This document shows, piece after piece, positions 1 through 64,000 of a stretch of DNA of 64,000 nucleotides. The position numbers were made by a program, and so were the translations under genes. Below the pieces are notes generated by a model that made no database searches, was not told the origin of the DNA, and saw only the letters and a program-made list of their open reading frames with translations. The stretch is from an uncultured virus (IMG/VR IMGVR_UViG_3300034157_000062). Taxonomy: Duplodnaviria > Heunggongvirae > Uroviricota > Caudoviricetes. The DNA lies in the IMG/VR virus record IMGVR_UViG_3300034157_000062; one strand, written 5' to 3'. The stretch's first letter is position 1. Each line of letters begins with the position of its first letter.

Positions 1-1230
1 ATGACCACTGCCATTTCAAACTCTATTATTAGTGACTTATCAGGAACCCATACAGGTGCTGATATTGTTCCTTTTATTGATAACGCTATCCGTCAGTTTT
101 GCGAAAAAATGGAGCTTCCTATTTTCACAAGAGAAGATTATAAAAATGACAAGAGTAAAACAGGTCTTTATTTTGAAGATTTTCACAAAGACAATAATTG
201 TTTTTTCTATGATCTAACCTATCAATCTGAATCAAATCTTATTGCTTTGATTGAAACAATTCTTTGTAAAAAAATAAATAATTGTCGTCAATTTTTGTCA
301 GCCGTTCATTTTTACTATGAAATTGCTTATGGTAATAGTTATCAAGATAATAATTTTTTATCAATTGAAATTAGAAACGAAAATGGTTACGTGAAAATTT
401 CAGCGTATGATCACCATAATAATTGGACGCTTCCTATTCTTTTTAAGCTAGACAACAATAGTATATCTTTTGATCTTTATAGTGAGTCTTTTAAACTTGA
501 AACCCTTAATTTAGATAATTTTGATAAGCTTTTTAATGTTTTTATTGACAATTGTTATGCCAGAACAAGGCAAAATATTGCAAGGGTGACTACTCGTTCG
601 CATGTTACATCAAAATACATTTTAGAACGAAGTAAAATGTCTATTTTTGACGCCGTTCAAACCACTACAACTCAATTAAATATTAAAGATCTTACACTTC
701 TTTGTAAAGATTTCAACTTGAAAGAAACGGTTCTTGTTAATGAAAGAAGTAATAACATATGCTATAAAACTAATGATTCAAGTGAAATTTTAATGTTAAC
801 TGATTCTATATTGAATGCCGAAGACGCATCTTTTATTCGACAAGTTGTGAGTTTTATTGAATTTAGGAAAACTATTTCAAAAAGTAAACCATTGATTTAT
901 AGGCTCAGTTTTAAACGACCTTCTCAATATAAATTGAAATATTCCAACATTTATAATTTGTCTATATTGTCAGAAGAAGATTTTGAAGAAACAGTGGGTG
1001 ATATTTCTATCAATTTGGGTGATTACAACAATTCGGCTATATTGTTAGACTTTTTTAGAGCAAAAGATCCTAAAAAAGACAATATTATCAAATACAGAGA
1101 TGAGTTACCAGACGATCTATTTCAATTGATGAAGGATTCATTTAAACAAGAAGTTGCACAACATATAGATGCGTCTGTTGATGATTTAATGACTCAACAT
1201 TACAAGCTGTATGAAATTATGCATTATTAA
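1..1230 (+). CDS. hypothetical protein (may extend 5' of window); variant of the C-terminal Met(-4) motif
   Basis: 409-aa ORF ending ...HYKLYEIMHY. Confidence 0.75.
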   Translation: MTTAISNSIISDLSGTHTGADIVPFIDNAIRQFCEKMELPIFTREDYKNDKSKTGLYFEDFHKDNNCFFYDLTYQSESNLIALIETILCKKINNCRQFLSAVHFYYEIAYGNSYQDNNFLSIEIRNENGYVKISAYDHHNNWTLPILFKLDNNSISFDLYSESFKLETLNLDNFDKLFNVFIDNCYARTRQNIARVTTRSHVTSKYILERSKMSIFDAVQTTTTQLNIKDLTLLCKDFNLKETVLVNERSNNICYKTNDSSEILMLTDSILNAEDASFIRQVVSFIEFRKTISKSKPLIYRLSFKRPSQYKLKYSNIYNLSILSEEDFEETVGDISINLGDYNNSAILLDFFRAKDPKKDNIIKYRDELPDDLFQLMKDSFKQEVAQHIDASVDDLMTQHYKLYEIMHY

Positions 1231-1415
1231 AATATTTAAGTATGAAAACAAACATCTTTTGAGGTGTTTTTTTTTGTTTTTTAAGCATTTGTGAAAATAT
1301 TTAAATTATTTTAAAAAGCCTTATTAAACAACAGCTTACAATAGTATTTTGAGCCTTCTAAATTTGACTTTTATGCTGTTTTTTGGTAAAATGTTTATAT
1401 AGAAGAGAGGGAAAT

Positions 1416-1790
1416 ATGACTACTAAAATCGCTAAGATTACTAAAAAAATGCAAGCTGAAATGGAAGCGACCTATTATGCTTACTTGGTTAAAAGGACAG
1501 CAGATTATGTGCTTGCAAAGAATCCAACCTATCGTTTTGAAATTAAAAGAACGAATATTGCAAACAGAATGCGTTTAAGCATACTGGATAACTCAGCACT
1601 GCGTAAGGCATTGAAAGAATCGCCGTATTCTTTTAAAGTCACCAGAAATAAGTATCCAACACCGCATATTGAACGAGGCTTTCTTAAAATGATTTTAGAT
1701 GTTCATGAAATCATGAAAGATCAAGGAAGGTTTCTAGAACAAGATATTACTGATGATGACTTTCTTCTTGTTGAAATGATGAAGTTCTAA
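1416..1790 (+). CDS. hypothetical protein with C-terminal Met(-4) motif
   Basis: ATG 1416 after GAGAGGG; ends LLVEMMKF; terminator follows. Confidence 0.75.
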   Translation: MTTKIAKITKKMQAEMEATYYAYLVKRTADYVLAKNPTYRFEIKRTNIANRMRLSILDNSALRKALKESPYSFKVTRNKYPTPHIERGFLKMILDVHEIMKDQGRFLEQDITDDDFLLVEMMKF

Positions 1791-1869
1791 CACAAAAGCC
1801 TCGAAAGAGGTTTTTTGCTATCTGTTATTTTCATGTTAATATAATGATGACTAAGTTAGGAAATTAATC

Positions 1870-2880
1870 ATGAATAAAATAGGATTCGCTTGTAAGTATA
1901 TGCACGCTGACAGAACGTTATCAGCAAAAGACCTTGAAACCATTGAAAGACAATATAATACAAAAACAACTACATCAAAGTGGTTGATGGGTGTAGATAT
2001 CAATGACGCCTATGCCAAACTCTTCATGGTCGTAGAACACAACCTTGCTTCTCAGTTAAAACTGCTGGAGTATGTCAATACATTACCAGAACAGCTTCGT
2101 ATGGTGCGTTTAAGCAGCGATCTACTTCCCTTATACTCTCATCATGCATGGGGACACTTTTACAAGCGAAAAGACGTTATAGAGATTTTAGAGCGTGGTT
2201 TTTCAAAGATAGGTGAATACGCTAGACAGCATAATATAAGAATGTCCATGCATCCGGGGCAATTTTGTGTGCTGGCTTCTGAACGTGCAGATGTGGTGAC
2301 CAAAAGCATTGCTGAGTTTGAATATCATGTGGACATGATTCGTATGATGGGCTATGGTCAATCCTTTCAAGATTTTAAATGTAATATTCACATTGCAGGA
2401 ACTCACGGTGTCGAAGGTACTATCTCAGTATTACCATTACTCAGTAGCGAAGCTCGTAATTCCATCACGTTTGAAAATGAAGAAAAGAAGTATGGCTTAG
2501 ATGACTGCATTAAATTAGCTGCCTATGCTCCTGTGGTCCTTGATGTTCATCATTGCTGGATACATGAGGGTGAGTATATTGACATAAACGATGATCGTAT
2601 ACAGCGTGTTATAGAGAGTTGGAGAGGTGTTCGCCCAACCATGCACTATTCTCAGTCCAGAGAATTCATCCAAGACCATTTCAATACCACTGATAAACTT
2701 GAAGTCTCTCAACTTATGAAACACTATAACAAAAAGGACTTGTATGGTCATAGTGACTATATGTGGAATGATTGGAGTAATCGTTATGTTAAAGAGTTCA
2801 TGCCTTATTTTGACATCATGTTTGAAGTTAAATCAAAGAATTTAGCGACTATTCAGTATTATGAAAACTATTTAAAATAG
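1870..2880 (+). CDS. uvsE: UV damage repair endonuclease (UvsE/UvdE)
   Basis: IGFACK start, RLSSDLLP, SMHPGQF, LDVHH, HYSQS, HSD, DIMFEVKSKN motifs. Confidence 0.93.
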   Translation: MNKIGFACKYMHADRTLSAKDLETIERQYNTKTTTSKWLMGVDINDAYAKLFMVVEHNLASQLKLLEYVNTLPEQLRMVRLSSDLLPLYSHHAWGHFYKRKDVIEILERGFSKIGEYARQHNIRMSMHPGQFCVLASERADVVTKSIAEFEYHVDMIRMMGYGQSFQDFKCNIHIAGTHGVEGTISVLPLLSSEARNSITFENEEKKYGLDDCIKLAAYAPVVLDVHHCWIHEGEYIDINDDRIQRVIESWRGVRPTMHYSQSREFIQDHFNTTDKLEVSQLMKHYNKKDLYGHSDYMWNDWSNRYVKEFMPYFDIMFEVKSKNLATIQYYENYLK

Positions 2881-2909
2881 TTGACGCACTAGGCAATAAT
2901 TGATATAAT
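2881..2909 (+). promoter_or_regulatory. sigma70-type promoter
   Basis: TTGACG-17 nt-TATAAT upstream of ORF 2937; one of many similar promoters in the window. Confidence 0.7.
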
Positions 2910-2936
2910 CTTGGCATTAACCGTCGAGGTGTTCAA

Positions 2937-3560
2937 TTGAGAGTATCTATTAATACAACATTCCCTAATCTAGTCATGTCAGAACTTGGCATGGTTGGGG
3001 AGTATTTTGCAAAAAACTTTTACACCCAATTTCAAATTAAAGATGAAGCGATTGTAACCTCACCAGAAGCTGTTGCTTTGATTGCTCAGATTTTTCAAGA
3101 TGAAAACAACAACAGTGAGAACAGTCAATTTATGAAAGAAATTGCTATTGCCGAAGGCGTTGATGGCTATGTGAATGATTGCGATGTTTTTCTTGAATCC
3201 TATAAATCATCTGATGGTTATATTCGTGATATTCCTATTTATTTCTGTTACCAAGTCACTGATCAACGTATTATTGATTTTGTTAAAGAAAAACAACAAT
3301 TTATTTTTGATGAACTACAATTACCCGAAGGTAAATCAAGACATCTTCGAAAACCTGATTCGGTTAAAGTATCCAAAATAAAGATTTCTGACAATCGACT
3401 TTCTGTTGGTTTTGAATTTTCATTTCATGTTAACGAACATGAAGATTTCTTTATTGAACAACTGGGTAAAAACCGTATTCGTTATAAGTTAAAGAAGGCC
3501 AGCGATGGTTATTCATTTTTTAATATTACTACCAACTTTAGTCAGGAGCTAACACCATGA
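2937..3560 (+). CDS. hypothetical protein
   Basis: 207-aa ORF, TTG start after GAGGTG. Confidence 0.7.
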   Translation: MRVSINTTFPNLVMSELGMVGEYFAKNFYTQFQIKDEAIVTSPEAVALIAQIFQDENNNSENSQFMKEIAIAEGVDGYVNDCDVFLESYKSSDGYIRDIPIYFCYQVTDQRIIDFVKEKQQFIFDELQLPEGKSRHLRKPDSVKVSKIKISDNRLSVGFEFSFHVNEHEDFFIEQLGKNRIRYKLKKASDGYSFFNITTNFSQELTP

Positions 3561-4288
3561 ATGATTTTCAAGAAGATTCCATTAAACGGTATATTCATAA
3601 TTATAATACCTTTTTGTATTTGCTTCAAAGCAGAGGTAACAAGTCAGATGAAGAAATCATTCATCTATTGCAAGACAATCACAGCATGTCTCGCTCTTTG
3701 TTGATTGATTTAGGCGTCACCTTTAATGAAGTAGACACTATTAGAAGTCTTAACAATCGAGTTCGTGAACTTGAATCGAATCAAGACAGTTCAGATATTA
3801 GTTATGATAAAGTGTCTATCTATATTAAACAAATCTCAGATAAAGTGAAAAGTGATCTGTCTGGTATCGGCATTTATGCTCTTTTAGATGTAGACATGAC
3901 ACCTAATCTGGAAATTAAAATTCGTATTATGAGTTCAATGCCTCGTGATGGTAGTCGATCAAGTTTCAGAACTGAAGAAGAATTTACGGCTTATGGTCAG
4001 AAAAAACTGGAAGAGCATCAACGTTTCATGACTAATTTTGAAGTATTGAATCGTAGCAGTGATGGGTTTGTAGTGGCCTATACTAATAGTAACCTAGCAC
4101 TTATTCAGGATTGCGTTGAAAAGTCTATTGGTTCAGAAGTCGGTAATTTGGAATTTGTGTTGGATAACGTGTATGATGGTGAAAAACCTAATCATCGTAT
4201 TGTGCCCTATATCAGTGAATTGACCTTACGTTTCTGGACATTGCCTAGTTCTCGTTCTTTTAGTGATGCAATGAAGAATAGATATTGA
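3557..4288 (+). CDS. hypothetical protein
   Basis: 243-aa ORF, ATGA overlap with upstream stop, AGGAG RBS. Confidence 0.75.
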   Translation: MNDFQEDSIKRYIHNYNTFLYLLQSRGNKSDEEIIHLLQDNHSMSRSLLIDLGVTFNEVDTIRSLNNRVRELESNQDSSDISYDKVSIYIKQISDKVKSDLSGIGIYALLDVDMTPNLEIKIRIMSSMPRDGSRSSFRTEEEFTAYGQKKLEEHQRFMTNFEVLNRSSDGFVVAYTNSNLALIQDCVEKSIGSEVGNLEFVLDNVYDGEKPNHRIVPYISELTLRFWTLPSSRSFSDAMKNRY

Positions 4289-4354
4289 CATACTCACGGC
4301 AATAAATTACCGTGGCTTCCCGCAGAAGATCCTAAATAATTTAAGGAATTCGAA

Positions 4355-5044
4355 ATGACTGTTAACACTGAGTTGGATTATGTAGTTAAATATTTTAAAG
4401 AAGCATTTAATGATACTGTTTTTTATGGTTTGAATAAACATGGGGAACTTGTGATTAAGAGTGGTTCGAACGTCCATGACGATATCGACATTGCTAATAT
4501 AATGTTTGATTATGATGAAAAAACACAAACGCTACTCAGTCTTTTTAACCACACGTTGAGAATGATTAGTCCACGGATTAATTTAAGCAAGAATACGCCT
4601 GACTTTGTTGAATATTGGAAAACACATTATCTTAGAACCTATCACTATCCATCGCGTTTGTATGCGGCATTACAAAAAGTATTGGGTCCAACTCAAAAAG
4701 TTATTGATAATCATATTTATTCCATTTCAATACAATTAAAAACTTTTGATGAAAAGTTGACGATTATTCATGAGGTTATATTCTCTATGTGTAATGAAAA
4801 AGGTGGCACTGATAGTTTTATTATTACATTAGACGAAAACTTAGAACTAATTGATGTTGTTCTGTATGAAACTGGTAATTTATTTCTTAAACATTCAAAA
4901 GGTCTTGAAATTGAAGACAAGAAGAACTTGTTTATTGTTGTCTTAGGCACTTTAATTAATAAAGAGTTTTCTAAATATTTTGACAAAACGAATATAGACT
5001 ATTCGGAAAGATCAATAGAACTCCTGACTATGTTAGAGTTCTAA
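4355..5044 (+). CDS. hypothetical protein with C-terminal Met(-4) motif
   Basis: AAGGA RBS; ends ELLTMLEF. Confidence 0.75.
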   Translation: MTVNTELDYVVKYFKEAFNDTVFYGLNKHGELVIKSGSNVHDDIDIANIMFDYDEKTQTLLSLFNHTLRMISPRINLSKNTPDFVEYWKTHYLRTYHYPSRLYAALQKVLGPTQKVIDNHIYSISIQLKTFDEKLTIIHEVIFSMCNEKGGTDSFIITLDENLELIDVVLYETGNLFLKHSKGLEIEDKKNLFIVVLGTLINKEFSKYFDKTNIDYSERSIELLTMLEF

Positions 5045-5101
5045 TCTTATAGATAACAAAAAACTCGACTTCATATCGAGTTTTTTATTGTTTATTAATT
5101 G

Positions 5102-5485
5102 TTAAATAGCAACTTTACAAATGTTATATCGAGCATAATCACCGAAATTACCAATGAAAAGACCTCTTGTATATTTAAAATTTCCAACCACTACGCTGGG
5201 AATAGAGATATCTTTCCCATTATGAACGAAAACGCTGTTGTCTACTACATGGACAATACTGTAAGCTGTATTTCGACCATTTAACCAATAGTCAGTTGGA
5301 TAACTATATTTACATACTGGTTGTGGTGGTAGTTCTGGCTCCGGTGGTGGTGGCGGCGGAGGCGGTGTTCTATCAACGAAATTTATTGATTCTTTTGGCA
5401 ATCCTTTACCAATCACAACACTGTAATCAGCAAAACTAAAACTTATCATCACTAAGGACATAGTGATTAGAAATATTTTTTTCAT
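5102..5485 (-). CDS. secreted protein; repeat-less member of the ADY/C-terminal-domain family, poly-Pro linker
   Basis: signal peptide ...SFA-DYSVVI, PPPPPPPPEP linker, C-terminal CKY...YNICKVAI resembling ORF 25629. Confidence 0.75.
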   Translation of the reverse strand: MKKIFLITMSLVMISFSFADYSVVIGKGLPKESINFVDRTPPPPPPPPEPELPPQPVCKYSYPTDYWLNGRNTAYSIVHVVDNSVFVHNGKDISIPSVVVGNFKYTRGLFIGNFGDYARYNICKVAI

Positions 5486-5619
5486 ATTTTATAATTTTTG
5501 TTATTCAATTACACTTTATCACATATTTAACTATATGTAAAATACAACACCTTGTATAAAAATATTGCATTAAATATTGAATTTTGATATAATCTATTAA
5601 CAATTTAGGAGATTAACCT

Positions 5620-6819
5620 ATGGGTACGCCAGCTACAACAAGAATAGCTAATGAAAATGATTATATTGAACACCACACGCGGTGGGATGGTTTTCCAGAA
5701 GAGATTAAAGTGAGAATGACCTCAATGGCTTACCGTTGGGAATTTGCTATTGAACAGCTAAAAGAAAAACTAAATGATGACAGTCAAGGAACTGTTTCAT
5801 TAACAAAGTGGGTGACTGACTTTGAACAAGCCCTCAATAATTATAAAGCAAACCCAACCATTGAAATGTCGAGTATGCTCTTATGCTTCCTATCATTTGC
5901 TCATCATCATATTTTACCAAGTAAAAGCACTAATGATATGTTGAGTTATTGGGGAGAAGGTTCTCCTGACATTACCGCTCAGCTATTGAACGGTGAATTT
6001 ACCTATTCCATTGAAGAAGCTGGCCCTCAACCTGCCGTTGAAGTGGTGCGTAAAGAGATTGCACCAGAATTTAAAGTCATGAGAATCTATGCTGTCGATG
6101 AAGATGGTAAATTAATGGATGAGAACTATGTTGATTTTAAATATAAAAATATGAATGAGGAAGAACTTTTTGCAAGTATCATTCATTTGCCTTTATTTCT
6201 CAGAGATATTTATACCTTAACCAAAATGTCACAGACAGAAAAGAAAAGTTTAGAGTATAAGTTAGATCCATTAACCATCATGCTTCAAAAAATGGCAGAA
6301 TTTTATAAGCCTACTACTGAATATCTTCGTTTCGGGAGTTCTGAGGGTGATGTTGTTAGGACCAAGGAAGAACGATTGGAAGCTATTCATGAGTCTTTGG
6401 AGTGGTGTCACTCAATGATTCCTTTTGATCTCGATATCACATCATTCGGCACTCATATTGCTTTTACTAATCCCGGCAATGTATTACCCGTCACCAAAGG
6501 CGAACGTTTATCAGATTATGATATCTCGTTTAAAGTGGCTATGTATGATGGTAGAAATAATTATATTTACTGTAATATTCCTAATAAAGAAGAACCTGAG
6601 ATGTTAACTTTACTCAATGATGTTGTTCTTCATTTTGATTACAGAATGCATCGTTTTAACAATTATCATAAAGTTGATAACGTTGCTGAACCTGTTCAAT
6701 TTTCAAAATTGCTATCAGATGAGGTCTTTTTAGGTTTGGCTTATGAAGAAACCATTGTAAAACTGATGGAAAATCAGCAATGTATGGAAATGAATGATGT
6801 GTTAGAATCCAAAGAATAA
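5620..6819 (+). CDS. hypothetical protein, N-terminal MGT...WDGFP motif
   Basis: 399 aa, AGGAG RBS; N-terminus resembles ORF 13699. Confidence 0.75.
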   Translation: MGTPATTRIANENDYIEHHTRWDGFPEEIKVRMTSMAYRWEFAIEQLKEKLNDDSQGTVSLTKWVTDFEQALNNYKANPTIEMSSMLLCFLSFAHHHILPSKSTNDMLSYWGEGSPDITAQLLNGEFTYSIEEAGPQPAVEVVRKEIAPEFKVMRIYAVDEDGKLMDENYVDFKYKNMNEEELFASIIHLPLFLRDIYTLTKMSQTEKKSLEYKLDPLTIMLQKMAEFYKPTTEYLRFGSSEGDVVRTKEERLEAIHESLEWCHSMIPFDLDITSFGTHIAFTNPGNVLPVTKGERLSDYDISFKVAMYDGRNNYIYCNIPNKEEPEMLTLLNDVVLHFDYRMHRFNNYHKVDNVAEPVQFSKLLSDEVFLGLAYEETIVKLMENQQCMEMNDVLESKE

Positions 6820-6861
6820 TTCATTCATTGATAAATGAAAAAGAGCCTTCTGGCTCTTTTT

Positions 6862-7605
6862 TTATATCTTTTTATTTTTTTCTTGTTCTTGAAATAACTT
6901 CCATTCACGTTCAATAATTTCAGTTTGCATCATATAAGAGATTGAACTAGGTTTAATTAATTCAGGAGTTTTCGCTAGTTTTTCATTACTCATTAATGTC
7001 TTGATAACAAAACCCAATGTGATACCCACTACTTTACCATCCTCTCCATAGATAGGACCACCTGACATGCCCATCATGCTTGCCATATTATTGAGTTTAT
7101 ACAATTCTACTGATTTTGTATTATCGGATTCAACATCTTTTTGTAGTCTTGTGATCATTGCCGTTCCTTCAGTCTTAGCAGGAATATAGAGCGGTGATGT
7201 CCCATAAGCGGTTAGCTTTTCATTGGCAATAGAATGCCTCCATTCTGGAATATTATTGTCGGCTTTTCTTTTAATAAAAACTAAATCACATCCAGTACTG
7301 CAGGAGTAGGCAATATTTCTAAGAAATGGCGTGTGTTTGGCAGATACAGCGTAGTCTTCATTCCATTGAACCGATGAGGCCACGAAGAATAAAGGCAACG
7401 GGAAACCAGAGAAAACAGGCTCGTAGCCTTTGGCATCAGAACCTGATGTTAATTGAATGGTACCATTACAGCCTGCTATTATTGAAATTGTTGACGTAAT
7501 CAATCCTATTTTTATAAATTTTGAAATTCCTTTTAACACAATATTCACCTTGAAAATATTATTACACTTATTGTATATCATTACGATAATTAAATGTTTA
7601 GTCAA
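6862..7605 (-). CDS. trypsin-like serine protease, probable lipoprotein (true start likely downstream of annotated start)
   Basis: IIAGC lipobox; SAKH, DL and GMSGGP catalytic-triad motifs. Confidence 0.75.
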   Translation of the reverse strand: MTKHLIIVMIYNKCNNIFKVNIVLKGISKFIKIGLITSTISIIAGCNGTIQLTSGSDAKGYEPVFSGFPLPLFFVASSVQWNEDYAVSAKHTPFLRNIAYSCSTGCDLVFIKRKADNNIPEWRHSIANEKLTAYGTSPLYIPAKTEGTAMITRLQKDVESDNTKSVELYKLNNMASMMGMSGGPIYGEDGKVVGITLGFVIKTLMSNEKLAKTPELIKPSSISYMMQTEIIEREWKLFQEQEKNKKI

Positions 7606-7801
7606 TGGTTAAATTGATAATCGTGTCAATAAAATGACAGATGGTGTAATAGTATTTGTTTATTTTAAAATGTATGTTTTACTACTTGTTATAGGACAAA
7701 AACTGCCTTGCCAAGCACACTGGCGAAATCTTTTGATAAGTCGTTTCAACACAATAAACAGTAAATTAATTAACTAAGTGCTTAAGTTAAAGGAGAATAA
7801 A

Positions 7802-9325
7802 ATGAGTAATTTTGACATTGCCAAGAAAGAAGCTGTACGTCTATTAAAAATAGCCAAAGAAAATATATCAGGTGACACACCTACCCTTCCCATCAAAAAT
7901 CTAAGTCAAGCCAAAGAATATATCGCCAGAATACATGGATATCAAACGTGGTATGAATACGAACAAGACTTAAAAATGCAAGATTCTATGTTTTCTAAGT
8001 CTCATAAGAATGAAAAAATTTCTGAAATAAAACGTGTTCTGGATAATTTAGACGACTTAAACAAAAAGATTCCCTTTCAATTTGTTCTTAATAATAGAAA
8101 GGATGAAGAATTTAAATCATTTGAAAACATAGAACGAAAAACCAATGTAATTGCTAATGAGAAGTTAGAAAAAACTTTTTTACCGGCTGCAATAAAACAA
8201 CATCACTTGAAACACTATCCATTTTATATCAGTGGCGGTTGTGGTTCTGGTGCGGGTGAATGTATTATTTCAATGATAGATGATTATATTTCTAATAAAG
8301 AAGGTGTTATTTTAGTTAATGGTGATGGAGGGTATGGTAGTTATTGGAAACTGTATTCAAGTATTCACCAAGCAAATCGTATTCATGATTTTTATGTATT
8401 GAACTTTACGGCTAAAGAATCTGGTTCATCTAACACCATTGATCCTATCAATGATATTATTGGTGATGAACACTTATTTAAAATATTATTTGGCGATAAA
8501 ATAGGAGTAATTGTTAATGCATTAAGTGAATGTGTTAAACAAGCCGGTGGATTAGTAACTTTTTCTAATTTGGAGTCTTTTATTAATTTCAGTAATTTAC
8601 AACAATTCTTGAATGATTCGTTCTTTAAAGATGCTCATAGTATAGTGGAAAGTTATATCACTGATACATTGGTTGAAGATCCGATTAAAACAATTAAAAA
8701 ACATGTTATTAACTGTATGCAAGCACGAAAGATGATTGATATTATTTTAGAGAACCCTTTTGTATTCTCAACAGAACCACAAATACGATTAGACCGAATA
8801 TTTTACAAAAGACAAATATTAAGCGTAATGCTTCCGTGTCTAGAAAAAGATCCTGACCATTGTACTAATCTTGTGTCATTGATTGTTGGTAATATAGAGC
8901 ATATGGCTCGTAGATTTAAAAATTGCCAAAATATTCAAAATGTTATCTATAAAGAATTAATTTATTCTGTTAATAATGAATTGGTTGATTACATATTTAG
9001 TCATGATAATAATAATACGATTAACTACACTTATCATATCTATGATCATTATCACAAATATAACTTTGATAATAAATGTATAGAAGTCTCAAAAACTTTT
9101 TCATTAATGAAAATGGAATGCGAATATCCAAATGCATTGAAACTAAAAATCTTTGATAATTTGATTATTAATAATAGATCTTTTAATAGAAGAGGTATAA
9201 ACCATCTCAATGCTGGTGAATGTTTCTTGTTTAATACGGTCGATAAAAATCTTAATAAGTGTAAACTTATTTATAAAGATATTAAAAGTGTTGAATATGC
9301 TCAATTGAATAGAATTCAATCTTAA
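7802..9325 (+). CDS. glyoxalase-superfamily-like (Glyoxalase_8-type) N-domain fused to degenerate DotL/IcmO-like coupling-protein domain
   Basis: AKKEAVRL...LSQAKEYIARIHGYQTW; GGCGSGAG (Walker A lacking Lys), VNGDG, YVLNF...SNTIDP; AAGGAG RBS before ATG 7802. Confidence 0.6.
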   Translation: MSNFDIAKKEAVRLLKIAKENISGDTPTLPIKNLSQAKEYIARIHGYQTWYEYEQDLKMQDSMFSKSHKNEKISEIKRVLDNLDDLNKKIPFQFVLNNRKDEEFKSFENIERKTNVIANEKLEKTFLPAAIKQHHLKHYPFYISGGCGSGAGECIISMIDDYISNKEGVILVNGDGGYGSYWKLYSSIHQANRIHDFYVLNFTAKESGSSNTIDPINDIIGDEHLFKILFGDKIGVIVNALSECVKQAGGLVTFSNLESFINFSNLQQFLNDSFFKDAHSIVESYITDTLVEDPIKTIKKHVINCMQARKMIDIILENPFVFSTEPQIRLDRIFYKRQILSVMLPCLEKDPDHCTNLVSLIVGNIEHMARRFKNCQNIQNVIYKELIYSVNNELVDYIFSHDNNNTINYTYHIYDHYHKYNFDNKCIEVSKTFSLMKMECEYPNALKLKIFDNLIINNRSFNRRGINHLNAGECFLFNTVDKNLNKCKLIYKDIKSVEYAQLNRIQS

Positions 9326-9411
9326 CTCCATTATCTTTATTTTCTTAAATCATCATAACAGCTTTATTATTTTGCTAAAAATGCTATAATAAAAAAAACA
9401 ATAAAACTGTT

Positions 9412-11178
9412 ATGAACCAAGAATTTTCTGATATTTCTGCAAACTACAATAACTCTTCAAGATTTACACATTGTATTGGCTATGTTAAGTCCCTTCCATT
9501 TAAAGATATGGTGGATTTTAGTGTGCTTTCATTAAATGTTAAGTATCGAGACATCCTAGTGCCGTTCTCTTCTGTCAAACAATATTTGCAAAACAATCAA
9601 TATCATATGATCTCAATCCAAGGTGATGAGGAAATTGATGCTAAATATCGTTCATTGAACGAAATGAATACGATAAAAACGATAAAAAGCAATTTTACTC
9701 AATTGACAGTATTAGCTGATGAAGCCGGTGCTGATTATGCAGATTTATTAGATCAGGTTAATAGATTAGAACAATTTAATGCTGAACTATTAGAACCAAT
9801 CAAAAGGACGATTGATTATTCATCTGAATTAGGGATGTTATGCCCCTACCTAGTCAAAAGTAAAAACCTTGCAACCCACGCAACCTATTTAGAAATGCTT
9901 AATGAGTTGAATGCAGAGTATAAAGATGTTTTAGTTGATAATTCATATTATGATATTTTTGAAAATATTAAAAAAGTGACTGATAAAAATGTTATTGAGT
10001 TTAAAGGTATTCTTGATAATCTCATAGATAGAATAAATGAGGCGAACCCAGAAGTTTTATCTACGATGAGTTCTAAATATGTAGCAGAATTAAACAGTTC
10101 TACTGGTGATATTTCTCAATTTCTATTAGATAAGACATTTGATGAAACCATTACTGCAGCGATCAAACTAGAAGAAAACCAAAAAATTCAAGCGTACATT
10201 ATCTTTAAGGACAATAGCATTGCTGTAAAGAGTAAAGGAAAATTTTCTACCGTTAATACAATGGATGAACTAGATGACACTTTTACTGGGTTAAAAGAAA
10301 GTATTGTTGCGTATAAATTAAAGAAACGTCCAAAAATAGCGAAATTTTTTATAGGATTAGCCAAGGAGAGTATTCATTTTGATCATTGCATGAATGCTAT
10401 GAATACTTTTCTAGATAATGAACAAGTTTTAAAAAATATGAAAATGGACTTCAATCTTTTTGTTGACAAATCATTTGAAGTGATTGATGACCATATGAAC
10501 GCTTTAATCAGTGAACATAAAACTCATCAATATGCTAATAGTATTCTGAGTAATAAAAACAAACATCTTTTAAGCCCAACGAGCATGATTTCATTCAAAC
10601 AGCTTAAAGAAATGGATGTCACAGAAACCGAATTACAAAATATTATAGGCAAGAAGATAGCGGCTATTAAAACACCAGAAGATCTTGAAGCTTATTTAGT
10701 TAAAGTGGTGGGGCAATATACTGGATTTAGTCATGAAGCTGTTTCTAGTAAGTTAGAACGTGCTGGCATTCAACCTGTTTACGATGAAGGTCAAGTATTA
10801 GTATTCCCAGTGAAAGAGTATAAAGATTCAAAAGAATTAGGTAGCCCTAGCTGGTGTATTGTCAGAACAGAAAGCTATTTTGACACGTATACCGATTATG
10901 ATAAGAAACAATACTTCATGTATGACTTTAATAAGAATGAAAAAGACAATGAATCTTTAATAGGGTTTACATTAACTTATGATGGTGAGTTTCATACACA
11001 ACACCTTAGAAATGATGACTATTTGACAGTAGACGACAATTTACAACACATCGCTGACAAAATTATGTTTCGTGATAAAAATGATTTTAATTTAAGTAAA
11101 GAGAAATTAGCAAGCTTGGAAGATATGTTTAATAAGCAAATGAAAAAAACAACCAACAAACACAAACAAGGTGTATAA
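9412..11178 (+). CDS. hypothetical protein with C-terminal GSPSWCI (PcfJ-like) region and basic tail
   Basis: 588 aa; SKELGSPSWCI motif; ends KKTTNKHKQGV. Confidence 0.7.
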   Translation: MNQEFSDISANYNNSSRFTHCIGYVKSLPFKDMVDFSVLSLNVKYRDILVPFSSVKQYLQNNQYHMISIQGDEEIDAKYRSLNEMNTIKTIKSNFTQLTVLADEAGADYADLLDQVNRLEQFNAELLEPIKRTIDYSSELGMLCPYLVKSKNLATHATYLEMLNELNAEYKDVLVDNSYYDIFENIKKVTDKNVIEFKGILDNLIDRINEANPEVLSTMSSKYVAELNSSTGDISQFLLDKTFDETITAAIKLEENQKIQAYIIFKDNSIAVKSKGKFSTVNTMDELDDTFTGLKESIVAYKLKKRPKIAKFFIGLAKESIHFDHCMNAMNTFLDNEQVLKNMKMDFNLFVDKSFEVIDDHMNALISEHKTHQYANSILSNKNKHLLSPTSMISFKQLKEMDVTETELQNIIGKKIAAIKTPEDLEAYLVKVVGQYTGFSHEAVSSKLERAGIQPVYDEGQVLVFPVKEYKDSKELGSPSWCIVRTESYFDTYTDYDKKQYFMYDFNKNEKDNESLIGFTLTYDGEFHTQHLRNDDYLTVDDNLQHIADKIMFRDKNDFNLSKEKLASLEDMFNKQMKKTTNKHKQGV

Positions 11179-11179
11179 G

Positions 11180-12814
11180 ATGAATTTAACAGAATACAGC
11201 AAAATAATGAATGAGGTCTTTGAGAAGATAGAAAAGGAGACGGGTAAGCCTTTTAGTAAGGATGTTGAAATCTTAACTATTCATAAATTTTTGAGCACAC
11301 CTGCTATGAAGGACGCTTATCCTAATATCAATGTTTATCATGATCCAAACGATAATGATCTTATTATTGAATATAAAAAAGCGGGTTATTATAAATTTTA
11401 TGGCACTATGGGACAAGATGGTTTTGAATTCAGATCTAAGATTGATAACAAAAGTACATTTCTGGGTGATATGACACCCATTATATCAGAAGAGATACAA
11501 AGATCTGCATTAAAAATAAAAGAACATACACAACCAAACAGTAAATTTGAAGATTTTTTAAATAATATTACGATTAAAGATATTGATAATGTTATGTTGT
11601 CATGTAACCGTGCTCAGTCAGATTTCTTGAAAGTGGTTAAGATGATCAAAGAAGAAGACCCTTTAAGTAGAGACTTTTTAAAGTTGGCGTTGAAAGTAGC
11701 TAAGAAAGCTCATCAGAATGATAGATCAATAGATAATAATGTTGAAGATACTATCTATAATATCATAAAAAATGGGGGTGGTAATGGTGATGGATATAGT
11801 TATGATAGTATTCATCAGATGAGACGATTATTTTATATTGAAAATATGGACATGACTAACTATGATTTTGAAGACATTGAAGACGAAAGACAATTTGAAT
11901 TTTTCAATAAATTTGTGGCCGATCAATTACCTAAAAATAGCATTACTTATTTGTTGTTAACTGATCCAAATAACTTTATTTATAATGCTGTGGATCAATC
12001 AGGATATGAACACATTAAAAAGTCATTGTCATTTGCTATGAAATTAGTGAGTAATGATTTAACCCTTGAACAACTCTACAAAGAAAATCCAGTAGTGGAT
12101 ACAGTGTTTAATGAAGCATTGAAACAAGACCCAACACTCAATGAATTACCAGAAAACCTATTTAAGCACACGGTTGTTAAGGATGAGGATATCTATACAC
12201 AAGAGAAAGGTATTGTTTATTTCAATTATGTTGATCATATTGTTGATGAATTTGAGAAACCAAAGGCGATGGATGAACACTTTAAAACTGATTTCTGCAA
12301 AAGATCCTATGGTATGATTGATCCTGAGCTGGATGTTGACGTTATTCGATTCATCGGCACAACAGGCGTTGATATTAAATACATGATGTGTGCTGGTATT
12401 GCTAAAAATGATGAGTCCAATTATAAGACATTAAGATTAGACAGTTATAGATTAACTCATAATATGCCAGAAGGGCAATTAGAAGCCGCAATAAAACAAG
12501 TTATTAACTATTGCAAAGAAAACCAGTACGTCTTATGTTTAGATTTCGCATCAACCCAACAAGGATTGAATTTTGCTGAAGCAGACATTGTGTTAGATAC
12601 CGTTGATAAATTTAAAAATGAAATCTGTGCTGTATTGTTACCATCTTCATCTGAAAGAACGAGGCTTTCATTGATCTCAAAATTAGACATTCCTTATGCT
12701 GATATTGTGGCTAATGAAAAGAAAATTACTGAAATGATAGATTTAAAACTCAGTGAAGACGATATGATTAAAACACTTAAAGGCGGTAGTAAACCTTTGA
12801 AATTAAAAATGTGA
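11180..12814 (+). CDS. hypothetical protein with basic tail
   Basis: about 544 aa, ATG directly after upstream stop; ends KPLKLKM. Confidence 0.75.
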   Translation: MNLTEYSKIMNEVFEKIEKETGKPFSKDVEILTIHKFLSTPAMKDAYPNINVYHDPNDNDLIIEYKKAGYYKFYGTMGQDGFEFRSKIDNKSTFLGDMTPIISEEIQRSALKIKEHTQPNSKFEDFLNNITIKDIDNVMLSCNRAQSDFLKVVKMIKEEDPLSRDFLKLALKVAKKAHQNDRSIDNNVEDTIYNIIKNGGGNGDGYSYDSIHQMRRLFYIENMDMTNYDFEDIEDERQFEFFNKFVADQLPKNSITYLLLTDPNNFIYNAVDQSGYEHIKKSLSFAMKLVSNDLTLEQLYKENPVVDTVFNEALKQDPTLNELPENLFKHTVVKDEDIYTQEKGIVYFNYVDHIVDEFEKPKAMDEHFKTDFCKRSYGMIDPELDVDVIRFIGTTGVDIKYMMCAGIAKNDESNYKTLRLDSYRLTHNMPEGQLEAAIKQVINYCKENQYVLCLDFASTQQGLNFAEADIVLDTVDKFKNEICAVLLPSSSERTRLSLISKLDIPYADIVANEKKITEMIDLKLSEDDMIKTLKGGSKPLKLKM

Positions 12815-12817
12815 GTA

Positions 12818-12846
12818 TAAAAAAAGAGCTTCTAAAAGCTCTTTTT
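12818..12846. terminator. bidirectional intrinsic terminator
   Basis: AAAAAAGAGCTT-CTAA-AAGCTCTTTTT between convergent genes; similar hairpins separate most convergent pairs. Confidence 0.75.
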
Positions 12847-12859
12847 ATTTTACTTTATT

Positions 12860-13675
12860 TTAGTAATTGAAACTTTCTTCAAATACTTTTTTGACCACAT
12901 CTGAAATAGGTGAAATCAGCTTATAATTAGCTTCTAAGCTCTCTAAGTCTTCTTTTGAGACATTATCACCGACCCATACCCATGTGTTCTTATTTGGAAC
13001 ATCAAGTAGCGTTAAAGCGTCACAGGCTTCAATAGCACCTTCAATCAAATGGTTTTCAACACAGAAATCACCCACAATGGCTACGGAATAACCAACATTC
13101 GGTTCATAGTTATTGTATAAGCTGTTAAAGAAGATAGTTTCATCTAAGAACCCTTCTTGATATAAGAAATACAAAACTTGATTACCATGTGTGTTCATGT
13201 CTCGCCCAAAGCATAAGTTATCAATCAAATGACAATCGTCATAGGCGAAAAACGTTGACATATCGCTGTCATCAACATTTTCTAATGTTAAAAATTCATT
13301 AACAATAGTATCAATAACAGAATTCATGTCTCGTTGTGTATCAACAAATACCATGCCTGTCTTGGTCTGTGCATATAGCAATATATTAGAAAGCCCGTCA
13401 TCATTCATATCATCAGTCAGATCTTCATAGTTTTCTTCAAACCATTTATCTGCGAATGCCAAGAACTTTTCACCCAGTCCGCGTTTAAACCAGAACATTG
13501 CTCCATCCCATGAGAAACTAGTCTCATTTTCAAGGAAGCCTATGTGGTCACCATTCATTATATCGTCTACTGATTGCGTGGTTTCCATATTGATGACCAT
13601 AAGAACACCATCGAATTTATGAAAGCCTTCAGTATAGCTGAGTTCAAACTTTTCTTTTACATGTTTATAATACAT
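12860..13675 (-). CDS. acidic hypothetical protein
   Basis: 271-aa ORF, AGGAG RBS. Confidence 0.75.
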   Translation of the reverse strand: MYYKHVKEKFELSYTEGFHKFDGVLMVINMETTQSVDDIMNGDHIGFLENETSFSWDGAMFWFKRGLGEKFLAFADKWFEENYEDLTDDMNDDGLSNILLYAQTKTGMVFVDTQRDMNSVIDTIVNEFLTLENVDDSDMSTFFAYDDCHLIDNLCFGRDMNTHGNQVLYFLYQEGFLDETIFFNSLYNNYEPNVGYSVAIVGDFCVENHLIEGAIEACDALTLLDVPNKNTWVWVGDNVSKEDLESLEANYKLISPISDVVKKVFEESFNY

Positions 13676-13698
13676 TGTAAGCTCCTATTTTTTTTGAT

Positions 13699-14250
13699 TT
13701 ATTCATCTTCGTCATCATTAAATCGTTCCACAAAATCTTCGGGTTCTGGTAAATTTTCAAGTCCATATGAAGCCACCAATTTCACTGGGTAATAGTGCGT
13801 TGTCCTATAAGCAGGAAGTTCTTTATATTTTAAGAAGATTTCAGCCGATTCGCTTTCTTTTTCCACAAAACCTTCATAGACACTGAATGTGTTATTATCT
13901 AAGTTTAACACATAGGCCCATTCACAAGATAAAGAATCTCCAGAAAATGAAACGCTATTGATGAGATGAACTTTATCTTCTGAATTAAATATACGATTTA
14001 ATACTGATGAGCCAGAAGGTTGTTCATAATTTTCTTTGTCATAGAGATTGAGTTCTTTAAATTCCTCAGAACTGTATAAGCGGACATTTCTTAACTTTTT
14101 CTTGAAGACGGCAAGAGCTTTTGGATTAAGCCCCCGAATAAATTCTAAAACTTCTACACCAGCACCACCCGGATAACCATCGAATTGACCATATTGTGCA
14201 GCTTGAAACCTTTTATTTGCATAGACGCAGACTAAATGTCGAGTTCCCAT
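13699..14250 (-). CDS. hypothetical protein, MGTR...QFDGYP family
   Basis: AGGAGG RBS; DGYP and CEWAYVLNLD motifs. Confidence 0.75.
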   Translation of the reverse strand: MGTRHLVCVYANKRFQAAQYGQFDGYPGGAGVEVLEFIRGLNPKALAVFKKKLRNVRLYSSEEFKELNLYDKENYEQPSGSSVLNRIFNSEDKVHLINSVSFSGDSLSCEWAYVLNLDNNTFSVYEGFVEKESESAEIFLKYKELPAYRTTHYYPVKLVASYGLENLPEPEDFVERFNDDEDE

Positions 14251-14346
14251 AGAACCTCCTAAAATTAAGTATCGTCTATATTATCAGCTTTATCTTGAAA
14301 TTACAATAAAATAATGATAATGTATGGTGAGAAAAATGGAGAAACC

Positions 14347-15087
14347 ATGAATATTCAGTTGATTTTAGAAAAAACTAAATTTACGGATTTAGAAAAAATA
14401 AAAATAGGTTCATTTATTACACCCTTAATAAATAATATGAGCATTATGTCGATTGAATATTTAGACCAAAATGATTATGAAATGATAACCATTTGCTTAT
14501 ATGACATCATTTATTACTTTGGTAAATCAAATATTAATAAGGTACTCACATTAAGCTCTTATGAGAGATCCAAAGAAGTGTATACGGAATATCAATTTTT
14601 CAGTAGCTTTATTCCAACGATTGTTTATAAGTTTTATGAAGGTAAGTCATTAGGGATGGGTGATGGACAACGAGAGCGAAAAAGAAGCGTTCTGTACAAT
14701 ACAGCCTATGTAGACTCGATGATAAAAGTGGATATCGGTTATGCTGGTGGTTCTGATAAAGCTAAGCGTATTACTGTCTATGTGCAAAAAAATGCGTTGG
14801 TCAAAAGTGGCAGTGGTTTCACATTTGATTTGGTTAATTATTACTTTACGATAGACATGAAATCAAAAGAAGTAATGGAAACACACCCGCATGGTGCAAA
14901 GCGATACAACATGCTATTTTCTGATAGGCAATATAAGAACCATACCAAATATAAATATTCTACTGAATTAGCGGAAAATTTTCTGGGTTGTTTTAATTCA
15001 CTTAAAGATGTTCAGGATGTGTATTCAGAAGTAGGTCGTGAAGGTATTAAGAATTTTGTTTACTTAACAAAGATGATTTTAATTTAA
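14347..15087 (+). CDS. hypothetical protein with C-terminal Met(-4) motif
   Basis: GGAG RBS before ATG 14347; ends YLTKMILI. Confidence 0.7.
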   Translation: MNIQLILEKTKFTDLEKIKIGSFITPLINNMSIMSIEYLDQNDYEMITICLYDIIYYFGKSNINKVLTLSSYERSKEVYTEYQFFSSFIPTIVYKFYEGKSLGMGDGQRERKRSVLYNTAYVDSMIKVDIGYAGGSDKAKRITVYVQKNALVKSGSGFTFDLVNYYFTIDMKSKEVMETHPHGAKRYNMLFSDRQYKNHTKYKYSTELAENFLGCFNSLKDVQDVYSEVGREGIKNFVYLTKMILI

Positions 15088-15127
15088 AGCTATTTGATAG
15101 ACAATAAAAAAGCCCTTTCGGGCTTTC

Positions 15128-16132
15128 TTATGTTTCGTCGTTACTCAGAATATGACTGTATATTTGCTTCATCGTAATGGTGCTTATCGGTGTTTTAGTT
15201 TCCTGATCAACCACAATACCCAAAGCAGTGTTGTTTTCTTTCAATTCTACAATAACATCCATCAAGTTATCATCTGTTTCAAGAATGATGGCAGGTCGTG
15301 TGAAGTCTGACACTTTCGCTGTTGTTCCACCTTTCACAAACTCAGGGGCGACATCACGATAGAATACAATCCCGACCATTTGATCATTATGCATCACAAA
15401 GAAACGTTTGTTATTAACGTCTTCGAAGGCAGAACGATACGTTAACACTGATTCATTGTAATCCATGATAACTGGGTGGAAGTGTTTATCAATCACATCA
15501 CCAATTTTCACTTGTTTAATACTGAAAATCTTTTCCAACATTTTTTGTTCAGCTTTATCAATAATACCATTTTTTCTGTAGTGTTTAATAATCATTTTCA
15601 ATTCATTCAAGCTCATGAGCCTTTTTGATTCAAGTTTGAATATCTTAACCCACATGTAAGTCAACAAAATAAATGGGTAGTTGACAAAGTATGAACCACG
15701 AGCAACCCAGCTTAATTTAATCAAAATTCTTTCATAGTTGTAGTTAGCAATAATCTTGGGTAGCGTTCTTGCAAAAACAAGCATGAAGTAAGTGAGTGCA
15801 GCCGTAAACATAATGATGTATTCTTGTGGTAAGTATTTTGCTGACATGGCACCCAGTAGCGAACTACCTAAAATACTACTGAATGTGATAGCTACCACCA
15901 TTGCTGTAATATGCCAGTCTTTCTTATTCATTATTTTTTCGACACGTTTCTTTGTTTTTTCTGGTACATCTTCTCTGTTCATAAATATGTGTAGTTTTAT
16001 GTCATCCATGATGATGATGGATGATTCGACAAGTGCAAAAAGTCCTGAAATGATTACAACAAAGATAGAGGCCAAAATGAGCAATCCAATTTCTATGTAC
16101 ATAAAGTCTTCCTTATTAGCGTTTATAATCAT
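15128..16132 (-). CDS. CNNM/DUF21 + CBS-domain membrane protein (CorB/TlyC-like)
   Basis: ISGLFALVESSI, several TM segments, LPKIIA, CBS-pair-like C-terminus. Confidence 0.85.
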   Translation of the reverse strand: MIINANKEDFMYIEIGLLILASIFVVIISGLFALVESSIIIMDDIKLHIFMNREDVPEKTKKRVEKIMNKKDWHITAMVVAITFSSILGSSLLGAMSAKYLPQEYIIMFTAALTYFMLVFARTLPKIIANYNYERILIKLSWVARGSYFVNYPFILLTYMWVKIFKLESKRLMSLNELKMIIKHYRKNGIIDKAEQKMLEKIFSIKQVKIGDVIDKHFHPVIMDYNESVLTYRSAFEDVNNKRFFVMHNDQMVGIVFYRDVAPEFVKGGTTAKVSDFTRPAIILETDDNLMDVIVELKENNTALGIVVDQETKTPISTITMKQIYSHILSNDET

Positions 16133-16281
16133 CAGTTTACCACATCTGTTATTAAAATAAAATGATTATTTTTTTATTTTTCCTTTAAAAGAATATCAAT
16201 TTTCGAATATTTAAAAAAGTATTTGTTTTTTTTATCAAAACCTCTATACTTAGAGATAGTTTATACATAAGGAGATAAAAT

Positions 16282-17292
16282 ATGATAAAAGTAGCAATTA
16301 ATGGATTTGGTAGAATTGGTAGAAACGTTTTGAGAGCCTTTCATGAACACCCACACTACAGAAGTTCAATTCAAATTGTAGCCATTAATGATCTATCACC
16401 TATTGAACACTCTGTTCATTTACTCAAATACGATAGCATTCATAAAATATTCGATAAAATTGTAACAAATCAAGACAACACTATTCAAATTAACAATCAT
16501 ACGATGAAATACACATCTATTAAAGATGCGAAACTTCTTCCGTGGGCTGAGCTTGACGTGGATATCGTCTTCGATTGCACAGGAAAATACACTACACACG
16601 ATACAGCGTCTGATCACCTGATTGCGGGTGCAAAACGTGTGGTTGTTTCAGCACCATGTGATGGAGCCGACAGAACTGTTGTTTGGGGTGTGAATGAATC
16701 CTCATTGGTTGCCAGTGATAAAATTATTTCAAATGCATCATGCACCACTAACTGTTTAGCACCTATTGTTGCTCTTATCCATAGAGAGTTTGACATAAAA
16801 AATGGCTTGATGACAACCATACATTCTTACACAGGTGACCAACGTTTAGTTGATACTGACCATAGTGACCTTTACAGAGCACGAGCTGCTGCACTTTCAA
16901 TGATCCCATCAAAAACGGGTGCTGCCAAAGCAATTGGCTTAATCATTCCAGAGCTTAAAGGTAAAATTAATGGTCTTTCTGTTCGTGTGCCAACACCAAA
17001 CGTTTCATTAGTTGACTTTACTTGCAATGTTAATAAAGATGTCACTGCAGAAGCCGTCAACAATCTCTTTAAAACAGAAGTTGAAAAAGGTGTGTTCAAT
17101 GGGGTTCTGGGTTATAATGATGAACCTTTAGTGTCGGTTGATTTTAACCACAATAGACATTCAAGCATTTATGACTCAACTCAAACTATTGTTCATGATG
17201 GTATGGTGAAAGTTTTTGCTTGGTATGACAATGAGTGGGGATTTTCAAACAGAATGCTTGATTTGGCAATAAGCATTTCAAAACTCAAATAA
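16282..17292 (+). CDS. gap: type I glyceraldehyde-3-phosphate dehydrogenase
   Basis: INGFGRIGR, SNASCTTNCLAP, RVPTPNVS, WYDNEWGFS. Confidence 0.96.
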   Translation: MIKVAINGFGRIGRNVLRAFHEHPHYRSSIQIVAINDLSPIEHSVHLLKYDSIHKIFDKIVTNQDNTIQINNHTMKYTSIKDAKLLPWAELDVDIVFDCTGKYTTHDTASDHLIAGAKRVVVSAPCDGADRTVVWGVNESSLVASDKIISNASCTTNCLAPIVALIHREFDIKNGLMTTIHSYTGDQRLVDTDHSDLYRARAAALSMIPSKTGAAKAIGLIIPELKGKINGLSVRVPTPNVSLVDFTCNVNKDVTAEAVNNLFKTEVEKGVFNGVLGYNDEPLVSVDFNHNRHSSIYDSTQTIVHDGMVKVFAWYDNEWGFSNRMLDLAISISKLK

Positions 17293-17370
17293 TTAAAGGC
17301 TCGAAAGAGCCTTTTTTGTTGACATGTACCTATCATTTTTGATATCATAGTCAAAATTTAGGAGATCTTT

Positions 17371-18312
17371 ATGTCAACTGTCATCTATCATGCTTATCGT
17401 TTTAAATCAAACAGAGCGTCTACTGTTGAAAAAAATAATACACATATTCGTGAAGTAATGACTAAAAAGCTTAAATCATCTCTTTATCAAACAATGACGG
17501 ATCTGTTTATTGACTATAAATTTCATCTTTTAGCGAATCCTGAAAGTCCCAACAGTGTGGATACTGTTCATGAATTCTTAGAATACAACAACTTTGAGTC
17601 CTCGAAAGAACAACTTAAATTTTTACAATCAATTGTCAATGCTCGTGTTTATTCGGATGTAAAATTTTACAAATTTTTTGTTGAAATGACCACTGAAGCA
17701 GCAAAATTTAATCTCAACATCAAATTGAACCATAAAGTGACTGTTTATTTCAGAACATTAGGTGAATACACCTATTATCTTTTCACATCCAATGACAGTG
17801 ATCTTTTGCATGAGTTCAGAACAGACTTTGACACCTACATGCCAGAAAAGTTTACCACTTATGATTACTGGAACAATACCGATGGTCCTGACGATATAGG
17901 TCAAGCTGCATGGAATGGTCGTGGCAATAAGTGGGACAAAGTATTTGGGTCTAAACCCTCAGATGACATGAATAAAATTGATATTGAAATTGCTCCTTAT
18001 CATTTAACAGAATATGAAAAGTGTATTGATTATGTTCCTGATGATTTTGCGTTGTTTAAACGCTATTATAATGAATTGAAATCAGAAATCTATTTTGAAG
18101 AAGAAGCTGACAAGATGTTTAAAGCGACGGGTAAGCGAAGTGAAAGCAAGATTTATAGTGCATCACTGGCTCGTATTCGTGAAGAGTTAAAAGATGGAAC
18201 GGCGTTCAGTGCTTATCCTGATTTTGAAGGCAGTGAGTTCACACGAGACAAGATTTTGAATGCTATGTTTTATGAAAAAATTAAAAAGTCTATTCACAAT
18301 ACCGATGAATAA
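17371..18312 (+). CDS. hypothetical protein, paralog of ORF 18375
   Basis: shared MST-x-I start and Y-x-Y-x-x-NTD-x-PDD...W...W motif. Confidence 0.75.
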   Translation: MSTVIYHAYRFKSNRASTVEKNNTHIREVMTKKLKSSLYQTMTDLFIDYKFHLLANPESPNSVDTVHEFLEYNNFESSKEQLKFLQSIVNARVYSDVKFYKFFVEMTTEAAKFNLNIKLNHKVTVYFRTLGEYTYYLFTSNDSDLLHEFRTDFDTYMPEKFTTYDYWNNTDGPDDIGQAAWNGRGNKWDKVFGSKPSDDMNKIDIEIAPYHLTEYEKCIDYVPDDFALFKRYYNELKSEIYFEEEADKMFKATGKRSESKIYSASLARIREELKDGTAFSAYPDFEGSEFTRDKILNAMFYEKIKKSIHNTDE

Positions 18313-18374
18313 TAATCTTTTATTGATTTTTCAAGTTGGTCGATGTATAATTGCAGGTAAATTAGGAGAGCTAA

Positions 18375-19313
18375 ATGTCAACATGTATTTCAAATGGTTA
18401 CATACTTGAAACCTCTAACTCTAAAAAAGTTAACAAGGTTAATGAACGACTTCGTGTCATTTTTAATCAGATTTTAAAGAAAACGTTAGTTTCAAATATA
18501 GCGTCATTGGTTGCTCCTATTGCTAATTATAACTGCAATCCAAAATCAGATTGTCAACAACGGCATGAATCTTATTTAGCTGATCTTCAATCAAAAAATC
18601 ACGAATTAAACAATAAAGTATTCGAACTTCAAATTCAACAAAGATTTAAACAGAAAGAAGGTTCGCTATTTGATTTTGCAAAAGATGTTATTGGCTTTAT
18701 GTCAGACAATAATATTCGCAATATGTACAGTGTTAATTCAGAAAAGATCTATTTTAAGACAGTGGGACATGTCACCCTTTATTATTTTGCTATTTCAGGC
18801 CCAGTTGCAAAAGAATTTGAGCGTATTAATGAACGACTTAATATTTTGAAGAATTATGAATATTACGACAACACAGATAAACCAGATGATGTGACAACCA
18901 AAGCATGGAGTCACCGTAATCATACGTGGAATCGCGTTTTAAATGGTTTATCAAACGTCTCTGAGGCTATGTATAATATCCCACTCAAAGTCGATTTTTA
19001 TGATATTACTGAAATAGATATTATGACTGAACTTCCTGATGAACATCAACGTTTAAAAAGCATCTACAAACGTAGTCGTGTTAATGAACTTGGGGCACAA
19101 CTTAGGGCAGAACATGTTAAAAAACATGGCCCTGATCTTTCGTCTTCTGACTATTCACAAATTTATTTTGATGTATCTGAACAGGTTATGGAAGAAATTA
19201 AAAATGGCGTTTACACAACGTCTCAAAAGCATTTAGACATGATGATCAGTCAAGATGAATTTATAAACAGTATTTTTTATGAAGAAAACACTTATTTCAA
19301 AAAAGAAGAATAA
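18375..19313 (+). CDS. hypothetical protein, paralog of ORF 17371
   Basis: YEYYDNTDKPDDVTTKAWSHRNHTW. Confidence 0.75.
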   Translation: MSTCISNGYILETSNSKKVNKVNERLRVIFNQILKKTLVSNIASLVAPIANYNCNPKSDCQQRHESYLADLQSKNHELNNKVFELQIQQRFKQKEGSLFDFAKDVIGFMSDNNIRNMYSVNSEKIYFKTVGHVTLYYFAISGPVAKEFERINERLNILKNYEYYDNTDKPDDVTTKAWSHRNHTWNRVLNGLSNVSEAMYNIPLKVDFYDITEIDIMTELPDEHQRLKSIYKRSRVNELGAQLRAEHVKKHGPDLSSSDYSQIYFDVSEQVMEEIKNGVYTTSQKHLDMMISQDEFINSIFYEENTYFKKEE

Positions 19314-19314
19314 T

Positions 19315-19998
19315 ATGATTGTAAATGAAATATATGATGAAGATGAACCATCTGAAATGGAACATATTGATATATTTAGGGAAGCCCTACTTCCCTATAT
19401 GTCAGAAGACGCTATTGTGAATATTGAGTATTTAGGTTCTAGGTACGATGTGGATATCAGGGAAGGTCGTTTTGCTGGGGTTAGTTTCTTAGGGTATTAT
19501 CATGGTGACTATATCAGTATTGAATTAAAAAGTAAGCAAGCTTTTTATAAATTATATGAATTGTTTCCACAAGCCAATCCTATTGACTACAAAACATTGA
19601 ATGAAAATATCAATCGTTTTAAATTTTTGTATGCGTTTGCTTTTGGTCGAAACCTTAATGTTAAAAGTGTTCATACAATGGATGACTTAATGAGTTGCTA
19701 CATTTATGATGGACCGAATTATAACCATCTTGTTGCTGAACGAGATCAGCCCTATTCACACTTCTCAGTCGGTATGGGGATTGGAATAAGCACTCTTCCT
19801 ATTCTACTCCGTGATAATTTGTCATATAACTATTCCGTTGGTCAGTATTCTCATCAAGATAAAAACGCCATTAGACGAAAAGATTTTGAAGAATTTGAGG
19901 CTGAATTCATTAAACGCTTCATTACAGCTAAACTGGGGATTGATAAATCTGAATTAACGTTTGAACATTATAAGATTTTGAGGATGTTAAATATTTAA
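19315..19998 (+). CDS. hypothetical protein, paralog of ORF 22094; Met(-4) motif
   Basis: shared INxFxFxYAFxxG and YDGPNY/WDGENY; ends ILRMLNI. Confidence 0.75.
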   Translation: MIVNEIYDEDEPSEMEHIDIFREALLPYMSEDAIVNIEYLGSRYDVDIREGRFAGVSFLGYYHGDYISIELKSKQAFYKLYELFPQANPIDYKTLNENINRFKFLYAFAFGRNLNVKSVHTMDDLMSCYIYDGPNYNHLVAERDQPYSHFSVGMGIGISTLPILLRDNLSYNYSVGQYSHQDKNAIRRKDFEEFEAEFIKRFITAKLGIDKSELTFEHYKILRMLNI

Positions 19999-20092
19999 AC
20001 AACGACTTTTGGTTATTCTCTTTTTTTTTATTGGTGTTATAGTTTAATCAAATCGAGTAAAAAACTTTCTAAACTATAAAGGATATCTAAAT

Positions 20093-21946
20093 ATGAGCGG
20101 AATTATAGGTCAAATATCATTTGATAAACAAACAGACAAGCATTTTATAAAAAAAGGATTACGACTTATTGGTCATCGTGGCGAAGATGATAGCGGTTAT
20201 ATGATGACTGACTATGTGGGTATCGGACACAATCTATTAAGCATTACGGGCGATAAAACCAGACAGCCTGTATCAAATCAAGAACGAACCATCTTTGCTG
20301 CTGTAAACGGTGAATTTTATGATTATCAAGACATCATAAAAGAATTTAACATGAACGTTCAAACAAATTCAGATTCAGAAATGATTATTCAGCTCTACCA
20401 GCGAGGATTGCTTTTCAAGTATTTAGAAAATGGCAAGCTTAATGGTGAGTTTTCATTCTTCTTGTATGACAGCATTAAAAATAAAGTCTACCTTGGCCGA
20501 GATTCTTTTGGTATCAAACCACTCTATATTTACAGACACAACGAAAACGTGTATGTTTCATCTGAAATCAAAGGCTTCTTAGCATTACACAGCTTGGCCT
20601 TTGATCCTAACTCATTATACAGTGTTTTGTCTATGCAATACCATGACACTTACAATACATTATTTGATGAAGTGAAACAGGTTCAACCCGGTACCGTATT
20701 GTTGATTGATGTCAATAAACGAACATTCTCAGAAATAACCTATTTTAATATGAGTTTTGAAGAGAATACAAACACCTTCGAAGAAAACAAAATAATCTTG
20801 TTATCCACACTGAAAAATAGTGTAAGACGACGAATTGAAACCACCAAGAAAACAGGGATTGCTCTCAGTGGTGGAATTGACTCCGCATCTGTATTAGCCC
20901 TTGCCTCAGAATGTAGACCTAATCTTAATGCTTATACTATTAGTTTCAAAAATGGTCACGATTATGATGAGTTAAAAGCTGCAGAAGAAATGGCCTTACG
21001 TTATTCAGCTAATTTCACCGCGATTGAAGTGGATGAGAACACGTTGTTACAGAACCTAGAAAAGTCTTTGTATCACTCAGAAAACGTTTCTATGAACATG
21101 CATGTGGCTTCAAAATACTTACTGTTTAAGAAAATGGCCGATGATGGCTGTAAGGTATCGCTCAGTGGTGAGGGTGCTGATGAGATCTTATTGGGCTATC
21201 CCCATTTCAAGATGGACATGGGCTATGGTTTGAATATGGAGAACAATAAATATGCAAGCTTGGAAAACCTTTCTGAGATTTTAGATACTCGTAAAATAGA
21301 AAAGGAGCTGGGTTTCGTTCCAACTTTCTTAAAAACAAAATATGCATTAGGGTTTAAAATGCATACGCATACCTTACGTGATGATTACTTGGCCCATTAT
21401 GTAAACCATGATCCGGCCAGTTATATTATTCGTTTGTATGAGTTATCGAAAAGCAATAAACCCGTCTTTAATTCCAGTATTCTGTGGAGTAAAATAGGTA
21501 TGAGCAATTATGTTCTCAATGCTTTATGTGACAAAGTTGAGATGGCTCACACCATTGAAGGTCGTATTCCATTCTTAGACAGAGAGTTCTATAACTTTGC
21601 CAGAACCATTCCCCTTGACCAAAAAATTCATATGGGTCAAGAGAAGTATATACTCAAAGAAGCGATGAAGCCATTTATCACTGAGACTATTTACAACCAA
21701 GAGAAACAACCGTTTATTTCACCACCTTTGTTTAACTGGCAGAACAGTAAGTTTGTGTATGAACACTTAATGGATGTGGTGCATTCTTCAACTATTTTGA
21801 ACAGTCATTGTTTTGATCAGGCTAAAATATTGAACATGATCGATTTAATCAAACAAGGCAAACTAGAAGCCGGAAGTTATGACCAAGTGATTATGATGAT
21901 TTTTAGTTTGTATTATCTTGATAAAAACTTTTGTAGAAATCCGTAA
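20093..21946 (+). CDS. asnB: asparagine synthetase B-like amidotransferase (N-terminal Cys replaced by Ser)
   Basis: HRGED, NGEFYD, RDSFGIKPLY, LSGGIDS, SGEGADE, EGRIPFLD; starts MSGI. Confidence 0.88.
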   Translation: MSGIIGQISFDKQTDKHFIKKGLRLIGHRGEDDSGYMMTDYVGIGHNLLSITGDKTRQPVSNQERTIFAAVNGEFYDYQDIIKEFNMNVQTNSDSEMIIQLYQRGLLFKYLENGKLNGEFSFFLYDSIKNKVYLGRDSFGIKPLYIYRHNENVYVSSEIKGFLALHSLAFDPNSLYSVLSMQYHDTYNTLFDEVKQVQPGTVLLIDVNKRTFSEITYFNMSFEENTNTFEENKIILLSTLKNSVRRRIETTKKTGIALSGGIDSASVLALASECRPNLNAYTISFKNGHDYDELKAAEEMALRYSANFTAIEVDENTLLQNLEKSLYHSENVSMNMHVASKYLLFKKMADDGCKVSLSGEGADEILLGYPHFKMDMGYGLNMENNKYASLENLSEILDTRKIEKELGFVPTFLKTKYALGFKMHTHTLRDDYLAHYVNHDPASYIIRLYELSKSNKPVFNSSILWSKIGMSNYVLNALCDKVEMAHTIEGRIPFLDREFYNFARTIPLDQKIHMGQEKYILKEAMKPFITETIYNQEKQPFISPPLFNWQNSKFVYEHLMDVVHSSTILNSHCFDQAKILNMIDLIKQGKLEAGSYDQVIMMIFSLYYLDKNFCRNP

Positions 21947-22093
21947 GCGATAATGTAATAAAAAAGTTAACAAATATAACAGCCTTCATGGCTGTTTTTT
22001 GTTGATATATTGTTTTAATTTTGATATGATAGCCGAGATTTTATAACAATTATTCGCGGATAATTATTATAACAAAGACGATAAGGTATTAAC

Positions 22094-22801
22094 ATGAATG
22101 AAATAGATGAAGTAAAAATACAAGAAATGATTGATGAGACATTGAGAAAAGGTAAGGAAACTATGGAGATCATACGACCTATTTTTAATAATGTCATTGA
22201 TCTCTCTATTCCATCTGATTTTTATACTCGTGAACTTGAATACATTTTATCATACGATAATCCAGACCAACCTTTTTATGGTTCGTATTACATGGGGTGG
22301 TATGATGCCAAAAGTGAGTGCATAGACATTGATATAAAATCAGAAAAAGGTTTTGATTTATTTTTTGAGGTTTTCCCAACAGCTCCCAAAATAGATATTG
22401 CACACATTAATCAAGTCATTAATGAATTTAGATTTATGTATGCCTTTATATTGGGTAAAGATATATTTTATCAGGTGACGAGTATGGAAGATCTTAAAGA
22501 CAATTATCGCTGGGATGGTGAAAACTATCGTTTTACAGTGCGGTTATTAGATGAATCTATTTTTGATCAAGAACACTTTTCTATTAAAGTATTCTATGAT
22601 ATTTGCACGAAAACCTGTAAGATTAATCAATCCTATAAATATGAATTTATGCATCCTGATATTGCTGTTTCTTTTGAATCCTTTGATTCAATAGCTTTCA
22701 TTAAAGAAAGTTTTTTTCAACATGTTGCTAAAATGATGAATAAATCAGTTAATGAAATACGATTAATTGATTATAAAGTATTACCGATGTTAAATTGTTA
22801 A
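22094..22801 (+). CDS. hypothetical protein, paralog of ORF 19315; Met(-4) motif
   Basis: ends DYKVLPMLNC. Confidence 0.75.
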   Translation: MNEIDEVKIQEMIDETLRKGKETMEIIRPIFNNVIDLSIPSDFYTRELEYILSYDNPDQPFYGSYYMGWYDAKSECIDIDIKSEKGFDLFFEVFPTAPKIDIAHINQVINEFRFMYAFILGKDIFYQVTSMEDLKDNYRWDGENYRFTVRLLDESIFDQEHFSIKVFYDICTKTCKINQSYKYEFMHPDIAVSFESFDSIAFIKESFFQHVAKMMNKSVNEIRLIDYKVLPMLNC

Positions 22802-22811
22802 GGAGCTTTAG

Positions 22812-23447
22812 ATGTTATATGTTGATTACGATGTATTCATGAGAGATATTCAATCGGAGTTAGATATTTCGCTTCCTGAGTATACTCGGCATTCTGGTTA
22901 TTTTGATGACAAAAATTTCATTTCATGCAATCGAAAGGATGATGAGCTTATTTTAATGGAAGTGGCGATACAACACAATGAAGATTACAGTTCGAACGAT
23001 GTCAGTTTTAAAATCCCTTTTGAGATACATGATAAACAAACAGTTTTTAACTATCCAATTCATAATACTCAAATAATGGATGGTGTTAAAAAGTTTAATG
23101 ATTACCTGCCTGTGTATCATTCTATTGCGGTGGCTGGAAAATCCAATATTAATTTATTGGAAACCTATTATACATCTTATTTATTAATTTCTGCGAAACT
23201 TGTTATAACGAGTGATTTCTCTCGCAATCTGTGTTATGTCTTAGATGATATTTATTTTGATTTTCAGCTCAAATACAAAACACATGGATGTCATGAAACA
23301 GTTAGTGCTCAAAATATGTTTAAAAAAGTTGATGAAAAATTGATTTCTAATTTATATGGCAATCCTAGTGATTATGAAAAATTAAGTATGATTGACCGAG
23401 TTAGAGCCTATAATATTGCACAAAAATTGATAAGCACTGCAAATTAA
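22812..23447 (+). CDS. hypothetical protein, distant paralog of ORFs 23513/24117
   Basis: AGGAG RBS; YLPVYHSI resembles YLPIFKKI of ORF 23513. Confidence 0.65.
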   Translation: MLYVDYDVFMRDIQSELDISLPEYTRHSGYFDDKNFISCNRKDDELILMEVAIQHNEDYSSNDVSFKIPFEIHDKQTVFNYPIHNTQIMDGVKKFNDYLPVYHSIAVAGKSNINLLETYYTSYLLISAKLVITSDFSRNLCYVLDDIYFDFQLKYKTHGCHETVSAQNMFKKVDEKLISNLYGNPSDYEKLSMIDRVRAYNIAQKLISTAN

Positions 23448-23512
23448 GTAGCTATATTCATCGTAATTTGATATAATGTCGCATTAGAAAATTATAGATA
23501 AGGTCAATAACG

Positions 23513-24115
23513 ATGAAAACATTCAATGATGAGAAATTCCTTAAAACCTTTCAGTCTTATTTTGATTTAAAAGTTGAAAAAGGTCGCACGACTTTTTACT
23601 ATGGCAAGAAAGATCTCACCATTTATTACAACAACGAAAATTATCTAACTTCTAATGACCTGCGTATTATGGTTATGGATTTTAAGTATAGTGAGAATAT
23701 TGAAAACCTTTCCTTATTTGTTCGTATTCCATTAGATAATGGTTTCAAAAAAAGCAATGGAATGGTTATCAACAGCTCACTGATTAAAAGTAATCTCCAT
23801 AAAGCTAAAATGTATTTACCTATTTTTAAGAAAATCACCAGTGCTTCTTATAATGGAAGACCTTATTTGAACATTAAGTGTGATGTTGAACAGGTGAATG
23901 ATGAACGAGGTATTTTACGCCATAAAATTAGCAATGTGAGCTATGAGTTTGAAGTCTCATTTAATGTTAAAGAAAACGGTCAATCTGACAACTGTACTGA
24001 TTTTATCGGTTATGTTGACAGCTACCTTGAATCGTATTTCTCAAAAGCCAATCTTGATATGGACGGCGTTGATTATAAACGTAAGTTAGAACTGTATGGC
24101 ATGATGGAGATTTAA
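23513..24115 (+). CDS. hypothetical protein, paralog of ORF 24117; Met(-4) motif
   Basis: ends LELYGMMEI. Confidence 0.75.
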   Translation: MKTFNDEKFLKTFQSYFDLKVEKGRTTFYYGKKDLTIYYNNENYLTSNDLRIMVMDFKYSENIENLSLFVRIPLDNGFKKSNGMVINSSLIKSNLHKAKMYLPIFKKITSASYNGRPYLNIKCDVEQVNDERGILRHKISNVSYEFEVSFNVKENGQSDNCTDFIGYVDSYLESYFSKANLDMDGVDYKRKLELYGMMEI

Positions 24116-24116
24116 A

Positions 24117-24707
24117 ATGAAAAATAAGAATTTTGAATTTGATGTTTTTTTTAAATTTTTACAAGATTATTTTGGATTAGATATGACAACAGGCACATCT
24201 AGATACTATCCGATTAATAAGTTGATGACGATTCATTACAATTTTGGTTCATCTCGAATAGTTACCTTGGATTTTAAATTTAATAAGAATATTGATGATG
24301 TTATTGTCGATATTAGAATCCCTATTGATTATAATTTTAATCAAGCTAATGGTGCTAATTTTAATGGAATAGAAATTCAAGAAAAAATTAGTGAAGCCAT
24401 TCATTATTATTCAGCCTTTAAAAAAATTGTTGATGTTTCGGAAGAATATGAACCTTATTTAAATATTAGTTTCATAGCGAAACAATGTATAGATGAGAAA
24501 AAGCATGTATCTTATCAAATATCACCCGTTAATTATAATTTTGAAATGACGTATAATGATAAGAAAACAGGTAGGGAAGATAATTCTAAAAATTTTATTA
24601 AATTTGTAGACGGTTATTTAGAATTTTATTTTAAAGAAAAAGATTTAGATATTTCTGATGTCAATTATCAGTATAAAATAGACTTATATAGTATGATGGA
24701 GATTTGA
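24117..24707 (+). CDS. hypothetical protein, paralog of ORF 23513; Met(-4) motif
   Basis: ends IDLYSMMEI. Confidence 0.75.
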   Translation: MKNKNFEFDVFFKFLQDYFGLDMTTGTSRYYPINKLMTIHYNFGSSRIVTLDFKFNKNIDDVIVDIRIPIDYNFNQANGANFNGIEIQEKISEAIHYYSAFKKIVDVSEEYEPYLNISFIAKQCIDEKKHVSYQISPVNYNFEMTYNDKKTGREDNSKNFIKFVDGYLEFYFKEKDLDISDVNYQYKIDLYSMMEI

Positions 24708-25547
24708 ATGGAAGTTAAACAAAAAACAGTTAATTCGGTTGACATTGAAGAAATCTCAGCGATTAGAGTTTCGCAGTTTATTAGAACATTTGCAGAAGAC
24801 ACACTGCTTGTTCATTGCAATGAGTTAACTATTAAAAAAGATGAACCTATAAAAAACAAATCAACTTTGAATAAAAACAATTGGAATAATAAAGGTCATT
24901 TAAAACAAAACCAAATTTCAATTTATGATTTTAAATTTAATACAGGTGCATCAAGTGTTAACAAGAATAAATCAGCTTACATTTTTAAATATTATGAATT
25001 TTTTAAAGATATTCAAGGAAAGGCTTACTATTCAAATGGGAATATTATTCGGGTTGTTCTGTCTTTTTATGGCGACCAAAAGACTATGCTAAATTTTGTT
25101 AAATTTAACAATGAATGCCATACGATTATTGATCGCTATTATCGACTTTCATTAGCAGCTATTAAAGACAATAATTCCAGCAATACAATTCTTCGTGGGC
25201 GTATTGAATGTTCATTTCAAATAAAGAACGGAAACTCTTATATTGAACATATTATTAGTGACGAAAAAATTGGGCCAAAATCATATGTGCAAAAAATACT
25301 AGGAGGACAAACATCTCAGAGCATGTCCAGCGTATTACCTAATCTATTGTTAGCAGTTGTGGATAAAAAGGATAATTTTTACGAAAACTTTATGATTAAA
25401 TTTGAAAACAACTCTATTAAATCTATTGTATCAAAAAAGTTGCACCAATTACAAAATTGTTTTCATGATTTTCCAAAATTAGATGAGTTGGTTCGGTCAC
25501 ACTCTTTTGATGATTATTTAGTTGTTTTAGAAATGGAAAAAATTTGA
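24708..25547 (+). CDS. hypothetical protein with Met(-4) motif
   Basis: abuts upstream stop; ends YLVVLEMEKI. Confidence 0.7.
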   Translation: MEVKQKTVNSVDIEEISAIRVSQFIRTFAEDTLLVHCNELTIKKDEPIKNKSTLNKNNWNNKGHLKQNQISIYDFKFNTGASSVNKNKSAYIFKYYEFFKDIQGKAYYSNGNIIRVVLSFYGDQKTMLNFVKFNNECHTIIDRYYRLSLAAIKDNNSSNTILRGRIECSFQIKNGNSYIEHIISDEKIGPKSYVQKILGGQTSQSMSSVLPNLLLAVVDKKDNFYENFMIKFENNSIKSIVSKKLHQLQNCFHDFPKLDELVRSHSFDDYLVVLEMEKI

Positions 25548-25628
25548 TTCAATGCCTTATAGTGTTAATAAAACTTGACATATAATTGTTATAAAGTATT
25601 ATAATGTTTAAACAATAACAATAAATAT

Positions 25629-26276
25629 ATGTCATTTAAAATAACTTTACCTCTATTAATCGGTATTATTAGTGTTAACTCATTTGCCGATTATACAGTC
25701 ATCTACCCTGTTAAATATATTTCATTTAAAAACATAGTTAAATGGGAAGCAACAGACTCACAGTATTCAGAATGGGTCAATGTAGGCAGTCCTAGTAATT
25801 GTAAAATACAATCTCCATTAGAAAACACAATGCCAACAGGTCAGGGTTATGAAAAATCATTTTCTAAATGTGATATCAATCAGGAAAGAACAGTAACTCA
25901 ATATCTTGTCAGAAAAGACACTGGTGAGACAAAACCTAATGGCACGTCACAAGAAAGTAGAGTATTCAGTGATTATTCTTATAAGGCACAAAGTATCGGA
26001 ACAATGCCAATAGAAGAATGTCGTTATTCAATGTCTGGCAAGAATTTCCACTGGTATGATGTATCCCGTGCTGTTGGTGCAACGGATGGTAAGGGTTCAG
26101 TATTAACATGGGATGGCGTTCAAGTGAAAACTACGATGGGTGTAGGTGGTGGTAATCAACCAACAGAATTTGTAGTCGGTTCTTACAAGTATAAACGTTC
26201 AACCTTTCAATATAAATCACTTTATAACGATAGCTTATGGTATCACTACTACCAAATATGCAGAACAGCTATTTAA
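25629..26276 (+). CDS. secreted protein with one ~90-aa Trp/Cys repeat and variable C-terminal domain
   Basis: signal peptide ...SFA-DYTVIYP; YSEWVNVG..NC...SP unit; ends YQICRTAI. Confidence 0.75.
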   Translation: MSFKITLPLLIGIISVNSFADYTVIYPVKYISFKNIVKWEATDSQYSEWVNVGSPSNCKIQSPLENTMPTGQGYEKSFSKCDINQERTVTQYLVRKDTGETKPNGTSQESRVFSDYSYKAQSIGTMPIEECRYSMSGKNFHWYDVSRAVGATDGKGSVLTWDGVQVKTTMGVGGGNQPTEFVVGSYKYKRSTFQYKSLYNDSLWYHYYQICRTAI

Positions 26277-26341
26277 AAAGATAGAAACAATAAAAAAGCC
26301 TGACATCGAAATCAGGCTTTTTTATTTACAACGTATTCGTC

Positions 26342-27301
<960 letters not shown>

Positions 27302-27449
27302 TCATAATTATACTTCGAAAAATAAAATTAATCAATAAGTTAGTAGATTTATTGTGGTTATGATTTCAATAGTTAAAAACTATAATATTTAATAAATAGG
27401 CAAAAAATCATTTATTTAAAACGTAAATATAAAAATATATTTTAATGTA

Positions 27450-27478
27450 TTGACAATGATATCATTGAGCCTTATTAT
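27450..27478 (+). promoter_or_regulatory. sigma70 promoter with palindromic operator in spacer
   Basis: TTGACA-17 nt-TATTAT; perfect palindrome CAATGATATCATTG at 27454-27467. Confidence 0.65.
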
Positions 27479-27484
27479 AGTATT

Positions 27485-27564
27485 AGGTAGCGTTGATTAA
27501 GTTACTTTTGCATGTTGTTCTCCGATAGTTAGAAGAAAAAATTACAGAAATGTAGTTTTTTTTT
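27485..27564 (+). ncRNA. candidate ~80-nt base-pairing sRNA
   Basis: promoter, no RBS-led ORF, anti-RBS seed CATGTTGTTCTCC, GAAA-loop terminator with long U-run. Confidence 0.5.
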
Positions 27565-27683
27565 GTCTATAATTTAATAAATTTCCTATATTCGATACAT
27601 TTTTTTTGAGTCGTATTTTAAAATTTAGTAACATTATTTTCATTTTTATGATACAATGTAAAAATAAACACGAGGGATAAAAT

Positions 27684-28502
27684 ATGAGTACTGAAATGAC
27701 TCCAATGAAACGATACAGCACTGGCCTAAGCAACCTTAAAATGCACCTTAATAGTGTATCGAAAAGGACTGAATTGAATAAAACGGCTTCTAAAAGCAAC
27801 CATGATGGCGGCTATTCAAAAGGTGTTGAATCTGATTTTATCCTTATCTTCAAAGACCACCACTCAGACACATCTTTTGCTTTGGTGTTTGAATACATGG
27901 ACCTTCCTGCTGATAAGCAACGTGTTGTTGGCAGTATTAAGACAGGTGATGACAGTATCAAGACCAGCTACAACATGACGTTGGAAGATTTTAAATCTAA
28001 TCTCAATTCATTGAATAAAGATTTGAACATTGCTCAAACAAAAGGAGGTTACGACTTCCCAGAAGCTTTGTCTCTTTTCTCTAAGCACATGTTGAAAGAA
28101 GTGATTGACTTCAAAAATGATTTGAAGCAAGCTACCAGCACTGTGAGCAAGTTCCTAACAAGTAAGTTGAAAGAACTTGAAAATGCTGGCTATGAAGAAA
28201 TGATTGCTAATGCAGAAAAGGCACTGGATAAAGCACAAAGATCAGTGGCTAAAAAGATTGCAGATTCTCCATTGACCATTGAGAGAAAAGAGCTTGTTGA
28301 AAGAATTAGAGAGCTTGACCGCCTTATGGACGAAGAAAGAAAAACGTTTACTCAGAAAGCAGATATTACGGGTAAGAAACAAGCCGTGGCTGATAGTCAT
28401 AAAGCTTTGGCTGATAAACGTCTAGAGATTGATAAAGAAGTTGATGTTAAACTTGAAGCTTTCCCAGTAACAGTAAGAAACAGAGTTAAAAACTCAATTT
28501 AA
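27684..28502 (+). CDS. coiled-coil hypothetical protein
   Basis: 272 aa, GAGGGA RBS, heptad-rich C-terminal half. Confidence 0.75.
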   Translation: MSTEMTPMKRYSTGLSNLKMHLNSVSKRTELNKTASKSNHDGGYSKGVESDFILIFKDHHSDTSFALVFEYMDLPADKQRVVGSIKTGDDSIKTSYNMTLEDFKSNLNSLNKDLNIAQTKGGYDFPEALSLFSKHMLKEVIDFKNDLKQATSTVSKFLTSKLKELENAGYEEMIANAEKALDKAQRSVAKKIADSPLTIERKELVERIRELDRLMDEERKTFTQKADITGKKQAVADSHKALADKRLEIDKEVDVKLEAFPVTVRNRVKNSI

Positions 28503-28544
28503 TGTAAATTTGATGTAATAAAAAAGGAGCCTAGGCTCCTTTCT

Positions 28545-29255
28545 TTATTTCATTTTATTAGTAAAATTTTCAATATCTTTTTCTTTTGTCGATTGTATAT
28601 ATATTGAACCACCCACAACAACTAATGCTGATATAAATCCCCATGTTATGGTTGATGATGTAAATGTATGTAGACTTAACATACTATGAGTAATCATAAG
28701 TTTTACAGTAAAAAATATTGGCATAAATCCACATATAGCACAAATCAACTTGACCATTTTAATATTTACTTCTGGATAATTCTCTTTTGTTGCTTTAAAG
28801 TCATGTTTAAAAGCTAGTTTAAAGTTCATCAATGTTGATACCACTGGGGTTAGAAATCCAATAAAAGCTAAAATAGCAATAATAATATCTTTTGTTCCAA
28901 GTCTTTTTAGTGAGTTCACTACTTTTATTTTTTCTGATTTAACTTGATTATCTGCTGATTCGTCAATATTGTTCTTTGAGTAAGTTACTATTCTATTATT
29001 TTTTTCACCAATGTAAAGAATATCACCAATTTCGATATCATTTTCTGTTGCTTTTAATGAAAATAGTTGTCCAGTTTCCTCATTTTCAATAGTATAATGG
29101 TATACTTGCTTTTTTTCAGTAGTATCATGATCAATTTCTTCTTTCGTAGCTAGTCCAAAAAAATTTTTCCCATAATATACTGATACTATATGTTCACCTT
29201 CAGTAATTGTATGTTTTCTTTTTTCTCTTACTATAGTTTTATTAATTTTTAACAT
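28545..29255 (-). CDS. membrane protein
   Basis: soluble N-terminus plus about three C-terminal hydrophobic segments. Confidence 0.7.
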   Translation of the reverse strand: MLKINKTIVREKRKHTITEGEHIVSVYYGKNFFGLATKEEIDHDTTEKKQVYHYTIENEETGQLFSLKATENDIEIGDILYIGEKNNRIVTYSKNNIDESADNQVKSEKIKVVNSLKRLGTKDIIIAILAFIGFLTPVVSTLMNFKLAFKHDFKATKENYPEVNIKMVKLICAICGFMPIFFTVKLMITHSMLSLHTFTSSTITWGFISALVVVGGSIYIQSTKEKDIENFTNKMK

Positions 29256-29259
29256 TCTT

Positions 29260-29988
29260 TTAAACTCCCCTTAACTGTTTTTTGATTTTATAAGCATATT
29301 TTTTTATATTGATACAATTAATAACTCTATTAATCGAGACAACAGTCGAAATTATTATGCCACCCGATATATAACCTAACATACTAAGTAAAAAGACTTT
29401 TGCCCCGCCAGTGTACCAATAGTAAGTAAAATAGACATTAAAGATTATTAATATTAAATATAATAAAGCTTTTAATAGACTTCTACTTTCAAGATTGCCA
29501 TCAGAATAATTGTATAACTTAAGTTTTTTCGGTTCGAATATACTTATAAGTGATAAGACTGGTATACTAAATATTGCTGCTGTATATGCAAAATCTCCAA
29601 GATCAAAAAAAGATAGGTTAGGAAAAACATTTTTTATTAAAATGGGATCAGCATTTTTATAAGGGACGTAACCTAATATCTTTTTATCATCATTTACATA
29701 AAATTTTATTGTACTATTTTCAATAGGTAAAAAGTCATCTTCTAAAATAATGCCTTTATATTTCTCATTAGTTTTTTCATCAATGCAATCTATTTCTGTT
29801 TTGGTATAATTTTCATAGGTTGTTTTACTACCTTGACCAGCATATTCAAAAATTTCTGTACCATCTTTTTCAAATTTATCAGTGCTATTTTGATAGGTAG
29901 TAGATTTTGTTTTATGATGTGTCATCATTTGTACAGTTTTACGTACGATTTTTAAGTCTAATAGTTTTCCGTTCATAAAAACTCCCAT
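29260..29988 (-). CDS. membrane protein (same architecture as ORF 28545)
   Basis: soluble N-terminus plus about three C-terminal hydrophobic segments. Confidence 0.7.
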   Translation of the reverse strand: MGVFMNGKLLDLKIVRKTVQMMTHHKTKSTTYQNSTDKFEKDGTEIFEYAGQGSKTTYENYTKTEIDCIDEKTNEKYKGIILEDDFLPIENSTIKFYVNDDKKILGYVPYKNADPILIKNVFPNLSFFDLGDFAYTAAIFSIPVLSLISIFEPKKLKLYNYSDGNLESRSLLKALLYLILIIFNVYFTYYWYTGGAKVFLLSMLGYISGGIIISTVVSINRVINCINIKKYAYKIKKQLRGV

Positions 29989-30088
29989 TTTAATAAGTTA
30001 AAAATAGGATAGATCGAAAAACAACAAAGTCAATAGCAAAAATATAAAAAATTGCTTAATAAAGGCAAAAATTTAAAAATATTTTCAT

Positions 30089-30517
30089 TTAACCCCAACT
30101 GAAATAATCAAAACATAATTTATTGTTTTCATCTAATCTTGCCTCCCTGTCTAAAAACTCTTCAAAGTCGTAATACTGGATATCGACTGAATCAGTTATT
30201 GGATCACCGGAATATATAATGGTACCGTAACTACCATCATTAATAGAGCGAGTATCTATTATTAATCGGTCATTGGTGCTGTTGGTATAAACAACCACTA
30301 AATTTTTACGAATAGCGTCAGTGCTGTCATCAATATCAATATTGAAATCATTACCATTACCTAACTCTTCTAATGCAAGCTATTTACCAGAACCTTTATC
30401 ATTTGAATGTTCGACACCTTCAAAATCTTTTATAAATTTAACATAAGACATAGGCAATTTCAGACCTAATCGTTTTTCAGCTAACTTAACACGTTTAGCA
30501 AACGTTAATTTCTCCAT
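30089..30517 (-). pseudogene. SMI1/KNR4-family gene interrupted by one in-frame TAG
   Basis: MEKLTFAKRVKLAEKRLGLKLPMSYVKFI...GK*LALEEL continues in frame into ORF 30089-30298; TAG at 30380-30382. Confidence 0.7.
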
Positions 30518-30710
30518 GATTTACTCTCTGTTAGTATTTTCATAGTTTAATACGAAATTAAATAAATAATAGCAAACATTTTAAAAAGTTAAATATTTAA
30601 GCCAGTGTCAAAAAACTAACATCCATAAAATTATCTAATATATACTTGATAATTAATTGATTTTACAAAGGAAACATATACAATAATATAGATACACATC
30701 AAGAATAATA

Positions 30711-32984
30711 ATGAATAATAATAATAAATACATTAAAGTGCTTCTTTTAAGTTCTTTAACAGCTTCTCTGTTTGCCGTTACACAAGCAAGTTATTTAATT
30801 GAATATAACTTAAAAGATCAACCGATAAAATTTAAAGATATTACGGCATATCCATCTCTGTACGGTGATTGGATAAAATCAGGTAGCGTTTTTGATTGTA
30901 TCAACTGGAATCCAGATCCGGCTACCATTAAATATGGAACTGTTTTTGAACAGTCATCAAATGAGTGCATTCAAAAAGAAACTAGACTAGTGACATTGAG
31001 AGAGTTAGAAAAGAATACACAGGTTATTAAAATAGTAGGAACCAAAAATGAAATTAGAATACTTGCGGGTCATAACTCAAGATCAAATACTGGCACATTA
31101 GAGAATTGGATAGCTACAACTCCATTATATGGTGAATGGCTTGATTCTGGTATCATTTTAAATTGTTCAAATTGGTCACCATCACCTGCTACAATTACGA
31201 TTAATCAAATCTACTTACAAACCGCAACCGATTGTTCTCAAAATCAAACGAGATCCAAACAAAATAGAGAACTTGGAGAAAATACACAAGTTGTTAGAAA
31301 TATAGGCACAGAAACATCTGAAAGTAGAGTTATCACTGTTAATAATACGAGACAAGGCGTAGGTACAAAAGAAAGTTGGTTGGCTATTGAATCCTTGTAT
31401 ACAGATTGGAGCAATGTTGATTCAATTTATAATTGTTCAAATTGGTCACCAGCCGAATCCACTATTACAGTAGGTCAATCATTTACACAAACTGCAACTG
31501 ACTGTAAGCAAAATCAAACCAGAACTCGACAAGATCGTGAACAAGAGATCACGACTCATGATATTAAAAATTTGGGCGACAGTATAGTTGAGACTAACAT
31601 TATTACTGTATCTTCAACACGAGATGCGACTGGTTCAAAAGAAACGTGGGTTGCAGCAACCCCAACTTACACTGATTGGGTTAATAATGGAGCGATTAAT
31701 AGTTGTACAAATTGGTCACCAGCCGTTACCAGTATGACTGTTGGACAAAACTTTACGCAAACCGCTACGGATTGTAAACAGAGCCAATCAAGAAATAGAC
31801 AAAATCGTGAACAAGAAAACACAACAAATGATTTCAGAAATGTAGGTGCAGTTATACCAGAATCTCAGTCTATCACTGTTTCATCAACAAGGTCAGCCGT
31901 TGGGACTAAAGAAACTTGGGTGGCTATTACGCCAACATATAGTGCTTGGGTTAATAATGGAGGGGTTACAAGTTGTACAAACTGGTCACCAGCCGTTACC
32001 AGTATGACTGTTGGACAATCTTTTACACAAACAGCCACTGATTGTCAACAAGCTCAACTTCGTGATAGACAAGATCGTGAGCAAGAGACTACTACAAATG
32101 CGGTTAGAAACGTTGGATCAGTTGTGGTAGAACCTCAAACAATTTCTGTTTCCTCAACAAGAACAGCGATTGGAACTAAAGAAACTTGGGTGGCGGCTAC
32201 TCCAATATATGGCAACTATACAGTAACTAACAACTTATACAATTGCACTAACTGGACGCCAACAGGAGCGTCTAAAACTGTATCGGGAACTTTTACTCAG
32301 ACTGCCACAAATTGTGCAACTGATAGAACAAGAACTGTTCAAAACAGAGAGCAGGAAACAACCACACTTGCTTACAGAAACGTTGGATCGAGTGTAGCTG
32401 CTCCAGAGACATTGATTAATCAGACTGCAACAAGAAACTATACAGTAACGGTTGGAAGTTGGGTAAACAATGGTTCTATCACTAACTGCACAAACTGGTC
32501 ACCAGCAACAGGTGCTGTTAATAAAGCTATCGGCTTTACACAAACTGCTACTGATTGTCAAATACCACAAACTAGAACTCGTGTTGAACAATATGTTGAT
32601 CACAAAACAAGTGCGACAGTTACAGTAGTTAATACAAACGAAAATCAAACAGGTATTACTTCTAACACGAGAGCAGCCGTGGGAACAAATGCTGTAAGAC
32701 AATGTTCTTATAATAAAGACGCAAACGTAGGTAACTGGAGATATTGGGCAGAAGGTAATTCTATTTGGACGGGTTCATCAATACCTAATACTCCATCCGT
32801 ATGGGCAAGATTGTTTGACTTTGTTGTTCCATTCTCAAGTCCTATACAAGTAGTTCCAAATATGGTAAAAATATCAGATGTTGAAATTCGTTATTCTTAT
32901 GGAAGCTATACTTGGAGTATTACAAGAGGTGCCTATTTAGGCGTAATAGAAGGATACCAAATGTATCAAGTATGTATCCAGTAA
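30711..32984 (+). CDS. secreted Thr/Trp/Cys-rich repeat protein (7 repeats), putative adhesin or fibre
   Basis: signal peptide; seven C-x-NW-x-P...TQTATDC units; unique C-terminal domain ending YQVCIQ. Confidence 0.8.
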   Translation: MNNNNKYIKVLLLSSLTASLFAVTQASYLIEYNLKDQPIKFKDITAYPSLYGDWIKSGSVFDCINWNPDPATIKYGTVFEQSSNECIQKETRLVTLRELEKNTQVIKIVGTKNEIRILAGHNSRSNTGTLENWIATTPLYGEWLDSGIILNCSNWSPSPATITINQIYLQTATDCSQNQTRSKQNRELGENTQVVRNIGTETSESRVITVNNTRQGVGTKESWLAIESLYTDWSNVDSIYNCSNWSPAESTITVGQSFTQTATDCKQNQTRTRQDREQEITTHDIKNLGDSIVETNIITVSSTRDATGSKETWVAATPTYTDWVNNGAINSCTNWSPAVTSMTVGQNFTQTATDCKQSQSRNRQNREQENTTNDFRNVGAVIPESQSITVSSTRSAVGTKETWVAITPTYSAWVNNGGVTSCTNWSPAVTSMTVGQSFTQTATDCQQAQLRDRQDREQETTTNAVRNVGSVVVEPQTISVSSTRTAIGTKETWVAATPIYGNYTVTNNLYNCTNWTPTGASKTVSGTFTQTATNCATDRTRTVQNREQETTTLAYRNVGSSVAAPETLINQTATRNYTVTVGSWVNNGSITNCTNWSPATGAVNKAIGFTQTATDCQIPQTRTRVEQYVDHKTSATVTVVNTNENQTGITSNTRAAVGTNAVRQCSYNKDANVGNWRYWAEGNSIWTGSSIPNTPSVWARLFDFVVPFSSPIQVVPNMVKISDVEIRYSYGSYTWSITRGAYLGVIEGYQMYQVCIQ
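31100..32690 (+). repeat. intragenic tandem repeat, mostly 270-bp period
   Basis: A(T/C)TGGTCACCA at 31171, 31441, 31711, 31981. Confidence 0.85.
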
Positions 32985-33131
32985 ATGAAGTCTACAATAA
33001 ATTAAACCGCCATCAGGCGGTTTTTTCATCTTGTGGTTTCAATTCAATTATTATGAAAAACTATTGCCATTTTTAATTAAAAATGTTATTATAGTGTTCA
33101 AATTTTTATAATGATTATCTGGAGATAATGT

Positions 33132-34199
33132 ATGTCATATAATGCAGTAAGACAATCCAATGAAGAAACATCTCTGAAAGATATATTGGCTGTAATTTTA
33201 GAGAACTTTGGTGTTAGTAAACAAGAGACTGACAACCTTGTATCTCTTCTGGATACTCAGAGTAAATCAATTATAAATGAAAATGAAAACTATTTATTTA
33301 AGTTTGAGAATAACGAAATAAAATTTGATTTTGGTTCAGACATTAATGATGCAATAAAATCATCTTACATCATGATTTATTTGAATGACTCATTCGATAT
33401 GAAAAAAATAGAACTTCATTTTTTCACAGATAACTCAAAGGAAATAGTCATTGCTAATTATAATAGTGAGTATGAATTTATAGATTTAAAATATGATAAC
33501 CCAGAGATGAGAAAAATAAAAGAACGTATAAAAATTGAACAGGAACAACAGGAACTTCAAAAATTAGAAAGACAAAAACAAATGGAAGAAGCTATTTTAT
33601 TTACAAGAATTGAAAAAAATAAAAAAATTATTGGTGCTATAAAAAGTAAATTAAAAATCCTTAACGACACATCCAACGATTTTGAATATGTTTGTAATAA
33701 CTTTTTGTTAAACGGTGTTGAGTATAAAGAATGGAAGATAAATAATCATAAAAAATTTACAATATGGGAATCTGACAAGGACAAAAAATTATCAATTAGT
33801 ACAAATATTTTTAACACAGGTATTTTTCCTGTAAATTCAAGTTTTGTTGTCCAAAAATGTGATATATTATTTGATGCAGATATGAAAATTTCAAATTTTA
33901 ACTTTATAATAAAACAAGTAAAACTGGGTGATTACTGGATGTATTCATTTGACCTTGATTCAAATTTCAATTTAATAAAATTTTATCGTATTGATATGAT
34001 TCATAAAAAAATGAAATCAACTGATGAAATCTGTGATAGTTTAACTTTTGAAGAATTAGTTTTCATTTTAAAATTTAAGTTAAGTGATAATGATGCCATT
34101 TATGAGATTATTCCAGAAGTTGTTGTGCCTTCTGCATATGATTTCAATTCAGAAGATTTTAATAAACGTTTGTTAATTGCTGAAATGTTATTGGTTTGA
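33132..34199 (+). CDS. hypothetical protein, paralog of ORF 34229; Met(-4) motif
   Basis: shared PSAYDFNS-x-DF; ends IAEMLLV. Confidence 0.75.
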   Translation: MSYNAVRQSNEETSLKDILAVILENFGVSKQETDNLVSLLDTQSKSIINENENYLFKFENNEIKFDFGSDINDAIKSSYIMIYLNDSFDMKKIELHFFTDNSKEIVIANYNSEYEFIDLKYDNPEMRKIKERIKIEQEQQELQKLERQKQMEEAILFTRIEKNKKIIGAIKSKLKILNDTSNDFEYVCNNFLLNGVEYKEWKINNHKKFTIWESDKDKKLSISTNIFNTGIFPVNSSFVVQKCDILFDADMKISNFNFIIKQVKLGDYWMYSFDLDSNFNLIKFYRIDMIHKKMKSTDEICDSLTFEELVFILKFKLSDNDAIYEIIPEVVVPSAYDFNSEDFNKRLLIAEMLLV

Positions 34200-34228
34200 T
34201 GATTATTTAATGACTACGAGGATTTTGT

Positions 34229-35218
34229 ATGTTACACAAAAGATATGATAACAAAGAAGAAAATATTCAAATAATAAAGGATAGCTTAACCTATGTTTTG
34301 AAGACATTGGGAGCACCTGATCACTTCATTTCGACTTCTCTGGATAACATTGATTCTGAATGCCTTAGTTATTCTTTTCCTAATGATTTCATCAATGCTG
34401 ATTTTGGCGATGATACTAATAAGTCAATTACATCTTCAACTATTATTACACATTTTAATACGTTAGCAGCCTTATACAAAGTCCATGTAGAGTTTAGAGA
34501 TGAGTTAAAAAAATCAACAATGGTAATGATTTATAATGCAGATATGGAATTTGTTGACTATCAGTTTAAGGATGATATTCCAAGCAGACATAGATATTAT
34601 CAAACTCTTTGTGATATGGAGTTTGAGTTAAAACGATTATTGGTTACTCAATTAAAAAGAATATCTAGTGCATTTAAGTGCAATGAATCACTACTTGAAA
34701 AATTCATTGATCAAATATACCTGACAAAAAATCATGATTATACATCCGTTGGTAAAAATAATAAAAATAGAAAATTTGATTTGTCTTATAGTGACAAAAA
34801 GTTTACAATAAAGACTAATATATTTTCGGTAGATGTTGATTACTTTAACAGTTCAAAATTTGACATGCATTGTGATATAGCATTTGATACGTCTACAAAA
34901 ATACAAAAGGTAATCTTTATCTTTCAATCAAAATCAGTAGATAGATTTAAGCTTACACAAGACATTATTTCATTTGATAAACAATTAAACCTTATAAAGT
35001 ATGAAAAAAAATATTTTGTAGATCATAATATAAGAATAGATTTAATTCCAACGTATGGCTTAATAAATGAAGATTTTTTATTTCTCCTTAACTTAAAGTT
35101 CTGTCCACATAATGAAATTAATGATGTATTACCTGAATTAACTATTCCATCAGCTTATGATTTCAATTCAATTGATTTTAAGAATAGGTTGAATACTGCA
35201 GAGATGTTGTTGTTTTAA
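34229..35218 (+). CDS. hypothetical protein, paralog of ORF 33132; Met(-4) motif
   Basis: ends PSAYDFNSIDFKNRLNTAEMLLF. Confidence 0.75.
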   Translation: MLHKRYDNKEENIQIIKDSLTYVLKTLGAPDHFISTSLDNIDSECLSYSFPNDFINADFGDDTNKSITSSTIITHFNTLAALYKVHVEFRDELKKSTMVMIYNADMEFVDYQFKDDIPSRHRYYQTLCDMEFELKRLLVTQLKRISSAFKCNESLLEKFIDQIYLTKNHDYTSVGKNNKNRKFDLSYSDKKFTIKTNIFSVDVDYFNSSKFDMHCDIAFDTSTKIQKVIFIFQSKSVDRFKLTQDIISFDKQLNLIKYEKKYFVDHNIRIDLIPTYGLINEDFLFLLNLKFCPHNEINDVLPELTIPSAYDFNSIDFKNRLNTAEMLLF

Positions 35219-35279
35219 TAATATAACTAGTCAACAAAGAAAACCCGCCTTCATAGCGGGTTGTTTTTTTGATTACTTT

Positions 35280-35738
35280 TCAATCAGTTTCCTCTTCAAT
35301 CACTTCAATGACTTTTTCCATAAAGAATGTTAAATCGCAGATTAATGCATTTTTGTAGTTGTCATCTTCCATATTGACAATCTCATGAATAGAATCAACA
35401 ACTGCAACAAATAACGGCTCGTTTTCTTCGTATTTTTTTATTACAAACGATGTCTGTGCATTAAAGATGTCAACAGCACTTTCGCCAAGGTAAGGTTTTA
35501 AATCTTTAAAGTAATTTGTTATCTGAGTGATAGTGGTCATTTCTTCAAAACTATCAAATTCACACAGCTCATAAAGGTTGTTCAAATAATGATCCAGTAT
35601 TTCGTCTACTTTTTCAATTGAAGTGTTGTTGATTAATTCAATCATGCCATGTCGTAATCGTTCAGCATCTTTTGAGCAGATATCACCTAGTTTATAGCTT
35701 TTAACTTTCTTAATTAGAAGATCTTTAATATTAGACAT
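35280..35738 (-). CDS. acidic hypothetical protein
   Basis: 152 aa, GAGGTG RBS. Confidence 0.7.
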   Translation of the reverse strand: MSNIKDLLIKKVKSYKLGDICSKDAERLRHGMIELINNTSIEKVDEILDHYLNNLYELCEFDSFEEMTTITQITNYFKDLKPYLGESAVDIFNAQTSFVIKKYEENEPLFVAVVDSIHEIVNMEDDNYKNALICDLTFFMEKVIEVIEEETD

Positions 35739-35842
35739 GACTGCACCTCATTATGAGACATTATTCTACAATAACAGAGTATAAAAGTCAATTTAATACA
35801 ATACAGAGCCTAAAATAAATATCATAATATTAAAAGAAAAGC

Positions 35843-35871
35843 TTGATTAAATGTATAAAATACCGTATACT
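35843..35871 (+). promoter_or_regulatory. sigma70 promoter of proS leader
   Basis: TTGATT-17 nt-TATACT. Confidence 0.65.
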
Positions 35872-35896
35872 AGGTCAATACATAGGAAATCATAAA

Positions 35897-35959
35897 ATGA
35901 AAACTAATATTGCATTATTCAAAACTATTCGACCTCTACCGCTCATGATAGGCGGCTAA
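35897..35959 (+). CDS. proS leader peptide MKTNIALFKTIRPLPLMIGG
   Basis: AGGA RBS; Pro codons CCT and CCG; followed by attenuator hairpins. Confidence 0.75.
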   Translation: MKTNIALFKTIRPLPLMIGG

Positions 35960-36009
35960 GACTCTATTTGCTTCTAAATTGACCTTAACGCCTATTATGG
36001 GCGTTTTTT
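35939..36009 (+). promoter_or_regulatory. transcription attenuator upstream of proS
   Basis: terminator AACGCCTA-TTA-TGGGCGTT-TTTT (35987-36009); its 5' arm CGCCTAT is complementary to leader ATAGGCG; CCGC/GCGG upstream hairpin. Confidence 0.75.
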
Positions 36010-36069
36010 ATTGCTCAAAATAAACGATTACAACACAATAAAATAAATCAATTTAAGAGGATACATATC

Positions 36070-37200
36070 ATGAAATTTTCAAACATATTTTTTAACAACA
36101 GTTCTTTCGCTAAAGACAACACATCATTGAACTTGGTAGACTTAACAAAGAAAGCGTGCTTCTTTAACCAAGATTCATCTGGGATTTATTCAACGTTGTC
36201 ATTAGGCTATATCTTAGAGAAGAAGATAGAACGCATCATCGAAGAAGAATTATCAGAGATAGGTTTTTCACAAATGCGTTTAAGTTTAATTCAAGACGCT
36301 GATTTGTGGAAAGAAACGGGCCGATATGATCAATACGGTGAAGAACTATTCAAATTAAAAAACAGGGCTGGAAAAGAACTTGTTTTGAGTGCTACTTGTG
36401 AAGAATCCATCACGAACATTGTAAAGTCTTATTACAATTTCACTAAAACTAATTTGAAGATGTTCCAAATAGGCAATAAGTATAGAGATGAGTTAAGAGC
36501 TAAGTCTGGGTTAGTACGTGGCCGTGAGTTCTTAATGTCAGATGCTTATCATTTCTCTAACAGTAAAGAGAATATTGTCACAACTTACAATGAAGTCAGA
36601 GAGGCTTACACCAGAATATTTAGCCGTTTAGGTTTAGAGTTTCACATTCAAGGATCAGATGTAGGAGAAATGGGTGGATTAGCTTCCGAAGAATTCCGTT
36701 GCATTAGCGAATTTGGTGAAGACATTGGTGAAGATGGCAGTAAGAACCTTGAAATAGGTCACATCTTTAACTTGGGCACTCACTACTCTGAGAAAATGGG
36801 TTTGTTGGATAATATTAAGCAACACGTTAATATGGCTTGCTTTGGTATTGGTGTATCCAGAACATTGATGGCTTTGTTAGAGAAACAGAGAGATGACAAA
36901 GGTTTCTTTGGTACTGCAGCATTCAATACCTTTGATTACATTATCACAGCCATTGATTATGAGAAGAATAAAGAAGTTGCTGACTCTATTTATCAATCAT
37001 TAAAGAAACAAGGCTATACTGTGTTATTAGATGATAGAAATGTATCGGCTGGTAATAAGTTCAATGACAGTGAATTGATTGGCGTTAGTAATAGAATTAT
37101 TGTCAGTAACAAAAGTATTATTGCCAACGAATACGAAGTTTTAAACAGAGAAACAAATGTTGCGAAAACAGTGAGCCTTGAAACGTTAAAAACATTGTAA
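36070..37200 (+). CDS. proS: prolyl-tRNA synthetase, short form without INS editing domain
   Basis: LWKETGRY, ATCEE, KYRDELR...GREFLMSDAY, LEIGHIF, FGIGVSR, LLDDR anticodon-binding domain. Confidence 0.92.
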   Translation: MKFSNIFFNNSSFAKDNTSLNLVDLTKKACFFNQDSSGIYSTLSLGYILEKKIERIIEEELSEIGFSQMRLSLIQDADLWKETGRYDQYGEELFKLKNRAGKELVLSATCEESITNIVKSYYNFTKTNLKMFQIGNKYRDELRAKSGLVRGREFLMSDAYHFSNSKENIVTTYNEVREAYTRIFSRLGLEFHIQGSDVGEMGGLASEEFRCISEFGEDIGEDGSKNLEIGHIFNLGTHYSEKMGLLDNIKQHVNMACFGIGVSRTLMALLEKQRDDKGFFGTAAFNTFDYIITAIDYEKNKEVADSIYQSLKKQGYTVLLDDRNVSAGNKFNDSELIGVSNRIIVSNKSIIANEYEVLNRETNVAKTVSLETLKTL

Positions 37201-37261
37201 TAGTGACGGATAGATAAACAAAAACCAGCTTAGGCTGGTTTTGTTATGTCAAATAATACTT

Positions 37262-37981
37262 TTACAACCTATGTAAGAAGGTAAGTTTTTCTGATGATAG
37301 TTGTTGTTTTGATTCTTTTTGGTATGCCAATGCATAGGTTTTGAAAGTATCATATTCTTCCAGTGTGACATAATTATCTTTTCTGATTATTTTAAACTGG
37401 TTAACCAGTTCTGGTATTCCGATTTCATTAACAAGAGCCATTTTATCTATCATTGTATTTGCGGAGAGTCCTTCTACTTTTTTATTTACAATGTCTCTGC
37501 TACCTTTTGGATAATATGCATTCAGTGTAGCGTAATCTTTATTATCAATTGCGGATCTTAAAGCCTTCCCTTCTGTTGAGTTTTGAAAGTATATATTAGC
37601 TTCATTTAGCTTTTCATATTTTTCATTAAATTCATTTTTAACATAGTTTTCGGATGAAGTTGAGTGTAGCATTGCGATTACTAAGAATGTTGGCACGGAG
37701 CAAAAAAATATACCTAATATTTTTTTAGTGTTTGTATTAAAAAAATCATGGATAAACACTGGAATCATATAGAAAATCATTAATAACATTGATAATCCGA
37801 ATACAATAACAGTATGGTCATTATACATCGCTATTTGTGATGACATTGCTGTATCTTGTACATATATCATCAGATGATGCGGTAAAAAATAAAATAATGC
37901 ATATCCAAAAATTATTAAAATAGCTATTCCACCTAGGACACCATTATTAAAAATGGCAATATCAACCAATAAATCAAACAT
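37262..37981 (-). CDS. membrane protein (three N-terminal TM segments)
   Basis: hydrophobic N-terminal 105 aa; AGGAG RBS. Confidence 0.7.
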   Translation of the reverse strand: MFDLLVDIAIFNNGVLGGIAILIIFGYALFYFLPHHLMIYVQDTAMSSQIAMYNDHTVIVFGLSMLLMIFYMIPVFIHDFFNTNTKKILGIFFCSVPTFLVIAMLHSTSSENYVKNEFNEKYEKLNEANIYFQNSTEGKALRSAIDNKDYATLNAYYPKGSRDIVNKKVEGLSANTMIDKMALVNEIGIPELVNQFKIIRKDNYVTLEEYDTFKTYALAYQKESKQQLSSEKLTFLHRL

Positions 37982-38046
37982 AATAAAACTCCTTTTTATT
38001 ATGAAATTTTACAGTTATTAATGAGCAAGTCAAGAAAATTTTAATG

Positions 38047-38994
38047 TTATATTTTAAGCATTTTAATAACTGTAAGGTAATCCTTTAATGCTTCTGCTGA
38101 TTTAAATTCATCTGTTGTTCCATTGTTTTCTAATCCCACACAACTTTCAATGAAATATGCAAATATTGGGTTATAAAAAACTTCATAGTTCTTTATTAAA
38201 TAATCAAGTACTATATTCTTTTCATTTATCGAAAAATTATAATTTTTTAAGATTGTGGGTTGAATTTCTTCATTATCTTTATGTTGAAGTTTTAATTTTA
38301 AATCAGATTCGGTACAAAGATATATATTATCAGAAACACTAATTAAATGAATGAATACCTTGTCGATAGTTGTTTTATAGAGTTGAATCTGATGTTTAAT
38401 GCTATCGTTTAATTTAATAACATCATCACCGACAAAGCTATCTAAATTAGCTATATCTATTATATAGTAAGGATTATCTTGTAAATATAAAACGTTACTC
38501 TTCATTGTGACATTATTAATAAAATTATTTACTTTTAATAACCTAATCGTAGCATCTTGCCCCATCGTGGCACTACGAAGGCAATAAGAACCACACAATG
38601 GAATATTAATATTATCAATAAAGTCGTCATGAAAAAATTCTGTTTTTAAAATATTTTTAATATGACGATTAAAATAAGTGTTTAAGAATTTTATTCCATC
38701 TATCTCAATTGTTTTATAATTATTCTCAGGTACACAAATAGGATTTAAAGCAATTAAATTACCTGCTGATCTTACTCTAATGTTGATTCCATTTATACCT
38801 TTTGATAGATGGATATCACTTATGATGGGATGTTTTAATAGTATATAGCTTAAAACATCTTTAAGCTCTTCTTTTGTTTTTGTATTGTAGTAAGTCTTAT
38901 TTTTACAAATAAATTCAATAGCCGACATATCTGTTCCTAATAATTTTAGGAAACTATTTGCAACGGTCATCTCATGTTTTTCAATTGTTAACAT
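38047..38994 (-). CDS. paralog 4 of 4, PilT/GspE N-domain-like segment; Met(-4) motif
   Basis: SDIHLSKG...IRVR..G; ends YLTVIKMLKI. Confidence 0.7.
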   Translation of the reverse strand: MLTIEKHEMTVANSFLKLLGTDMSAIEFICKNKTYYNTKTKEELKDVLSYILLKHPIISDIHLSKGINGINIRVRSAGNLIALNPICVPENNYKTIEIDGIKFLNTYFNRHIKNILKTEFFHDDFIDNINIPLCGSYCLRSATMGQDATIRLLKVNNFINNVTMKSNVLYLQDNPYYIIDIANLDSFVGDDVIKLNDSIKHQIQLYKTTIDKVFIHLISVSDNIYLCTESDLKLKLQHKDNEEIQPTILKNYNFSINEKNIVLDYLIKNYEVFYNPIFAYFIESCVGLENNGTTDEFKSAEALKDYLTVIKMLKI

Positions 38995-39022
38995 ATTTAT
39001 TATTTCATCCTTATTATTCGAT

Positions 39023-39982
39023 TTATACTTTTATCATGTCAAGTGTTGTTAAATAATTTTTAAAGGCTTCTGGTGTCTTGAATTCTCCAATTAACGGGTC
39101 AAATTTTACTTGTGTCACATCTTCGATAAAAGCAGTAAAAATAGGGTCATAGAAATCGCTGTAATGTTTCAAGACATACTTTAAAATAGTTTTATTCATT
39201 TCTACCCTACCAATGCTGTAAGTATTAGGAATGATTACATTTATAGTATTGTTTCCCATGTATTCTAAAACAATTTTAATTTTGTTATATTTATAGATAT
39301 TTAATTTACCTTTAAATTTATTAAACATTTTATCAAGTTTACTTTCATAAAGATCGATTTTAGTTTGTATTTCAGGTGTGAATGTAACACCACTATTATG
39401 AATAAAACCTCCATTTATTAACTCAGCTTCGATAGTATAAATCGGATTTTCTTTTATTTGCAGTATATTATAATTAATATCAGTAGAGGTGTTGTTTTTA
39501 TTTTTAAGTATTCTTGTAATCCCATCATGTCCACAAGATGAGCTTCTTAGTCTATACATGCCAAACATTGGTATATCTAGATCACTATAAAAATCATAAG
39601 TTTGTCCAGTTTCCATTGAACTTGGACCTCTAATTTGTTCCAAAATATCTTTGAAGACATCTATAGCAAATGACTGGTTGTTAATCTTAGCTATTGCATA
39701 GTTATCATTAGCTGCAATGGTTATGGGGATGTCATGCATGTTACCATTTTTTCGAACTCTTAACCTTATTATTTTTTGATAAGAATCAAAGTTGAAATGA
39801 AGATCTGTTATATCCTTATAATTAACTAAAATATAAGTTAAAAAATGGTTAATAGTTTCTTTTGTTTTTGCATTGTAAAAAAAGTTATCTTTTTCAATAT
39901 AATCAATCGAACTTAAATCAGTATTAAGTAGACTTAAAAACTCATTTATTTTATCAAGATCATTGTTTTCAATTTTTAGCAT
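39023..39982 (-). CDS. paralog 3 of 4; Met(-4) motif
   Basis: TDLHF...RLRVRKNG; ends YLTTLDMIKV. Confidence 0.7.
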   Translation of the reverse strand: MLKIENNDLDKINEFLSLLNTDLSSIDYIEKDNFFYNAKTKETINHFLTYILVNYKDITDLHFNFDSYQKIIRLRVRKNGNMHDIPITIAANDNYAIAKINNQSFAIDVFKDILEQIRGPSSMETGQTYDFYSDLDIPMFGMYRLRSSSCGHDGITRILKNKNNTSTDINYNILQIKENPIYTIEAELINGGFIHNSGVTFTPEIQTKIDLYESKLDKMFNKFKGKLNIYKYNKIKIVLEYMGNNTINVIIPNTYSIGRVEMNKTILKYVLKHYSDFYDPIFTAFIEDVTQVKFDPLIGEFKTPEAFKNYLTTLDMIKV

Positions 39983-39999
39983 GACATCTATACCTCTTA

Positions 40000-40962
40000 T
40001 TATACTTTAATCATTTCTAGTGTTGTTAAGTAATTTTTGAAACATTCAGGATCTTTAAAATCTTCCAGTAATGAATCAGATTTTATTTCAGTGATGGTTT
40101 CTATCAGAGTCTTAAATATAGGCTTATAAAAAGATTTGTAGTTTTCTTTTAAATAAGCTAATAAAATTGAGCGGCTTCCATTATCTGATTTCAAGTAATG
40201 TTCGTAGTTACCATAAACATCAACAGTTATCGATCCAAATTTATCATATTCTAAACCAATAGATAATTTATTAGTCATATAATAACTGGTTACTTCACAA
40301 TGAGCATGTAACTTGTTTGTTTCTTCAATATAAAAATAGATATCATCTTCAATTTTTTTAGGTAGTTTGAAATGTGAGTTTTCAATAATCAATCCATCTT
40401 TAATTTTTAAATCAATTTTATAGAGAAGATTTCCATCTAAATTTAACCAATTAATGTTTGTAGCATAGAAAGGAAGAATTGTTGGTATTTTTATTATTCT
40501 AAATGCCGTAGAACTCTCCATCATTGCACTTATTATTACATATAAACCAAAATCTGGAATATACACTATGTCAGACGTATTGTTATCATCTATTTTTTTT
40601 GATATTAATCTTTGAATGTGGTCTTTAAAAAAAACTGTTGAAAATGAGAGTTTATTAATTCTTGCTGTTTCGTAATTATCAAATTTGTTAATTTCTATAT
40701 CAGTGAGGTGCCATGCTCCCATTTCTCTATACATAACATTAATCTTATTGGTGTTGTTGGTTTTAATAAGCAGGTCGCTTGTGTTGTTATAATTTTTCAG
40801 CATATAACTTAAAAAATCATGATCGGCTGTTAATTCAGCAGTAGTATATAATTCGTTATTTTTAATCACGTAATCAATAGATGAAAAATCAGTAGATATG
40901 ATATTTAAAAATTTATTAATTCTGTCTAGCTGCGTATCATTAATTTTTATCATTTTAAGCAC
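40000..40962 (-). CDS. paralog 2 of 4; Met(-4) motif
   Basis: ends YLTTLEMIKV. Confidence 0.7.
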   Translation of the reverse strand: MLKMIKINDTQLDRINKFLNIISTDFSSIDYVIKNNELYTTAELTADHDFLSYMLKNYNNTSDLLIKTNNTNKINVMYREMGAWHLTDIEINKFDNYETARINKLSFSTVFFKDHIQRLISKKIDDNNTSDIVYIPDFGLYVIISAMMESSTAFRIIKIPTILPFYATNINWLNLDGNLLYKIDLKIKDGLIIENSHFKLPKKIEDDIYFYIEETNKLHAHCEVTSYYMTNKLSIGLEYDKFGSITVDVYGNYEHYLKSDNGSRSILLAYLKENYKSFYKPIFKTLIETITEIKSDSLLEDFKDPECFKNYLTTLEMIKV

Positions 40963-40982
40963 CTTTTTAATCTAAGTTTTTG

Positions 40983-41981
40983 TTATACTTTCATCATTTC
41001 TAGTGTTGTTAGGTAATTTTTTAAACAGTCGGGGTCTTTAAAATTTCCATGCAATGTATCTATTTTAGTTTGTGTGACAGTTTCTATCAGGTTTTTAAAA
41101 ATAGGGTTATAGAATATGTGACAATTTTTTTTGATGTACTCTAAAAAATATTTTTTACCATTACATATCATGAAAACTGTTTCGTAATCACCGTAGACAT
41201 TCAAATTTATGTTTTCAAATTTGTCGTATTCTAAACCAATAGATAATTGATCATTTTTATAATACGCATTTTTTATGTAATATTTTGTAGTGATAGATCC
41301 CTCTTTGCACAGGATTGAGAACAATTTATTAATTTCATTAATGTAACAATAGATATCATCTTCGACTTGTTTAGGTAACTTGAAATTATGGTTTTCAACA
41401 ATTAATCCATCGACTAACTTAACATCAGTTTTGTATATAGGATTTTCGTCTATATTTAACCAATGAACAGTGCTTTGATTCTGAATTTTATCAGGCGTTA
41501 ATTTCATTAATTTAAATACAGATTCAGTCCCCATAACACCACTTCTTATTCTGTATAAACCACACTCTGGAATAAAGGCTATTACCAATTCATCATCATT
41601 CTGATGGTGTTTAGTCGTTATTTTTGATACATAATCTCTAAAACAATCAGTTGAACATGTGATTTCTGCGTTTGTGGCTGTCGTATAATTATCGTCATGA
41701 CTAATTAAAAGGTCCAGTAAATTATTTTTTATTCCATGTTCACGGGCAAATAGATTAATTTTCCCTTCATTTTTTTTATGCATCAATATTATTTCATTAG
41801 TGTTAGGATAATTTTTCAAAACATAACTCATTAAGTCATAGTCAGGAGGAAGTCTTTTGTTTGGATAAAATACGTTATTTTTGACCACATAATCAATAGA
41901 TGACAAATTAGTCAATAATCTACCTAAAAACGTATTAATTCTGGTCATTTCGTTGTCTTCAATCTTGATCATTGAGTTCAC
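40983..41981 (-). CDS. paralog 1 of 4; Met(-4) motif
   Basis: ends YLTTLEMMKV. Confidence 0.7.
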   Translation of the reverse strand: MNSMIKIEDNEMTRINTFLGRLLTNLSSIDYVVKNNVFYPNKRLPPDYDLMSYVLKNYPNTNEIILMHKKNEGKINLFAREHGIKNNLLDLLISHDDNYTTATNAEITCSTDCFRDYVSKITTKHHQNDDELVIAFIPECGLYRIRSGVMGTESVFKLMKLTPDKIQNQSTVHWLNIDENPIYKTDVKLVDGLIVENHNFKLPKQVEDDIYCYINEINKLFSILCKEGSITTKYYIKNAYYKNDQLSIGLEYDKFENINLNVYGDYETVFMICNGKKYFLEYIKKNCHIFYNPIFKNLIETVTQTKIDTLHGNFKDPDCLKNYLTTLEMMKV

Positions 41982-42108
41982 CTTTAAAAGCTGTGATTTT
42001 ACTATTTATTTGAGTGTATGTCAAACAAATCTCTAACATATAGACATCTTTGATATTTATCAATTTAATGATAATATAAAAATACAATCAAAAATAGTAG
42101 GTGAAGCT

Positions 42109-42714
42109 ATGTTACACATTCATTTTCCAGTTCATATGAAACCATCATCCATCTATTGGTTGTCTTCATTGCAGCCATCAAATGACGTTAAAATTTATTT
42201 TGACAATATGGTTGCTGATATGAACAAGTTAGCCTATGCAAAAATAATTGATTCCATTTATAAAGTAGGCACTCATTTCAAACTTGATAAAAATGAAATC
42301 AAAAAACTTATGAAAAATGTTCATCGTGAGTTTGTTGGTGATTATATCGTAGACAACGAGAATGGACAGTGGAATATATTCAATGAATTTTACAGATTAG
42401 CAATTGATGAACCTATCAAAAGTTTTCACCTCATTCAAGATGACACTTATTTTAAATCGTTTAATGCGAAATGCCTTCTAAAATTTGATGAAAATTACAA
42501 ATTAATGGATGTTATCTTTCATTTATCTAAGCCAACTAACAATAAATTAAACATAATAGAGATTGTTTTTGATAGCGATTTTAATCTTGTAGCCTTATAC
42601 TTAGAAAAAATAAAATATAATAAACAGTCTACGAAAGTCAAAGAACTTATTAAGGATAAAAACTTAATGTCTTTAACACATGAACTTGCAGTGTGTGTGG
42701 AGTTTTTCAAATAA
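42109..42714 (+). CDS. hypothetical protein, possibly a shortened relative of ORFs 33132/34229
   Basis: KCLLKFD...FDSDFNL resembles KCDILFD...LDSNFNL. Confidence 0.6.
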   Translation: MLHIHFPVHMKPSSIYWLSSLQPSNDVKIYFDNMVADMNKLAYAKIIDSIYKVGTHFKLDKNEIKKLMKNVHREFVGDYIVDNENGQWNIFNEFYRLAIDEPIKSFHLIQDDTYFKSFNAKCLLKFDENYKLMDVIFHLSKPTNNKLNIIEIVFDSDFNLVALYLEKIKYNKQSTKVKELIKDKNLMSLTHELAVCVEFFK

Positions 42715-42786
42715 AATCCAGCGGGTTTCTATTTGGATTAAAATCAAAATTATGGTATATTGTAGTAAACAATTACTCATTCTATT

Positions 42787-43962
42787 ATGAAACAAATACT
42801 CATAGATACGTTGCTTAGTTTACATGAAACACACCCTTTTACATGTCCATATATCAACCCCCTTATCTTTCAAGGTAAAAACTGTTCAAGAGCTTATGAC
42901 ATTGACATAAGCTATAACCCAGAATCATTGCCTGTTTATTCAATGGATCTATTTGAAGTCGTTGATGGTTTAAACAAATGGGTAACTGGTGTAATTGCTA
43001 CCTATGAAAACTTACCTGAACGTGTTAAAGCTCTTAAAGCTGATTTAGAAATTGATTTAATGATAGAGAACATTCAACAGTTACTTGAATTTAGTGTTGA
43101 TATTGATTATCAGGAAAGAGATGTCAACAGAGTGATTGAACGTTGGGATGTGGCTCATAGAACATACAATGAACTTACACAAAAAATAACTGATAAAACC
43201 CGTGAGGTAGAGATAGCAGAATCTATGATAAGTGGATCAATATCAGATAATGATCTACATACTTACAGAGTCTCTGAACGTGATCGTAGTGCCAATGAAT
43301 TACAAAAATTAGAACATGAACTCTTTCTTCTTAATAGAGAATTTAGTGATGAGATAGTTCCTATATTTGAAATGGAAACTGAAACTTACACCCAATCACT
43401 AGAAGCACTAAGAACCAGAAATGATACATTAAGAGAAGAAACAAACGCATTGTTAAATTGTTTGATAATGAATTTTAAGAATGAACTAAATATTGAGCAA
43501 CCAAACGACTATTTGAATAAAAAATTCGGCATTAAAGACAGCTTAAGTGGTATTAAGACATTAAATATTGGATTACTTTATAACAACACACCCTTCACTG
43601 ATGATGACGATTCTTATGATAATGAATATGGAAAGACGTATTTTATAAAATTAGCAGACGACTTATATTCTAGAAATATCTTAACTCATACTGACAAGAT
43701 GGATTTCAAAGCTAAAATAAATCCATTTATGGTATTAAAAGATGATTATTTTATAAAGTATGGAATCGAAAAATCAGAATCACGAACACCCGAATTTCAG
43801 AAGAAGCTATTGTTAGATAAATTAAAGGAATATGGTTATCAAGTTGTTAGGTTTTATGAAACGATTGATGATTATAAATCAGATAAAGATAACTTTAAAA
43901 CAATTGAATTAAAAGATTGGGATAACAAAGTCAAACAGAAGAAAAAAATAAAGCCAGTCTGA
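42787..43962 (+). CDS. coiled-coil hypothetical protein with basic tail
   Basis: PFTCPYIN, LEALRTRNDTLR; ends KVKQKKKIKPV. Confidence 0.75.
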   Translation: MKQILIDTLLSLHETHPFTCPYINPLIFQGKNCSRAYDIDISYNPESLPVYSMDLFEVVDGLNKWVTGVIATYENLPERVKALKADLEIDLMIENIQQLLEFSVDIDYQERDVNRVIERWDVAHRTYNELTQKITDKTREVEIAESMISGSISDNDLHTYRVSERDRSANELQKLEHELFLLNREFSDEIVPIFEMETETYTQSLEALRTRNDTLREETNALLNCLIMNFKNELNIEQPNDYLNKKFGIKDSLSGIKTLNIGLLYNNTPFTDDDDSYDNEYGKTYFIKLADDLYSRNILTHTDKMDFKAKINPFMVLKDDYFIKYGIEKSESRTPEFQKKLLLDKLKEYGYQVVRFYETIDDYKSDKDNFKTIELKDWDNKVKQKKKIKPV

Positions 43963-43978
43963 ACTGGCTTTTCTTTTG

Positions 43979-44599
43979 TTAACTATTTTTCAATGTTCTG
44001 TTTTTCTCTGGGCGTGGTATTTTGACAAGATTGTGTTCTGGGTCAAGTGCTGCTTTTTCAGCTAACTCTTCCTTTTGTTTTCTCAACATAAAGATGAAAC
44101 TTTTAAACTTAGGTGATTCCAATACAGCCGAAAGCTCACTTTTAATTTCAACTACGCTTTTATCCAACATGGTATTGTCAACGTTTCCGAAGTCTTCAAC
44201 AGCTTGACCATCATTACCTGCAGTTTTCATATGTTCTTCAACACGTTCTTTGTAAGGACGGAGATCAGATGTGAATGCAAACACTTTCTTTTTCTGTGCT
44301 GCAGCATACCCCATTTCAAAAGCAGTACCCACATCAGTAGATGGTCCACGAAATGGTGACATGTTGACAATAAATAAATCTGCAGAATCCATTAAGTTGG
44401 TATTCTTTTCATAGATTTCTTGGGATATTTGACTGGGTGTATTATTCGTTGAAACTTCATTATCCAGTGGAATCAAAGCAACAATGCCATGTTTTTCACA
44501 AAGTAGACGTGTTACTTCAGCGTTAATCTTAGCGTCAGGGTGAAAGACATCAGGGCCAGCCATGTATGCTTTAATTACAATTTCATTCTTCATTGTCAT
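43979..44599 (-). CDS. nucleoside 2-deoxyribosyltransferase/nucleotide hydrolase family protein with extra basic tail
   Basis: YMAGPDVF, SPFRGPSTDVGTAFEMGYA, VEDFG..DNTM. Confidence 0.88.
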   Translation of the reverse strand: MTMKNEIVIKAYMAGPDVFHPDAKINAEVTRLLCEKHGIVALIPLDNEVSTNNTPSQISQEIYEKNTNLMDSADLFIVNMSPFRGPSTDVGTAFEMGYAAAQKKKVFAFTSDLRPYKERVEEHMKTAGNDGQAVEDFGNVDNTMLDKSVVEIKSELSAVLESPKFKSFIFMLRKQKEELAEKAALDPEHNLVKIPRPEKNRTLKNS

Positions 44600-44759
44600 T
44601 TGTTCCTCATTAGTTTCTATTAGTTAACTATATTATTATAATACAAAAGTGATAATTATACAATCTTTTATTTTTTGAATAATAATAAAGGATTGTTATT
44701 ATACTTGATAATCTTGACATTTTTTGATATTATTGAACATATACAAGGTATTATTATCT

Positions 44760-45398
44760 ATGAGCACTGACGCCAAACCGTATAAAATAAATAAAGCATT
44801 CAATTTCGATGAACGATTATTAGAAGAATTTTCAAAAGAATCCTCGATTCCATTGGTTAGACCTGTTGGTGTATTTCATCTTGCTATTAAATTAAAAGAA
44901 GATCAAGAACCTTGTGTTGATGGTATTGGTTATCCAGCTCTTATTTGTCGTTATATTTTGAAAGACTACATCAAAGAAGACTATGACGCCTACTTACAAA
45001 GTATTTTCGCTACAATGAAACGTTATGGTCATTATGTGAATATTCAGTTTCAACGCCAGACGAAAAAAACTATTAGCATTACCTTAGCTGATAATTATCG
45101 CTCAATTAAGGACATCACCGCTATTAGTTTTGATTATGATATACATTTACGCGACAAAAAAAACATTTACCCAGACGCTCAAGTGACCATTGTGTTTGAA
45201 GGTGAATCAATCTATGAGTTCAGTATTGATGAAAATAATGAACCATATATTAAAATGGTTGTTAACTATAATGATTTAGATGGTTTCTTTATTAAATTTA
45301 TTGAAGCGTATAAAAATAAGTTTGCACGAAAACTAGGTGTTCAACGATCAACCGAGACAGCCCAACTTAAAATATTAGTTGACATGGTTCTTTTTTAA
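44760..45398 (+). CDS. hypothetical protein, paralog of ORF 45463; Met(-4) motif
   Basis: shared YIKEDYD and NYNDLDGFF; ends LVDMVLF. Confidence 0.75.
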   Translation: MSTDAKPYKINKAFNFDERLLEEFSKESSIPLVRPVGVFHLAIKLKEDQEPCVDGIGYPALICRYILKDYIKEDYDAYLQSIFATMKRYGHYVNIQFQRQTKKTISITLADNYRSIKDITAISFDYDIHLRDKKNIYPDAQVTIVFEGESIYEFSIDENNEPYIKMVVNYNDLDGFFIKFIEAYKNKFARKLGVQRSTETAQLKILVDMVLF

Positions 45399-45462
45399 AG
45401 ATCGTCTTGATTTAATATCATTAATTTGTATAATAACTAGTCTACTATAAGGTGATATTAAA

Positions 45463-46134
45463 ATGACAAATGAAGTTAAAATACATGAAATAGACAATCT
45501 TTTAAACATTGATAAAAATATTTTAACAGCAATTTCTGAAGAGTCTTCTCATTTTATTCTGGATAATGTTGTTGAATTTTCTATGTTTAATACTAAACCT
45601 ATGGATAACTCACATTTAGCGATTACATTAAAAAACGATCAAGCTCCTTTTGTTTCTTATTTAGGAGATCCTTCTATTATTTCGCGTCACATATTAAAAC
45701 CTTATATAAAAGAAGATTATGATATACTTTTGCAAACCATTTTCAAGAAAATTAAAAATTATGGAAAATTTATTGGTATAGATTTTCAGAGATTTACAAA
45801 GATGAGGATGAATATCACACTGGCTGATGATTATCAATCTATTCAAGACATCGAATCTTTTGATTTAGTTTATATTATGCTAATAAAGACATATCAATAT
45901 TATCAAGTGAAAGCGGATATCAGTATTGTATTTAATGGAGAGTCTGTTTATGATTTTAAGTATACTCAAGGTGATTATGCAACACTTAAAATGGTGATTA
46001 ACTATAATGATTTAGATGGCTTCTTCATGAAATTTGCTGAATCCTATCGAGATGAAATTTCAAAAAAATTAGGAGTAGAACACTCAACCGATATGTGGAA
46101 AATGCTAGCACTGGCTGAAATGTTTGTTATCTAA
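45463..46134 (+). CDS. hypothetical protein, paralog of ORF 44760; Met(-4) motif
   Basis: ends LALAEMFVI. Confidence 0.75.
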   Translation: MTNEVKIHEIDNLLNIDKNILTAISEESSHFILDNVVEFSMFNTKPMDNSHLAITLKNDQAPFVSYLGDPSIISRHILKPYIKEDYDILLQTIFKKIKNYGKFIGIDFQRFTKMRMNITLADDYQSIQDIESFDLVYIMLIKTYQYYQVKADISIVFNGESVYDFKYTQGDYATLKMVINYNDLDGFFMKFAESYRDEISKKLGVEHSTDMWKMLALAEMFVI

Positions 46135-46141
46135 TAGATAC

Positions 46142-46167
46142 AAAAAAACCGTAAATGAATACGGTTA
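46142..46167 (-). terminator. intrinsic terminator of the tRNA operon
   Basis: minus strand AACCGTA-TTCATT-TACGGTT-TTTTT. Confidence 0.7.
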
Positions 46168-46182
46168 TTGATGATTACAAAT

Positions 46183-46266
46183 TGGTGCGGAAAGTGGGAC
46201 TCGAACCCACACGCCTCTCGGCACTGGCTTCTAAGACCAGCGTGTCTACCATTCCACCATTTCCGC
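46183..46266 (-). tRNA. tRNA-Leu(TAG)
   Basis: cloverleaf, CTGGT-CTTAGAA-GCCAG, long variable arm, A73, encoded CCA. Confidence 0.95.
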
Positions 46267-46323
46267 ATAGACATTAACACTTCTTTTAAATATAGTTTAA
46301 ATAAACGTTTATTTTGTAAGAAA

Positions 46324-46404
46324 GTATTGAAGCTGCCTAGGATTCGAACCTATATCTTCCAATAGCACTTTTCCGCATCTTGCTTAGGATGGCAACTCCA
46401 ATAC
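46324..46404 (-). ncRNA. tRNA-like element with shrunken arms
   Basis: 14-bp terminal stem, intact T arm TAGG-TTCGAAT-CCTA, reduced D/anticodon/variable hairpins, no CCA. Confidence 0.5.
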
Positions 46405-46409
46405 AAATC

Positions 46410-46495
46410 TGGTGCCCGAAGACGGATTCGAACCGTCACTCCCTCACGGGAAGGGGATTTTAAGTCCCCCGCGTCTACCATTTCGCCATTCGGGC
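46410..46495 (-). tRNA. tRNA-Leu(TAA)
   Basis: GGGGA-CTTAAAA-TCCCC anticodon arm, ACCA end. Confidence 0.95.
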
Positions 46496-46506
46496 ATAAA
46501 AATCAG

Positions 46507-46604
46507 TAATTCAATATTTTAGAATGCATTTCAGCAAGCGTGTCTACCACTCCACCACCCCGTGTAAACACGAGAAAAGGATTCGAACCTTCGATATTGA
46601 ATTA
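46507..46604 (-). ncRNA. circularly permuted tRNA-Leu-like module
   Basis: 11-bp closing stem; order T arm, loop-closed 7-bp acceptor stem, Leu-type D arm, mini anticodon hairpin. Confidence 0.75.
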
Positions 46605-46608
46605 AATC

Positions 46609-46693
46609 TGGTCCCCGGAGCCGGACTCGAACCGGCACGCCTTTCAGCGGGAGATTTTAAGTCTCCTGTGTCTACCAATTCCACCATCCGGGG
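46609..46693 (-). tRNA. tRNA-Leu(TAA)
   Basis: GGAGA-CTTAAAA-TCTCC, ACCA end. Confidence 0.95.
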
Positions 46694-46712
46694 ATAAACA
46701 CATGTATCAATC

Positions 46713-46796
46713 TGGTGCGTTAGGTGAGACTCGAACTCACAATCCTTTCGGCACTGGCTTCTTAGACCAGCGTGTATACCATTCCACCACTAACGC
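46713..46796 (-). tRNA. tRNA-Leu(AAG)
   Basis: CTGGT-CTAAGAA-GCCAG, ACCA end. Confidence 0.93.
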
Positions 46797-46804
46797 ATAA
46801 TTTG

Positions 46805-46961
46805 TTACTTAGAACAGGAGTCGAACCTGTACGTTATAGAAGGCTATGCCTGTGTCTACCAATTCCACGACCTAATCATTTCTGCTTAGGGAAGGATTCG
46901 AACCTTCATCTATAACAAGAAGCTAGGCTTCTCGTGTCTACCACTTTCACCATCTAAGTAA
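46805..46961 (-). ncRNA. double tRNA-like RNA (permuted tRNA nested in the variable arm of a tRNA)
   Basis: two D arms and two T arms in order D-T-D-T with all connecting stems paired; see findings. Confidence 0.8.
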
Positions 46962-46963
46962 TC

Positions 46964-47047
46964 TGGTGCGGAAGGTGGGACTCGAACCCACACGCCTCAC
47001 GGCACTGGTTTCTAAGACCAGCAAGTCTACCATTTCATCACTTCCGC
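46964..47047 (-). tRNA. tRNA-Leu(TAG)
   Basis: CTGGT-CTTAGAA-ACCAG, ACCA end. Confidence 0.95.
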
Positions 47048-47069
47048 GTGATATTGCTTTACATCAATT

Positions 47070-47153
47070 TGGTGCCCCGAGGGAGACTCGAACTCCCACT
47101 CCTTTCGGAAGCGGATTTTGAATCCGCCGCGTCTACCATTCCGCCATCGGGGC
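47070..47153 (-). tRNA. tRNA-Leu(CAA)
   Basis: GCGGA-TTCAAAA-TCCGC, ACCA end. Confidence 0.95.
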
Positions 47154-47185
47154 TTATGTTGTAGCTACATTTGTTACTATAAATC

Positions 47186-47269
47186 TGGTGCGATTGGAGA
47201 GACTTGAACTCTCAATCCTTGCGGCATTGGCTTCTTAGACCAACGTGTATACCATTCCACCACAATCGC
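47186..47269 (-). tRNA. tRNA-Leu(AAG)
   Basis: TTGGT-CTAAGAA-GCCAA, ACCA end. Confidence 0.93.
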
Positions 47270-47272
47270 ATA

Positions 47273-47364
47273 TCTTAATGAGTAAAGGGACTCGAACCCT
47301 TACGCCTTTTAGGGGCATGTCTACGCTTAGACATTATGGCTACCATTACATCATACTCATAAGA
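47273..47364 (-). ncRNA. tRNA-Leu-like element with abnormal anticodon loop and no CCA
   Basis: acceptor ATGAGTA/TACTCAT, D arm, ATGTCTA-AGCG-TAGACAT, variable arm, AAGGG-TTCGAGT-CCCTT. Confidence 0.7.
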
Positions 47365-47455
47365 GGTTTGACTTTGATAATAGTGAGTTACAAATAATTA
47401 CTATGTTTCAAAGTTTCCAGTGGGAACCGGAGCAACCTAATTTTAAATCTTCATT

Positions 47456-47540
47456 TGGTGCGGAAGGTGAGACTTGAACTCACAATCAATTAAGAAACTG
47501 CTTTTGAGACAGTCGCGTTTACCAGTTTCGCCACATCCGC
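47456..47540 (-). tRNA. tRNA-Leu(CAA)
   Basis: ACTGT-CTCAAAA-GCAGT, ACCA end; one T-T mismatch in acceptor stem. Confidence 0.9.
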
Positions 47541-47592
47541 ATATTTATTTCTTGAAGCGTTTTTGTTTGTTTCCTTACTCTTCATGTTTAAC

Positions 47593-47621
47593 ATTCTATC
47601 AACTATATTCACCTTTGTCAA
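47593..47621 (-). promoter_or_regulatory. proximal sigma70 promoter of tRNA operon
   Basis: TTGACA-17 nt-TAGAAT with AT-rich upstream region. Confidence 0.75.
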
Positions 47622-47711
47622 TAACTATTTTAATTTATTTTAAAATATTTTCCTTTTGAATCAATGCTTTACGTTATTTATAGTTGTAGTTTATCCTAGA
47701 CATTCGCCCAT

Positions 47712-47808
47712 AAAAAAAGACCCTTTTGGGGTCCAGATGCGAAATGAGGCGATTGATTAGATTCGATTTCATCTGCATCTGGACAATCTAGTTGTCCAAA
47801 AATGCAGA
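47712..47808 (-). promoter_or_regulatory. attenuator (1:2 hairpin, 2:3 antiterminator, 3:4 terminator)
   Basis: 47792-47808 pairs with 47772-47786; 47775-47784 pairs perfectly (10 bp) with 47731-47740, overlapping terminator GACCC-CAAAA-GGGTC-T7 (47712-47733). Confidence 0.75.
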
Positions 47809-47818
47809 CAAATAGATG

Positions 47819-47881
47819 CTAGCCCAAGCTAAGTAATAGTGAGCATAAGAGTAGCAGTGATAATCGAATAGTTGTGAACAT
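47819..47881 (-). CDS. Leu-rich leader peptide MFTTIRLSLLLLCSLLLSLG
   Basis: GAGGA RBS; 9 of 20 codons are Leu: TTA x3, CTA x2, CTG, CTC, CTT, TTG. Confidence 0.85.
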   Translation of the reverse strand: MFTTIRLSLLLLCSLLLSLG

Positions 47882-47905
47882 GATTTCGTCCTCGTTAATG
47901 TTCAT

Positions 47906-47934
47906 ATTTTATCAAAGGTTCATTCCAAAGTCAA
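47906..47934 (-). promoter_or_regulatory. sigma70 promoter of the Leu leader
   Basis: TTGACT-17 nt-TAAAAT with extended -10 TG. Confidence 0.75.
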
Positions 47935-48010
47935 ATACTTTCGATACAGTTGACTTTAACTTATCAAGTTGTAAAGTATTCCAAATACTCAAACCTTAAA
48001 GGAGCTATAA

Positions 48011-48238
48011 ATGATTAAGCTAAAAAAACTTTTCGAATATATTCAGATTGCTTTTGGTATTATGCTTATAATAGGCATATTGATCCTTCCATTCACGTAT
48101 TTAGATTCTACACTTCCTAGTTATACAGTGATGTTATACTTCGTCATAGCCAGCACTCTATCTTGTGTTGCAGGAATTATTTATGCTTTCTATAAAGTTT
48201 TCATGAAAAAAGAAGCAACCTTTCCTGTTGAACAATGA
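48011..48238 (+). CDS. small two-TM membrane protein
   Basis: AAGGAG RBS; two hydrophobic segments. Confidence 0.7.
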   Translation: MIKLKKLFEYIQIAFGIMLIIGILILPFTYLDSTLPSYTVMLYFVIASTLSCVAGIIYAFYKVFMKKEATFPVEQ

Positions 48239-48951
48239 TGGACCTTTCTCATCTAGTGGTTATCTACAAGAAGCTCATTAAGCATTCTGATTATTCGGAA
48301 CCTTCGGATGTTTCTGTCATAGAATCAAATAGTATCCCATTACAGCCTACTGAACAATATCTGATTAAATCCATATCGACCGTGGATGAATCTGTTTTGA
48401 ATGCTATCTTTACACCAATTGACTCAAATGCGAAGGATTACTCACTGAACATCAGTTGTGAAGGTGTAAAAGTTCTCTCAACTATCAATACCTTCTTTGG
48501 TAAGCTACATTTTGAAAAAATAGATGAATTGGTTCAAGCTTATATCCAGACGGGTTTGGCTTTAAATGTGATTAGAGATGTCTCTTATCCAGCTCATGTC
48601 AATTTATCGTGGTTTTATACCCATCAAACGGTTTATCAATCCTTTGGCGAGTATTACCATTCTATCTATCGAGATTACAACAAGAGATTGGCTAAGGTTT
48701 CATTTTATGATGAAGTCACCAGAGTGGAATCAAAACCCTTAAAGCTGACGGCAAATTTAAACCTTTCAGTCATCAATAATAAATTAGTTCCCACGGTTGT
48801 GTTGTCTATTCCCTTTATTAAGAATAAGCACAGAATGGAAATCGTTATCAATCTCAATGAACCTTTTGATGGTCAACATTATAAAGTCTTATTTGAAGAA
48901 GCCTTTAAGAACGCTTCAAAGACCACCCGTAAAAAGAAAACAGCACATTAA
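48235..48951 (+). CDS. hypothetical protein with basic tail
   Basis: ATGA overlap; ends KTTRKKKTAH. Confidence 0.7.
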   Translation: MMDLSHLVVIYKKLIKHSDYSEPSDVSVIESNSIPLQPTEQYLIKSISTVDESVLNAIFTPIDSNAKDYSLNISCEGVKVLSTINTFFGKLHFEKIDELVQAYIQTGLALNVIRDVSYPAHVNLSWFYTHQTVYQSFGEYYHSIYRDYNKRLAKVSFYDEVTRVESKPLKLTANLNLSVINNKLVPTVVLSIPFIKNKHRMEIVINLNEPFDGQHYKVLFEEAFKNASKTTRKKKTAH

Positions 48952-49019
48952 ACTTAATAGTAAAAGAAAAGCCTACATCAATTGTAGGCTTTTTAGTCTT
49001 CATTATCTCAATGTGATAC

Positions 49020-49823
49020 TTATGGACAATTTTGACAAATAGGGCAGTAATACGTGCCACGTCCACCTTGTTTGATACGAGTCACTGGATGCCCTTTGGT
49101 GTCAACCTTCTTGCCGTAGACATGAAAGTTATCTTGAAAGCTTCCTTCCTTATCAAATGCATCTCGATAATCCGAAATAGATGAACCACCGACTTCAATA
49201 GATTTATTCAGAATAGCTTTTGTTTCTTTTACTAACATATCGGATTGCGGCTGGGTTAAATCCTTTGCTTTCGAATAAGGGCTTATGCCACATATATACA
49301 TCAGCTCAATTACATAGATGTTGCCCAACCCAACCACATAGGTTTGATCCAGTAAAAATTGCTTGATATTTTTCTTGTTGTTTCTAGATAGGTTATACAG
49401 ATAATCTCCTGTAAAAGCCTCAGTCAAAGGTTCTATACCCAGATTTTTGATAAACTTGTTATCCATTGGTGTGTTTTCATAAGTGATGAACCCGAATTTA
49501 CGGATGTCATTATACATAAGAAAGGTACCATCTTCAAACTCAATACACACTCTATTAAATTTGTCGTCAATTTTTTCTGGTTGTATTAAAAACTTTCCTG
49601 TCATGCCTAAGTGGGCGACTATGGAACCTTTATCTAGATTGAAAATAATACATTTAGCACGACGTTCTACGTTCTTAATTGTTCTTCCACTGAGCAAAGC
49701 CTTTAAATTGGGTTGTATAGGCTCTCTAAGTCGGTTGTCATACACTTCAACATCTTTTATCTTTTTACTGGCTATGGTAGCTAATGAATTGACTACGCAT
49801 TGTACTTCTGGTAGTTCTGGCAT
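49020..49823 (-). CDS. mutM: formamidopyrimidine-DNA glycosylase (Fpg)
   Basis: MPELPEV, HLGMTG, DIRKFG, LLDQ..V.GLGNIY, GGSSISDY, RGTYYCPICQ. Confidence 0.95.
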   Translation of the reverse strand: MPELPEVQCVVNSLATIASKKIKDVEVYDNRLREPIQPNLKALLSGRTIKNVERRAKCIIFNLDKGSIVAHLGMTGKFLIQPEKIDDKFNRVCIEFEDGTFLMYNDIRKFGFITYENTPMDNKFIKNLGIEPLTEAFTGDYLYNLSRNNKKNIKQFLLDQTYVVGLGNIYVIELMYICGISPYSKAKDLTQPQSDMLVKETKAILNKSIEVGGSSISDYRDAFDKEGSFQDNFHVYGKKVDTKGHPVTRIKQGGRGTYYCPICQNCP

Positions 49824-50068
49824 TGGGTTTCTCCTAATATGGAGATTATTATATATTAATAAGAAATATATTCAAGAGATATAATTCTCAATATTTTTAC
49901 CATTTTTGTATAGCATTAAAAATAATAATATTCAGCTAATTGCATTATACTATAGTTCATTTTTATATCATCTATACAAACGACATTAATCTAACTTTAA
50001 TTGACTATATACAAAATTATAGTATAATGTTACAATATAATTACAATAAATATTATTAACTTAAATAT

Positions 50069-51256
50069 ATGAAAAAAAAATCAATATTCACCCTAACCCT
50101 CCTAGGGTTTTGTGTTTCACATGCTGACTATTTTGTCACTATTCCATTAGAAATAAACAATATAAAATTTGATAATTGGGTTCCTACTGACAAGATCATA
50201 TCTATGTGGCAAATGTCTGGTTCTATTTATGATTGTTCTAATTGGAGTCCTCTAGCTTCAACAATAACAATTGAACAGCCATTTGTTCAAACAGCAACTG
50301 ATTGTAAACAAAATCAAGTACGAACTGTTCAAGAGAGAGAATTGGACAAAGTTTCTGGTAATGTTCGTAATGTTGGTGCTCCTTATACGGAAACACAAGT
50401 GATACAGGTAACTGATACAAAAAATGCTTTGGGTTCCAAAGAGACTTGGGCTTCTATTAGTTCATCATATACTACATGGACTAATGATGGTTCAATCATT
50501 AACTGTTCTAATTGGTCACCAGCACCATCAACAGTAACAATCGGAACATCTTATACTCAAACAGCTACTGATTGTCAGCAACCACAAATTCGTTCAAGAC
50601 AAGACCGTGAACAAGAGATGACAACAGGTTCTGTTAGAAATGTTGGTGCTGCTGTAACTGAATCACAAAGCATTACCGCTTCTTCAACAAGAGCAGCAAC
50701 AGGAGCAAAAGAAACATGGGTAGCCATTTCGTCCACTTCTACAGCGTGGGTTAATGATGGTGCATTAACAGGTTGTTCTAACTGGTCACCCGCCACATCA
50801 ACTGTCCCTGCAAACCAAGCATTTACTCAGACGGCTACAGACTGTAAACAACCACAAACTAGCATTAGACAAGATCGTGAACAGGAAACAACAACCTTAG
50901 CTATTCGTAATAAAGGTGTTGCTGTTACAGAGACACAAACATTAACTGTTTCGTCTACTCGATCCGCTACAGGCACTAAAATAATGAGTCAACAATCTTA
51001 TAATTCGAATACTCGCGTAATCTTAGAATATTGTGAAGGAACGACAGGTGGTTATATTAAATTTATGTGGAATGGAACTCAAGTTGGTATAACAACTGGC
51101 ACTTGGTCATCAGTAGCAAATGCTGCTGTCAATTATGGGGGGTACCGTTATACAGTCGGTCCTTATGTTGATAATATGGACTGGGATGATCAGGGTTGTG
51201 GATCAAATGGAGATGCAATGGATAATTATTACTATATTATAAGAACTCCATTATAA
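50069..51256 (+). CDS. secreted repeat protein (3 repeats), paralog of ORF 30711
   Basis: signal peptide ...SHA-DYFVTIP; three CSNWSP...QTATDC units; distinct C-terminal domain. Confidence 0.8.
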   Translation: MKKKSIFTLTLLGFCVSHADYFVTIPLEINNIKFDNWVPTDKIISMWQMSGSIYDCSNWSPLASTITIEQPFVQTATDCKQNQVRTVQERELDKVSGNVRNVGAPYTETQVIQVTDTKNALGSKETWASISSSYTTWTNDGSIINCSNWSPAPSTVTIGTSYTQTATDCQQPQIRSRQDREQEMTTGSVRNVGAAVTESQSITASSTRAATGAKETWVAISSTSTAWVNDGALTGCSNWSPATSTVPANQAFTQTATDCKQPQTSIRQDREQETTTLAIRNKGVAVTETQTLTVSSTRSATGTKIMSQQSYNSNTRVILEYCEGTTGGYIKFMWNGTQVGITTGTWSSVANAAVNYGGYRYTVGPYVDNMDWDDQGCGSNGDAMDNYYYIIRTPL

Positions 51257-51492
51257 TAAACCAAAATAAAAAAGACCTTCGGGTCTTTTTTATTTATTCT
51301 TATTAATCTCTTTAATATTATATATCCAAGCAAAGTTTTTGAAGTGCATACTCAGTTTATTGCAAAGAATTAAAAAATAGTGATACTGTTACGAAAAACA
51401 GAATTTTTTAAATGTCAAATCAATAAAAAATAACCATCATTTATTGCTTTTACAACGCTTCAATATATGATATAAGTATTATTAAAAAGGAG

Positions 51493-52503
51493 TTGGACTG
51501 TATGCAATTAAGACAAAAAGTAGACGTTGGCGTTATATGCCTATTAGTAGTAGGGTTTATAACGATTATGAAAGTAGCACTACTACCCGCACTGTTAGCT
51601 GGAATGGTTACTTTTTTGATGATGAGATTTTCCGAAGAAATGATGAATAGCTATATGAAGCTTGGCAATATGTCTAAGTTTGTTTCAACTATAGTCATAT
51701 CACTCATTATCATAGGGTTTTTAACGCTTATATCTATGTATTCTATCTCTTGGCTCTACAAGACGGTAAGCAATCCAGATATGATAGTTAATGAAATCAC
51801 AATGGTTCTTGATAAAACCATCAAAGATCTACCACCAAAAATATCTGGATTTTTCCCACAAGACATTCACAAATTAAAAATCAGCATAGTTGACTTCATG
51901 AAAGAGAACTTATTTGTTCTGAGAGAATTCAGCCGTGGAGCTACACATACATTGATTACTATGATATTGGGTATGATTATCGGTATTATGGTAGCTGCTA
52001 GCGATTCAATTAAAAGTGATAAAATGTTTATCAATTCTCTCAGAACCCGTTATTCTCATTTAATTGAGTCTTTCAGGCATGTGATGGTTGCACAAGCAGG
52101 TATTGCTTTATTTAATGCTGTCATGACAGCGATATTCTTATTGATTGTTATGCCATTGTTTGACGTTGACTTCCCATTTGCTAAAACCATTATCATTCTA
52201 ACGTTTGTTATTGGATTAATCCCTATTGCTGGTAACTTGATTGTAAATGCTATCGTGTTACTGGTAGGTCTTTCTGTTTCACCGTATGTGGGTGTCAGTG
52301 CTTTTGCTTATTTAATTTTCATACATAAATTCGAATACTTCTTGAATGCTAAAATTATAGGGAGTAGAATAGAAGCTAAAGCATTTGAACTCTTAGTTGC
52401 AATGTTGATAATGGAATCCATATTTGGTGTTACAGGGCTTATCGCAGCTCCTATTCTTTACTGTTACTTGAAGAAAGAACTCAAATATCACGAAGTTATT
52501 TAA
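51493..52503 (+). CDS. AI-2E family transporter
   Basis: multi-TM; GLIPIAGNLI, HKFEYFLNAKIIG, FGVTGLIAAPILY. Confidence 0.85.
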   Translation: MDCMQLRQKVDVGVICLLVVGFITIMKVALLPALLAGMVTFLMMRFSEEMMNSYMKLGNMSKFVSTIVISLIIIGFLTLISMYSISWLYKTVSNPDMIVNEITMVLDKTIKDLPPKISGFFPQDIHKLKISIVDFMKENLFVLREFSRGATHTLITMILGMIIGIMVAASDSIKSDKMFINSLRTRYSHLIESFRHVMVAQAGIALFNAVMTAIFLLIVMPLFDVDFPFAKTIIILTFVIGLIPIAGNLIVNAIVLLVGLSVSPYVGVSAFAYLIFIHKFEYFLNAKIIGSRIEAKAFELLVAMLIMESIFGVTGLIAAPILYCYLKKELKYHEVI

Positions 52504-52555
52504 AACAACATAAAATGGAGGTCAATTGACCTTCATTTTTTTTAAGGAGTAAAAA

Positions 52556-53305
52556 TTGAAAAAGCGAATACGATACGCCAAACCCATTACAGTTGATGAA
52601 TTAGAGCATATCATTTTCAAAGTTGGTAAAACTGCAGTATTTGATGAAATAGGACTACAAGGAAAATTATTCAAACAAGCAGGCTTCATTGCAATCCCCG
52701 CCGTCACCGATTGTGAATATTACTTTAAAGATATGGGTGAACATTTATTACTTATAGCTGTTGAAGGTATTGTCAACACAAAACAAGTTTATATGTCAAG
52801 AAAATCATTGATATTAAACAATCCAAGAAATTTAAACATCTTAAAGAATTTAAACGATGATAATTATATTCATACACTATCAACCGTAGGTGATTCAGAA
52901 GAAACGGCTATCGGTAACGAGTTCTATATCAAGAGTAATACGAAACCTTGCAAAGAGGTATTCGACTCGCCTAAATACTTAAATGTTGAAGAATCTAATT
53001 TCACGTATGAAGTTTTTAAATATCAAGATTTCAAATACCGTATAGAACAAATATGGGTGACGGGTGTTATTGATGTACAATACATTTCGAATGAAGACAA
53101 TAATAACCTTATTGTGACTGATCTATCATTCTCAGAATATGGAACGTTGATATCTTACGCAGTGGAGAATAAGAAAGGTTCTATTAAATCGACCAACCTC
53201 AATTCACTGATTGATACCAGTCATGTCAATATAGATAACTATCATCTATTCTTTCAGAAGATAAATAAAGAAACACTCACAGTTATTGAAATGTTAATTG
53301 AATAA
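52556..53305 (+). CDS. paralog 1 of 4 (DNYHLF family); Met(-4) motif
   Basis: IDNYHLFFQK...VIEMLIE. Confidence 0.7.
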   Translation: MKKRIRYAKPITVDELEHIIFKVGKTAVFDEIGLQGKLFKQAGFIAIPAVTDCEYYFKDMGEHLLLIAVEGIVNTKQVYMSRKSLILNNPRNLNILKNLNDDNYIHTLSTVGDSEETAIGNEFYIKSNTKPCKEVFDSPKYLNVEESNFTYEVFKYQDFKYRIEQIWVTGVIDVQYISNEDNNNLIVTDLSFSEYGTLISYAVENKKGSIKSTNLNSLIDTSHVNIDNYHLFFQKINKETLTVIEMLIE

Positions 53306-53385
53306 TTAGGGGCTTAGGCTCCTTTTTTCATTGCTAAAAATAGCTTCCATGTGGTATAATAGTAAACTTTAATGAGGTTTACGTC

Positions 53386-54153
53386 ATGCTTTATATAAAA
53401 AATGTAGAACCCACTCTTGTTTTCGTAACGGCTGCTACCTCTCATGAACAATTGATTGGGTATATTAAAACAGTAGGAACTACCGTTTTTTTCAATAATT
53501 TCACCCAAGGAACTCTACGAGACTACCTTCATATTAATGGCTTCAAAAATGTGAGTTCATCAGTAAAAGTTCTTTATTATGCCGTGGTTGACAAAACTAT
53601 TCTGGTTATCCATCTTGATGGTCAGGTACTTAAAGAAAAGTATTGGGTTAAGTTGTCAGATGAAAACCTTGAGTATGTTGACACTTATGGCAAAGAAAAT
53701 GACGACTTCTTTATGTCATTTAGTACTGAACATATGTCGAATAACGATGTATATGAAATAACCACAGATGTTCCATTTTGTGAATATTTTGTTGTCATCA
53801 TGAATTCTGATAGCACTTCTAAATTCCCGCTGAGACGTGTTGATCTTTACTTTAAACATAAAACTAACCAATATTTGAGTGTTTCTATTTTCAACAAAAA
53901 AAATGGATTTGTTCAAATTCAATATGAGAACCCTGAACCCAATGGTGATTACTATTTTTCTGATTTTATGGAATTTGGGGCTGGCAGATTACTAGTCGCT
54001 AGAATCATAAATAGACACCGCCGAATAAATATAGATATCACCCCTGATTCTGAAATTGTTGATGTCAATGATATTAGTATAGATAATTTTCACTTATTTT
54101 GGGAAAAGTTAACTCCTGAACAACTTGTATTACTAGAAATGACCACTATATAA
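53386..54153 (+). CDS. paralog 2 of 4; Met(-4) motif
   Basis: DNFHLFWEKLTPEQLVLLEMTTI. Confidence 0.75.
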   Translation: MLYIKNVEPTLVFVTAATSHEQLIGYIKTVGTTVFFNNFTQGTLRDYLHINGFKNVSSSVKVLYYAVVDKTILVIHLDGQVLKEKYWVKLSDENLEYVDTYGKENDDFFMSFSTEHMSNNDVYEITTDVPFCEYFVVIMNSDSTSKFPLRRVDLYFKHKTNQYLSVSIFNKKNGFVQIQYENPEPNGDYYFSDFMEFGAGRLLVARIINRHRRINIDITPDSEIVDVNDISIDNFHLFWEKLTPEQLVLLEMTTI

Positions 54154-54167
54154 TTAGGAAAAATATT

Positions 54168-54950
54168 ATGATTGACTTAAAAAACATAGAGATGAATCTT
54201 ATTACATTAGACTCTGAAAATTTTAATGTTAATGAATTTTACAAATACATTCACAAGGTTGAAGTTTGTATGGCTTTCATAAATTTTGATAAATTCATGT
54301 TAGATGACTTATTTATTAATGCTGGTTTTACAAAAATTACGGGAGCAGAAAGTCCTCATTATTTTAAAATTATGGATTCCTTTATATTTGTTATTTATAT
54401 TGAGGCATCGGCGGCAAATTTTGTGATGCTTGAAAAATATTTTCTGATCAATTCAGAAAGAAATCTTTCAACTGTTAAGGCATTTGTACATAAAACTTTC
54501 AATGATGGTAATTTTGCAGATTTTCATAGTGATAGTGACGTATTTGATTATAAACTTTACCCAGAATCATTAGACATGCCATTTTATGTAAATTATCTTG
54601 TTCGATCTGCCTATGCTGTGCCGAAGCTTCTTCGTGTAGACTTAGGATTAAAGTATGGAAATGATAAATTTATGATCGCTTCTATTTTTGATAGAGATGA
54701 TGAATGTATACAGATAGCCTATGATACATATACAAAAGATTGTAATTATATGTATGCAGAATTCATTCAATTCGTAAATGAGAACGTTACAGATTTGAAA
54801 ATCTATACCCCACATAATCAGAAAACAATCTCTATAACACATTGTCTAGATGATTGTGATATAGATCTTATTACATTAGATAACTATCATCTTTTTTGGG
54901 AAAAATTAACATCTGAACAAATTTTATTGTTCGAAATGTCAGTTGTATAG
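54168..54950 (+). CDS. paralog 3 of 4; Met(-4) motif
   Basis: DNYHLFWEKLTSEQILLFEMSVV. Confidence 0.75.
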   Translation: MIDLKNIEMNLITLDSENFNVNEFYKYIHKVEVCMAFINFDKFMLDDLFINAGFTKITGAESPHYFKIMDSFIFVIYIEASAANFVMLEKYFLINSERNLSTVKAFVHKTFNDGNFADFHSDSDVFDYKLYPESLDMPFYVNYLVRSAYAVPKLLRVDLGLKYGNDKFMIASIFDRDDECIQIAYDTYTKDCNYMYAEFIQFVNENVTDLKIYTPHNQKTISITHCLDDCDIDLITLDNYHLFWEKLTSEQILLFEMSVV

Positions 54951-55017
54951 CTGATTGCTAGTATATATGGCAGTGAAAATTTGATAAGGTAGAGAACTTT
55001 AACGAGGGTTACACGGA

Positions 55018-55773
55018 ATGATGAATTTAAATAAAGTTAGTATGAAGCTAGATATTATAGATTCTGTCGCATGGAACATGGACTCATTTAACACGTCCAT
55101 ACAAAAACCAGCCACAAGTGTTTTCTTTAATAATTTTACATCACATGATTTAGATAGGTTTTTAAAAGAATCTGGCTTTGAGCAAATCGAGAATTTAAAG
55201 CTTTTTTATTTTAAGAAGGTTAATGACTTTATATTGATTATCAAATTAGAATCGAGACATATTAAAGAAAAGTATCTTATTCATTATACCGAAGATAATT
55301 TTGCTTACATACGAGACACAAAGAACTATGAGCAATCTTTTGAATCATTCCATAATGATGAGAAAAGAAATCACACACTTTATCCAGAAGGCGTAGAAAC
55401 ACCTTTTTATGAAAATTTCATGGTAAGGGAGAATTATGGAGATCCCACTTTAATCCGAACAGATGTTGGTTTTAAATATTTAAAAAATCGGTTTGTGATT
55501 GCGTCTCTTTATGAAAAGCATAAGAAACAAATTCAGATTTGTTATGATGATTACAGTCATAATCCAGATTGTATTCTTGCGGATGCTATTGGCTTTATTG
55601 GACAAGAGTTGACTGATGTAAAAATACTGAGTACAAAAAGTGGTAAACGGATATCGTTATTAGATCATAAAGATGTATTTGATGTAAGCGATGTCACCAT
55701 TGAAAACTTTCATCTTTTCTGGGAGCGTTATACAACAGAAGAACAAACCTTACTGGCAATGTTGCTGATATGA
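55018..55773 (+). CDS. paralog 4 of 4; Met(-4) motif
   Basis: ENFHLFWERYTTEEQTLLAMLLI. Confidence 0.75.
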   Translation: MMNLNKVSMKLDIIDSVAWNMDSFNTSIQKPATSVFFNNFTSHDLDRFLKESGFEQIENLKLFYFKKVNDFILIIKLESRHIKEKYLIHYTEDNFAYIRDTKNYEQSFESFHNDEKRNHTLYPEGVETPFYENFMVRENYGDPTLIRTDVGFKYLKNRFVIASLYEKHKKQIQICYDDYSHNPDCILADAIGFIGQELTDVKILSTKSGKRISLLDHKDVFDVSDVTIENFHLFWERYTTEEQTLLAMLLI

Positions 55774-55826
55774 TGCTTCATTTAAATATGTTAGTTAACA
55801 ATAAAGGAGCCGAAGCTCCTTTTTTC

Positions 55827-56306
55827 TTATTTAAATAAGGCTGTTAAACTTTCTTTTTCTGTAAACATACGCACCAAATCCATCCTTTTAACGGTGTATT
55901 TTGATTTCTTGAACTTTTCTCCGAGAATAAACAAAGCCGTAATGAGATTGTTGTTATTCTTTGTTAAATCGAGTTCAATCAAGTGGATGTTTCCACGTTC
56001 TTGATGGTCTACCAGATTAAAGACACATTTACCTTCCTGAAACGATTCTCTGAATAGTTTCAAGAGCGTTTCTTTACTGCAGTCTACATCTGTTTCGATA
56101 AGGTATGTCTTTTTTGTCTCTATATTTTTTGTTTTTTCTGGATTAGTGATGGCACCTTCCAATGTATTCCAGTTTTTCATGAAGAATACTTTTGCAATGG
56201 CTTCCAGTATCTTATTGTTAGGTAAAGACACACCTTGTTCTAGAAGGTAGTTGGAAAGATTTTTAGCGGAATTTTTGATGTTTTGCTTGGTGGTTTCGTA
56301 TTTCAT
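55827..56306 (-). CDS. glyoxalase-superfamily-like (Glyoxalase_8-type) N-domain protein
   Basis: IKNSAKNLSNYL...KILEAIAKVFFMKNWNTL; AGGAG RBS before ATG 56306. Confidence 0.65.
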   Translation of the reverse strand: MKYETTKQNIKNSAKNLSNYLLEQGVSLPNNKILEAIAKVFFMKNWNTLEGAITNPEKTKNIETKKTYLIETDVDCSKETLLKLFRESFQEGKCVFNLVDHQERGNIHLIELDLTKNNNNLITALFILGEKFKKSKYTVKRMDLVRMFTEKESLTALFK

Positions 56307-56481
56307 TTTTGAGACTCCTAATTGATGTCCAAAAAGTGCTTCCATTGCTTTATCGGCAATTAGTCGTTAGTTAAGTTGAAAATTCCTTAGTTCGCCAAGT
56401 TGGAAGCGGCTAGCCATAGACACATACTGTGGTAAAGGAGGCTGCAATAATAGTAACCTCCTTTTGATAAAAAATCAAGAC

Positions 56482-57369
56482 TTAAATTGAAATACCGAGA
56501 TCATTTAATTCCAGTTTAGCTTTAATCCTGAAATTTTCTACATAGGTGTTTTTAATACCCTGCTCAGTATCAAGTTGGCTTTTAATCTCAGCATGGTCTT
56601 TATTGATAGTTGTCATGATTTTTTCAATTGTGACTGCTACATTATAGAGTTGACCATCAGTGTTACCAAGACTATTCAGTACCATGAAACTTGAAAAGGT
56701 GTCCATAAAACCGTTGTCAGACATATCAAAAACAAAGTCTAAGGTAGTCCATAGAGAATCTAGCTGAACTTCATTCACTTTTAAACGTGTATATTCAAGT
56801 TCTTTCTTAAATTTATCAATAGCTGGACCCACATCATTGACTTCGGAACGAGCGGTACTGGTACTCATACTGGATAACATAGAAATGGTTTTATCTTTCG
56901 TAAACATGTCTACAGTTTCCATAGATTTTGCTGAGCTAATAGCCGACCTTGCTTCGCTAATTTCTTTCAATACATAATCGCCAGCCTTTTTTGTTTTATG
57001 AATAACATTGTATAAGTCAGTCGCTAGCTGTACTCGTTTATTGATTTCTTCATATTTGGCATTATTTTCTTGATTAGACATAATCAATTGATTTACATAG
57101 TTGTCATTCAAGGATTGTTTTTTGCTGACAATTTCTTTGGCGTATTGTCTAGATAGGGCTTCTTTCTCTGCAATAAAAGCTTTGAGTTCTCGTAGTTGTT
57201 TTCTTTTGGCGAATGCAAACAGCCTTTTGAAAAAGTTAATAGCTTTATATTCAGTCGTAAAATCAATCAAAATTACTTCATATTCTGAAATGATGGTCTT
57301 AGTTTTATTAATTTCTTCTTGTTTTTGGGTTTCAAATCTTTTGAATTCATTGACTAAATTTGACAACAT
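56482..57369 (-). CDS. coiled-coil hypothetical protein
   Basis: 295 aa helical; AGGAG RBS. Confidence 0.75.
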   Translation of the reverse strand: MLSNLVNEFKRFETQKQEEINKTKTIISEYEVILIDFTTEYKAINFFKRLFAFAKRKQLRELKAFIAEKEALSRQYAKEIVSKKQSLNDNYVNQLIMSNQENNAKYEEINKRVQLATDLYNVIHKTKKAGDYVLKEISEARSAISSAKSMETVDMFTKDKTISMLSSMSTSTARSEVNDVGPAIDKFKKELEYTRLKVNEVQLDSLWTTLDFVFDMSDNGFMDTFSSFMVLNSLGNTDGQLYNVAVTIEKIMTTINKDHAEIKSQLDTEQGIKNTYVENFRIKAKLELNDLGISI

Positions 57370-57490
57370 GCGTTAGGCTCCTAAAAGAATACCTAATTAT
57401 ATCTTTTTTAAATTTAAAAATCAATACAAAATTATTATATAAAAAAAGAACATTTCGTATGTTCTTTTTTGTTTTTTTACTAAAAGTTTA

Positions 57491-58168
57491 TTATAAATTG
57501 TTCTTTTTAATTGTGCTTTTAATTCTTATTATTGCATTTTCTTGTGGTTCTTTTGGATTTTTTATACTATCGTCAACAATAGACTTTATTTCTTTAAAAG
57601 CATCTCCAATATTCAAGTCATCTAATTTTTTCAAGAAGTCGTTACCATACTTTTCATTGTGTTTTGCCTTCGCTGGAAGATCAACGTCCATGTTATTCAT
57701 ATATTCTTTCTTTTCTACGTGATTTAAATAAGCTATGAGTCCAGCCCCTATCATCATTCCAGCAGGAATTATAGCAGCTAAACCTGCACCGGCAGCGAGT
57801 TCATTAAAATATTTCCCTACCATCATCCCCGCTGGTATACCGACTGTTGCAATTATACCACCAGCAAGCATTAATGCATTGGGTATAGATTCACGTTTTT
57901 GAGCTAGATCGATAGGAGATTTATAACTTAGTAGTTTATTAGAAAAGTTATCAATAAGTGTGTTTAACTTTGTAGATAATTCATTTGATTGTTTATTTTC
58001 AAATAATGGTTTTGGATTAAACTTTGACGGAAAATCGGCCTCTGACTTAGCTTCTTTAATTTTAATGATTTCAGGATCTGTTATATATTCCTTTTTATCA
58101 AAATTATTAATCAAACCTTTAAGTTGTTCAGACATTTGATCGGCTTCTTTATTTACGAATAGCGTCAT
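57491..58168 (-). CDS. Gly/Ala-rich helical-hairpin membrane protein, paralog of ORF 58238
   Basis: shared IPAGMM, GAGL..YLN, KHNE..G, IKxxVDxSIKNP. Confidence 0.75.
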   Translation of the reverse strand: MTLFVNKEADQMSEQLKGLINNFDKKEYITDPEIIKIKEAKSEADFPSKFNPKPLFENKQSNELSTKLNTLIDNFSNKLLSYKSPIDLAQKRESIPNALMLAGGIIATVGIPAGMMVGKYFNELAAGAGLAAIIPAGMMIGAGLIAYLNHVEKKEYMNNMDVDLPAKAKHNEKYGNDFLKKLDDLNIGDAFKEIKSIVDDSIKNPKEPQENAIIRIKSTIKKNNL

Positions 58169-58237
58169 ATTAAATTCTCTTGTTAATAATTATATATTAT
58201 CATATTTTAGAAAAATATAAACAGACTTAAAAAAAAA

Positions 58238-58774
58238 TCACATTTTATTTTTAATTAATACATTTCTGACTTCTATTCCTATATTTTCTTGAAATTTTGG
58301 TGGATTCTTAATACTCTCATCAACAACGGCTTTAATGTCATTGAAAGCTTTTCCTATGTCTAAACCAGAAATTTGGTCAAGGAATTCTTTACCAGCTATT
58401 TCATTATGTTTTGATTGCATTGGTTTATCGAGTTCTTGATTAATAGCCAGTTCTTTATTGTCTTTACGATTGAGATAAGACACCAATCCAGCACCTAAAC
58501 TAAGTCCCATCGGTAAGATTGCCCCTATGGCTCCACCACTCGTGATATTATCCATATAGGCAGAACCCAACATCATGCCTGCTGGTATTGCAGCCACTAG
58601 TGTCAATTTAGCGGCCAACACGAGATCTTCATTTAAGTCTTCACGTCTTTCTATTTTTTCGCTGATAAATTCATAATCAAGAAGATTATCAGTGTAATCG
58701 TCCACCAGACTATGCAGTTCTGCTGATAATTCTTCTGATATTTGTGTTTTGAACAGTGTCATAGTGATATACAA
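58238..58774 (-). CDS. paralog of ORF 57491
   Basis: same motifs as ORF 57491. Confidence 0.75.
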   Translation of the reverse strand: MYITMTLFKTQISEELSAELHSLVDDYTDNLLDYEFISEKIERREDLNEDLVLAAKLTLVAAIPAGMMLGSAYMDNITSGGAIGAILPMGLSLGAGLVSYLNRKDNKELAINQELDKPMQSKHNEIAGKEFLDQISGLDIGKAFNDIKAVVDESIKNPPKFQENIGIEVRNVLIKNKM

Positions 58775-58910
58775 TTATTATTATAGTAATTTTAACATGT
58801 TTAAAAAAAATGTGAATAAGGAACTTAAAAAAATATATGGCCTATTTGGCATACCTATATAATTAAAAACCCCTCTCAAGAGGGTTTTTAATGTAGTGTC
58901 TTTCAAAATT

Positions 58911-59369
58911 TTAAGCACTTTTTATGTAAGAACTGATACTGACATCAATTATCTTATCAACGTTGATAGATGCCACCAACTTTTTATCTGTGAAATGTTT
59001 ATTCGCTTCAAACAATTCTTCTTTGATGATATGTTTAGCCACTGTCTTCTTATTTACTGATTTAGATAATCTTTGTCTTTTTAAATTAATTTGAAGTATC
59101 CAATCAATGAGTTTGAAATAACATTTTTTCACATCAGGTGAGGCATTAAATTCATTGACACATAATTTAAAACAGTTAGCATCCACTTCACTGATTTGTT
59201 CTTTTATAAGTTTTATTGCATAACCTTCGTTTTTGACATTAGCATTTACATGACCTTTAACAAACTCAATAACTTTTAACCAGTTATCTTCTTTTATTTT
59301 TAAGTCGTAAATGATCTTAGCACTGAGTGTTATCAATACATTGTATGGGTTTTCAATTAGTTTAGACAT
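58911..59369 (-). CDS. hypothetical protein
   Basis: 152 aa, AAGGTG RBS, terminator downstream. Confidence 0.7.
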   Translation of the reverse strand: MSKLIENPYNVLITLSAKIIYDLKIKEDNWLKVIEFVKGHVNANVKNEGYAIKLIKEQISEVDANCFKLCVNEFNASPDVKKCYFKLIDWILQINLKRQRLSKSVNKKTVAKHIIKEELFEANKHFTDKKLVASINVDKIIDVSISSYIKSA

Positions 59370-59426
59370 GTTATCACCTTGTTATACTAATATTATACAA
59401 TAAAAATTATATTAATAAAGTGCCGG

Positions 59427-59708
59427 TCAGAAGTATTCTGCATTCATATTTGCATTTACTTTCTTAACAAATTCGTCCACATTTATAAAAATGTTTTTTA
59501 CGAGGTCTTTATTGTTTTTAACAAACTCAGCATTTTCTTCAATAACCAATTCTACAACAGTGTTGATGTAAAAATTTAAAAGTTCCTCTAATTTCAAGAG
59601 TTCTTCTAAGTCCGACTTCAATAATGCATCTCTGTCTAATGAATCAAACTTTTCTTTTATTGCAAGAAGCTTTATTGATAAGTCGTTTACTTTCTCTAAA
59701 AAAGTCAT
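59427..59708 (-). CDS. hypothetical protein
   Basis: 93 aa, AGGAG RBS. Confidence 0.65.
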   Translation of the reverse strand: MTFLEKVNDLSIKLLAIKEKFDSLDRDALLKSDLEELLKLEELLNFYINTVVELVIEENAEFVKNNKDLVKNIFINVDEFVKKVNANMNAEYF

Positions 59709-59943
59709 GTTTTGCGTCTCCTATTATTTTTTAATGGTGTCTCTCATAATTTAATAACATAATTTATAAAAAAAGAAAGCATGAATGGTATTTTAATCCT
59801 ATTAATTTTTGTTATCATCATTGACGCCAATAATATTATCCATTTGAGTATAGCATTATAATGCGAAATATCCTTCGTTTTTTGACTTTTATCTTTATTT
59901 TATAAAATTTTGGCATGATTTTTGATTTTTTAAATTATTTCTT

Positions 59944-59961
59944 TGTAAGCTTTGTCTTATG
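59944..59961 (+). promoter_or_regulatory. GacA/UvrY-box-like upstream activating sequence
   Basis: TGTAAG-N6-CTTATG versus consensus TGTAAG-N6-CTTACA. Confidence 0.5.
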
Positions 59962-60246
59962 CTGGTTGTGGCGATTTACTCATATGATGATAATCTGCTA
60001 TCTTGCAAAATACCCTAAATTGTCATTTCGGCATTGCAAAAAACTTGATTTATTTATCATTTGACTATAAATAAATAACATATACAAAAAACTCTATATA
60101 AAACAACTTTTTATTGAATATAGTATTTAAATATCATTTTATAAAAAACCTTAAAAATAGCGTTTTTTAAATGGCGTCAATAAAAAATCTTGCAAAATGC
60201 TACAAAATTTAGTTGACAGTAAAAAAAATCCTGTTAGTATGTAATT

Positions 60247-60533
60247 GTCAGCAAGGAAACAATAAGAATAACTGCATAAGAAATGATTTTGAGTGTGGGC
60301 TGGCAAGTGTAATGGACGACAATAAAAAAAGGAATAGTGATTCAAGGATGTAGCAATTATCAGGATGATAAGTTAAGGACTCACTCTATAAAGGACTGTT
60401 ACAAGGAAAAGGAAGACAAATTAGAATTAAAGATGGAATATGTTCTAGTTTATTTACAAGGATAGTAGTTTTGTTTTAATGGATGTATAAACCAAAGGAA
60501 TGATAAGAGAGTCGAAAGGCTCTCTTTTTTTTT
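60247..60533 (+). ncRNA. CsrB/RsmZ-type CsrA(RsmA)-sequestering sRNA
   Basis: 13 GGA motifs (12 in ANGGA context), hairpin TTATCA-GGA-TGATAA, TTGACA promoter at 60213, terminator 60505-60533. Confidence 0.8.
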
Positions 60534-60574
60534 CTTCATTTTTTGTGGTATACTGAAAAGAAAACGAGATTAGC

Positions 60575-61207
60575 ATGATTAACGAATTAAAAGAAAAATA
60601 TAACGCCCTCGCTGTATTCCCTTATGGATCTAACGTCTACAAAAATAAAACCCCAGAAGATTTAGACTTTATCATTGTCAGTGATAAGCCTTATTTTCAA
60701 GAACAGTTTGAAAAAAACGATATTAAATATGAAATCAGCAATTACAGTAAAGATGAGTTCTTGGCTCGTTTACAGGAACATGAAATTTCTGTTTTAGAAT
60801 GTTTGTATATTCCACATAAAGAAAAATACCTCGACCCATCACTTAGCCGTGAGATTGAAGGATTTACGTTAGATAAAGAAAAGTTAAGAGAAAGCTGTTC
60901 TCAGAAAAGTTCTAATAGCTATGTTAAAGCTAAAAAGAAACTGACGGTTGAAGAGGATTTTAATTTAAGTGTTTCTTATAAGTCATTGTGGCATTCACTT
61001 CGTATCTTAGATTTTGGTATGCAGATAGCTAAGACTAATAAAATTAATCCAGAAAGCTGCAATGCATTATATGATCAAGTCATTAAAGATTATCTGCTGA
61101 TGAAGAATGATTGGTCTAAACTTCACGAAAAGTATAAACCAATGCATAATGCAATATCCTCAGAATTTAAACAAATGTGCCCTAAAAAGATTCACAAATG
61201 TAAGTGA
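60575..61207 (+). CDS. Pol-beta-superfamily nucleotidyltransferase
   Basis: YGSNVY...EDLDFIIV motif; helical C-terminal domain KSLWHSLRILDFG. Confidence 0.75.
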   Translation: MINELKEKYNALAVFPYGSNVYKNKTPEDLDFIIVSDKPYFQEQFEKNDIKYEISNYSKDEFLARLQEHEISVLECLYIPHKEKYLDPSLSREIEGFTLDKEKLRESCSQKSSNSYVKAKKKLTVEEDFNLSVSYKSLWHSLRILDFGMQIAKTNKINPESCNALYDQVIKDYLLMKNDWSKLHEKYKPMHNAISSEFKQMCPKKIHKCK

Positions 61208-61847
61208 AGGTGGCTAGAAATAGCAACAACATAAAGCCTTCACCGTCATGGGTGTTATGATTAGCAACACTCATGTCATAAAATTTGTAAAATTTATCAA
61301 TCTTATCACCTACGATAGCTTTAATAGGCTCTTGATCACCTCTTTCAAAGCATTCAGCAATGGCAGCAACACAAAACTTAAGAGCCGTCTTTCTATTCAG
61401 ACCCAAGCTTGTTAAGATATCTTCAACTTCTGTTACTTTTAAATCATAAGGGTTGATTTCAATTCCTGTTTCTTTGTAATACATATGCATGAACAGGTTA
61501 ACAGTCATTGAACAGTTTTCTAAAATAAAATATTTCTCAACTTCTTCTGCTATGCAATTTTTTGTGCTGACCAATTGATCAATTTCGAATAAGACAAGGT
61601 TCCTGTACGGAGAAGTCGTATTTTCAATGTAATCATTTAGATAGTTATATAATGTAGCCATATGACTGTCTGGGTTGGATGTGCTATTGAGCCTATGCAT
61701 CATCTTTCTTTCAATATTATAGATGAACATTCTCTGGTTAAGAATATTCGCGGCAAACATCTCAATATTATCAGAAAACGTATCTTTAAACGCCTCTTCC
61801 ATTCGATGTAAGTCTGATACATAATCATTCAATGCGACTTGAGTCAT
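61182..61847 (-). CDS. hypothetical protein
   Basis: 221 aa, AGGAG RBS, convergent overlap with ORF 60575. Confidence 0.7.
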   Translation of the reverse strand: MTQVALNDYVSDLHRMEEAFKDTFSDNIEMFAANILNQRMFIYNIERKMMHRLNSTSNPDSHMATLYNYLNDYIENTTSPYRNLVLFEIDQLVSTKNCIAEEVEKYFILENCSMTVNLFMHMYYKETGIEINPYDLKVTEVEDILTSLGLNRKTALKFCVAAIAECFERGDQEPIKAIVGDKIDKFYKFYDMSVANHNTHDGEGFMLLLFLATFTYICESF

Positions 61848-61969
61848 ACACTCTCCTTTTTAGCTAATTATATAAAATAAACAAAACAAAGTCAACAAAA
61901 AAAACTTTTTAAAAGTGGATTACTGTGCTATAATAACCATATTAACGTATATATAGGAAATTTATTATA

Positions 61970-64000
61970 ATGAGAATTGTTTACTTCTTATCAGCCATGC
62001 CGGGAACAGGTAAGTCTACTTTTATTAGAGAACATGGTTTAGATGCTCACAGCTTATCACTTGACGCTATCAGACATATTTATGCTGGTGCCGCTACTGA
62101 TATGGATGGCCGTCTTGTGCTGTCTAACAATAGAGAAGATTTAGTCTTTGGTAAATTTATGGAAGCTCTTGAATTGAGACTTCAAATGGGTGGTGTTCTC
62201 TTTATTGATAACCTCAACCAAGATCAAAAAGCGATTGATTCCTATATGGAACTTTTGACTAAGTTTGATTATGATTACCGTGTGGTTCAATTCCCATTGC
62301 AGCCAGTAGAATTCTATTATGCTCGTAATGAACAACGTGAACCTTATAAAAGATTGCCAAAAGAAGCCATTGATAGAAACTATGTGCTATTCACGAATGC
62401 TTCATTTGATGATAGTTCTAAAATCATTAGTCCAGAAGAAGCTATTAAGTTTGTCAAAGCAACACCAGAAGATTTGATAGTTGATTTGAGTGCTTACAAG
62501 AAGATACATTATATTGGTGATCTTCAAGGATCTTTCTATCCATTAAAAAGATACTTTGAACTAGAAGGTGGTTTAAAAAAAGATGAATTCTACATTTTTG
62601 TAGGTGATTACCTTGATCGTGGCATTGAAAATGATAAGTGCCTTCACTTTGTAAGAAAATATATGGAATATCCGAATGTCTTATTTCTTGCGGGTAACCA
62701 TGAGAAGCATTTGTATAACTACAGTCATAACATCTATACACCACCCGATGAATTTATGAAGAATACTTTACCACAACTTGAAAAAGCTGGGTTTACAAAA
62801 GATGACATGAAAGAGTTGTATAGAAAAATGCACTTGTTTAGTTTTGTTCAATACAATGGCAAAAAGATTATGACTACACATGCTGGATTGACTGCTGTGC
62901 CTGAGTTTCCACGTCTTTTAAACTCTGATGAGTACATGCGTGGTTATGGTCCTTATAGCTATGATGTAGATGGTAAGTTTAATGAGCAGAACAAAGATAA
63001 TGAATGGCATCAAGTTCATGGTCATAGAAATCAACATAAATTAGACTTTAATAGTTATGCTAAAAGCTTTGCTTTGGAAGCTGATGTGGAATACGGTGGT
63101 AGCTTACCCGTATTGAGAGTAAGCCGTGAAGGTTTTAATGGTATCTACATTACTAACAAAGTTTTTAATAAAGAAGAAGTTCTTAAAATTGAAAAAGATT
63201 CTGGTATGTTTGGTGTTGCTGAAACCGAAAGCACAGTAGCTAATTTCTTGAACCGTAAAGTAGATGGTCATAAAACAGGTGTTGCATTGCTTCAGGATCT
63301 TAGAAGTAATCAGTTATTGGTAGAAACGGTTTCTATTTCAAATCCTCACTTGTCCACTTTTAATTTTAAAGATGATGTTGTGGGTCAGCCACTTGATGAA
63401 TCATCTGTGAAAATTCGTGGACTTGTTATTAACAATAAAACAGGAGATATTGTTGCTCGTGGTTTTGATAAGTTTTATGAGCTTGATGAAAAAGGTATTG
63501 CATCTAATACATTAGAAGCTCTTAAATCGAAAACAACGGGTTCATTAAATGTGTTTGAACAAGAAGATGGTCGTTTGGCGATGATTGGTTATGATGTTGA
63601 AAATACAGCGTTGGTATTTACCTCGAAGAATGGCATTGATACACCAGAAACAGAAGCCTTTAAAAAGATGGTATTAAGTAACCTAAAAACAAGTGAACTT
63701 GAGTTTATGAAAGTGTTTGCGAACAAACACAATGTTAACTACATTTTTGAAGTCATTGATCCAGTCAATGATCCAAAGATTATTAAAGCTGATGAACCTT
63801 CAATTGTTTTATTATCTGTTGTGAAGCGTGATGTTGTATTCTCACAATTGACATATGAAAACTTAGAAGCTTTTGCTGGTAATTTTGAAAAGCTTGATGC
63901 GAAAAAGAAATTTGTTAGTTTTAGCACGTTTGAAAGTTTTGAGAAATTTTGTAATGCATTAAGCAATGAGAGTGCATTCAAGACAAAAAGACACATGGAA
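61970..64000 (+). CDS. Pnkp-like polynucleotide kinase / metallophosphoesterase / RNA ligase fusion (runs off window; absent from ORF track)
   Basis: MRIVYFLSAMPGTGKST P-loop; GDLQG, GDYLDRG, GNHE, THAG, VHGH; RGL...IVARGFDKF ligase region; frame open to 64000. Confidence 0.9.
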   Translation, partial: MRIVYFLSAMPGTGKSTFIREHGLDAHSLSLDAIRHIYAGAATDMDGRLVLSNNREDLVFGKFMEALELRLQMGGVLFIDNLNQDQKAIDSYMELLTKFDYDYRVVQFPLQPVEFYYARNEQREPYKRLPKEAIDRNYVLFTNASFDDSSKIISPEEAIKFVKATPEDLIVDLSAYKKIHYIGDLQGSFYPLKRYFELEGGLKKDEFYIFVGDYLDRGIENDKCLHFVRKYMEYPNVLFLAGNHEKHLYNYSHNIYTPPDEFMKNTLPQLEKAGFTKDDMKELYRKMHLFSFVQYNGKKIMTTHAGLTAVPEFPRLLNSDEYMRGYGPYSYDVDGKFNEQNKDNEWHQVHGHRNQHKLDFNSYAKSFALEADVEYGGSLPVLRVSREGFNGIYITNKVFNKEEVLKIEKDSGMFGVAETESTVANFLNRKVDGHKTGVALLQDLRSNQLLVETVSISNPHLSTFNFKDDVVGQPLDESSVKIRGLVINNKTGDIVARGFDKFYELDEKGIASNTLEALKSKTTGSLNVFEQEDGRLAMIGYDVENTALVFTSKNGIDTPETEAFKKMVLSNLKTSELEFMKVFANKHNVNYIFEVIDPVNDPKIIKADEPSIVLLSVVKRDVVFSQLTYENLEAFAGNFEKLDAKKKFVSFSTFESFEKFCNALSNESAFKTKRHME

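Follow-up and report, generated by a model that had tools for sequence, protein, structure and literature searches.

Of the genes in a 64,000-nucleotide stretch of DNA (the window; IMG/VR virus record IMGVR_UViG_3300034157_000062), roughly a quarter to a third encode proteins that end in the same C-terminal tag, and the proteins that carry it are otherwise unrelated and fast-evolving. The tag is defined by hydrophobic residues at positions -7 and -6, Met at -4, and a hydrophobic residue at -1 (the full pattern). Its enrichment is real and far above chance. Most likely, it serves as an address label, not described before, for export or for docking.

Non-overlapping, ATG-started ORFs of at least 80 aa were counted in the window, and the background frequency of Met was set to 0.026. 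All 20 endings listed in the first-pass annotation were found at their genes (Table 1), and a position-specific enrichment test of the C-termini gave a Met peak at -4 alone. Met occupied this position in 20 of 63 window ORFs, compared to a background of 2.6% (binomial P = 9e-17), and occurred at most five times at each other position from -1 to -12. In G001, a syntenic contig from IMG/VR, Met was found at -4 in 45 of 188 ORFs (P = 2e-31). Over the combined 245 kb of the window and G001, the residue was thus present in 65 of 251 genes (26%). The full pattern stood at the C-terminus of 58 of these 251 proteins (23%), where its frequency inside proteins (116 in 68,231 positions) predicts 0.43, and it was spread over 30 of 161 BLAST clusters.

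Table 1. Genes of the window whose products end in the C-terminal tag, and one near match.
Coordinates	Strand	Length (aa)	C-terminal residues	Family and relatives	Remarks
1..1230	+		LYEIMHY		Near match (ORF 1), cut by window start; Ile at -4
1416..1790	+	124	LVEMMKF		Length from ATG, start in ORF list is TTG 1383; last 14 aa identical in G001 orthologue
4355..5044	+	229	LLTMLEF	Singleton	No Pfam
14314..15087	+	257	LTKMILI		
19279..19998	+	239	ILRMLNI	Paralogue of 22094..22801	
22094..22801	+	235	VLPMLNC	Paralogue of 19279..19998	
23513..24115	+	200	LYGMMEI	Tandem paralogue pair	
24117..24707	+	196	LYSMMEI	Paired with 23513..24115	
24708..25547	+	279	VLEMEKI		Ile at -4 in L173 orthologue
33132..34199	+	355	IAEMLLV	Tandem pair	
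34229..35218	+	329	TAEMLLF	Paired with 33132..34199	
38047..38994	-	315	VIKMLKI	A1/A2 (four tandem paralogues)	
39023..39982	-	319	TLDMIKV	A1/A2	
40000..40962	-	320	TLEMIKV	A1/A2	
40983..41981	-	332	TLEMMKV	A1/A2	Structure modelled
44724..45398	+	224	LVDMVLF	Tandem pair	Ile at -4 in G001 orthologue
45463..46134	+	223	LAEMFVI	Paired with 44724..45398	
52556..53305	+	249	VIEMLIE	A3	Final Glu conserved in the subfamily's database homologues
53386..54153	+	255	LLEMTTI	A3	
54168..54950	+	260	LFEMSVV	A3	Structure modelled
55018..55773	+	251	LLAMLLI	A3	Ile at -4 in G001 orthologue

If the pattern were an artefact of composition, of gene calling, or of a translated DNA signal such as a terminator or recombination site, it could owe something to the AT-rich genome, in which ATG is the only codon for Met. 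However, spurious overlapping ORFs had Met at -4 in only 3 of 94 cases, and the GC-matched huge phage LR745206 (100 kb, 29-30% GC) in 4 of 114 ORFs. The DNA encoding the tails carries its information in codon positions 1 and 2, with third positions near random, and no conservation was found in the DNA 3' of the carrier stop codons. The tag was also kept by orthologues in three related assemblies, and Met at -4 was kept in all 46 database homologues retrieved. The codon-position pattern and the two controls refute an artefact, to which we assign next to no probability. The tag is selected as a peptide, not as DNA, and is locked to the C-terminus.

Carriers diverge faster than the proteins encoded around them, but conserve their tails better than their bodies. 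Orthologue pairs of carriers were 61% identical over the body and 75% identical over the last 14 aa, and the tail was the more conserved part in 12 of 16 pairs (Wilcoxon p = 0.008); for non-carriers, the corresponding values were 75% and 71%. Met at -4, which the first-pass annotation had reported correctly for the 20 tails, is not absolute. Among seven distant homologues, four had Met and three had Ile, Leu or Ala, while Ile took its place in two orthologues from G001, two from L173, and window ORF 1. In two G001 proteins, the motif sits 1 or 3 residues short of the end; the G001 orthologue of ORF 1 reads LYEMMNF and continues for three more residues. To conclude from a fixed distance to the terminus that the free C-end is recognised is plausible, but, given these extended variants, not strictly compelling.

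The bodies to which the tag is attached share no detectable ancestry. BLAST sorted the 20 window carriers into 10 groups, as the annotation had estimated, and none of 528 hhalign profile-profile pairs among carriers reached a probability of 50% or more; 16 of the 30 best alignments extended to the C-terminus. A single homologous family is further contradicted by the two carrier families that were modelled (A2 and A3), whose predicted folds differ. Carriers are arranged in tandem paralogue arrays, and no Pfam model reached its cut-off in the 20 window carriers and 42 G001 ORFs with Met at -4. One G001 carrier of 492 aa has a central domain common to jumbo-phage proteins, with matches that stop before residue 284, far ahead of the tail. 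As had been claimed, no window enzyme recognised by Pfam has the tail, nor did a crude hydropathy test reveal segments resembling a TM helix or a signal peptide in any of the 20 window carriers. The same crude test, applied to the carriers of the window and G001, found no TM-like segment in 59 of 63; four carriers are polytopic membrane proteins with 3-4 membrane helices ahead of the tail, and in two of these the positive-inside rule predicts that the tail-bearing end lies in the cytoplasm. Most carriers are soluble by this test, and signal-peptide-like N-termini were limited to the first helices of the TM carriers and one doubtful case.

The tail is the last helix of a C-terminal module of roughly 30 residues. 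The seven residues described as the motif in the first-pass annotation stand, but the conserved part is longer, at about 30-35 aa. An acidic stretch is followed by a Thr/Ser/Asn helix cap and then by the helix, which has hydrophobic residues at -9, -7, -6, -3 and -1 and Met at -4. Of the 20 window tails, 17 have a hydrophobic residue at -3 and 18 have one at -1; the cluster representatives are hydrophobic at -4, -3 and -1 and mostly polar at -2, and 12 of the 29 have an acidic residue (Glu or Asp) at -5, where 5 have Lys. Asp and Glu are most frequent at -15, -12 and -11 and, in addition, at -5, with Asp as frequent as Glu, and the net charge at -20 to -8 is -1.16 in carriers versus +0.11 in non-carriers. 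In several tails, an acidic run precedes an aromatic-x-x-aliphatic pattern. The helix is poor in Pro/Gly (8/63 versus 75/188), and its helical moment is 0.66 compared to 0.96 in other termini, meaning that it is hydrophobic on most faces and not amphipathic. Searches of 34-residue tails from 30 representatives against Pfam returned no family. Some tails look superficially like the acidic loop and helix of an EF-hand or dockerin, with no match for tails at E <= 10 or for whole proteins at E <= 0.1. A CaaX prenylation box was rejected as well, since -4 is Met in 20 of 20 window carriers, Ile, Leu or Ala in variants, and never Cys.

In the structure model of 40983..41981 (from the ATG at 41972, 329 aa), a PAS-like domain and helices are predicted, with the tail helix at 314-328 after a low-confidence linker. 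The model of 54168..54950 (A3; pTM 0.82) predicts an alpha/beta domain with an extended beta-sheet and C-terminal helices at 240-246 and 249-259, whose pLDDT of 75-83 suggests that they pack on the body. Such packing would suit an inherited mini-domain, that is, a homologous helical hairpin of 30-35 residues that spread by duplication and fusion, serves the folding or self-association of each protein that has it, and is not read as an address. The similarity beyond the last seven residues fits a mini-domain as well, as do the best hhalign pairs, which match 44-65 C-terminal residues end to end. However, the bodies differ in predicted fold and are less conserved than the tails, the A2 tail follows a low-confidence linker in the model, and a structural helix need not end exactly 3 residues past a near-invariant Met in 30 families. 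We consider a mini-domain of this kind unlikely, though a serious contender.

The carriers come from an uncultured, low-GC genome of bacterial type, with bacterial-type expression signals. Membrane transporters and OmpA-type proteins are present and point to a cell. G001 is classed as a provirus in IMG/VR, with a CheckV completeness of 58%, and a tRNA array, RNA-repair genes and several genes common to phages of 300-640 kb lie nearby. Members of the carrier families occur on contigs of 1.85-1.92 Mb. No phage structural hallmarks were found in the 245 kb of the window and G001, nor any gene for a capsid, portal, terminase, tail, encapsulin or microcompartment shell.

These surroundings bear on whether the tail is a docking or packaging peptide, with its helix plugging a groove of one abundant intracellular hub (a scaffold, proteinaceous compartment, phage-like particle or capsid) and so gathering unrelated proteins. 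With hydrophobic residues on most of its faces and little Pro/Gly, the helix would suit burial in a partner groove. In the family A2 model, a low-confidence linker lies between body and tail, and the provirus class of G001 and the phage-like genes nearby are in keeping with a particle. Encapsulin and microcompartment cargo peptides, and phage scaffold-derived tails, dock unrelated cargo to a shell in this manner, through a terminal helix or short peptide that a flexible linker joins to the cargo. However, scans of the proteins in the 245 kb found neither a shell nor a capsid gene, some carriers are membrane proteins, the transporters and OmpA-type proteins indicate a cell, and the related huge phage LR745206 is without the tail. 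As encapsulated cargo, the carriers would outnumber the largest set that we know of by about ten to one. The virion-packaging version, suggested by the first-pass annotation, is weakened because of the bacterial expression signals, the 1.85-1.92 Mb contigs, the missing hallmarks and the polytopic carriers. Docking to a hub is not probable in our judgement, although it deserves weight.

A C-terminal degron would instead hand the carriers to an AAA+ protease (ClpAP, ClpXP, FtsH or Lon) and keep potentially harmful proteins short-lived. Known C-terminal degrons share non-polar last residues and the requirement for a free end, and FtsH would be a fitting protease for membrane carriers whose tails are predicted to be cytoplasmic. 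G001 has a gene for a ClpA-like unfoldase, in which no Clp_N model finds a match to the first 180 residues, even at E up to 1; the link to ClpA is one of gene presence only. Degrons are normally unstructured: ssrA-like tails have a small non-polar end, are read by the pore loops of ClpX/ClpA and confer a short half-life, whereas the tail described here is predicted to form a capped helix poor in Pro/Gly. Moreover, the carriers all belong to orphan paralogue families, none of them a regulator or an enzyme, and we know of no case in which a single degron marks the products of between a quarter and a third of the local genes. A degron is very unlikely.

We propose that the tag is a lineage-specific C-terminal signal for Sec-independent export, type I- or type IV-like, a reading by analogy that we hold at somewhat less than an even chance. 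A large, rapidly diversifying set of proteins would be made in the cytoplasm, each ending in the tail module, and one cytoplasm-facing receptor of an export machine would recognise the tail. A type IV coupling-protein complex would qualify as this receptor, as would a type I ABC exporter or some equivalent not yet known, and the carriers would be effector-like cargo. That an export machine reads the tag, and which machine, we infer from the position lock, the selection on the peptide, the better conservation of tails than bodies and the unrelated bodies; from the effector-like character of the carriers (no Pfam family, tandem paralogues, few TM-like segments); and from the predicted cytoplasmic tails of two TM carriers together with the likeness to known C-terminal signals.

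To our knowledge, neither an invariant Met nor such stereotypy has been described for type I signals. In type I protease and lipase substrates (AprA/PrtG-type, with Asp plus three hydrophobic residues; TliA, EGVLIS), the motif lies at the extreme C-terminus and its COOH end must be exposed (PMC2642768). The likeness would consist in an uncleaved signal at the very C-terminus of proteins without a signal peptide and, in part, in acidic residues followed by hydrophobic ones (PMC2642768); in the tag, the often acidic, sometimes Lys, residue at -5 precedes Met-hydrophobic-x-hydrophobic, with x being the mostly polar -2. In the HlyA signal, as in the tag, a helix is found among the last 50 residues (PMC8870123); that of HlyA is amphipathic. 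Unlike type I substrates, the carriers have no RTX or GGxGxD repeats (Pfam, 20 window and 42 G001 ORFs), and their number is far larger than usual.

Type IV effector signals (Dot/Icm and VirB/D4; E-block and helical adaptor-binding motifs) have no consensus and are depleted in Met, with Glu reported as enriched at positions 9-19 from the end and depleted at 1-4 (PMC3915618). They resemble the tag in occupying the last 20-35 residues, acidic upstream and hydrophobic near the end (PMC10025392, PMC3915618), and their bearers resemble the carriers in being hundreds of fast-evolving orphans in paralogue families, some of them transmembrane (PMC11602083, PMC7251119), as with Legionella type IVB effectors (PMC11602083). 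The module likewise occupies about the last 30 residues of proteins that, by the crude hydropathy test, mostly lack a Sec signal peptide. The acidic stretch of the tag recalls the Glu block in part, with Asp as frequent as Glu, and the tag differs from type IV signals generally in its near-invariant capped helix with Met at -4. No machinery gene was seen in the 245 kb, and candidate effectors with recognisable eukaryote-like domains are untagged.

XVIPCD and BID domains measure about 100-120 residues and have family models, whereas the module here is about 30 residues long. Neither full-length carriers nor the 34-residue tails of 30 representatives matched such a domain in Pfam. XVIPCD, from the bacteria-killing systems of Xanthomonadales, and BID, from Bartonella, are C-terminal modules common to unrelated cargo and read by a coupling protein (PMC11253643 and PMC10025392).

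Several observations speak against export. Pfam, NCBIfam and PHROGs revealed no secretion-system component in the 245 kb, the only hint being an OmpA-type protein that scored 33 bits against IcmN/DotK, with a cut-off of 250. In the same 245 kb, no ABC, MFP or TolC genes were seen and no receptor or machine for the tag was found. The most effector-like proteins, those with eukaryote-like or toxin-like domains, are without the tail (Ser/Thr kinase, NIF phosphatase, DUF4116, HipA_C/LepB_N, ART-PolyVal, and a 2309-aa Mbeg1-like protein). No promoter motif specific to carriers was found, known signals are far less stereotyped, and a cargo of a quarter to a third of local genes is unusually large. 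Finally, a helix with so little amphipathic character might just as well be a structural element buried in the protein.

The replicon's eukaryote-like domains suggest that the organism lives with a eukaryote, and the tail might act only after delivery into that host, as a short linear motif: a class II PDZ-type ligand (hydrophobic-x-hydrophobic-COOH), an Atg8-type motif or a membrane anchor. The hydrophobic residues at -3 and -1 and the acidic run with aromatic-x-x-aliphatic would be compatible with these. However, the likeness is to short, degenerate motifs, and the best sequence match to a solved structure, a helix of the N-WASP GTPase-binding domain, is at chance level (E 0.3). A host-directed motif is highly improbable.

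It is also conceivable, but rather unlikely, that in an uncultured lineage with a genome of ~1.9 Mb, one not represented among the 185,579 species-representative genomes, much of the proteome bears this one stereotyped helix, and that a sorting system of an undescribed kind reads it. Such a system could be an export machine of a new type, or could load cargo in bulk into a compartment or particle. The replicon may itself be an unusual entity in which cellular and huge-phage-like genes are mixed.

Most C-terminal signals for export or sorting are so degenerate that they escape recognition, and cargo lists therefore have to be built by experiment or machine learning. Here, one lineage presents a crisp, position-locked tag that is legible from sequence alone. 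With the tag, all cargo of an unknown sorting system could be listed for an uncultured organism, and a minimal peptide of about 14-30 residues would be at hand for reporters and as bait for the receptor. Should a type I or IV machine prove to be that receptor, no known signal of its class would be as stereotyped as the tag, which could help explain how substrates are read; if not, it would point to an undescribed sorting route.

Translation of every open reading frame (ORF) in the window recovered all 20 C-terminal endings listed in the first-pass annotation, each at its gene. Genes were counted as non-overlapping ORFs of at least 80 aa with an ATG start. In 20 of the 63 window genes so defined, methionine occupied position -4, and the proteins with this tail are hereafter called carriers; nowhere else among the last 12 residues did it exceed five occurrences in the 63 genes. 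Given a Met background of 2.6% of residues, the binomial probability of the window Met(-4) count is 9e-17, and the enrichment at a fixed distance from the terminus is thus real. In G001, a syntenic IMG/VR contig of 181,270 bases, Met was found at -4 in 45 out of 188 genes (P 2e-31). A fuller pattern, with a hydrophobic or small residue at -7 and -6, Met at -4, and a hydrophobic residue at -1, stood at the end of 58 of the 251 proteins of the window and G001 combined, whereas its internal frequency (116 occurrences in 68,231 positions) predicts 0.43. An all-against-all BLAST search placed the 251 proteins in 161 clusters; 33 clusters had a Met(-4) member, and 30 had a member with the fuller pattern. 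Two sets of ORFs served as controls: Met was at -4 in 3/94 spurious overlapping ORFs, and in 4/114 ORFs from 100 kb of the equally AT-rich huge phage LR745206.

The anatomy of the tail was read from one representative per cluster. Asp and Glu are commonest at -15, -12, and -11, and Thr, Ser, or Asn is frequent at -13. Next come positions -10 (Tyr, His, or Phe), -9 (Leu or Phe), -7 (Leu, Val, or Ile), -6 (Leu, Ile, or Ala), and -5 (Glu, Lys, or Asp). Met follows at -4, -3 is hydrophobic, -2 accepts any residue, and -1 is Ile in 20/29. When the last 34 residues were aligned, similarity extended farther upstream. Over its final 12 residues, the tail is hydrophobic (mean Kyte-Doolittle +0.46, versus -0.63 in other C-termini) and non-amphipathic (moment 0.66 vs 0.96), Pro and Gly are scarce (8/63 vs 75/188), and acidity prevails between -20 and -8 (net charge -1.16, as compared to +0.11 in other C-termini). 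A profile of the tail had no consistent match in Pfam; its best match among PDB sequences, a helix of the N-WASP GTPase-binding domain, was at chance level (E 0.3), and the ESM Atlas returned only generic helical hairpins, which were treated as noise.

Codon positions 1 and 2 carry the information in the 30 cluster representatives (hydrophobic codons, for example, have T as their second base), while third positions are near random (0.01–0.15 bit), except in the Met, last-residue, and stop codons. No conservation was detected in the 40 bases past the stop codon of these representatives. Therefore, selection acts on the peptide, and the tail is not a DNA signal. Stop codon usage is the same in carriers as in other genes. 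An artefact as the source of the pattern can practically be dismissed.

The 20 window proteins had been sorted into about ten groups without other visible similarity, and BLAST likewise gave ten groups. A single homologous family would have explained the shared ending. Alignment of the 33 carrier-cluster profiles with hhalign revealed no shared body: none of the 528 pairs reached 50% probability and two reached 20%, with shallow profiles of 1–8 sequences, because of which a deep common ancestry is still conceivable. Sixteen of the 30 best alignments ended within three residues of the C-terminus, so the tail module is what the profiles share; that it is an inherited structural mini-domain we consider unlikely. 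AlphaFold2 models were built for two families. In that of A2 (pLDDT 81.6, pTM 0.70), residues 42–160 form a PAS-like alpha/beta domain, for which the GspE secretion ATPase (N-terminal domain) is the best structural match, a middling one (Z 7.7, rmsd 3.3, 88 aligned); long helices, a low-confidence linker (301–313), and the tail helix (314–328) follow. That of A3 (pLDDT 83.3, pTM 0.82) combines an alpha/beta domain with an extended beta-sheet, matches the TCP10 domain best, again in the middling range (Z 5.9; TCP10/OspA-like single-layer sheets), and ends in helices at 240–246 and 249–259. Neither model matched a PDB entry in Foldseek at E 0.001 or better, and VIA-align gave middling, generic matches only. 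Candidate labels of 'Immunity protein 35' and DUF4304 for the bodies scored 0.84–0.85 in the ESM Atlas, below threshold, and were taken as noise. In a 492-aa carrier of G001, the central domain is 27–56% identical to proteins of phages of 59–385 kb, mostly jumbo phages, and these matches extend no further than residue 283, well before the tail. The profile comparisons, the differing models, and the phage domain that stops short of the tail indicate that the tag sits on bodies that are apparently unrelated.

When carriers of the window and G001 were matched as reciprocal best hits, the 16 pairs were 61% identical in the body and 75% in the last 14 residues; the tail is the more conserved part in 12 of these (Wilcoxon p 0.008). 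The 38 pairs of non-carriers give 75% and 71%, respectively. Thus, the carriers evolve fast while their tails are held. Relatives are few: among 5.8 billion clustered proteins, only 17 were found for A1 and 22 for A3, and the A2 profile had 16 matches when HMMER was run in full against 1.84 billion representatives. Met(-4) was kept in 46/46 proteins fetched from the A1 and A3 searches, some of which are sequences of the window and G001 themselves. In seven distant relatives (E 1e-48 to 1e-4), position -4 holds Met in four and Ile, Leu, and Ala in one each. Ile replaces Met in two orthologues in G001, in two in L173 (a third related assembly), and in window ORF 1, and in two G001 proteins the motif is offset by one or three residues from the end.

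In line with the first-pass annotation, the tail is absent from the recognisable window enzymes (UvdE, GAPDH, asparagine synthase, thioredoxin reductase, Fpg, a short ProRS, and nucleoside deoxyribosyltransferase); it is also missing from the CorC-like and AI-2E-family transporters and from a kinase-phosphatase-RNA-ligase fusion. No Pfam cut-off was reached by the 20 window carriers or by 42 scanned G001 Met(-4) ORFs. Comparison of 28 carriers with PADLOC and PHROGs gave a single phage-domain match, with nothing above 14 bits in PADLOC, and one carrier searched by tblastn against 50,697 phage records had no match. By a crude test, 59 of 63 carriers have no transmembrane-like segment. In the other four, all in G001, 3–4 membrane helices at the N-terminus precede a soluble part of ~100 residues that ends in the tail; in two of them, the positive-inside rule places this end in the cytoplasm. 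Carriers occur in tandem paralogue arrays of 2–6 genes. K-mer enrichment found no carrier-specific upstream motif at k=7 or 8, only weak 6-mers, and carrier promoters resemble ordinary -35/-10 boxes. One such array lies in a locus that is hypervariable between the window and G001.

Coordinates of features in the window and in the syntenic contig G001
Feature	Contig	Coordinates	Strand	Remarks
Hypervariable locus	window	38047-42714		four tandem A1 paralogues and a 201-aa gene
Hypervariable locus	G001	64363-74108		one A1 paralogue, two 197-aa genes, 2309-aa protein with N-terminal Mbeg1-like (lipase-like) domain
ClpA-like double-AAA+ protein	G001	121545-123821	-	758 aa; also L089:1545-3821
tRNA array	window	46183-47540	-	ten tandem Leu-type genes (ARAGORN)
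Gene with jumbo-phage relatives	G001	165353-166831	+	44-56% identity
Gene with jumbo-phage relatives	G001	140671-141213	-	44-56% identity; relative also in a 634 kb uncultured phage
ProRS	window	36070-37200	+	376 aa; bacterial model in two pieces, middle (editing) part missing
IleRS	G001	113758-116283	-	841 aa; model matched in two pieces
AspRS	G001	5308-6576	-	non-discriminating archaeal type; homologue in huge phage LR745206, 35% identity
RNA-repair genes, dense set	window	61970-64000	+	
RNA-repair genes, dense set	G001	8791-10227, 161057-161509, 178869-179477		
~590-aa orphan family	window	7778-12814	+	without Met(-4) tail
~590-aa orphan family	G001	18135-19943, 37207-38970, 81688-83472		without Met(-4) tail
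Second-ending protein	window	5102-5485	-	
Second-ending protein	window	25629-26276	+	
Second-ending protein	window	30711-32984	+	
Second-ending protein	window	50069-51256	+	

G001 was found by scanning viral contigs with asparagine synthase, and was the sole match in scans with asparagine synthase, A3, and ProRS; scans with the fourth A1 paralogue and A6 had none. It is ~63–80% identical to the window in nucleotides outside the tRNA array. Carrier-family members also lie on contigs of 1,917,244, 1,859,102, and 1,851,360 bases, and at the start of the 1.86 Mb metagenome record, the encoded proteins and their order agree with the matching part of G001 (by the lengths and last 25 residues of 12 ORFs). 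Upstream of the genes, purines peak at -12 to -8 in a Shine-Dalgarno-like manner, and the most frequent upstream hexamer is TATAAT. GAPDH has relatives that are just 48–61% identical and spread across many phyla. Besides a ClpA-like protein, G001 encodes SufE, YqeY, CoaE, Sir2, a PilS-type pilin, an outer-membrane barrel, an MFS-acyltransferase fusion, and three OmpA-type proteins. We tentatively read the replicon as the chromosome of a bacterium from an uncultured lineage, and the interpretation of the tag is correspondingly guarded. Its phage flavour consists of the IMG/VR call of G001 as a provirus, the array of ten Leu-type tRNA genes, aminoacyl-tRNA synthetases of short length, RNA-repair genes, and a few genes common to phages of 300–640 kb.

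The RNA-repair set comprises a P-loop kinase/metallophosphatase/T4-type RNA ligase fusion, RtcB, a second RNA ligase, and the HAD domain of 'Swiss Army Knife' RNA-repair proteins, and is accompanied by PTH2 and MazG-like pyrophosphatases. The two G001 genes with jumbo-phage relatives have them in phages of Xanthomonas, Stenotrophomonas, and Ralstonia. The ~590-aa orphan family, with four copies across the window and G001, weakly matches proteins of 634–642 kb uncultured phages (31–33% over ~90 residues). Anticodons of the window tRNA array are TAG, TAA, AAG, and CAA, two each, plus one CTA, which would read the amber codon, and one four-base call; Rfam confirms 8/10 of these tRNAs, and a similar array lies at ~77.6–79.9 kb of G001.

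The 245 kb of the window and G001 yielded no gene for a capsid, portal, terminase, or tail, and PHROGs revealed no structural gene among 85 unannotated proteins. The NCLDV capsid family had no match in G001, an uninformative result since this family, run as a control, matched nowhere. Docking or packaging of the carriers onto an intracellular hub or particle is, in our view, a doubtful explanation of the tag. The ClpA-like protein, 39–47% identical to proteins of species-representative genomes, mostly Gamma- and Betaproteobacteria, bears on the reading of the tag as a degron. None of the Clp_N models matches its first 180 residues, even at E up to 1, and no ClpS-sized gene adjoins it. A degron is improbable. 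Carrier families A1 and A6 have no match in the species-representative genomes. G001 also encodes eukaryote- or toxin-like proteins (Ser/Thr kinase, NIF, DUF4116, HipA_C/LepB_N, ART-PolyVal, and the 2309-aa Mbeg1-like protein). A host-directed linear motif is more improbable still than a degron.

A second ending, of the type Y-x-I-C-[RK]-[TV]-x-I, was seen on proteins with signal-peptide-like N-termini (for example, YYQICRTAI, RYNICKVAI, and YYYIIRTPL). It is conserved in G001 and L173, and exported proteins may thus bear a terminal motif of their own, separate from the first.

The Met(-4) tag closes proteins that lack signal peptides, is cytoplasmic where topology could be guessed, and is found neither on housekeeping enzymes nor on exported proteins; the orphan paralogue families that carry it evolve fast, while the tag itself is conserved. 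Such C-termini are known to be read by type I and type IV secretion. By analogy, the tag could be an export signal read by a cytoplasm-facing receptor, the favoured reading, but one held tentatively because the tag resembles the signals of both systems and matches neither. Type I protease and lipase substrates have an acidic residue followed by hydrophobic residues and require an exposed COOH-end, where one extra residue impairs secretion (PMC2642768), and HlyA requires a helix within its signal (PMC8870123). In type IV effectors, the signals lie in the last 20–35 residues, with Glu enriched at positions 9–19 and depleted in the last four (PMC3915618); some of these effectors bind adaptors via helical motifs, and some are membrane proteins (PMC10025392, PMC11602083, PMC7251119). 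RTX repeats, a type I feature, are missing from the carriers (20 window and 42 G001 ORFs), and Met is reported to be depleted in type IV C-termini (PMC3915618), whereas it occupies -4 here. Nor is the tag present on those proteins of G001 that, by their recognisable domains, most resemble effectors. No secretion-machinery gene was found in the 245 kb.

Keyword searches of open-access text returned no description of a Met(-4) C-terminal tag, which is weak evidence that it is unpublished. C-terminal targeting signals are a known kind; what is new here is the sequence of the tag, its stereotypy, and the share of genes that carry it.

Follow-up and report, generated by a model that had tools for sequence, protein, structure and literature searches.

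Leader-peptide attenuation and control of synthetase genes

Attenuators of the trpL type consist of four segments that engage in 1:2, 2:3 and 3:4 pairings. In Gram-positive bacteria, genes for prolyl-tRNA synthetase (ProRS), proS, can be preceded by proline T-box leaders (Rfam RF00230). In Streptomyces coelicolor, Vecchione and Sello (J Bacteriol 2010) reportedly described an attenuator that acts on trpRS1, which is auxiliary and indolmycin-resistant. As we propose for the locus examined here, this back-up synthetase is said to be activated when the housekeeping enzyme fails and ribosomes stall at cognate codons; unlike here, tryptophan is sensed and the gene is chromosomal. We know of no record that the trpRS1 enzyme lacks Trp. 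For trpL-type attenuators, the model paper (PMC1183508) predicts that few regulatory codons give a hyperbolic and not a hypersensitive response.

Leader peptides in front of synthetase genes are represented by pheM-pheST of E. coli and by the attenuators predicted before trpS and leuS of Streptomyces (PMC1262725). They share with the present locus a short leader frame with cognate codons, an antiterminator/terminator switch and an aminoacyl-tRNA synthetase as target, whereas here proline is the amino acid concerned, the sensor codons number only one or two, the gene resides on a large phage-like element and the enzyme lacks its own amino acid. Proline codons are read in mgtP and mgtL of Salmonella mgtCBR and mgtA, where, according to PMC3641672, three consecutive Pro codons in 17 (mgtP) or four (mgtL) report charged tRNAPro and alter leader structure and transcription into the coding region. 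Like the proS leader these are short frames with Pro codons reporting charged tRNAPro, but they control Mg2+ transport and virulence genes and are unrelated in sequence. Biosynthetic enzymes needed in amino-acid shortage avoid the amino acid concerned, and proline pathways are biased in this way, as stated in PMC4209129. That bias is statistical and concerns biosynthetic enzymes, whereas here a synthetase family is completely devoid of proline.

We analysed a stretch of 64,000 nt from an uncultured virus (IMG/VR IMGVR_UViG_3300034157_000062), referred to as the window, in which a short frame with Pro codons and a terminator precede proS (Table 1). This locus is probably a classical ribosome-mediated attenuator sensing Pro-tRNAPro. 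The classical geometry proposed in the initial annotation is supported by compensatory changes in the 2:3 pairing, purifying selection from the presumed transcription start onward, predicted read-through at codons 12-14, a Pro-free ProRS and a paralogous Leu leader. That annotation knew of no proS leader peptide on a mobile element, and our literature search likewise brought up no leader-peptide attenuator of proS, nor any such attenuator carried by a phage-like element. The mechanism is textbook; the target, the pairing of sensor and enzyme and the repeated leader design are new. As in the trpL type, the sensor codons precede the stop by 5-7 codons and the U-run by about 70-80 nt, but segment 2 lies within the frame and only about three codons are permissive. 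Segments 1 and 4 are complementary, unlike in the trpL type, so that the ribosome-free RNA would form one long helix. With the proline T-box the leader shares the regulated gene and the logical signal (uncharged or scarce tRNAPro), acting via a terminator switch; it differs in being too short and in having neither Stem I nor T-box bulge. A T-box or other Rfam family was rejected, as no match reached the gathering score and none was obtained for the T-box at E up to 10 in 35700-36200. By inspection, no loop of the leader fold contains a GG-type mimic of the tRNAPro anticodon.

Architecture and conservation of the proS leader

Table 1. Positions of the features of the proS unit and of the tRNA-Leu leader in the window.
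Feature	Position	Strand	Details
Sigma-70-type promoter	35843..35871	+	TTGATT 35843-35848, 17-nt spacer, TATACT 35866-35871; 9/12 consensus matches
Leader RNA (proS 5' UTR)	35878..36069	+	Start near 35878 placed by onset of conservation
Shine-Dalgarno of leader frame	35884..35889	+	AGGAAA, 7 nt ahead of ATG
Leader frame	35897..35959	+	20 codons, MKTNIALFKTIRPLPLMIGG; ATG 35897, TAA 35957-35959
Pro codons of leader	CCT 35933-35935; CCG 35939-35941	+	Codons 13 and 15; translation of sequence
CCUCU	35933..35937	+	Complementary to proS Shine-Dalgarno core AGAGG (36056-36060); paired in full-length minimum-energy fold
Segment 1	35939..35947	+	5' arm of 1:2 hairpin, complementary also to segment 4; folding
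Segment 2	35948..35955	+	Partner of segment 1 (hairpin) or segment 3 (antiterminator); folding, covariation
Apical stem-loop	35957..35987	+	Separates segments 2 and 3; fold; in L001 one G.U to A-U change, one loop change
Intrinsic terminator	35987..36009	+	Hairpin 35987-36005 (8 pairs, 4 G-C), T-run 36004-36009
Terminator arms	35989-35995; 35997-36003	+	Segments 3 and 4; folding
Conserved spacer	36010..36069	+	Contains proS Shine-Dalgarno AAGAGGA (36054-36060); 2/60 positions differ from L001
proS	36070..37200	+	376-aa bacterial-type ProRS, no INS editing domain, no proline; Pfam, TIGR00409, composition
Bidirectional terminator	37221..37242	.	Closes proS unit; terminator scan
tRNA-Leu leader	47881-47819	-	MFTTIRLSLLLLCSLLLSLG; own terminator, ahead of tRNA-Leu array

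The promoter, the leader frame with its CCT and CCG codons, the CCGC/GCGG hairpin (35939-35942 with 35952-35955, -6.5 kcal/mol) and the terminator (hairpin and T6) followed by proS were all found exactly where the initial annotation had placed them. By itself the promoter match is at chance level (14 promoter-like sites in 3 kb, compared with 16.9 ± 4.4 in shuffles). Scanning the + strand to 37324, including the interval between terminator and proS, revealed no second promoter-like site for proS; upstream of the gene there is one promoter, recognized by consensus match, and a predicted leader transcript. The Shine-Dalgarno sequence of the leader frame resembles sites preceding real genes in the window, e.g. 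at 1870, 54168 and 61970. Shine-Dalgarno motifs ahead of most window ORFs make coupled translation plausible.

For comparison one close relative was available, contig G001 (proS locus L001), which is syntenic with the window, 63-80% identical in nucleotide sequence across most of it and encodes a ProRS of 95% identity. Identity to L001 is 56.7% at 35739-35842, 93.8% in the leader and 87.8% in proS; it is about 50-58% before the -10/start region, reaches 95% there and remains high beyond it. No other 192-nt window of the 5-kb alignment is as conserved as the leader (4962 examined, those starting at 35701-36099 set aside). Only 12 of 192 leader positions differ, compared with 50 of 105 four-fold sites in proS (47.6%; P about 1e-36), which supports strong purifying selection from the inferred transcription start onward. 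In L001 the promoter reads TTGCTA-17-TATAAT. Both hexamers, the Shine-Dalgarno sequence and the ATG are kept, whereas the promoter spacer, the 6 nt past the -10 and 3 of the 7 bases between Shine-Dalgarno and ATG vary. A short predicted frame with its ribosome-binding site is thus retained inside the leader, of equal length and with the same stop. Its codons 1-17 show no change at any of 51 positions, synonymous sites included. Together with the two changes among the 60 nt past the terminator, this indicates that the whole RNA is constrained at the nucleotide level. Such a constraint goes beyond a simple peptide-coding leader and would also fit the function of a non-translated RNA. Conservation before homologous proS genes, a point raised in the initial annotation, was seen in L001. 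The distant Pro-free ProRS genes L083 and L084 on other viral contigs are preceded by no evident attenuator. Nothing systematic emerged when the 400 nt ahead of 162 distant proS loci were scanned for Pro-rich frames.

Three alternative helices are kept in the window and L001: 1:2 (-6.5 and -6.6 kcal/mol), 3:4 (-9.4 and -11.7 kcal/mol) and 2:3 (-12.3 and -16.1 kcal/mol). The intrinsic terminator between leader frame and proS is thereby retained in L001, with 16 of 16 cells paired. Every other intergenic terminator of the window, apart from the one at 60505-60526, comes after a long ORF. Segment 2 and terminator had been described as complementary through ATAGGCG (35948-35954) and CGCCTAT (35989-35995); the complementarity holds, but it is longer than described, since 15 nt of the leader (35940-35954) match both terminator arms (35989-36003). 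This 15-nt pairing constitutes the minimum-energy fold (-28.6 kcal/mol, z = -4.9, 0 of 200 shuffles as good). In the alignment with L001, all 52 cells of the 26 pairs that make up the long helix and the antiterminator are paired; both partners differ in two of these pairs (A-U to U-A, A-U to G-C), and a single partner differs in one more. In L001, the changes A35948 to T and A35950 to G are offset by changes at 35995 and 35993, respectively. The change at 35948 supports the 2:3 pairing specifically, because the partner of 35948 is located in the terminator loop. An antiterminator that excludes the terminator is therefore backed by two both-sided changes in two sequences. With two sequences the shuffle control for covariation is weak (117 of 500 shuffles match the observed level). 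As judged from the alignment, the conservation pattern and the compensatory changes exceed chance.

Folding with a masked ribosome footprint was carried out with 3' boundaries of +12, +14 and +16 for the window and L001, giving six runs. Pairing probabilities of segment 4 were at least 0.8 with the A site at codons 9-11 and 16-21, 0.02-0.36 at codon 13, and between 0.03 and 0.99 at codons 12 and 14, depending on the boundary. The 3' arm of the terminator was thus freed only with the A site at codons 12-14, centred on Pro13. At codon 15 pairing was at least 0.86 in five of six runs and 0.28 in L001 at +12, so that termination is mostly expected when the ribosome stalls with its A site at Pro15. 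In this thermodynamic mask model, a stall at the sensor codon yields read-through and a ribosome at the stop codon yields termination. Finding Pro13 among three permissive codons has a chance of about 0.07 at 2.5% Pro usage, and its position would therefore be weaker support than conservation or the compensatory changes. The Pro codon count alone does not exceed chance (2 Pro in 19 codons, P = 0.08 at the window Pro usage of 2.5%); the hyperbolic response modelled for few codons and the presence of only two Pro codons were counted against a proline attenuator. Each Pro codon has another possible reason to exist, since CCG lies within stem 1 and CCU within CCUCU, which might pair with the proS Shine-Dalgarno sequence. 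This pairing comprises 5 bp with a duplex energy not better than that of shuffles, and the same was true of long-range pairing that joins the 5' leader portion to the 60 nt past the terminator.

From these data we infer the physiological signal and a mechanism in which the leader is translated, the ribosome stalls at Pro13 and the long helix acts as a terminator. The promoter would give rise to an RNA of about 190 nt ahead of proS, and the 20-codon frame would be translated while the terminator about 70 nt downstream is transcribed. If the ribosome is absent or has not reached codon 12, 35940-35954 would pair with both terminator arms, or the 1:2 and 3:4 hairpins would form first. With either fold a G+C-rich helix would end at G36003 beside the U-run and transcription would stop. 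A ribosome at the stop codon would cover segments 1 and 2, allowing the small 3:4 terminator to form, and transcription would again stop. If the ribosome pauses with its A site around codons 12-14, the most plausible place being Pro13 (CCU) under a shortage of Pro-tRNAPro, it would cover segment 1 and leave segment 2 free; 2:3 would then pair, leaving segment 4 unpartnered and permitting read-through into proS.

A proline-free ProRS and paralogous leaders

The proS product scores 338.2 bits with TIGR00409 (cut-off 306.7), in two stretches with the insertion missing. Only PF00587 and PF03129 were detected as Pfam domains, the INS editing domain PF04073 between motifs 2 and 3 gave no match, and the nearest solved structures are bacterial ProRS. 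By the curated cut-off, the class II core and the HGTP anticodon-binding domain, the gene is predicted to encode a bacterial-type prolyl-tRNA synthetase. None of its 376 residues is proline, whereas every other one of the 58 tabulated window ORFs encodes Pro (window Pro usage 2.5% of 16,955 codons). Of the 396 sense codons in leader and proS combined, just two specify Pro, namely leader codons 13 and 15. Proline was also absent from 113 of 115 short ProRS homologues, two of them labelled Paraburkholderia by the sources, while the five INS-bearing homologues contained 17-20 Pro each. Among the best 150 50%-cluster representatives, 12 had no Pro and one had a single Pro; the other short ones had 10-18. 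No proline-free ProRS turned up in our literature search. Asparagine synthase was rejected as a second enzyme free of its own amino acid (44 Asn).

Lacking proline, ProRS would remain translatable in the very condition that induces proS, which would overcome the difficulty that making a synthetase depends on the charged tRNA it supplies. If the attenuator reading is true, large mobile elements monitor single charged-tRNA pools and repair them on demand, which bears on how translation is kept up while the host fails or defends itself. The leaders would be short, portable and codon-specific sensors open to direct reporter tests.

The exact 15-mer TTCAMAACTATTCGA (F-x-T-I-R) is common to the proS leader and to a leader with nine Leu codons ahead of the tRNA-Leu array, and occurs in only two exact copies in the window and two in G001. 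The CCG of the proS leader aligns with a CTG of the tRNA-Leu leader. In the same mask model the terminator of the latter is destabilised at the Leu run. A third leader, MNIQLTIRARAIS (T-I-R-A-R-A), precedes a tRNA Ala/Arg/Met array in G001; there T-I-R is retained as peptide with other codons (ACT ATA AGA), and the mask model showed no switching, P(terminator) being 1.00 at every position. In all three paralogous leaders the codon directly after T-I-R matches the downstream gene. It is a tentative reading, which we stop just short of favouring, that the element bears a modular family of leader peptides made of T-I-R, sensor codons and a terminator switch, each gauging one aminoacyl-tRNA pool and activating the matching spare translation part. 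Pro codons would then control the proline-free ProRS, Leu codons the tRNA-Leu array and Ala/Arg codons the tRNA-Ala/Arg array, and the T-I-R peptide may make the ribosome more sensitive to an empty A site. If this is true, proline-free ProRS would form a widespread class of back-up synthetases proof against starvation or inhibitors (at least 12 of the best 150 50%-identity clusters).

Alternative explanations and origin of the element

The leader might be a ribosome-mediated attenuator that is not specific for proline and responds to slow decoding of Arg12 (CGA), Leu14 (CTA) or Leu16 (CTC) or to general translation speed, possibly in addition to proline. The permissive codons 12-14 include more than Pro13, CGA and CTA are uncommon in the window (4.2 and 7.7 per 1000), and the homology to the Leu leader, in which CTG stands opposite CCG, points in the same direction. 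Leu may also be sensed, with Leu14 among the permissive codons, and multivalent leaders such as those of ilvGMEDA and thr are known. The regulated gene, however, encodes ProRS and is proline-free, pointing to proline, and the fit of the post-T-I-R codon to the downstream gene in all three leaders argues for cognate sensing as well. We therefore regard a non-specific attenuator as unlikely. Rather improbable, too, is a conserved RNA that acts untranslated, be it a small RNA of about 130 nt that ends in a long terminator hairpin, an element governing stability or RNase III-type processing, or a leader that binds a protein or tRNA, in which the frame would be incidental. Its case consists of the conservation of every synonymous position of codons 1-17 and of the 60 nt past the terminator, of compensatory changes that back the long helix as much as the switch, and of a minimum-energy fold that is the long helix itself. 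Conservation of Shine-Dalgarno and ATG around a variable spacer, the retained frame length and stop, the location of Pro13 within codons 12-14 and the preservation of T-I-R at the peptide level with different codons in paralogous leaders speak against it. The searches also yielded neither an Rfam match, T-box included, nor a tRNAPro anticodon mimic, nor a separate proS promoter.

The frame could further be an independent small-protein gene followed by its own leaky terminator, with fortuitous complementarity to the latter. Most terminators of the window are indeed found 10-40 nt past a stop codon, as is this one (27 nt past the TAA). Complementarity over 15 bp with two compensated changes, the complete lack of synonymous changes and a proS gene without its own promoter by scan make this very improbable, and the proline-sensing attenuator remains the preferred reading.

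With regard to the origin of the element, a eukaryotic giant virus was considered because of the synthetase, asparagine synthase, Fpg, UvdE and tRNA arrays, and was rejected since Shine-Dalgarno motifs precede most ORFs. PHROGs identified no virion genes among 51 window ORFs or 40 large ORFs of G001, so that the label 'phage' rests on the IMG/VR classification (provirus, CheckV 58%). The phage collection gave no DNA match and protein matches of at most 42% identity. Plasmids matched at the DNA level only in tRNA-like fragments and at the protein level with at most about 42% identity. None of 401 genomes of one class contained a close homologue, and the protein atlas pointed to no host. IMG/VR scans returned G001 as the only close contig, and among the matches listed from metagenome and genome scans relatives were at most 41% identical (generic ProRS motifs); other ProRS homologues were found at 46-71% identity. 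The best named GAPDH homologues belong to Rhizobiales (57-60% identity), an assignment of the host that is not decisive.

Alternative helices in the leader upstream of proS

The proS leader is located between a divergent gene (35280–35738, −) and the gene for a 376-aa ProRS. The initial annotation described a leader peptide with Pro codons followed by an attenuator, and when the sequence was re-read all features that it listed were found at their annotated positions. The region is very probably a genuine cis-regulatory leader under strong constraint, equipped with a terminator switch, and it likely acts as a ribosome-mediated, proline-sensing attenuator. Rfam families, including T-box, gave no match in the leader.

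Features of the proS and Leu leaders and identity to the close relative G001
Feature	Position	Strand	Remark
Upstream of promoter	35739–35842		56.7% identity to G001
Promoter TTGATT-17-TATACT	35843–35871	+
Leader	35878–36069		93.8% identity to G001
AGGAAA	35884–35889	+	5′ of leader frame
Leader frame MKTNIALFKTIRPLPLMIGG	35897–35959	+	20 codons; codon 13 CCT, codon 15 CCG
Small hairpin	35939–35943 with 35951–35955	+
Terminator hairpin, then six T	35987–36005	+
proS Shine-Dalgarno AAGAGGA		+	ATG 9 nt downstream
proS	36070–37200	+	87.8% identity to G001
Leu leader, 5′ to 3′		−	promoter, Shine-Dalgarno ACGAGGAC, frame, hairpins, terminator, second promoter, array
Leu leader frame MFTTIRLSLLLLCSLLLSLG	47881–47819	−	20 codons; nine Leu codons; all six Leu codons used
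Leu leader alternative hairpins	between frame and terminator	−
Leu leader terminator	47734–47718	−

The proposed complementarity between the leader and the 5′ arm of the terminator is present but wider than described, as 35940–35954 can pair with both arms (35989–36003). This long helix is the minimum-energy fold (z = −4.9), and none of 200 shuffles was as good. Such an extent is natural if the small hairpin (segments 1:2), the antiterminator (2:3) and the terminator (3:4) share bases, segments 1 to 4 being 35939–35947, 35948–35955, 35989–35995 and 35997–36003. In the full-length fold, CCUCU at 35933–35937 pairs with the proS Shine-Dalgarno sequence over just 5 bp.

G001, the one close relative, preserves each of the three alternative helices. 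This IMG/VR record of 181,270 bp (provirus class, CheckV completeness 58%) shares synteny with the greater part of the window, at 63–80% nucleotide identity. Seven differences between the two fall within 35930–36010. From the window to G001, A35948→T is matched by T35995→A and A35950→G by T35993→C; the former pair specifically backs the antiterminator, because 35995 sits in the terminator loop. One G·U of the apical stem is A-U in G001, and the loops hold two changes. Long helix and antiterminator are paired in 52 of 52 cells with two both-sided changes, for which the shuffle control is weak with two sequences (117/500). The terminator is paired in 16 of 16 cells and the 1:2 hairpin, its register shifted by one pair, in 10 of 12.

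Constraint on the leader and predicted effect of ribosome position

Conservation was determined from a pairwise alignment of 5 kb between the window and G001 (73.7% identity overall). The leader is retained ahead of the homologous proS in this relative, and its 93.8% identity was unmatched by any other 192-nt window (4962 examined; starts 35701–36099 set aside). Within proS, 105 of the 376 codons differ synonymously and 19 non-synonymously. Differences at 12 of 192 nt in the leader against 50 of the 105 four-fold sites of proS point to strong constraint on the leader (P about 1e-36). The promoter hexamers are kept, the spacer and the six bases 3′ of the −10 hexamer are variable, and conservation starts near 35878; the leader Shine-Dalgarno sequence and ATG are kept, with variation at three of the seven bases in between. 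Judged from the aligned sequences, this is the pattern predicted for a promoter and a translated leader. Codons 1–17 (35897–35947) show 0/51 differences, synonymous sites included, and 36010–36069 shows 2/60, compared with 48% of neighbouring four-fold sites. No pairing between these two stretches was found that accounts for their near-identity, and the constraint on the leader RNA exceeds the needs of coding and the three helices.

We folded the leader with the ribosome footprint masked for each A-site codon and three 3′ boundaries (six runs). The 3′ arm of the terminator was paired with a probability of at least 0.8 with the A site at codons 9–11 or from codon 16 onward, which agrees with the earlier proposal that a ribosome at the stop codon permits termination. 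The accompanying proposal, read-through upon stalling at Pro, is borne out by this model for Pro13 (pairing 0.02–0.36 in all six runs) but not for Pro15, where mostly termination is predicted: pairing was at least 0.86 in five of six runs, the exception being the proS locus of G001 at +12 (0.28). In the absence of a ribosome, the leader RNA is predicted to adopt the long helix, with the G+C-rich base directly next to the U-run, and this helix would also terminate. Since the 3′ arm is free only with the A site at codons 12–14, read-through would require a ribosome held within this three-codon window, which contains a Pro codon; the chance of such a codon in three is about 0.07 at 2.5% Pro usage.

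A ProRS without proline

The 376-aa protein scores above the ProRS equivalog cut-off (338.2 versus 306.7 bits) and has no INS editing domain. It contains no Pro, being the sole such ORF among the 58 tabulated in the window, and the only Pro codons of the unit of leader frame and proS are leader codons 13 and 15. Among the matches listed, 113 of 115 short homologues (41–96% identity) are likewise Pro-free, the others having one and two Pro, and five INS-bearing homologues hold 17–20 each. Short length could be ruled out as the cause, since Pro counts in the best 150 representatives of 50% clusters are bimodal: 12 have none and one has a single Pro, and the other ten of at most 410 aa hold 10–18 (those above 500 aa, 11–38). 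Low G+C was also ruled out, because two members named Paraburkholderia in their sources are Pro-free as well.

Pro-free ProRS of 368 and 376 aa, with 37–39% identity to the window protein, are also encoded on two IMG/VR contigs that are each about 0.5 Mb long (L083:1266–2586 and L084:1258–2577). Upstream of both genes are tRNA genes and a small ORF whose end apparently overlaps the proS ATG (GGTTATGA); no attenuator is evident before either. The ProRS of a further stretch, L085, has three Pro.

Paralogous leaders and genomic context

Another probable attenuator, built like the one before proS (47940–47690, −), lies ahead of an array of ten tRNA-Leu-type genes (47540–46183, −). In G001, where this leader lacks the upstream ATG, its conservation reaches 93%. 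In the mask model the terminator probability of the Leu leader drops to 0.06–0.2 at codons 8–12, the Leu run. Both leaders have in common the exact 15-mer TTCAMAACTATTCGA (F-x-T-I-R), of which the window and G001 each contain only two copies. A third leader, MNIQLTIRARAIS, with promoter, TAGGAA ribosome site and strong terminator, is located in G001 at L182:15735–15925 (about 155.7–155.9 kb) and precedes a tRNA array (Ala ×6, Arg ×3, Met ×2); its T-I-R is written in different codons. In all three leaders the codons directly after T-I-R match the downstream gene. The mask model gave no switching for the third leader, which counts against a uniform mechanism.

The literature consulted, mostly outside subscription journals and covering synthetase and phage leaders, described no proS leader peptide and no proline-free ProRS. 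With the proS attenuator, a familiar mechanism would operate in a new context, and the proline-free enzyme and the modular paralogous leaders heighten its interest. An attenuator reportedly precedes trpRS1. The following sources bear on the subject: attenuators are predicted before trpS and leuS in Streptomyces, pheST is cited, and Firmicutes are stated to have none by classical attenuation (PMC1262725); mgtP and mgtL are leader frames with Pro codons (PMC3641672); more regulatory codons confer greater sensitivity (PMC1183508); and biosynthetic enzymes show cognate bias (PMC4209129). Nothing on proS came from PMC4833913.

The window has a G+C content of 26–41%, and the majority of its ORFs belong to no Pfam or PHROG family. 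Shine-Dalgarno motifs before most ORFs indicate a prokaryotic element. Among 51 ORFs of the window and 40 large ones of G001, a PHROG search revealed no virion gene, so that 'phage-like' is the safe wording. Identified genes include those for GAPDH, asparagine synthase, thioredoxin reductase, Fpg, UvdE and a kinase-phosphatase-RNA ligase fusion (61970–64000, +; AAA_33, Metallophos, RNA_lig_T4_1); G001 encodes an RtcB-type ligase (L175:8791–10227). These RNA-repair genes adjoin tRNA arrays and proS, which suggests that much is invested in sustaining translation.

Within the tRNA array, the gene at 46882–46960 (−) has a CTA (amber-reading) anticodon, its G001 counterpart being tRNA-Gln(TTG)-like, and the gene at 47277–47360 (−) was called with a four-base anticodon; TAG is the stop of only 3 of 58 window ORFs. 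Four tandem ORFs of similar size (315–332 aa; 38047–41981, −) have no Pfam or PHROG family. The 1.2 kb at 59370–60575, devoid of ORFs of at least 100 aa, may encode a non-coding RNA; its 3′ end is a strong terminator (60505–60526, +), directly followed by a promoter, TGgTATACT, for the gene at 60575.

Follow-up and report, generated by a model that had tools for sequence, protein, structure and literature searches.

Leader-peptide attenuators are known from biosynthesis operons, as in the case of trpL, hisL, leuL and the multivalent enterobacterial ilv leaders. T-boxes, which unlike the leaders described below need no ORF, bind uncharged tRNA directly and control synthetase genes in many bacteria by antitermination. 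Leaders of synthetase genes have also been described: according to a preprint, pheM precedes pheST and a Trp-Trp leader precedes trpS2 (bioRxiv 10.64898/2026.09.09.750475).

The original prediction had described two 20-codon ORFs on opposite strands of the window, i.e., the whole stretch of 64,000 nucleotides that was analysed. Both are present, a Pro leader at 35897-35959 (+), upstream of a prolyl-tRNA synthetase (ProRS) gene, and a Leu leader at 47881-47819 (-), upstream of a tRNA array. We consider it likely that both ORFs encode leader peptides of ribosome-mediated transcription attenuators, and that they belong to a replicon-wide family gating synthetases and isotype-sorted tRNA arrays. 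Relatives of the replicon, including one of 181 kb filed in IMG/VR, add at least seven leader types to the Pro and Leu ones. Among the nine types found in the window and its relatives, three precede synthetase genes and six precede tRNA arrays, which supports the proposal of an attenuator design retuned for each amino acid and of a regulon over tRNAs and synthetases.

The units resemble the trpL, hisL, leuL and ilv systems in featuring a short ORF in which cognate codons abound, antiterminator and terminator helices that exclude each other, and an intrinsic terminator upstream of the genes. As in the trp model, the Leu unit is predicted by stall modelling to terminate when it is untranslated or when a ribosome stands at the stop codon and, as in the ilv leaders, several of the array leaders are multivalent. 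Unlike in classical attenuators, the targets are tRNA genes and synthetases rather than biosynthetic enzymes, a second promoter is located between the attenuator and the array, and the Leu leader uses all six Leu codons. Like pheM-pheST and trpS2, as the preprint describes them, the synthetase units would place a synthetase gene under the control of a leader with codons for that enzyme's own amino acid. They differ from them in the synthetases concerned (ProRS, IleRS and a non-discriminating AspRS, the leader of which mixes Asp and Asn codons), in the use of a compact two-state switch, and in belonging to the same family as the leaders of tRNA arrays. In the stall model, the untranslated state of the synthetase units reads through because the antiterminator arm is built from the 3' codons of the leader itself.

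Antitermination of synthetase genes in answer to tRNA charging would be a feature common to these units and T-boxes. The T-box covariance model, however, has no match in the window at gathering score, nor in the two leader regions at E values up to 10. The same holds for the Rfam amino-acid leader families (Leu, His, Thr and Trp), which were searched across the window at gathering score and within 35700-36100 and 47540-47960 at E values up to 10. The arrays recall the long redundant runs of tRNA genes carried by large phages and plasmids, in replicons that are likewise rich in ORFans, but they are sorted by isotype, each behind a codon-matched leader and a common promoter cassette. We found no description of such an arrangement in the literature, nor of attenuators gating tRNA genes.

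The Pro unit (+ strand) begins with a promoter, P1 (35843-35871), featuring -35 and -10 hexamers separated by a 17-nt spacer (9 of 12 matches in a consensus scan). Both hexamers are kept in G001, a relative that is 75% identical, while the adjoining upstream DNA has diverged. A Shine-Dalgarno-like site read from the sequence (35884-35888) is located 8 nt upstream of the start codon of the leader, which reads MKTNIALFKTIRPLPLMIGG and ends with a TAA stop. The leader is only weakly enriched in its own codons, as two of the 19 codons after the start (2 in 20) encode Pro. These are codons 13 and 15, and CGA (Arg) occupies codon 12. Leader codons 15-20 provide the 5' arm (35940-35954) of an antiterminator present in the minimum-free-energy fold. 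The 3' arm (35989-36003) is also part of an intrinsic terminator (35987-36011) made up of a stem (35987-36005) and a T-run, and the two helices are mutually exclusive. Their energies are -27.6 kcal/mol (z -6.66) for the antiterminator versus -8.9 kcal/mol for the terminator. The downstream gene (36070-37200) encodes a ProRS of 376 residues without the insertion (editing) domain. It was recognized by Pfam tRNA-synt_2b and HGTP_anticodon and by NCBIfam TIGR00409 (338.2 bits, cutoff 306.7, the match being split over two stretches).

Leader regions are conserved between the window and G001 (91% identity for Pro, 95% for Leu, versus about 63-80% for most flanking DNA). The Pro leader is unchanged in G001 through codon 17, and the Leu leader differs at a single codon (Cys13 to Ser). 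All 15 pairs of the Pro antiterminator form in both genomes, and the four substitutions found in its arms amount to two compensatory pairs. When the partner arm was slid by 1-3 columns as a control, 30-53% of the cells were paired and no double changes occurred. The compensatory changes support the Pro antiterminator; this covariation is computed from two sequences only, and in a column-shuffle control 108 of 500 trials do equally well.

In the Leu unit (- strand), P1 (47906-47934) has an extended -10 (10 of 12 matches, with TG) and is kept in G001. The Shine-Dalgarno site read from the sequence (47889-47893) lies 7 nt upstream of the start codon, and the leader, which reads MFTTIRLSLLLLCSLLLSLG, ends with a TAG stop. 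Leu accounts for nine of the 19 codons after the start, and all of these codons can be read by the tRNAs of the array downstream. Segment 0 (47807-47818) and the 3' half of segment 1 can form a helix (fold 47787-47818, -8.2 kcal/mol, z -3.8); in the stall model, a ribosome that stands at the stop codon reaches segment 0. Hairpin 1:2, the anti-antiterminator (47772-47808), is found in the minimum-free-energy fold (-17.6 kcal/mol, z -4.99). The 3' arm of antiterminator 2:3 (47731-47784; -22.2 kcal/mol, z -5.22) overlaps four of the six bases in the 5' arm of intrinsic terminator 3:4 (47711-47734; -8.1 kcal/mol), which features a run of seven T. A second consensus-like promoter, P2 (47593-47621), follows, and its cassette is kept upstream of all the tRNA arrays in relatives, six having been identified by a pattern scan and the seventh being a variant form. 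The array (46183-47540) comprises 10 genes according to ARAGORN, eight of which are tRNA-Leu genes with anticodons TAG, TAA, AAG and CAA. One of the other two has a CTA anticodon, and one an oversized anticodon loop. Rfam tRNA matches eight of the 10 genes at gathering score, and the array is closed by a terminator at 46147-46166.

The computed anatomy is complete in both units, each of which features a promoter, a Shine-Dalgarno site, a short ORF, competing helices, a terminator and the cognate gene or genes. Shine-Dalgarno sites are found at -18 to -4 in 41 of the 60 window genes, compared with 2 and 4 at control positions, and in both units the promoter is followed, ahead of the gene or genes, by a short ORF that has a ribosome-binding site of its own.

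From these sequences we infer a mechanism that involves translation of the ORFs, termination switched by stalling, and a role for P2. In the Pro unit, codons 15-20 would pair with the entire terminator region, and the antiterminator would be the default state. A ribosome beyond about codon 14 would melt it, so that the terminator forms and ProRS is switched off. With codon 13 in the A site, or an earlier codon including CGA-12, the antiterminator would stand and ProRS would be transcribed. In the stall model, all three synthetase leaders keep the antiterminator as long as the codon in the A site is no further along than Pro13, Asn12 or Ile12 and lose it just past these codons, which places the sensor codons at the switching boundary. 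The second Pro codon of the Pro leader (codon 15) is already beyond the switch point in this model.

In the Leu relay (segments 0-4), a ribosome at TAG would cover segment 0, and 1:2 and 3:4 would form, leading to termination. A stall on Leu codons would free segment 0, allowing 0:1 and 2:3 to form and transcription from P1 to proceed through P2 into the array. Summed energies are -30.4 kcal/mol for 0:1 plus 2:3 versus -25.7 kcal/mol for 1:2 plus 3:4, and they become -22.2 versus -25.7 kcal/mol when segment 0 is masked. With all RNA 5' of the ribosome masked, stalls at codons 1-18 give terminator probabilities of 0.01-0.28 (0.01-0.08 if codons 1 and 15 are set aside), compared with 0.90 when the ribosome has reached the stop codon and 0.88 when no ribosome is present. 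When the footprint alone is masked, the predicted stall response is model-dependent. Terminator probabilities in the window are then 0.07-0.20 at codons 8-12 and 18 and 0.74-0.88 at codons 13-17, and those in G001 are 0.92-0.95 for stalls at codons 8-18. Four other array leaders have an equilibrium terminator probability of 0.95-0.98 in all states, except that the footprint-only model gives 0.79-0.91 at the Tyr codons of L140. In these leaders, the extent to which the terminator 5' arm is sequestered shifts modestly in the stall model or not at all (e.g., in L140 and the Ala/Arg leader). Since a strong P2 separates the attenuator from the tRNAs, read-through may add little, or may disturb P2.

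The Pro and Leu leaders had been regarded as one scaffold with swapped sensor codons. The 15-mer on which this view was based is indeed shared: 14 of 15 nt are identical, and both copies are read in frame as F-K/T-T-I-R, end in CGA and directly adjoin the codon for the first Pro or Leu. They map to 35918-35932 (F-K-T-I-R) in the Pro leader and to 47878-47864 (F-T-T-I-R) in the Leu leader. Both ORFs also end with GGC-stop in the window, and an 8-mer announced 2-3 nt past the stop was located at 3 nt in the Pro unit (35963-35970), where it provides the 5' side of a small hairpin that lies within the antiterminator loop, and at 2 nt in the Leu unit (47816-47809), within segment 0. In G001, both 15-mers are identical, while the Pro leader ends with GGC-GTC-stop and its 8-mer has one changed base, the small hairpin being retained; neither GGC-stop nor the 8-mer in its exact form is thus invariant. 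The 8-mer is not enriched in the window (6 copies versus 5.27 expected; 42 of 100 shuffles reach 6), and its position alone is notable. The 9-mer core is present in three copies in the window versus 0.50 expected (three are reached by 1 of 100 shuffles), but the third copy (24254-24262, -) is antisense within a long ORF and lacks leader features. Similarly, the three copies in G001 correspond to the two leaders and to one site in a long ORF. The exact 9-mer has no other occurrence in a leader of the window or G001. GGC-stop and the 8-mer are absent from the other seven leader types, in which the 20-codon length does not recur either.

Recurring features of the leader types are the T-I-R peptide and a similar M-K/N-T start. 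T-I-R is found in four of the nine types (Pro, Leu, Asp/Asn and Ala/Arg), in codons that differ by single synonymous changes, versus about 0.02 occurrences expected over 156 positions from amino-acid shares. The single-scaffold view holds to this extent, but the 15-mer occupies codons 8-12 in the Pro ORF and codons 2-6 in the Leu ORF, and the RNA switches differ: the distance between stop and T-run is 44 nt in the two-state Pro switch and 100 nt in the Leu switch, a four-segment relay followed by the second promoter. The most plausible reading of the 15-mer is that of a remnant of the leaders' common descent, retained because the T-I-R peptide or its Arg codon matters.

Another reading, compatible with attenuation by leader peptides, is that T-I-R and the Arg codon act as a working sensor or sensitiser. 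The nascent peptide might slow peptidyl transfer, or CGA/CGT/AGA might report the supply of Arg-tRNA, and several leaders would therefore share a common input beside their own amino acid. The four peptides with T-I-R are otherwise unrelated. In the stall model, the Pro antiterminator survives a stall at CGA-12 no less than one at Pro13. Of the Arg codons, 14-15% are CGA, and the replicon family has its own tRNA-Arg(ACG) array downstream of a CGA/CGT leader. We nevertheless regard a sensor role as doubtful, as T-I-R is absent from five of the nine leader types, is located three codons upstream of the sensor block in the Asp/Asn leader, and could be a mere remnant if the leaders are paralogs. 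The analyses yielded no arrest motif of this form; the I-R-A core of SecM may be similar.

It is improbable that the likeness of the Pro and Leu leaders is a coincidence of short AT-rich matches between unrelated small ORFs. The chance-level frequency of the 8-mer and the differing codon positions of the 15-mer would fit such a reading, and a match of 15 nt with a single mismatch is only mildly surprising over the 36 pairs of leader types (about 0.002 per pair, 0.07 after multiplication by 36). One further pair reaches 15, but there the match falls in the terminator T-run. Against coincidence, the best match of the two leader regions, one mismatch being tolerated, is 15 nt long, a length attained by 1 of 500 mononucleotide shuffles. 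Moreover, in either ORF the match is in frame and directly adjoins the first sensor codon, G001 has both copies intact although its flanks have diverged by 20-35%, and T-I-R is present again in two further leaders.

The downstream genes match the enriched amino acid in all nine leader types. Leader PLPL is upstream of ProRS, DNNDN of the non-discriminating AspRS (427.8 bits, cutoff 353) and IIII of IleRS (643.8 bits, cutoff 621.4), and leaders RARA, V/I/M/D, S/Y, Q/P/W and REREER are upstream of tRNA arrays with exactly matching isotypes. In a computed 6x6 matrix of leaders and arrays, every leader fits its own array best, which reads 0.33-0.65 of the leader codons, compared with at most 0.20 for other arrays. 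The diagonal sum is reached by 1 of 720 permutations. Arg boxes are sensed separately: AGA codons precede tRNA-Arg(TCT/CCT), and CGA/CGT codons precede tRNA-Arg(ACG). The orthologous V/I/M/D leaders L138 and L142 differ by two substitutions, both of which are synonymous.

This matching, seen in six of the six arrays tested, also bears on whether the Leu ORF and its terminator are a separate small gene or an insulator, with the array driven by P2 alone. P2 (11 of 12 consensus matches with TG, extended -10) belongs to a conserved cassette and is placed to drive the tRNAs unaided, and the hydrophobic Leu peptide resembles a small membrane peptide. However, the composition of an unrelated gene would not follow the array, the competing 1:2, 2:3 and 3:4 helices would be purposeless in a plain terminator, and the leader peptides range from hydrophobic to charged (e.g., RERE). 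We hold this reading to be as improbable as coincidence. It is highly improbable that the elements are RNA switches of the T-box or TRAP kind, to which tRNA or a protein would bind directly, and that the ORFs are incidental, for although the sequence upstream of a distant viral ProRS locus (L235) looks T-box-like by eye, no Rfam family besides tRNA matches the window at gathering score, both ORFs have Shine-Dalgarno sites and retained frames, and IIII, YYY and similar runs have no role in a T-box.

If the two units work as leader-peptide attenuators, the outcome would be negative feedback on the supply of charged tRNA-Pro and tRNA-Leu. Across the family, the parts of the decoding machinery are probably each made when ribosomes read the matching codons slowly.

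The two leader ORFs were found at the predicted positions, MKTNIALFKTIRPLPLMIGG at 35897–35959 (+) and MFTTIRLSLLLLCSLLLSLG at 47881–47819 (-), each with 20 sense codons and each ending in a GGC-stop. Both are preceded by a sigma-70-like promoter and a Shine-Dalgarno site, and are followed by an intrinsic terminator beyond which the cognate target is located. The target of the Pro unit is a prolyl-tRNA synthetase (ProRS) of 376 residues at 36070–37200 (+), identified by Pfam and by TIGR00409 (338 bits, cutoff 306.7). The Leu leader, in which all six Leu codons are present, precedes ten tRNA genes (46183–47540, -), eight of which are tRNA-Leu genes jointly reading all six Leu codons. A second promoter (P2), matching the consensus at 11 of 12 positions, follows the Leu terminator and precedes the first tRNA gene. 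The insertion (editing) domain is missing from the ProRS, which belongs to a clade of 370–385-residue ProRS proteins, 50–71% identical, encoded on contigs as long as 1.36 Mb.

The motif shared by the two leaders is as originally described. The two copies of a 15-mer agree at 14 of 15 nt and encode F-K/T-T-I-R; the final CGA lies directly upstream of the first Pro or Leu codon, and a common 8-mer follows the stop codon after 3 nt (Pro) or 2 nt (Leu). Of 500 shuffles, 1 gave a 15-nt match with a single mismatch between the leader regions. In the window, the 9-mer core of the motif occurs three times versus 0.5 expected (three or more copies in 1 of 100 shuffles), the third copy being antisense within a long ORF, while the 8-mer is found at chance level (6 observed, 5.27 expected). 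The 15-mer spans codons 8–12 of the Pro ORF and codons 2–6 of the Leu ORF; consequently, a common frame does not account for both being 20 codons long.

Secondary structure predictions revealed alternative folds in both units. In the Pro unit, leader codons 15–20 (35940–35954) may pair with 35989–36003, which is the terminator itself, and this antiterminator (-27.6 kcal/mol) is predicted to be more stable than the terminator (-8.9 kcal/mol). The pairing may be compared in G001, a 181-kb IMG/VR relative in synteny with the window (identity about 63–93%); its Pro and Leu leader regions share 91% and 95% identity, respectively, with those of the window. Four substitutions in the antiterminator arms form two compensatory pairs, and 15 of 15 pairs are kept; sliding the arms as a control gave 30–53% pairing and no double changes, but 108 of 500 shuffles reached the observed value, making this a weak test with two sequences only. 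In the Leu unit, hairpin 1:2 (-17.6 kcal/mol), antiterminator 2:3 (-22.2 kcal/mol), which occupies 4 of the 6 bases of the terminator 5′ arm, and terminator 3:4 (-8.1 kcal/mol) are predicted. An additional segment 0, located directly 3′ of the stop and holding the 8-mer, can pair with part of segment 1 (-8.2 kcal/mol). A long-range helix between the T-I-R codons and the linker, seen in the window Leu fold, was rejected, as it is absent from the G001 fold.

The effect of stalled ribosomes was modelled by masking a footprint whose 3′ edge lies 12 nt beyond the first base of the A-site codon, with the remainder being folded. In the Pro unit, the terminator probability is 0.00–0.01 with A-site codons 1–13, 0.65 at codon 14 (0.09 in G001) and 0.92 from codon 15 on, and 0.00 without a ribosome. 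In a kinetic version of the model, the terminator 5′ arm of two further G001 leaders, placed before aspartyl- and isoleucyl-tRNA synthetase genes (AspRS and IleRS), is sequestered through Asn12 and Ile12, respectively, and then freed. In the model, the sensor codons are thus at the switching boundary in all three synthetase leaders. When all 5′ RNA is masked, the terminator probability in the Leu unit is 0.01–0.28 for stalls at codons 1–18 (0.01–0.08 if codons 1 and 15 are set aside), and rises to 0.90 at the stop and 0.88 without a ribosome. However, masking the footprint only has an uneven effect in the window that is lost in G001, which counts against the attenuator reading. Likewise against it, the very stable terminators of the other array leaders prevail at equilibrium, and the kinetic measure shifts modestly or not at all.

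The two leaders are members of a larger family. In addition to the Pro and Leu leaders, G001 carries three others, MTIRFIADNNDNFAQLSVGLSVA, which is followed by a terminator and precedes a non-discriminating AspRS serving Asp and Asn tRNAs, MKTLNTFVNSIIIIPKLPMS, which precedes the IleRS (both enzymes assigned by NCBIfam), and MNIQLTIRARAIS, which precedes an array of Ala, Arg(TCT/CCT) and Met tRNAs. The pattern of the P2 cassette, the conserved second-promoter block between attenuator terminator and tRNA array, matched at six loci, which are distributed over three metagenome contigs (0.52, 0.68 and 1.86 Mb). Leaders at these loci include MNTLYTVVIVMDIMDIIDIQS before Ile/Asp/Val/Met tRNAs, MKPTFKFSSSYYYSYSR before Ser/Tyr tRNAs and MNTYIINIQQPQPQPQQWGWQPIA before Pro/Trp/Gln tRNAs; on the opposite strand of one cassette locus, MNMLVKSLREREERLS precedes Arg(ACG)/Glu tRNAs. 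When leader codons were compared with array anticodons, each leader ranked its own array first (0.33–0.65 versus 0.20 or less for the others), and the diagonal sum was reached by only 1 of 720 permutations. For the two Arg boxes, the match between leader and array holds at the codon level, and orthologous V/I/M/D leaders differ by two substitutions, both synonymous. The P2 cassette (window 47541–47720, -, and relatives' loci L138–L143) is conserved over about 120–220 nt 5′ of every tRNA array, even between arrays of different isotype in one genome, and consists of a post-terminator spacer, an AT-rich upstream region, the P2 promoter and a transcribed leader.

The proposal that the Pro and Leu leaders are built on one scaffold holds in part. 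The distance from the stop to the T-run separates two classes of leaders, 40–49 nt in those of synthetases and 82–100 nt, followed by the P2 cassette, in those of arrays; the Pro leader falls in the former and the Leu leader in the latter. GGC-stop, 8-mer and exact 9-mer are not found in the other leaders, and in the G001 Pro leader the GGC-stop is gone and the 8-mer is changed at one base. In contrast, T-I-R recurs in four of nine leader types with single synonymous codon differences, the remaining peptide being unrelated, and by our own arithmetic about 0.02 occurrences are expected from amino-acid composition. Several leaders also have in common an M-K/N-T start and similar initiation regions. 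Given the recurrence of T-I-R and these shared starts and initiation regions, we read the leaders as sharing descent, with selection on T-I-R or its Arg codon.

Searches beyond these contigs yielded little. The 15-mer pattern matched at least 118 loci in viral contigs; 28 of those listed are in frame in ORFs of 45 codons or less, and only three of these, all on one relative contig, are Pro or Leu leaders, the remaining ORFs having been set aside by peptide alone. The promoter-cassette pattern was found at five loci in viral contigs, three of them unrelated and devoid of tRNA genes, and had no match in genome contigs. A single AspRS query and a 31-sequence ProRS alignment retrieved no further relative with a leader from viral contigs; short ProRS proteins, 36–39% identical, are encoded on three phage contigs of about 500 kb, where no such leader occurs. 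A near-identity search of plasmid and phage records gave tRNA-sized matches only. Other small ORFs with a Shine-Dalgarno site, such as window 30085–30132 and a Cys-rich ORF in G001, were rejected, as they lack a terminator hairpin or a cognate gene.

Some tRNA genes of the Leu array have unusual features. One (46882–46960, -), labelled Pyl by ARAGORN, has a CTA anticodon that would read amber codons and carries C, not U, 5′ of the anticodon; in G001, a tRNA-Gln(TTG) whose anticodon stem-loop differs occupies the corresponding position. The stop of the Leu leader is TAG (47819–47821), and by eye the window frame remains open for about 40 more codons, across the terminator; a 1-nt deletion in G001 shuts this frame after 9 codons. 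TAG ends three of nine leader types (window 47819–47821, G001 and L142) and is the rarest stop of the replicon (3/61 window genes, 16/179 G001 genes). Another gene of the array (window 47277–47360, -; G001 79232–79317) resembles tRNA-Leu but has an oversized anticodon loop; it is 95% identical in the two genomes, and about half of the differences are in the anticodon loop (3 of the loop's 6 bases), the body being almost unchanged. Similar odd-loop genes occur in four other arrays of the relatives.

The replicon is rich in ORFans, and its relatives reside on contigs of 0.5–1.86 Mb. Of 64 window ORFs, 10 have Pfam matches, as have 33 of 115 additional ORFs in G001; PHROGs matched 3 of 65 proteins, and none of the three is structural. 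Shine-Dalgarno sites precede 41 of 60 window genes and 129 of 179 G001 genes, compared with 2–15 at control positions; hence, expression is bacterial. The IMG/VR entry for G001 is a provirus with an estimated completeness of 58%, and its leaders and arrays are also present on the 1.86-Mb contig. Recognisable genes encode UvdE, Fpg, MGMT, asparagine synthase, GAPDH, thioredoxin reductase, RtcB, PTH2, a Ser/Thr kinase, a NIF-type phosphatase and Sir2, a set which we take to resemble those of giant viruses. Relatives of a ClpB-like protein among species genomes, mostly Proteobacteria, are just about 40–47% identical, and a protein-atlas look-up of a 757-residue ORFan returned nothing usable. Runs of same-strand ORFs, four at window 38047–41981 (-) and seven at G001 103613–109381, encode neighbouring proteins of similar size (315–332 and 248–285 residues) that match no family and are probably paralog arrays. 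An 870-nt gene-free stretch may encode a small RNA (about 60213–60530, +), with a consensus-like promoter and, about 290 nt later, a terminator conserved in G001; no Rfam family matches there at the gathering score.

Leader-peptide attenuation is textbook regulation of amino-acid synthesis genes, and a few synthetase genes are also known to be controlled in this way. The Pro and Leu units are predicted to follow the same logic as classical leader-peptide attenuators and as pheM-pheST and trpS2, the latter two being covered in a preprint (bioRxiv 10.64898/2026.09.09.750475). No Rfam leader or T-box model matched, even at E up to 10. In a full-text literature search, covering mostly titles and abstract openings, no attenuator was described before tRNA genes. 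Judged from sequence, attenuator logic appears to control tRNA genes themselves, systematically, and each tRNA block and each synthetase in this replicon family appears to have its own codon-matched sensor. If so, a mobile or giant replicon would gauge decoding speed for each codon class and replenish only the missing tRNAs or charging enzymes, which would bear on the reasons for tRNA arrays in large phages and plasmids, on their response to depleted host tRNAs or mismatched codons, and on the origin of isotype sorting in the arrays. The leaders also constitute a natural set of putative orthogonal amino-acid-specific sensors, directly testable in reporters.

A wider reading, which we hold to be improbable, is that a very large ORFan-rich replicon with bacterial translation signals operates a homeostat, resolved by codon, for its entire decoding apparatus, together with a functional T-I-R module. 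A leader written in its own codons would gate each isotype-sorted tRNA array and each synthetase gene separately, the two Arg codon boxes would be sensed separately, and T-I-R would be a nascent-peptide or Arg-codon element setting the sensitivity of the ribosome at the first sensor codon.

Follow-up and report, generated by a model that had tools for sequence, protein, structure and literature searches.

A putative leucine-codon leader-peptide attenuator in front of an all-leucine tRNA array

The control of bacterial tRNA genes is generally regarded as global, exerted through growth rate and the stringent response, and not as specific to each tRNA. The locus described here raises the question of whether the transcription of a set of tRNA genes can follow the reading of the very codons that those tRNAs serve. 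It lies on the minus strand of a 64,000-nucleotide stretch of DNA from an uncultured virus (IMG/VR IMGVR_UViG_3300034157_000062), the whole of which we call ‘the window’. A sequence-only reading of this DNA had proposed that a promoter, a GAGGA ribosome-binding site, a short leucine-rich ORF, mutually exclusive hairpins and a terminator precede a run of tRNA-Leu genes closed by a final terminator. All of these elements are present, in that order:

47906..47934, minus strand: promoter P1, TTGACT-17-TAAAAT with a TG extension, 10/12 consensus match
47889..47893, minus strand: Shine-Dalgarno sequence GAGGA, 7 nt 5' of the ATG at 47881
47819..47881, minus strand: leader ORF MFTTIRLSLLLLCSLLLSLG, 20 codons and stop TAG, nine Leu codons of six synonyms
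47862..47869, minus strand: 5' strand of helix P0, AUUCGAUU, ORF codons 5-7; pairs with 47768-47761 (8 nt, 100% complementary)
47786..47817, minus strand: modelled alternative hairpin 1*; 47817-47813 with 47790-47786, 47811-47806 with 47797-47792
47769..47811, minus strand: hairpin 1:2; 47811-47792 with 47786-47769, 18 bp, 2-nt bulge, -21.0 kcal/mol
47731..47784, minus strand: antiterminator 2:3; 47784-47769 with 47747-47731, 10 perfect bp and 6 more, -23.0 kcal/mol
47712..47734, minus strand: intrinsic terminator GGACCC-CAAAA-GGGTCT with T run, -8.6 kcal/mol
47593..47621, minus strand: promoter P2, TTGACA-17-TAGAAT with TG and a 5' A/T-rich block, 11/12 consensus match
47456..47540, minus strand: tRNA-Leu (CAA), canonical
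47277..47360, minus strand: non-canonical tRNA-like element, 8-nt anticodon loop, no CCA
47186..47269, minus strand: tRNA-Leu (AAG), canonical
47070..47153, minus strand: tRNA-Leu (CAA), canonical
46964..47047, minus strand: tRNA-Leu (TAG), canonical
46882-46960, minus strand: degenerate tRNA-like element, anticodon CTA, 29.6 bits, no CCA
46806-46877, minus strand: degenerate tRNA-like element, 23.4 bits, no CCA
46713..46796, minus strand: tRNA-Leu (AAG), canonical
46609..46693, minus strand: tRNA-Leu (TAA), canonical
46410..46495, minus strand: tRNA-Leu (TAA), canonical
46183..46266, minus strand: tRNA-Leu (TAG), canonical, the array's final gene
46141..46166, minus strand: array-end terminator AACCGTA-TTCATT-TACGGTT with T run

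The array had been described as eight tRNA-Leu genes with no protein gene between them, and so it is: the canonical genes score 54.8-62.9 bits, A73 and an encoded CCA occur in 8/8, and the array strand holds no ORF of 70 aa or longer. Only tRNA genes lie between the terminators at 47712 and 46147; protein genes for biosynthesis, transport or synthetases are absent. The description had passed over at least four non-canonical tRNA-like elements within the array, one of which (47277..47360) combines a conserved body with an anticodon loop that is hypervariable among the lineages compared below. To count as a tRNA array unit by the published definition (PMC4758250), a locus needs 20 or more tRNA genes at a density of at least 2 per kb; the Leu array, whose 8 canonical genes (ARAGORN counts 10) span about 1.36 kb, has this density and falls short of this gene number.

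Translation of 47881-47819 bears out the leader ORF as first reported, with nine Leu codons (TTA x3, CTA x2, CTG, CTC, CTT and TTG) that between them include all six synonyms. Nine Leu codons drawn at the codon usage of the window would do so with P = 0.047. Among 615 small ATG ORFs in the window (12-40 codons, six frames), this is the one ORF that uses all six, and 20-codon stretches with at least nine Leu codons begin at 75 of 127,882 positions. The predicted peptide is hydrophobic, much like a signal sequence or a transmembrane segment. Most ORFs of the 64-kb window have an AGGAG-type site in front of them. A scan for promoter-like sites returned 8, against 6.3 +/- 1.9 in shuffled sequence; the count itself is therefore not enriched, and P1 and P2 stand out by quality and placement only. 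P2 lies 3' of the leader terminator and has the stronger consensus match, and the array is therefore predicted to be expressed without P1. We also considered whether amber suppression might extend the ORF, since its TAG is followed by 40 open codons that span the hairpins and the terminator before another TAG occurs in frame, and since one tRNA-like element of the array has a CUA anticodon. This was rejected: the leader stop is TAA in two of the related sequences (L003 and L004), TAG ends 3 of 61 ORFs and signs of recoding are absent.

The leader folds better than all of its shuffled versions (200/200, z = -4.83), and its segments can pair in more than one way. Segment 2 can join segment 1, in hairpin 1:2, or segment 3, in the antiterminator, whose core is a 10-nt 100% inverted repeat, GTCCAGATGC/GCATCTGGAC (47784-47775 with 47740-47731). 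The antiterminator overlaps the terminator stem by 3-4 nt, so that the two exclude one another. Hairpin 1:2 can form as proposed, except that it begins 7 nt past the stop codon rather than 10 and extends to 18 bp. Further inverted repeats, TCTGCAT/ATGCAGA and TGGACAA/TTGTCCA, occur in the leader. In the thermodynamic model, hairpin 1* belongs to the minimum-free-energy (MFE) fold of the transcript ending at 47728, and it would sequester segment 1 whenever the nucleotides right after the stop codon are free. P0 is part of the MFE fold of the leader, and is predicted to lock the fold that permits termination.

How might translation bias this choice? The direction of control could not be read by eye, and we modelled it by equilibrium folding of the transcript ending at 47724, masking a ribosome with an assumed footprint. 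In the window, the probability of 2:3 is at least 0.90 when no ribosome is present or when the A site is at any of codons 2-18, and at most 0.03 when it is at codons 19-21. With the ribosome at the stop codon it stays at or below 0.06 in each of the three lineages, whichever 3' footprint edge between +11 and +17 is assumed. The model thus gives a consistent direction: with a ribosome at the stop the terminator is favoured, and with a stall at any of Leu codons 7-17 the antiterminator. The modelled switch is clean in the window and in L003, and the contrast is weak in L002, where the probability of 2:3 is 0.25 without a ribosome and 0.25-0.99 with one at the Leu codons. Without a ribosome the 2:3 and 1:2 states are near-isoenergetic. 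Hairpin 1:2 is the MFE fold before segment 3 has been synthesized, and a refolding step is therefore needed; after the terminator has been completed, its fold becomes the MFE, by about 6 kcal/mol. The geometry is non-classical: the Leu codons lie outside segment 1, and the switch hinges on the small hairpin 1*, itself a product of the folding model.

We consider it likely that this leader acts as a leader-peptide transcription attenuator, operated by ribosomes, whose target has become a set of tRNA genes, a reading that draws on sequence conservation, a second array and three synthetase leaders as well as on the folding model. Attenuation of this kind is already known for amino-acid and synthetase genes; what would be new is the tRNA-gene target, and we found no published description of leader-peptide attenuation of tRNA genes. 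In the mechanism that we propose, P1 would start the transcript and the 63-nt, 20-codon ORF would be translated as a test sequence, its nine Leu codons of six kinds interrogating every anticodon of the array (UAA, CAA, UAG and AAG). When Leu codons are decoded fast, the ribosome would reach the stop codon and its footprint beyond the stop would block 1*; segment 1 would then pair with segment 2, leaving segment 3 free, the terminator would form and the P1 transcript would end at about 47712. A stall at Leu codons 7-17 would allow 1* and the 2:3 antiterminator to form, and transcription would continue through P2 into the eight tRNA-Leu genes. More tRNA-Leu would thus probably be made when Leu codons are read slowly. 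P2 would provide a basal, unattenuated supply, and the earlier caveat that the attenuator would modulate expression rather than gate it still stands. We infer that the ORF is translated, that 1* plays the part assigned to it, that control runs in this direction, and that the trigger is a shortage of usable tRNA-Leu; host tRNA-Leu cleavage or a codon-usage mismatch, the examples offered in the sequence-only reading, may be its cause. As a counterpoint, extra tRNA would be no remedy for a shortage of leucine itself.

Conservation of the leader ORF in homologous loci had been put forward as a test of the attenuator, and the outcome favours it. Three independent lineages, all fairly close to one another, carry the syntenic all-Leu array with its leader: the window, L002 (identical to G001) and L003 (identical to L004). 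DNA identity is 72-80% in the flanking genes and 89-90% in the block of array plus leader. The ORF is retained, with 2 of 63 positions variable (Cys13Ser, and the stop, TAG to TAA), and each of the nine Leu codons is preserved down to the choice of synonym. Third positions of the non-Leu codons are frozen too, and peptide coding alone is an insufficient explanation for this. Every stem of the switch is kept: the paired segments vary at 1 of 72 positions and the 2:3 arms at none of 35, against 7 of 21 in the spacer that they enclose. GAGGA and the terminator are invariant, and the only changes in hairpin 1:2 are a bulge T-run one T shorter and a loop C to T, at unpaired positions. P1 varies at 2 of 29 positions, the DNA just upstream of it at 46 of 76, and the first tRNA at 6 of 85. 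P0 fares less well, with 6 of 8 pairs kept in the relatives, and the pair losses in P0 and in the hairpin within the ORF are uncompensated. Since all stems are invariant, no compensatory change proves any helix. A G-C to G-U to A-U path linking 47819, in the stop codon, with 47791, in a loop, was set aside, as it fits only a 4-bp CUAG:CUAG helix and three sequences do not amount to evidence. Conservation is high in the spacers between the tRNA genes as well (mean column identity 94%), so conservation of the leader may partly be a property of the whole locus. Wider searches yielded little: in phage and plasmid collections the only matches were generic ones to tRNA-Leu; viral contigs searched with the flanking protein at 48235-48951 gave no relative; and genome contigs, with Fpg as the query, yielded a single locus, 31% identical. 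A P2-module probe matched at least 115 stretches of viral contigs, of which, by BLAST, only two, both G001 loci, are genuine.

If the leader senses the codons that its array serves, leaders matched to other amino acids might be expected in front of other arrays; the sequence-only reading had suggested looking for them, and G001 supplies a case. Its second array comprises Ala-UGC x6, Ala-GGC, Arg-UCU x2, Arg-CCU and CAU x2, one of the CAU tRNAs matching best, at 83%, E. coli genes annotated as tRNA-Ile (Ile2-like). In front of it, a leader with a P1 of its own has an ORF that encodes MNIQLTIRARAIS, can form alternative hairpins and carries a 12-bp terminator, after which comes the same P2 and upstream module as at the Leu array. 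The sequence of this leader is unrelated to that of the Leu leader and its peptide is hydrophilic; the architecture is the same. Its codons match its tRNAs: ATA-AGA-GCC-AGA-GCG-ATA is the only six-codon run drawn from GCN, AGR and ATA in the 362,506 codon positions of G001. Similar leaders, each with cognate codons, precede the genes for IleRS (IIII), AspRS of the non-discriminating type (DNNDN) and ProRS (PLPL), the last of these in the window itself. The leaders have ACTATTCG (Thr-Ile-Arg) in common, just 5' of the control codons, and of the nine copies of this motif in the window plus G001, five fall within leader ORFs. In the footprint model four other leaders show the same trend as the Leu leader, with the qualifications that the AspRS leader is antiterminated in the stop-codon state (0.70) and that the second-array leader, at full-length equilibrium, gives terminator 1.0 in all states, only the truncated-transcript model discriminating. 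Leader attenuators preceding synthetase genes are already described in print (PMC1262725).

Could something other than a ribosome operate the switch? A protein, a small RNA or a tRNA, as in a T-box, might select 1:2 or 2:3, the ORF being incidental or having another role. The freezing of the ORF at the nucleotide level does resemble an RNA-sequence constraint, there is no overlap between the Leu codons and segment 1, and the near-equal energies of the two states without a ribosome would suit such a sensor. It would have no need, however, of a conserved Shine-Dalgarno sequence and ATG, or of a codon match that recurs in a leader of unrelated sequence and before three synthetase genes. An Rfam search of 46100-48000 at E up to 10 returned 20 matches, among them no leader family, no T-box and no Leu_leader; and the candidate sites for pairing with a tRNA 3' end, judged by eye, read UGGA rather than the UGGU that A73-CCA ends require. 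We regard a non-ribosomal sensor as unlikely. To suppose instead that P1, ORF and terminator form a self-contained gene, for a hydrophobic peptide of 20 residues (a membrane peptide or one like a type I toxin) or else for a small RNA, beside a tRNA operon driven by P2, seems highly improbable. Such a unit would have its own promoter and terminator, as here, with P2 afterwards; small Leu-rich ORFs are not rare (nine others of the 615 are at least 35% Leu); and type I toxin mRNAs likewise have alternative folds and nucleotide-level conservation. But a plain terminator has no use for a 10 + 6 bp pairing that overlaps it, the sister leader encodes a hydrophilic peptide within the same architecture, and linkage to an all-Leu array in three lineages would be coincidence. 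The gene for a type I toxin has an antisense RNA gene as an overlapping or paired partner and frequently exists in multiple copies; the leader is single-copy in the window and in G001, and the sole antisense promoter-like site is weak (9/12), with a -35 that is not conserved in the relatives.

A further possibility is that the terminator is fixed and leaky, yielding a short and possibly trans-acting leader RNA and a constant trickle of transcription into the array, with no leucine-specific sensing. The lead of about 6 kcal/mol that the completed terminator fold enjoys, and the weak modelled contrast in L002, are consistent with this, as is the supply of tRNA that P2 could furnish; trans-acting attenuator RNAs exist, for example rnTrpL. 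A leaky stop leaves unexplained the Leu-codon content, the conservation of each synonym and of the antiterminator, and the codon-matched leaders elsewhere in the same genomes, and we think it improbable.

Several observations bear on whether a cell or a virus carries this locus. G001 is labelled a provirus by IMG/VR. Structural phage families were found neither among its 77 Pfam-negative proteins nor among the 53 proteins of the window, and the TrxB look-alikes are mostly from Pseudomonadota. A giant virus of eukaryotes, suggested by the aminoacyl-tRNA synthetases, AsnB, Fpg, UvdE and many ORFans, was rejected in view of the AGGAG sites and TATAAT boxes in front of most ORFs. Returning to the ribosome-read attenuator, we suggest tentatively, and with somewhat less than even confidence, that a ~1.9-Mb ORFan-rich replicon may use one modular leader before synthetase genes and tRNA arrays alike as a demand-driven decoding supply, the transcription of each tRNA set following the reading speed of the codons that it serves. 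By ‘modular’ we mean the same promoter type, a shared Thr-Ile-Arg motif and exchangeable control codons. If this is true, it would amount to isoacceptor-resolved feedback on tRNA genes, a direct loop in which slow decoding of a codon raises transcription of the matching tRNAs, and it would account for the way in which large AT-rich elements that carry tRNA sets of their own balance supply against demand. In a mobile or viral genome the leader would at the same time sense the depletion or cleavage of host tRNAs, and, as a natural sensor of tRNA shortage, it could be used as a reporter. The Leu locus makes a clean test case, with an array for one amino acid and a leader that samples six codons, and the same genomes hold internal controls: synthetase leaders of a kind already known, and another array whose control codons differ.

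How does this locus compare with known systems? Like the leuL leader of enterobacterial leuABCD (Rfam Leu_leader), it has a short ORF with a run of Leu codons, translated there and presumably here, exclusive antiterminator and terminator hairpins, an intrinsic terminator and, in our model, read-through when Leu decoding is slow. leuL regulates biosynthetic enzymes, and its control codons are a run of one or two kinds of Leu codon; here the genes are for tRNA-Leu, all six codons are used, and no Rfam leader matches in sequence or structure at E up to 10. Here, too, the control codons lie 5' of segment 1, the modelled switch uses an extra hairpin near the stop codon, and a second promoter follows the terminator. 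E. coli pheV, considered as a possible precedent for a leader ORF before a tRNA gene, was rejected: its promoter abuts the tRNA.

T-boxes resemble the locus in being leader RNAs that choose between terminator and antiterminator and report on one tRNA species to genes for the same amino acid. They differ in binding uncharged tRNA directly, with no need of translation, and we know of no T-box that controls tRNA genes. The tandem P1-P2 promoters of rrn and several tRNA operons are similar in comprising two strong sigma-70 promoters with an A/T-rich block before P2. Initiation at such stable-RNA promoters is controlled by growth rate and ppGpp, and neither a translated ORF nor a terminator separates the two promoters. 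The tRNA arrays of phages and mobile elements share with this one a dense and redundant arrangement, decayed copies, anticodon-loop variants and adjoining RNA-repair genes (RtcB and an Rnl1-like ligase); no description of their control by leader peptides was found in the literature. The Leu array is set apart from them by serving one amino acid only and by its size, below the minimum of 20 genes in the definition of PMC4758250. In pheM-pheST and the other leader-peptide attenuators of synthetase genes, the product likewise serves the decoding of the amino acid that is sensed, and the IleRS, AspRS and ProRS leaders of these genomes share promoter type and ACTATTCG with the Leu leader. The difference is that the product here is a tRNA, so that the loop would sense and supply the same molecule, several isoacceptors together.

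The leader and its array lie on the minus strand at 47934-46141, and are laid out, in order of transcription, as follows.

Predicted promoters and terminators, leader ORF and tRNA array (window coordinates)
47934-47906, minus strand: promoter P1, TTGACT-17-TAAAAT with a TG extension, a 10/12 match
7 nt 5' of the ATG, minus strand: GAGGA
47881-47819, minus strand: leader ORF MFTTIRLSLLLLCSLLLSLG, 20 codons, stop codon TAG
47734-47712, minus strand: intrinsic terminator of the leader, following the competing helices
47621-47593, minus strand: promoter P2, TTGACA-17-TAGAAT, an 11/12 match and better than P1
47540 to 46183, minus strand: tRNA array
46166-46147, minus strand: final terminator, at the end of the array

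The sequence-only reading had described just such an arrangement, and as an observation it is borne out: promoters, ORF, competing helices, terminators and tRNA genes are all present. Promoter-like sites are not in excess in the region (8, versus 6.3 +/- 1.9 in shuffled sequences), and given this, P1 and P2 are notable for their quality and position alone. Terminator-like sites number 5, versus 1.6 +/- 1.5 in shuffles, and the leader RNA has a more stable fold than every one of 200 dinucleotide shuffles (z = -4.83). Because P2 lies downstream of the leader terminator, it would provide a basal supply of tRNA beyond the reach of the switch.

ARAGORN finds 10 tRNA genes in the whole 64-kb window, every one in this array, and eight tRNAs exceed the Rfam gathering score. 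Eight canonical tRNA-Leu genes are present, exactly two for each of the anticodons CAA, AAG, TAG and TAA, each gene with A73 and with its CCA encoded. The earlier description, eight tRNA-Leu genes uninterrupted by any protein gene, thus stands; the array is not all canonical, though, and has at least four non-canonical elements, tRNA-like but lacking CCA, interspersed among these genes:

47277-47360, minus strand: element with an 8-nt anticodon loop
46882-46960, minus strand: element with anticodon CTA, 29.6 bits
46806-46877, minus strand: element scoring 23.4 bits
46329-46409: element detected only when the ARAGORN threshold is relaxed

The 8-nt loop of the first element differs in each of the three lineages compared below (TAAGCGTA, TTCGCTTA and TTCACATA), while its remainder is nearly invariant. 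The AAG anticodon occurs in the genes at 47186-47269 and 46713-46796; Leu anticodons that begin with A are unusual in bacteria. By eye, a stretch at ~46520-46600 (minus strand) reads as the 3' half of a tRNA, with the T arm, and then a 5' half, with the acceptor and D arm; it may consist of fragments or be a permuted piece. Between the first tRNA-Leu and the next element, a 95-nt spacer (47361-47455, minus strand) is conserved nearly as well as the tRNAs, with a mean column identity of 94% across the aligned block, and matches no recognised RNA family.

Leucine accounts for 8.4% of codons in the 61 window ORFs, where its synonyms are used in the proportions TTA 0.405, TTG 0.191, CTT 0.190, CTA 0.092, CTG 0.066 and CTC 0.057; nine Leu codons drawn at these shares include all six kinds with P = 0.047. 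Among 615 small ATG ORFs of the window (12-40 codons, six frames), 10 are Leu-rich or contain all six kinds, and the leader ORF is the sole one with all six. Stretches of 20 codons with nine or more Leu were counted at 75 of the window's 127,882 positions and, in G001, a relative genome, at 238 of 362,422. By standard wobble rules, the nine leader Leu codons probe every anticodon species of the array: TTA (three times) and TTG are read by the UAA and CAA tRNAs, CTA (twice) and CTG by the UAG tRNAs, and CTT and CTC by the AAG tRNAs, provided that AAG is deaminated to inosine.

A search with a profile of the flank family yielded three metagenome loci (L002, L003 and L004), and in each ARAGORN finds 11-13 genes in a syntenic array that is all Leu. 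Since part of L004 has the same sequence as L003, and part of G001 the same as L002, these represent, with the window, three independent lineages. Flanking genes are 72-80% identical at the DNA level and the array-plus-leader block 89-90%. Variable positions were counted segment by segment across the three lineages.

Variable positions in each segment, three lineages
Upstream of P1: 46/76
P1: 2/29
5' UTR: 5/24
ORF with stop codon: 2/63
All paired segments together: 1/72
1:2 loop: 1/5
2-3 spacer: 7/21
Terminator to P2: 11/90
P2: 9/29
P2 to tRNA: 16/52
First tRNA: 6/85

By this count, the unit formed by P1, the ORF and the switch is the best conserved part of the locus. The only change in the paired segments is a T-run shorter by one T, which can equally be placed in the bulge. 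In the ORF, Cys13 becomes Ser and the stop TAG becomes TAA, while none of the nine Leu codons is replaced by another synonym. Caution is called for in reading this conservation, since the third positions of the non-Leu codons are frozen too and the inter-tRNA spacer described above is likewise well conserved. Because the stems are invariant in the three lineages, covariation proves none of the helices.

The helices of the proposed switch, of which 2:3 is the antiterminator, are the following.

Leader helices (window coordinates, minus strand)
47869-47862 with 47768-47761: P0, 8 bp
47811-47792 with 47786-47769: helix 1:2, 18 bp, -21.0 kcal/mol
47817-47813 with 47790-47786, and 47811-47806 with 47797-47792: 1*, an alternative local hairpin, modelled
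47784-47769 with 47747-47731: helix 2:3, 10+6 bp, -23.0 kcal/mol
47734-47718: terminator hairpin, -8.6 kcal/mol

Before segment 3 is transcribed, the minimum free energy fold is P0 plus 1:2. With segment 3 out (3' end at 47731-47724), it becomes 1* plus 2:3 (-42.2 to -43.0 versus -40.7 kcal/mol), and completion of the terminator makes the fold that contains it the minimum (-49.3 kcal/mol). We modelled translation by equilibrium folding of the transcript ending at 47724, with an assumed ribosome footprint (P site -12 to +15) masked. In the window leader, the probability of 2:3 is 0.90 without a ribosome and no lower than 0.90 while codons 2-18 occupy the A site; when codon 19, codon 20 or the stop is in the A site, it is no higher than 0.03, and that of 1:2 is 0.92-0.94. 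With the 3' footprint edge moved between +11 and +17, a ribosome at the stop codon never allows 2:3 more than 0.06 in any of the three lineages, whereas one stalled at Leu codons 7-17 allows it 0.90-1.00 in the window, 0.76-1.00 in L003 and 0.25-0.99 in L002.

The direction of control is thus coherent, within an equilibrium model and an assumed footprint. A ribosome at the stop codon would cover 47817-47809 and block 1*; segment 1 would then be available to segment 2, and the terminator would form. Were the ribosome delayed at Leu codons, 1* and 2:3 would persist and transcription would continue. The attenuator that had been proposed from the sequence gains from this coherence and from the comparative evidence, if not from covariation, and together the comparisons and models make it probable that leader-peptide attenuation has here been retargeted to tRNA genes. 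Extra tRNA helps in a shortage of usable tRNA-Leu, not of leucine, and we infer that the former is the trigger. The neighbouring RNA-repair genes in G001 make tRNA damage a reasonable guess, although a guess only.

The replicon may belong to an unusual, small bacterium or may be a mobile element of giant size, and the case for the attenuator is independent of which. The window is ~31% G+C, and AGGAG-type sites and TATAAT boxes before most of its ORFs indicate bacterial-type expression. A window flank protein is found on a contig of 1,917,244 bases, and the contigs with its relatives measure 1.84 and 1.86 Mb; no close relative was found in the species-genome collection. Pfam families (E <= 0.001) match 11 of 64 window ORFs and leave 53; those matched include UvdE, GAPDH, AsnB, TrxB (whose look-alikes are mostly from Pseudomonadota), ProRS (376 aa), Fpg and two transporters. 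Three of 53 ORFs tested match PHROGs, none structural. Tandem paralogue families are frequent (e.g. four ORFs at 38047-41981, four at 52556-55773 and two at 44724-46134), and the proteins at 30711-32984 and 50069-51256, one with a signal-peptide-like start, carry ~90-residue repeats with conserved Cys and NWSP motifs, 44-57% identical to one another. The G001 fragment in IMG/VR is labelled a provirus (CheckV completeness 58%), and phage structural families are absent from the 77 G001 proteins tested. Its genes encode IleRS, AspRS, RtcB, an Rnl1-like ligase-phosphoesterase fusion, PTH2, and ClpB-like, OmpA-family and pilin-like proteins. An RNA-repair and tRNA-care set (G001:C1 8791-10227, 95908-98259, 142435-142764 and 161057-161509) comprises RtcB, the ligase fused to a metallophosphoesterase, the PTH2-type peptidyl-tRNA hydrolase and a 'Swiss Army Knife' RNA-repair HAD domain.

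The sequence-only reading had suggested looking for amino-acid-matched leaders before other tRNA arrays, and G001 contains one. Its 27 Rfam tRNA matches form two clusters only, the second comprising Ala-UGC (six), Ala-GGC, Arg-UCU (two), Arg-CCU, two CAU tRNAs and one odd element. The best E. coli matches of one CAU tRNA are annotated tRNA-Ile (83% over 94% of its length); the other has no match in E. coli. The array is preceded, in order, by a promoter (TTGACT-17-TATAAT, 11/12), a 13-codon leader ORF, MNIQLTIRARAIS, whose control codons match the array's tRNAs, alternative hairpins, a 12-bp terminator and the module of P2 and A/T-rich DNA that is also present at the Leu locus (79% identity over 184 nt). 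Among 362,506 G001 codon positions, ATA-AGA-GCC-AGA-GCG-ATA is the one run of six successive codons drawn from {GCN, AGR, ATA}; the window, with 127,966 positions, has none. In the footprint model, the 2:3 fold forms with the A site at codons 5-11, where the 5' arm of the terminator is paired upstream with probability 0.46-0.62, versus 0.24 without a ribosome and 0.34 with one at the stop.

A simple scan for units of Shine-Dalgarno sequence, ATG, short ORF and terminator found three more leaders, all before synthetase genes:

G001:C1 ~6630-6760, minus strand: AspRS leader MTIRFIADNNDNFAQLSVGLSVA (DNNDN), terminator 58 nt before a non-discriminating-type AspRS
G001:C1 ~116290-116500, minus strand: IleRS leader MKTLNTFVNSIIIIPKLPMS (IIII), terminator before IleRS
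Window 35843-36069, plus strand: ProRS attenuator unit, with leader ORF MKTNIALFKTIRPLPLMIGG at 35897-35959 and terminator at 35987-36005
Window 36070-37200, plus strand: ProRS, 376 aa, directly 3' of its leader

The ProRS leader is ~95% identical to its G001 counterpart; the DNA upstream has diverged. In the footprint model, the IleRS, ProRS and AspRS leaders give values of 0.66-0.82 that drop to 0.16-0.36 when the ribosome has moved past the control codons, except in the AspRS leader with the ribosome at the stop codon itself (0.70).

Rfam contains no matching leader or T-box family, and full-text searches of openly accessible papers turned up no leader-peptide attenuator in control of tRNA genes. 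The sequence of E. coli pheV speaks against a precedent at a tRNA-Phe gene. Attenuators before synthetase genes are of a published kind (PMC1262725). In the Leu, Pro and Asp leaders, the 8-mer ACTATTCG (Thr-Ile-Arg) immediately precedes the control codons; five of its nine occurrences in the window and G001 are in leader ORFs (window 47872 and 35924; G001 79831, 62250 and 6743), and the second-array leader has ACT ATA AGA at the equivalent place. This motif and the shared design unite the tRNA leaders with the synthetase leaders in one local family, whose other members are of a known kind. Leader-peptide attenuation itself is known; what would be new here is its target, tRNA genes.
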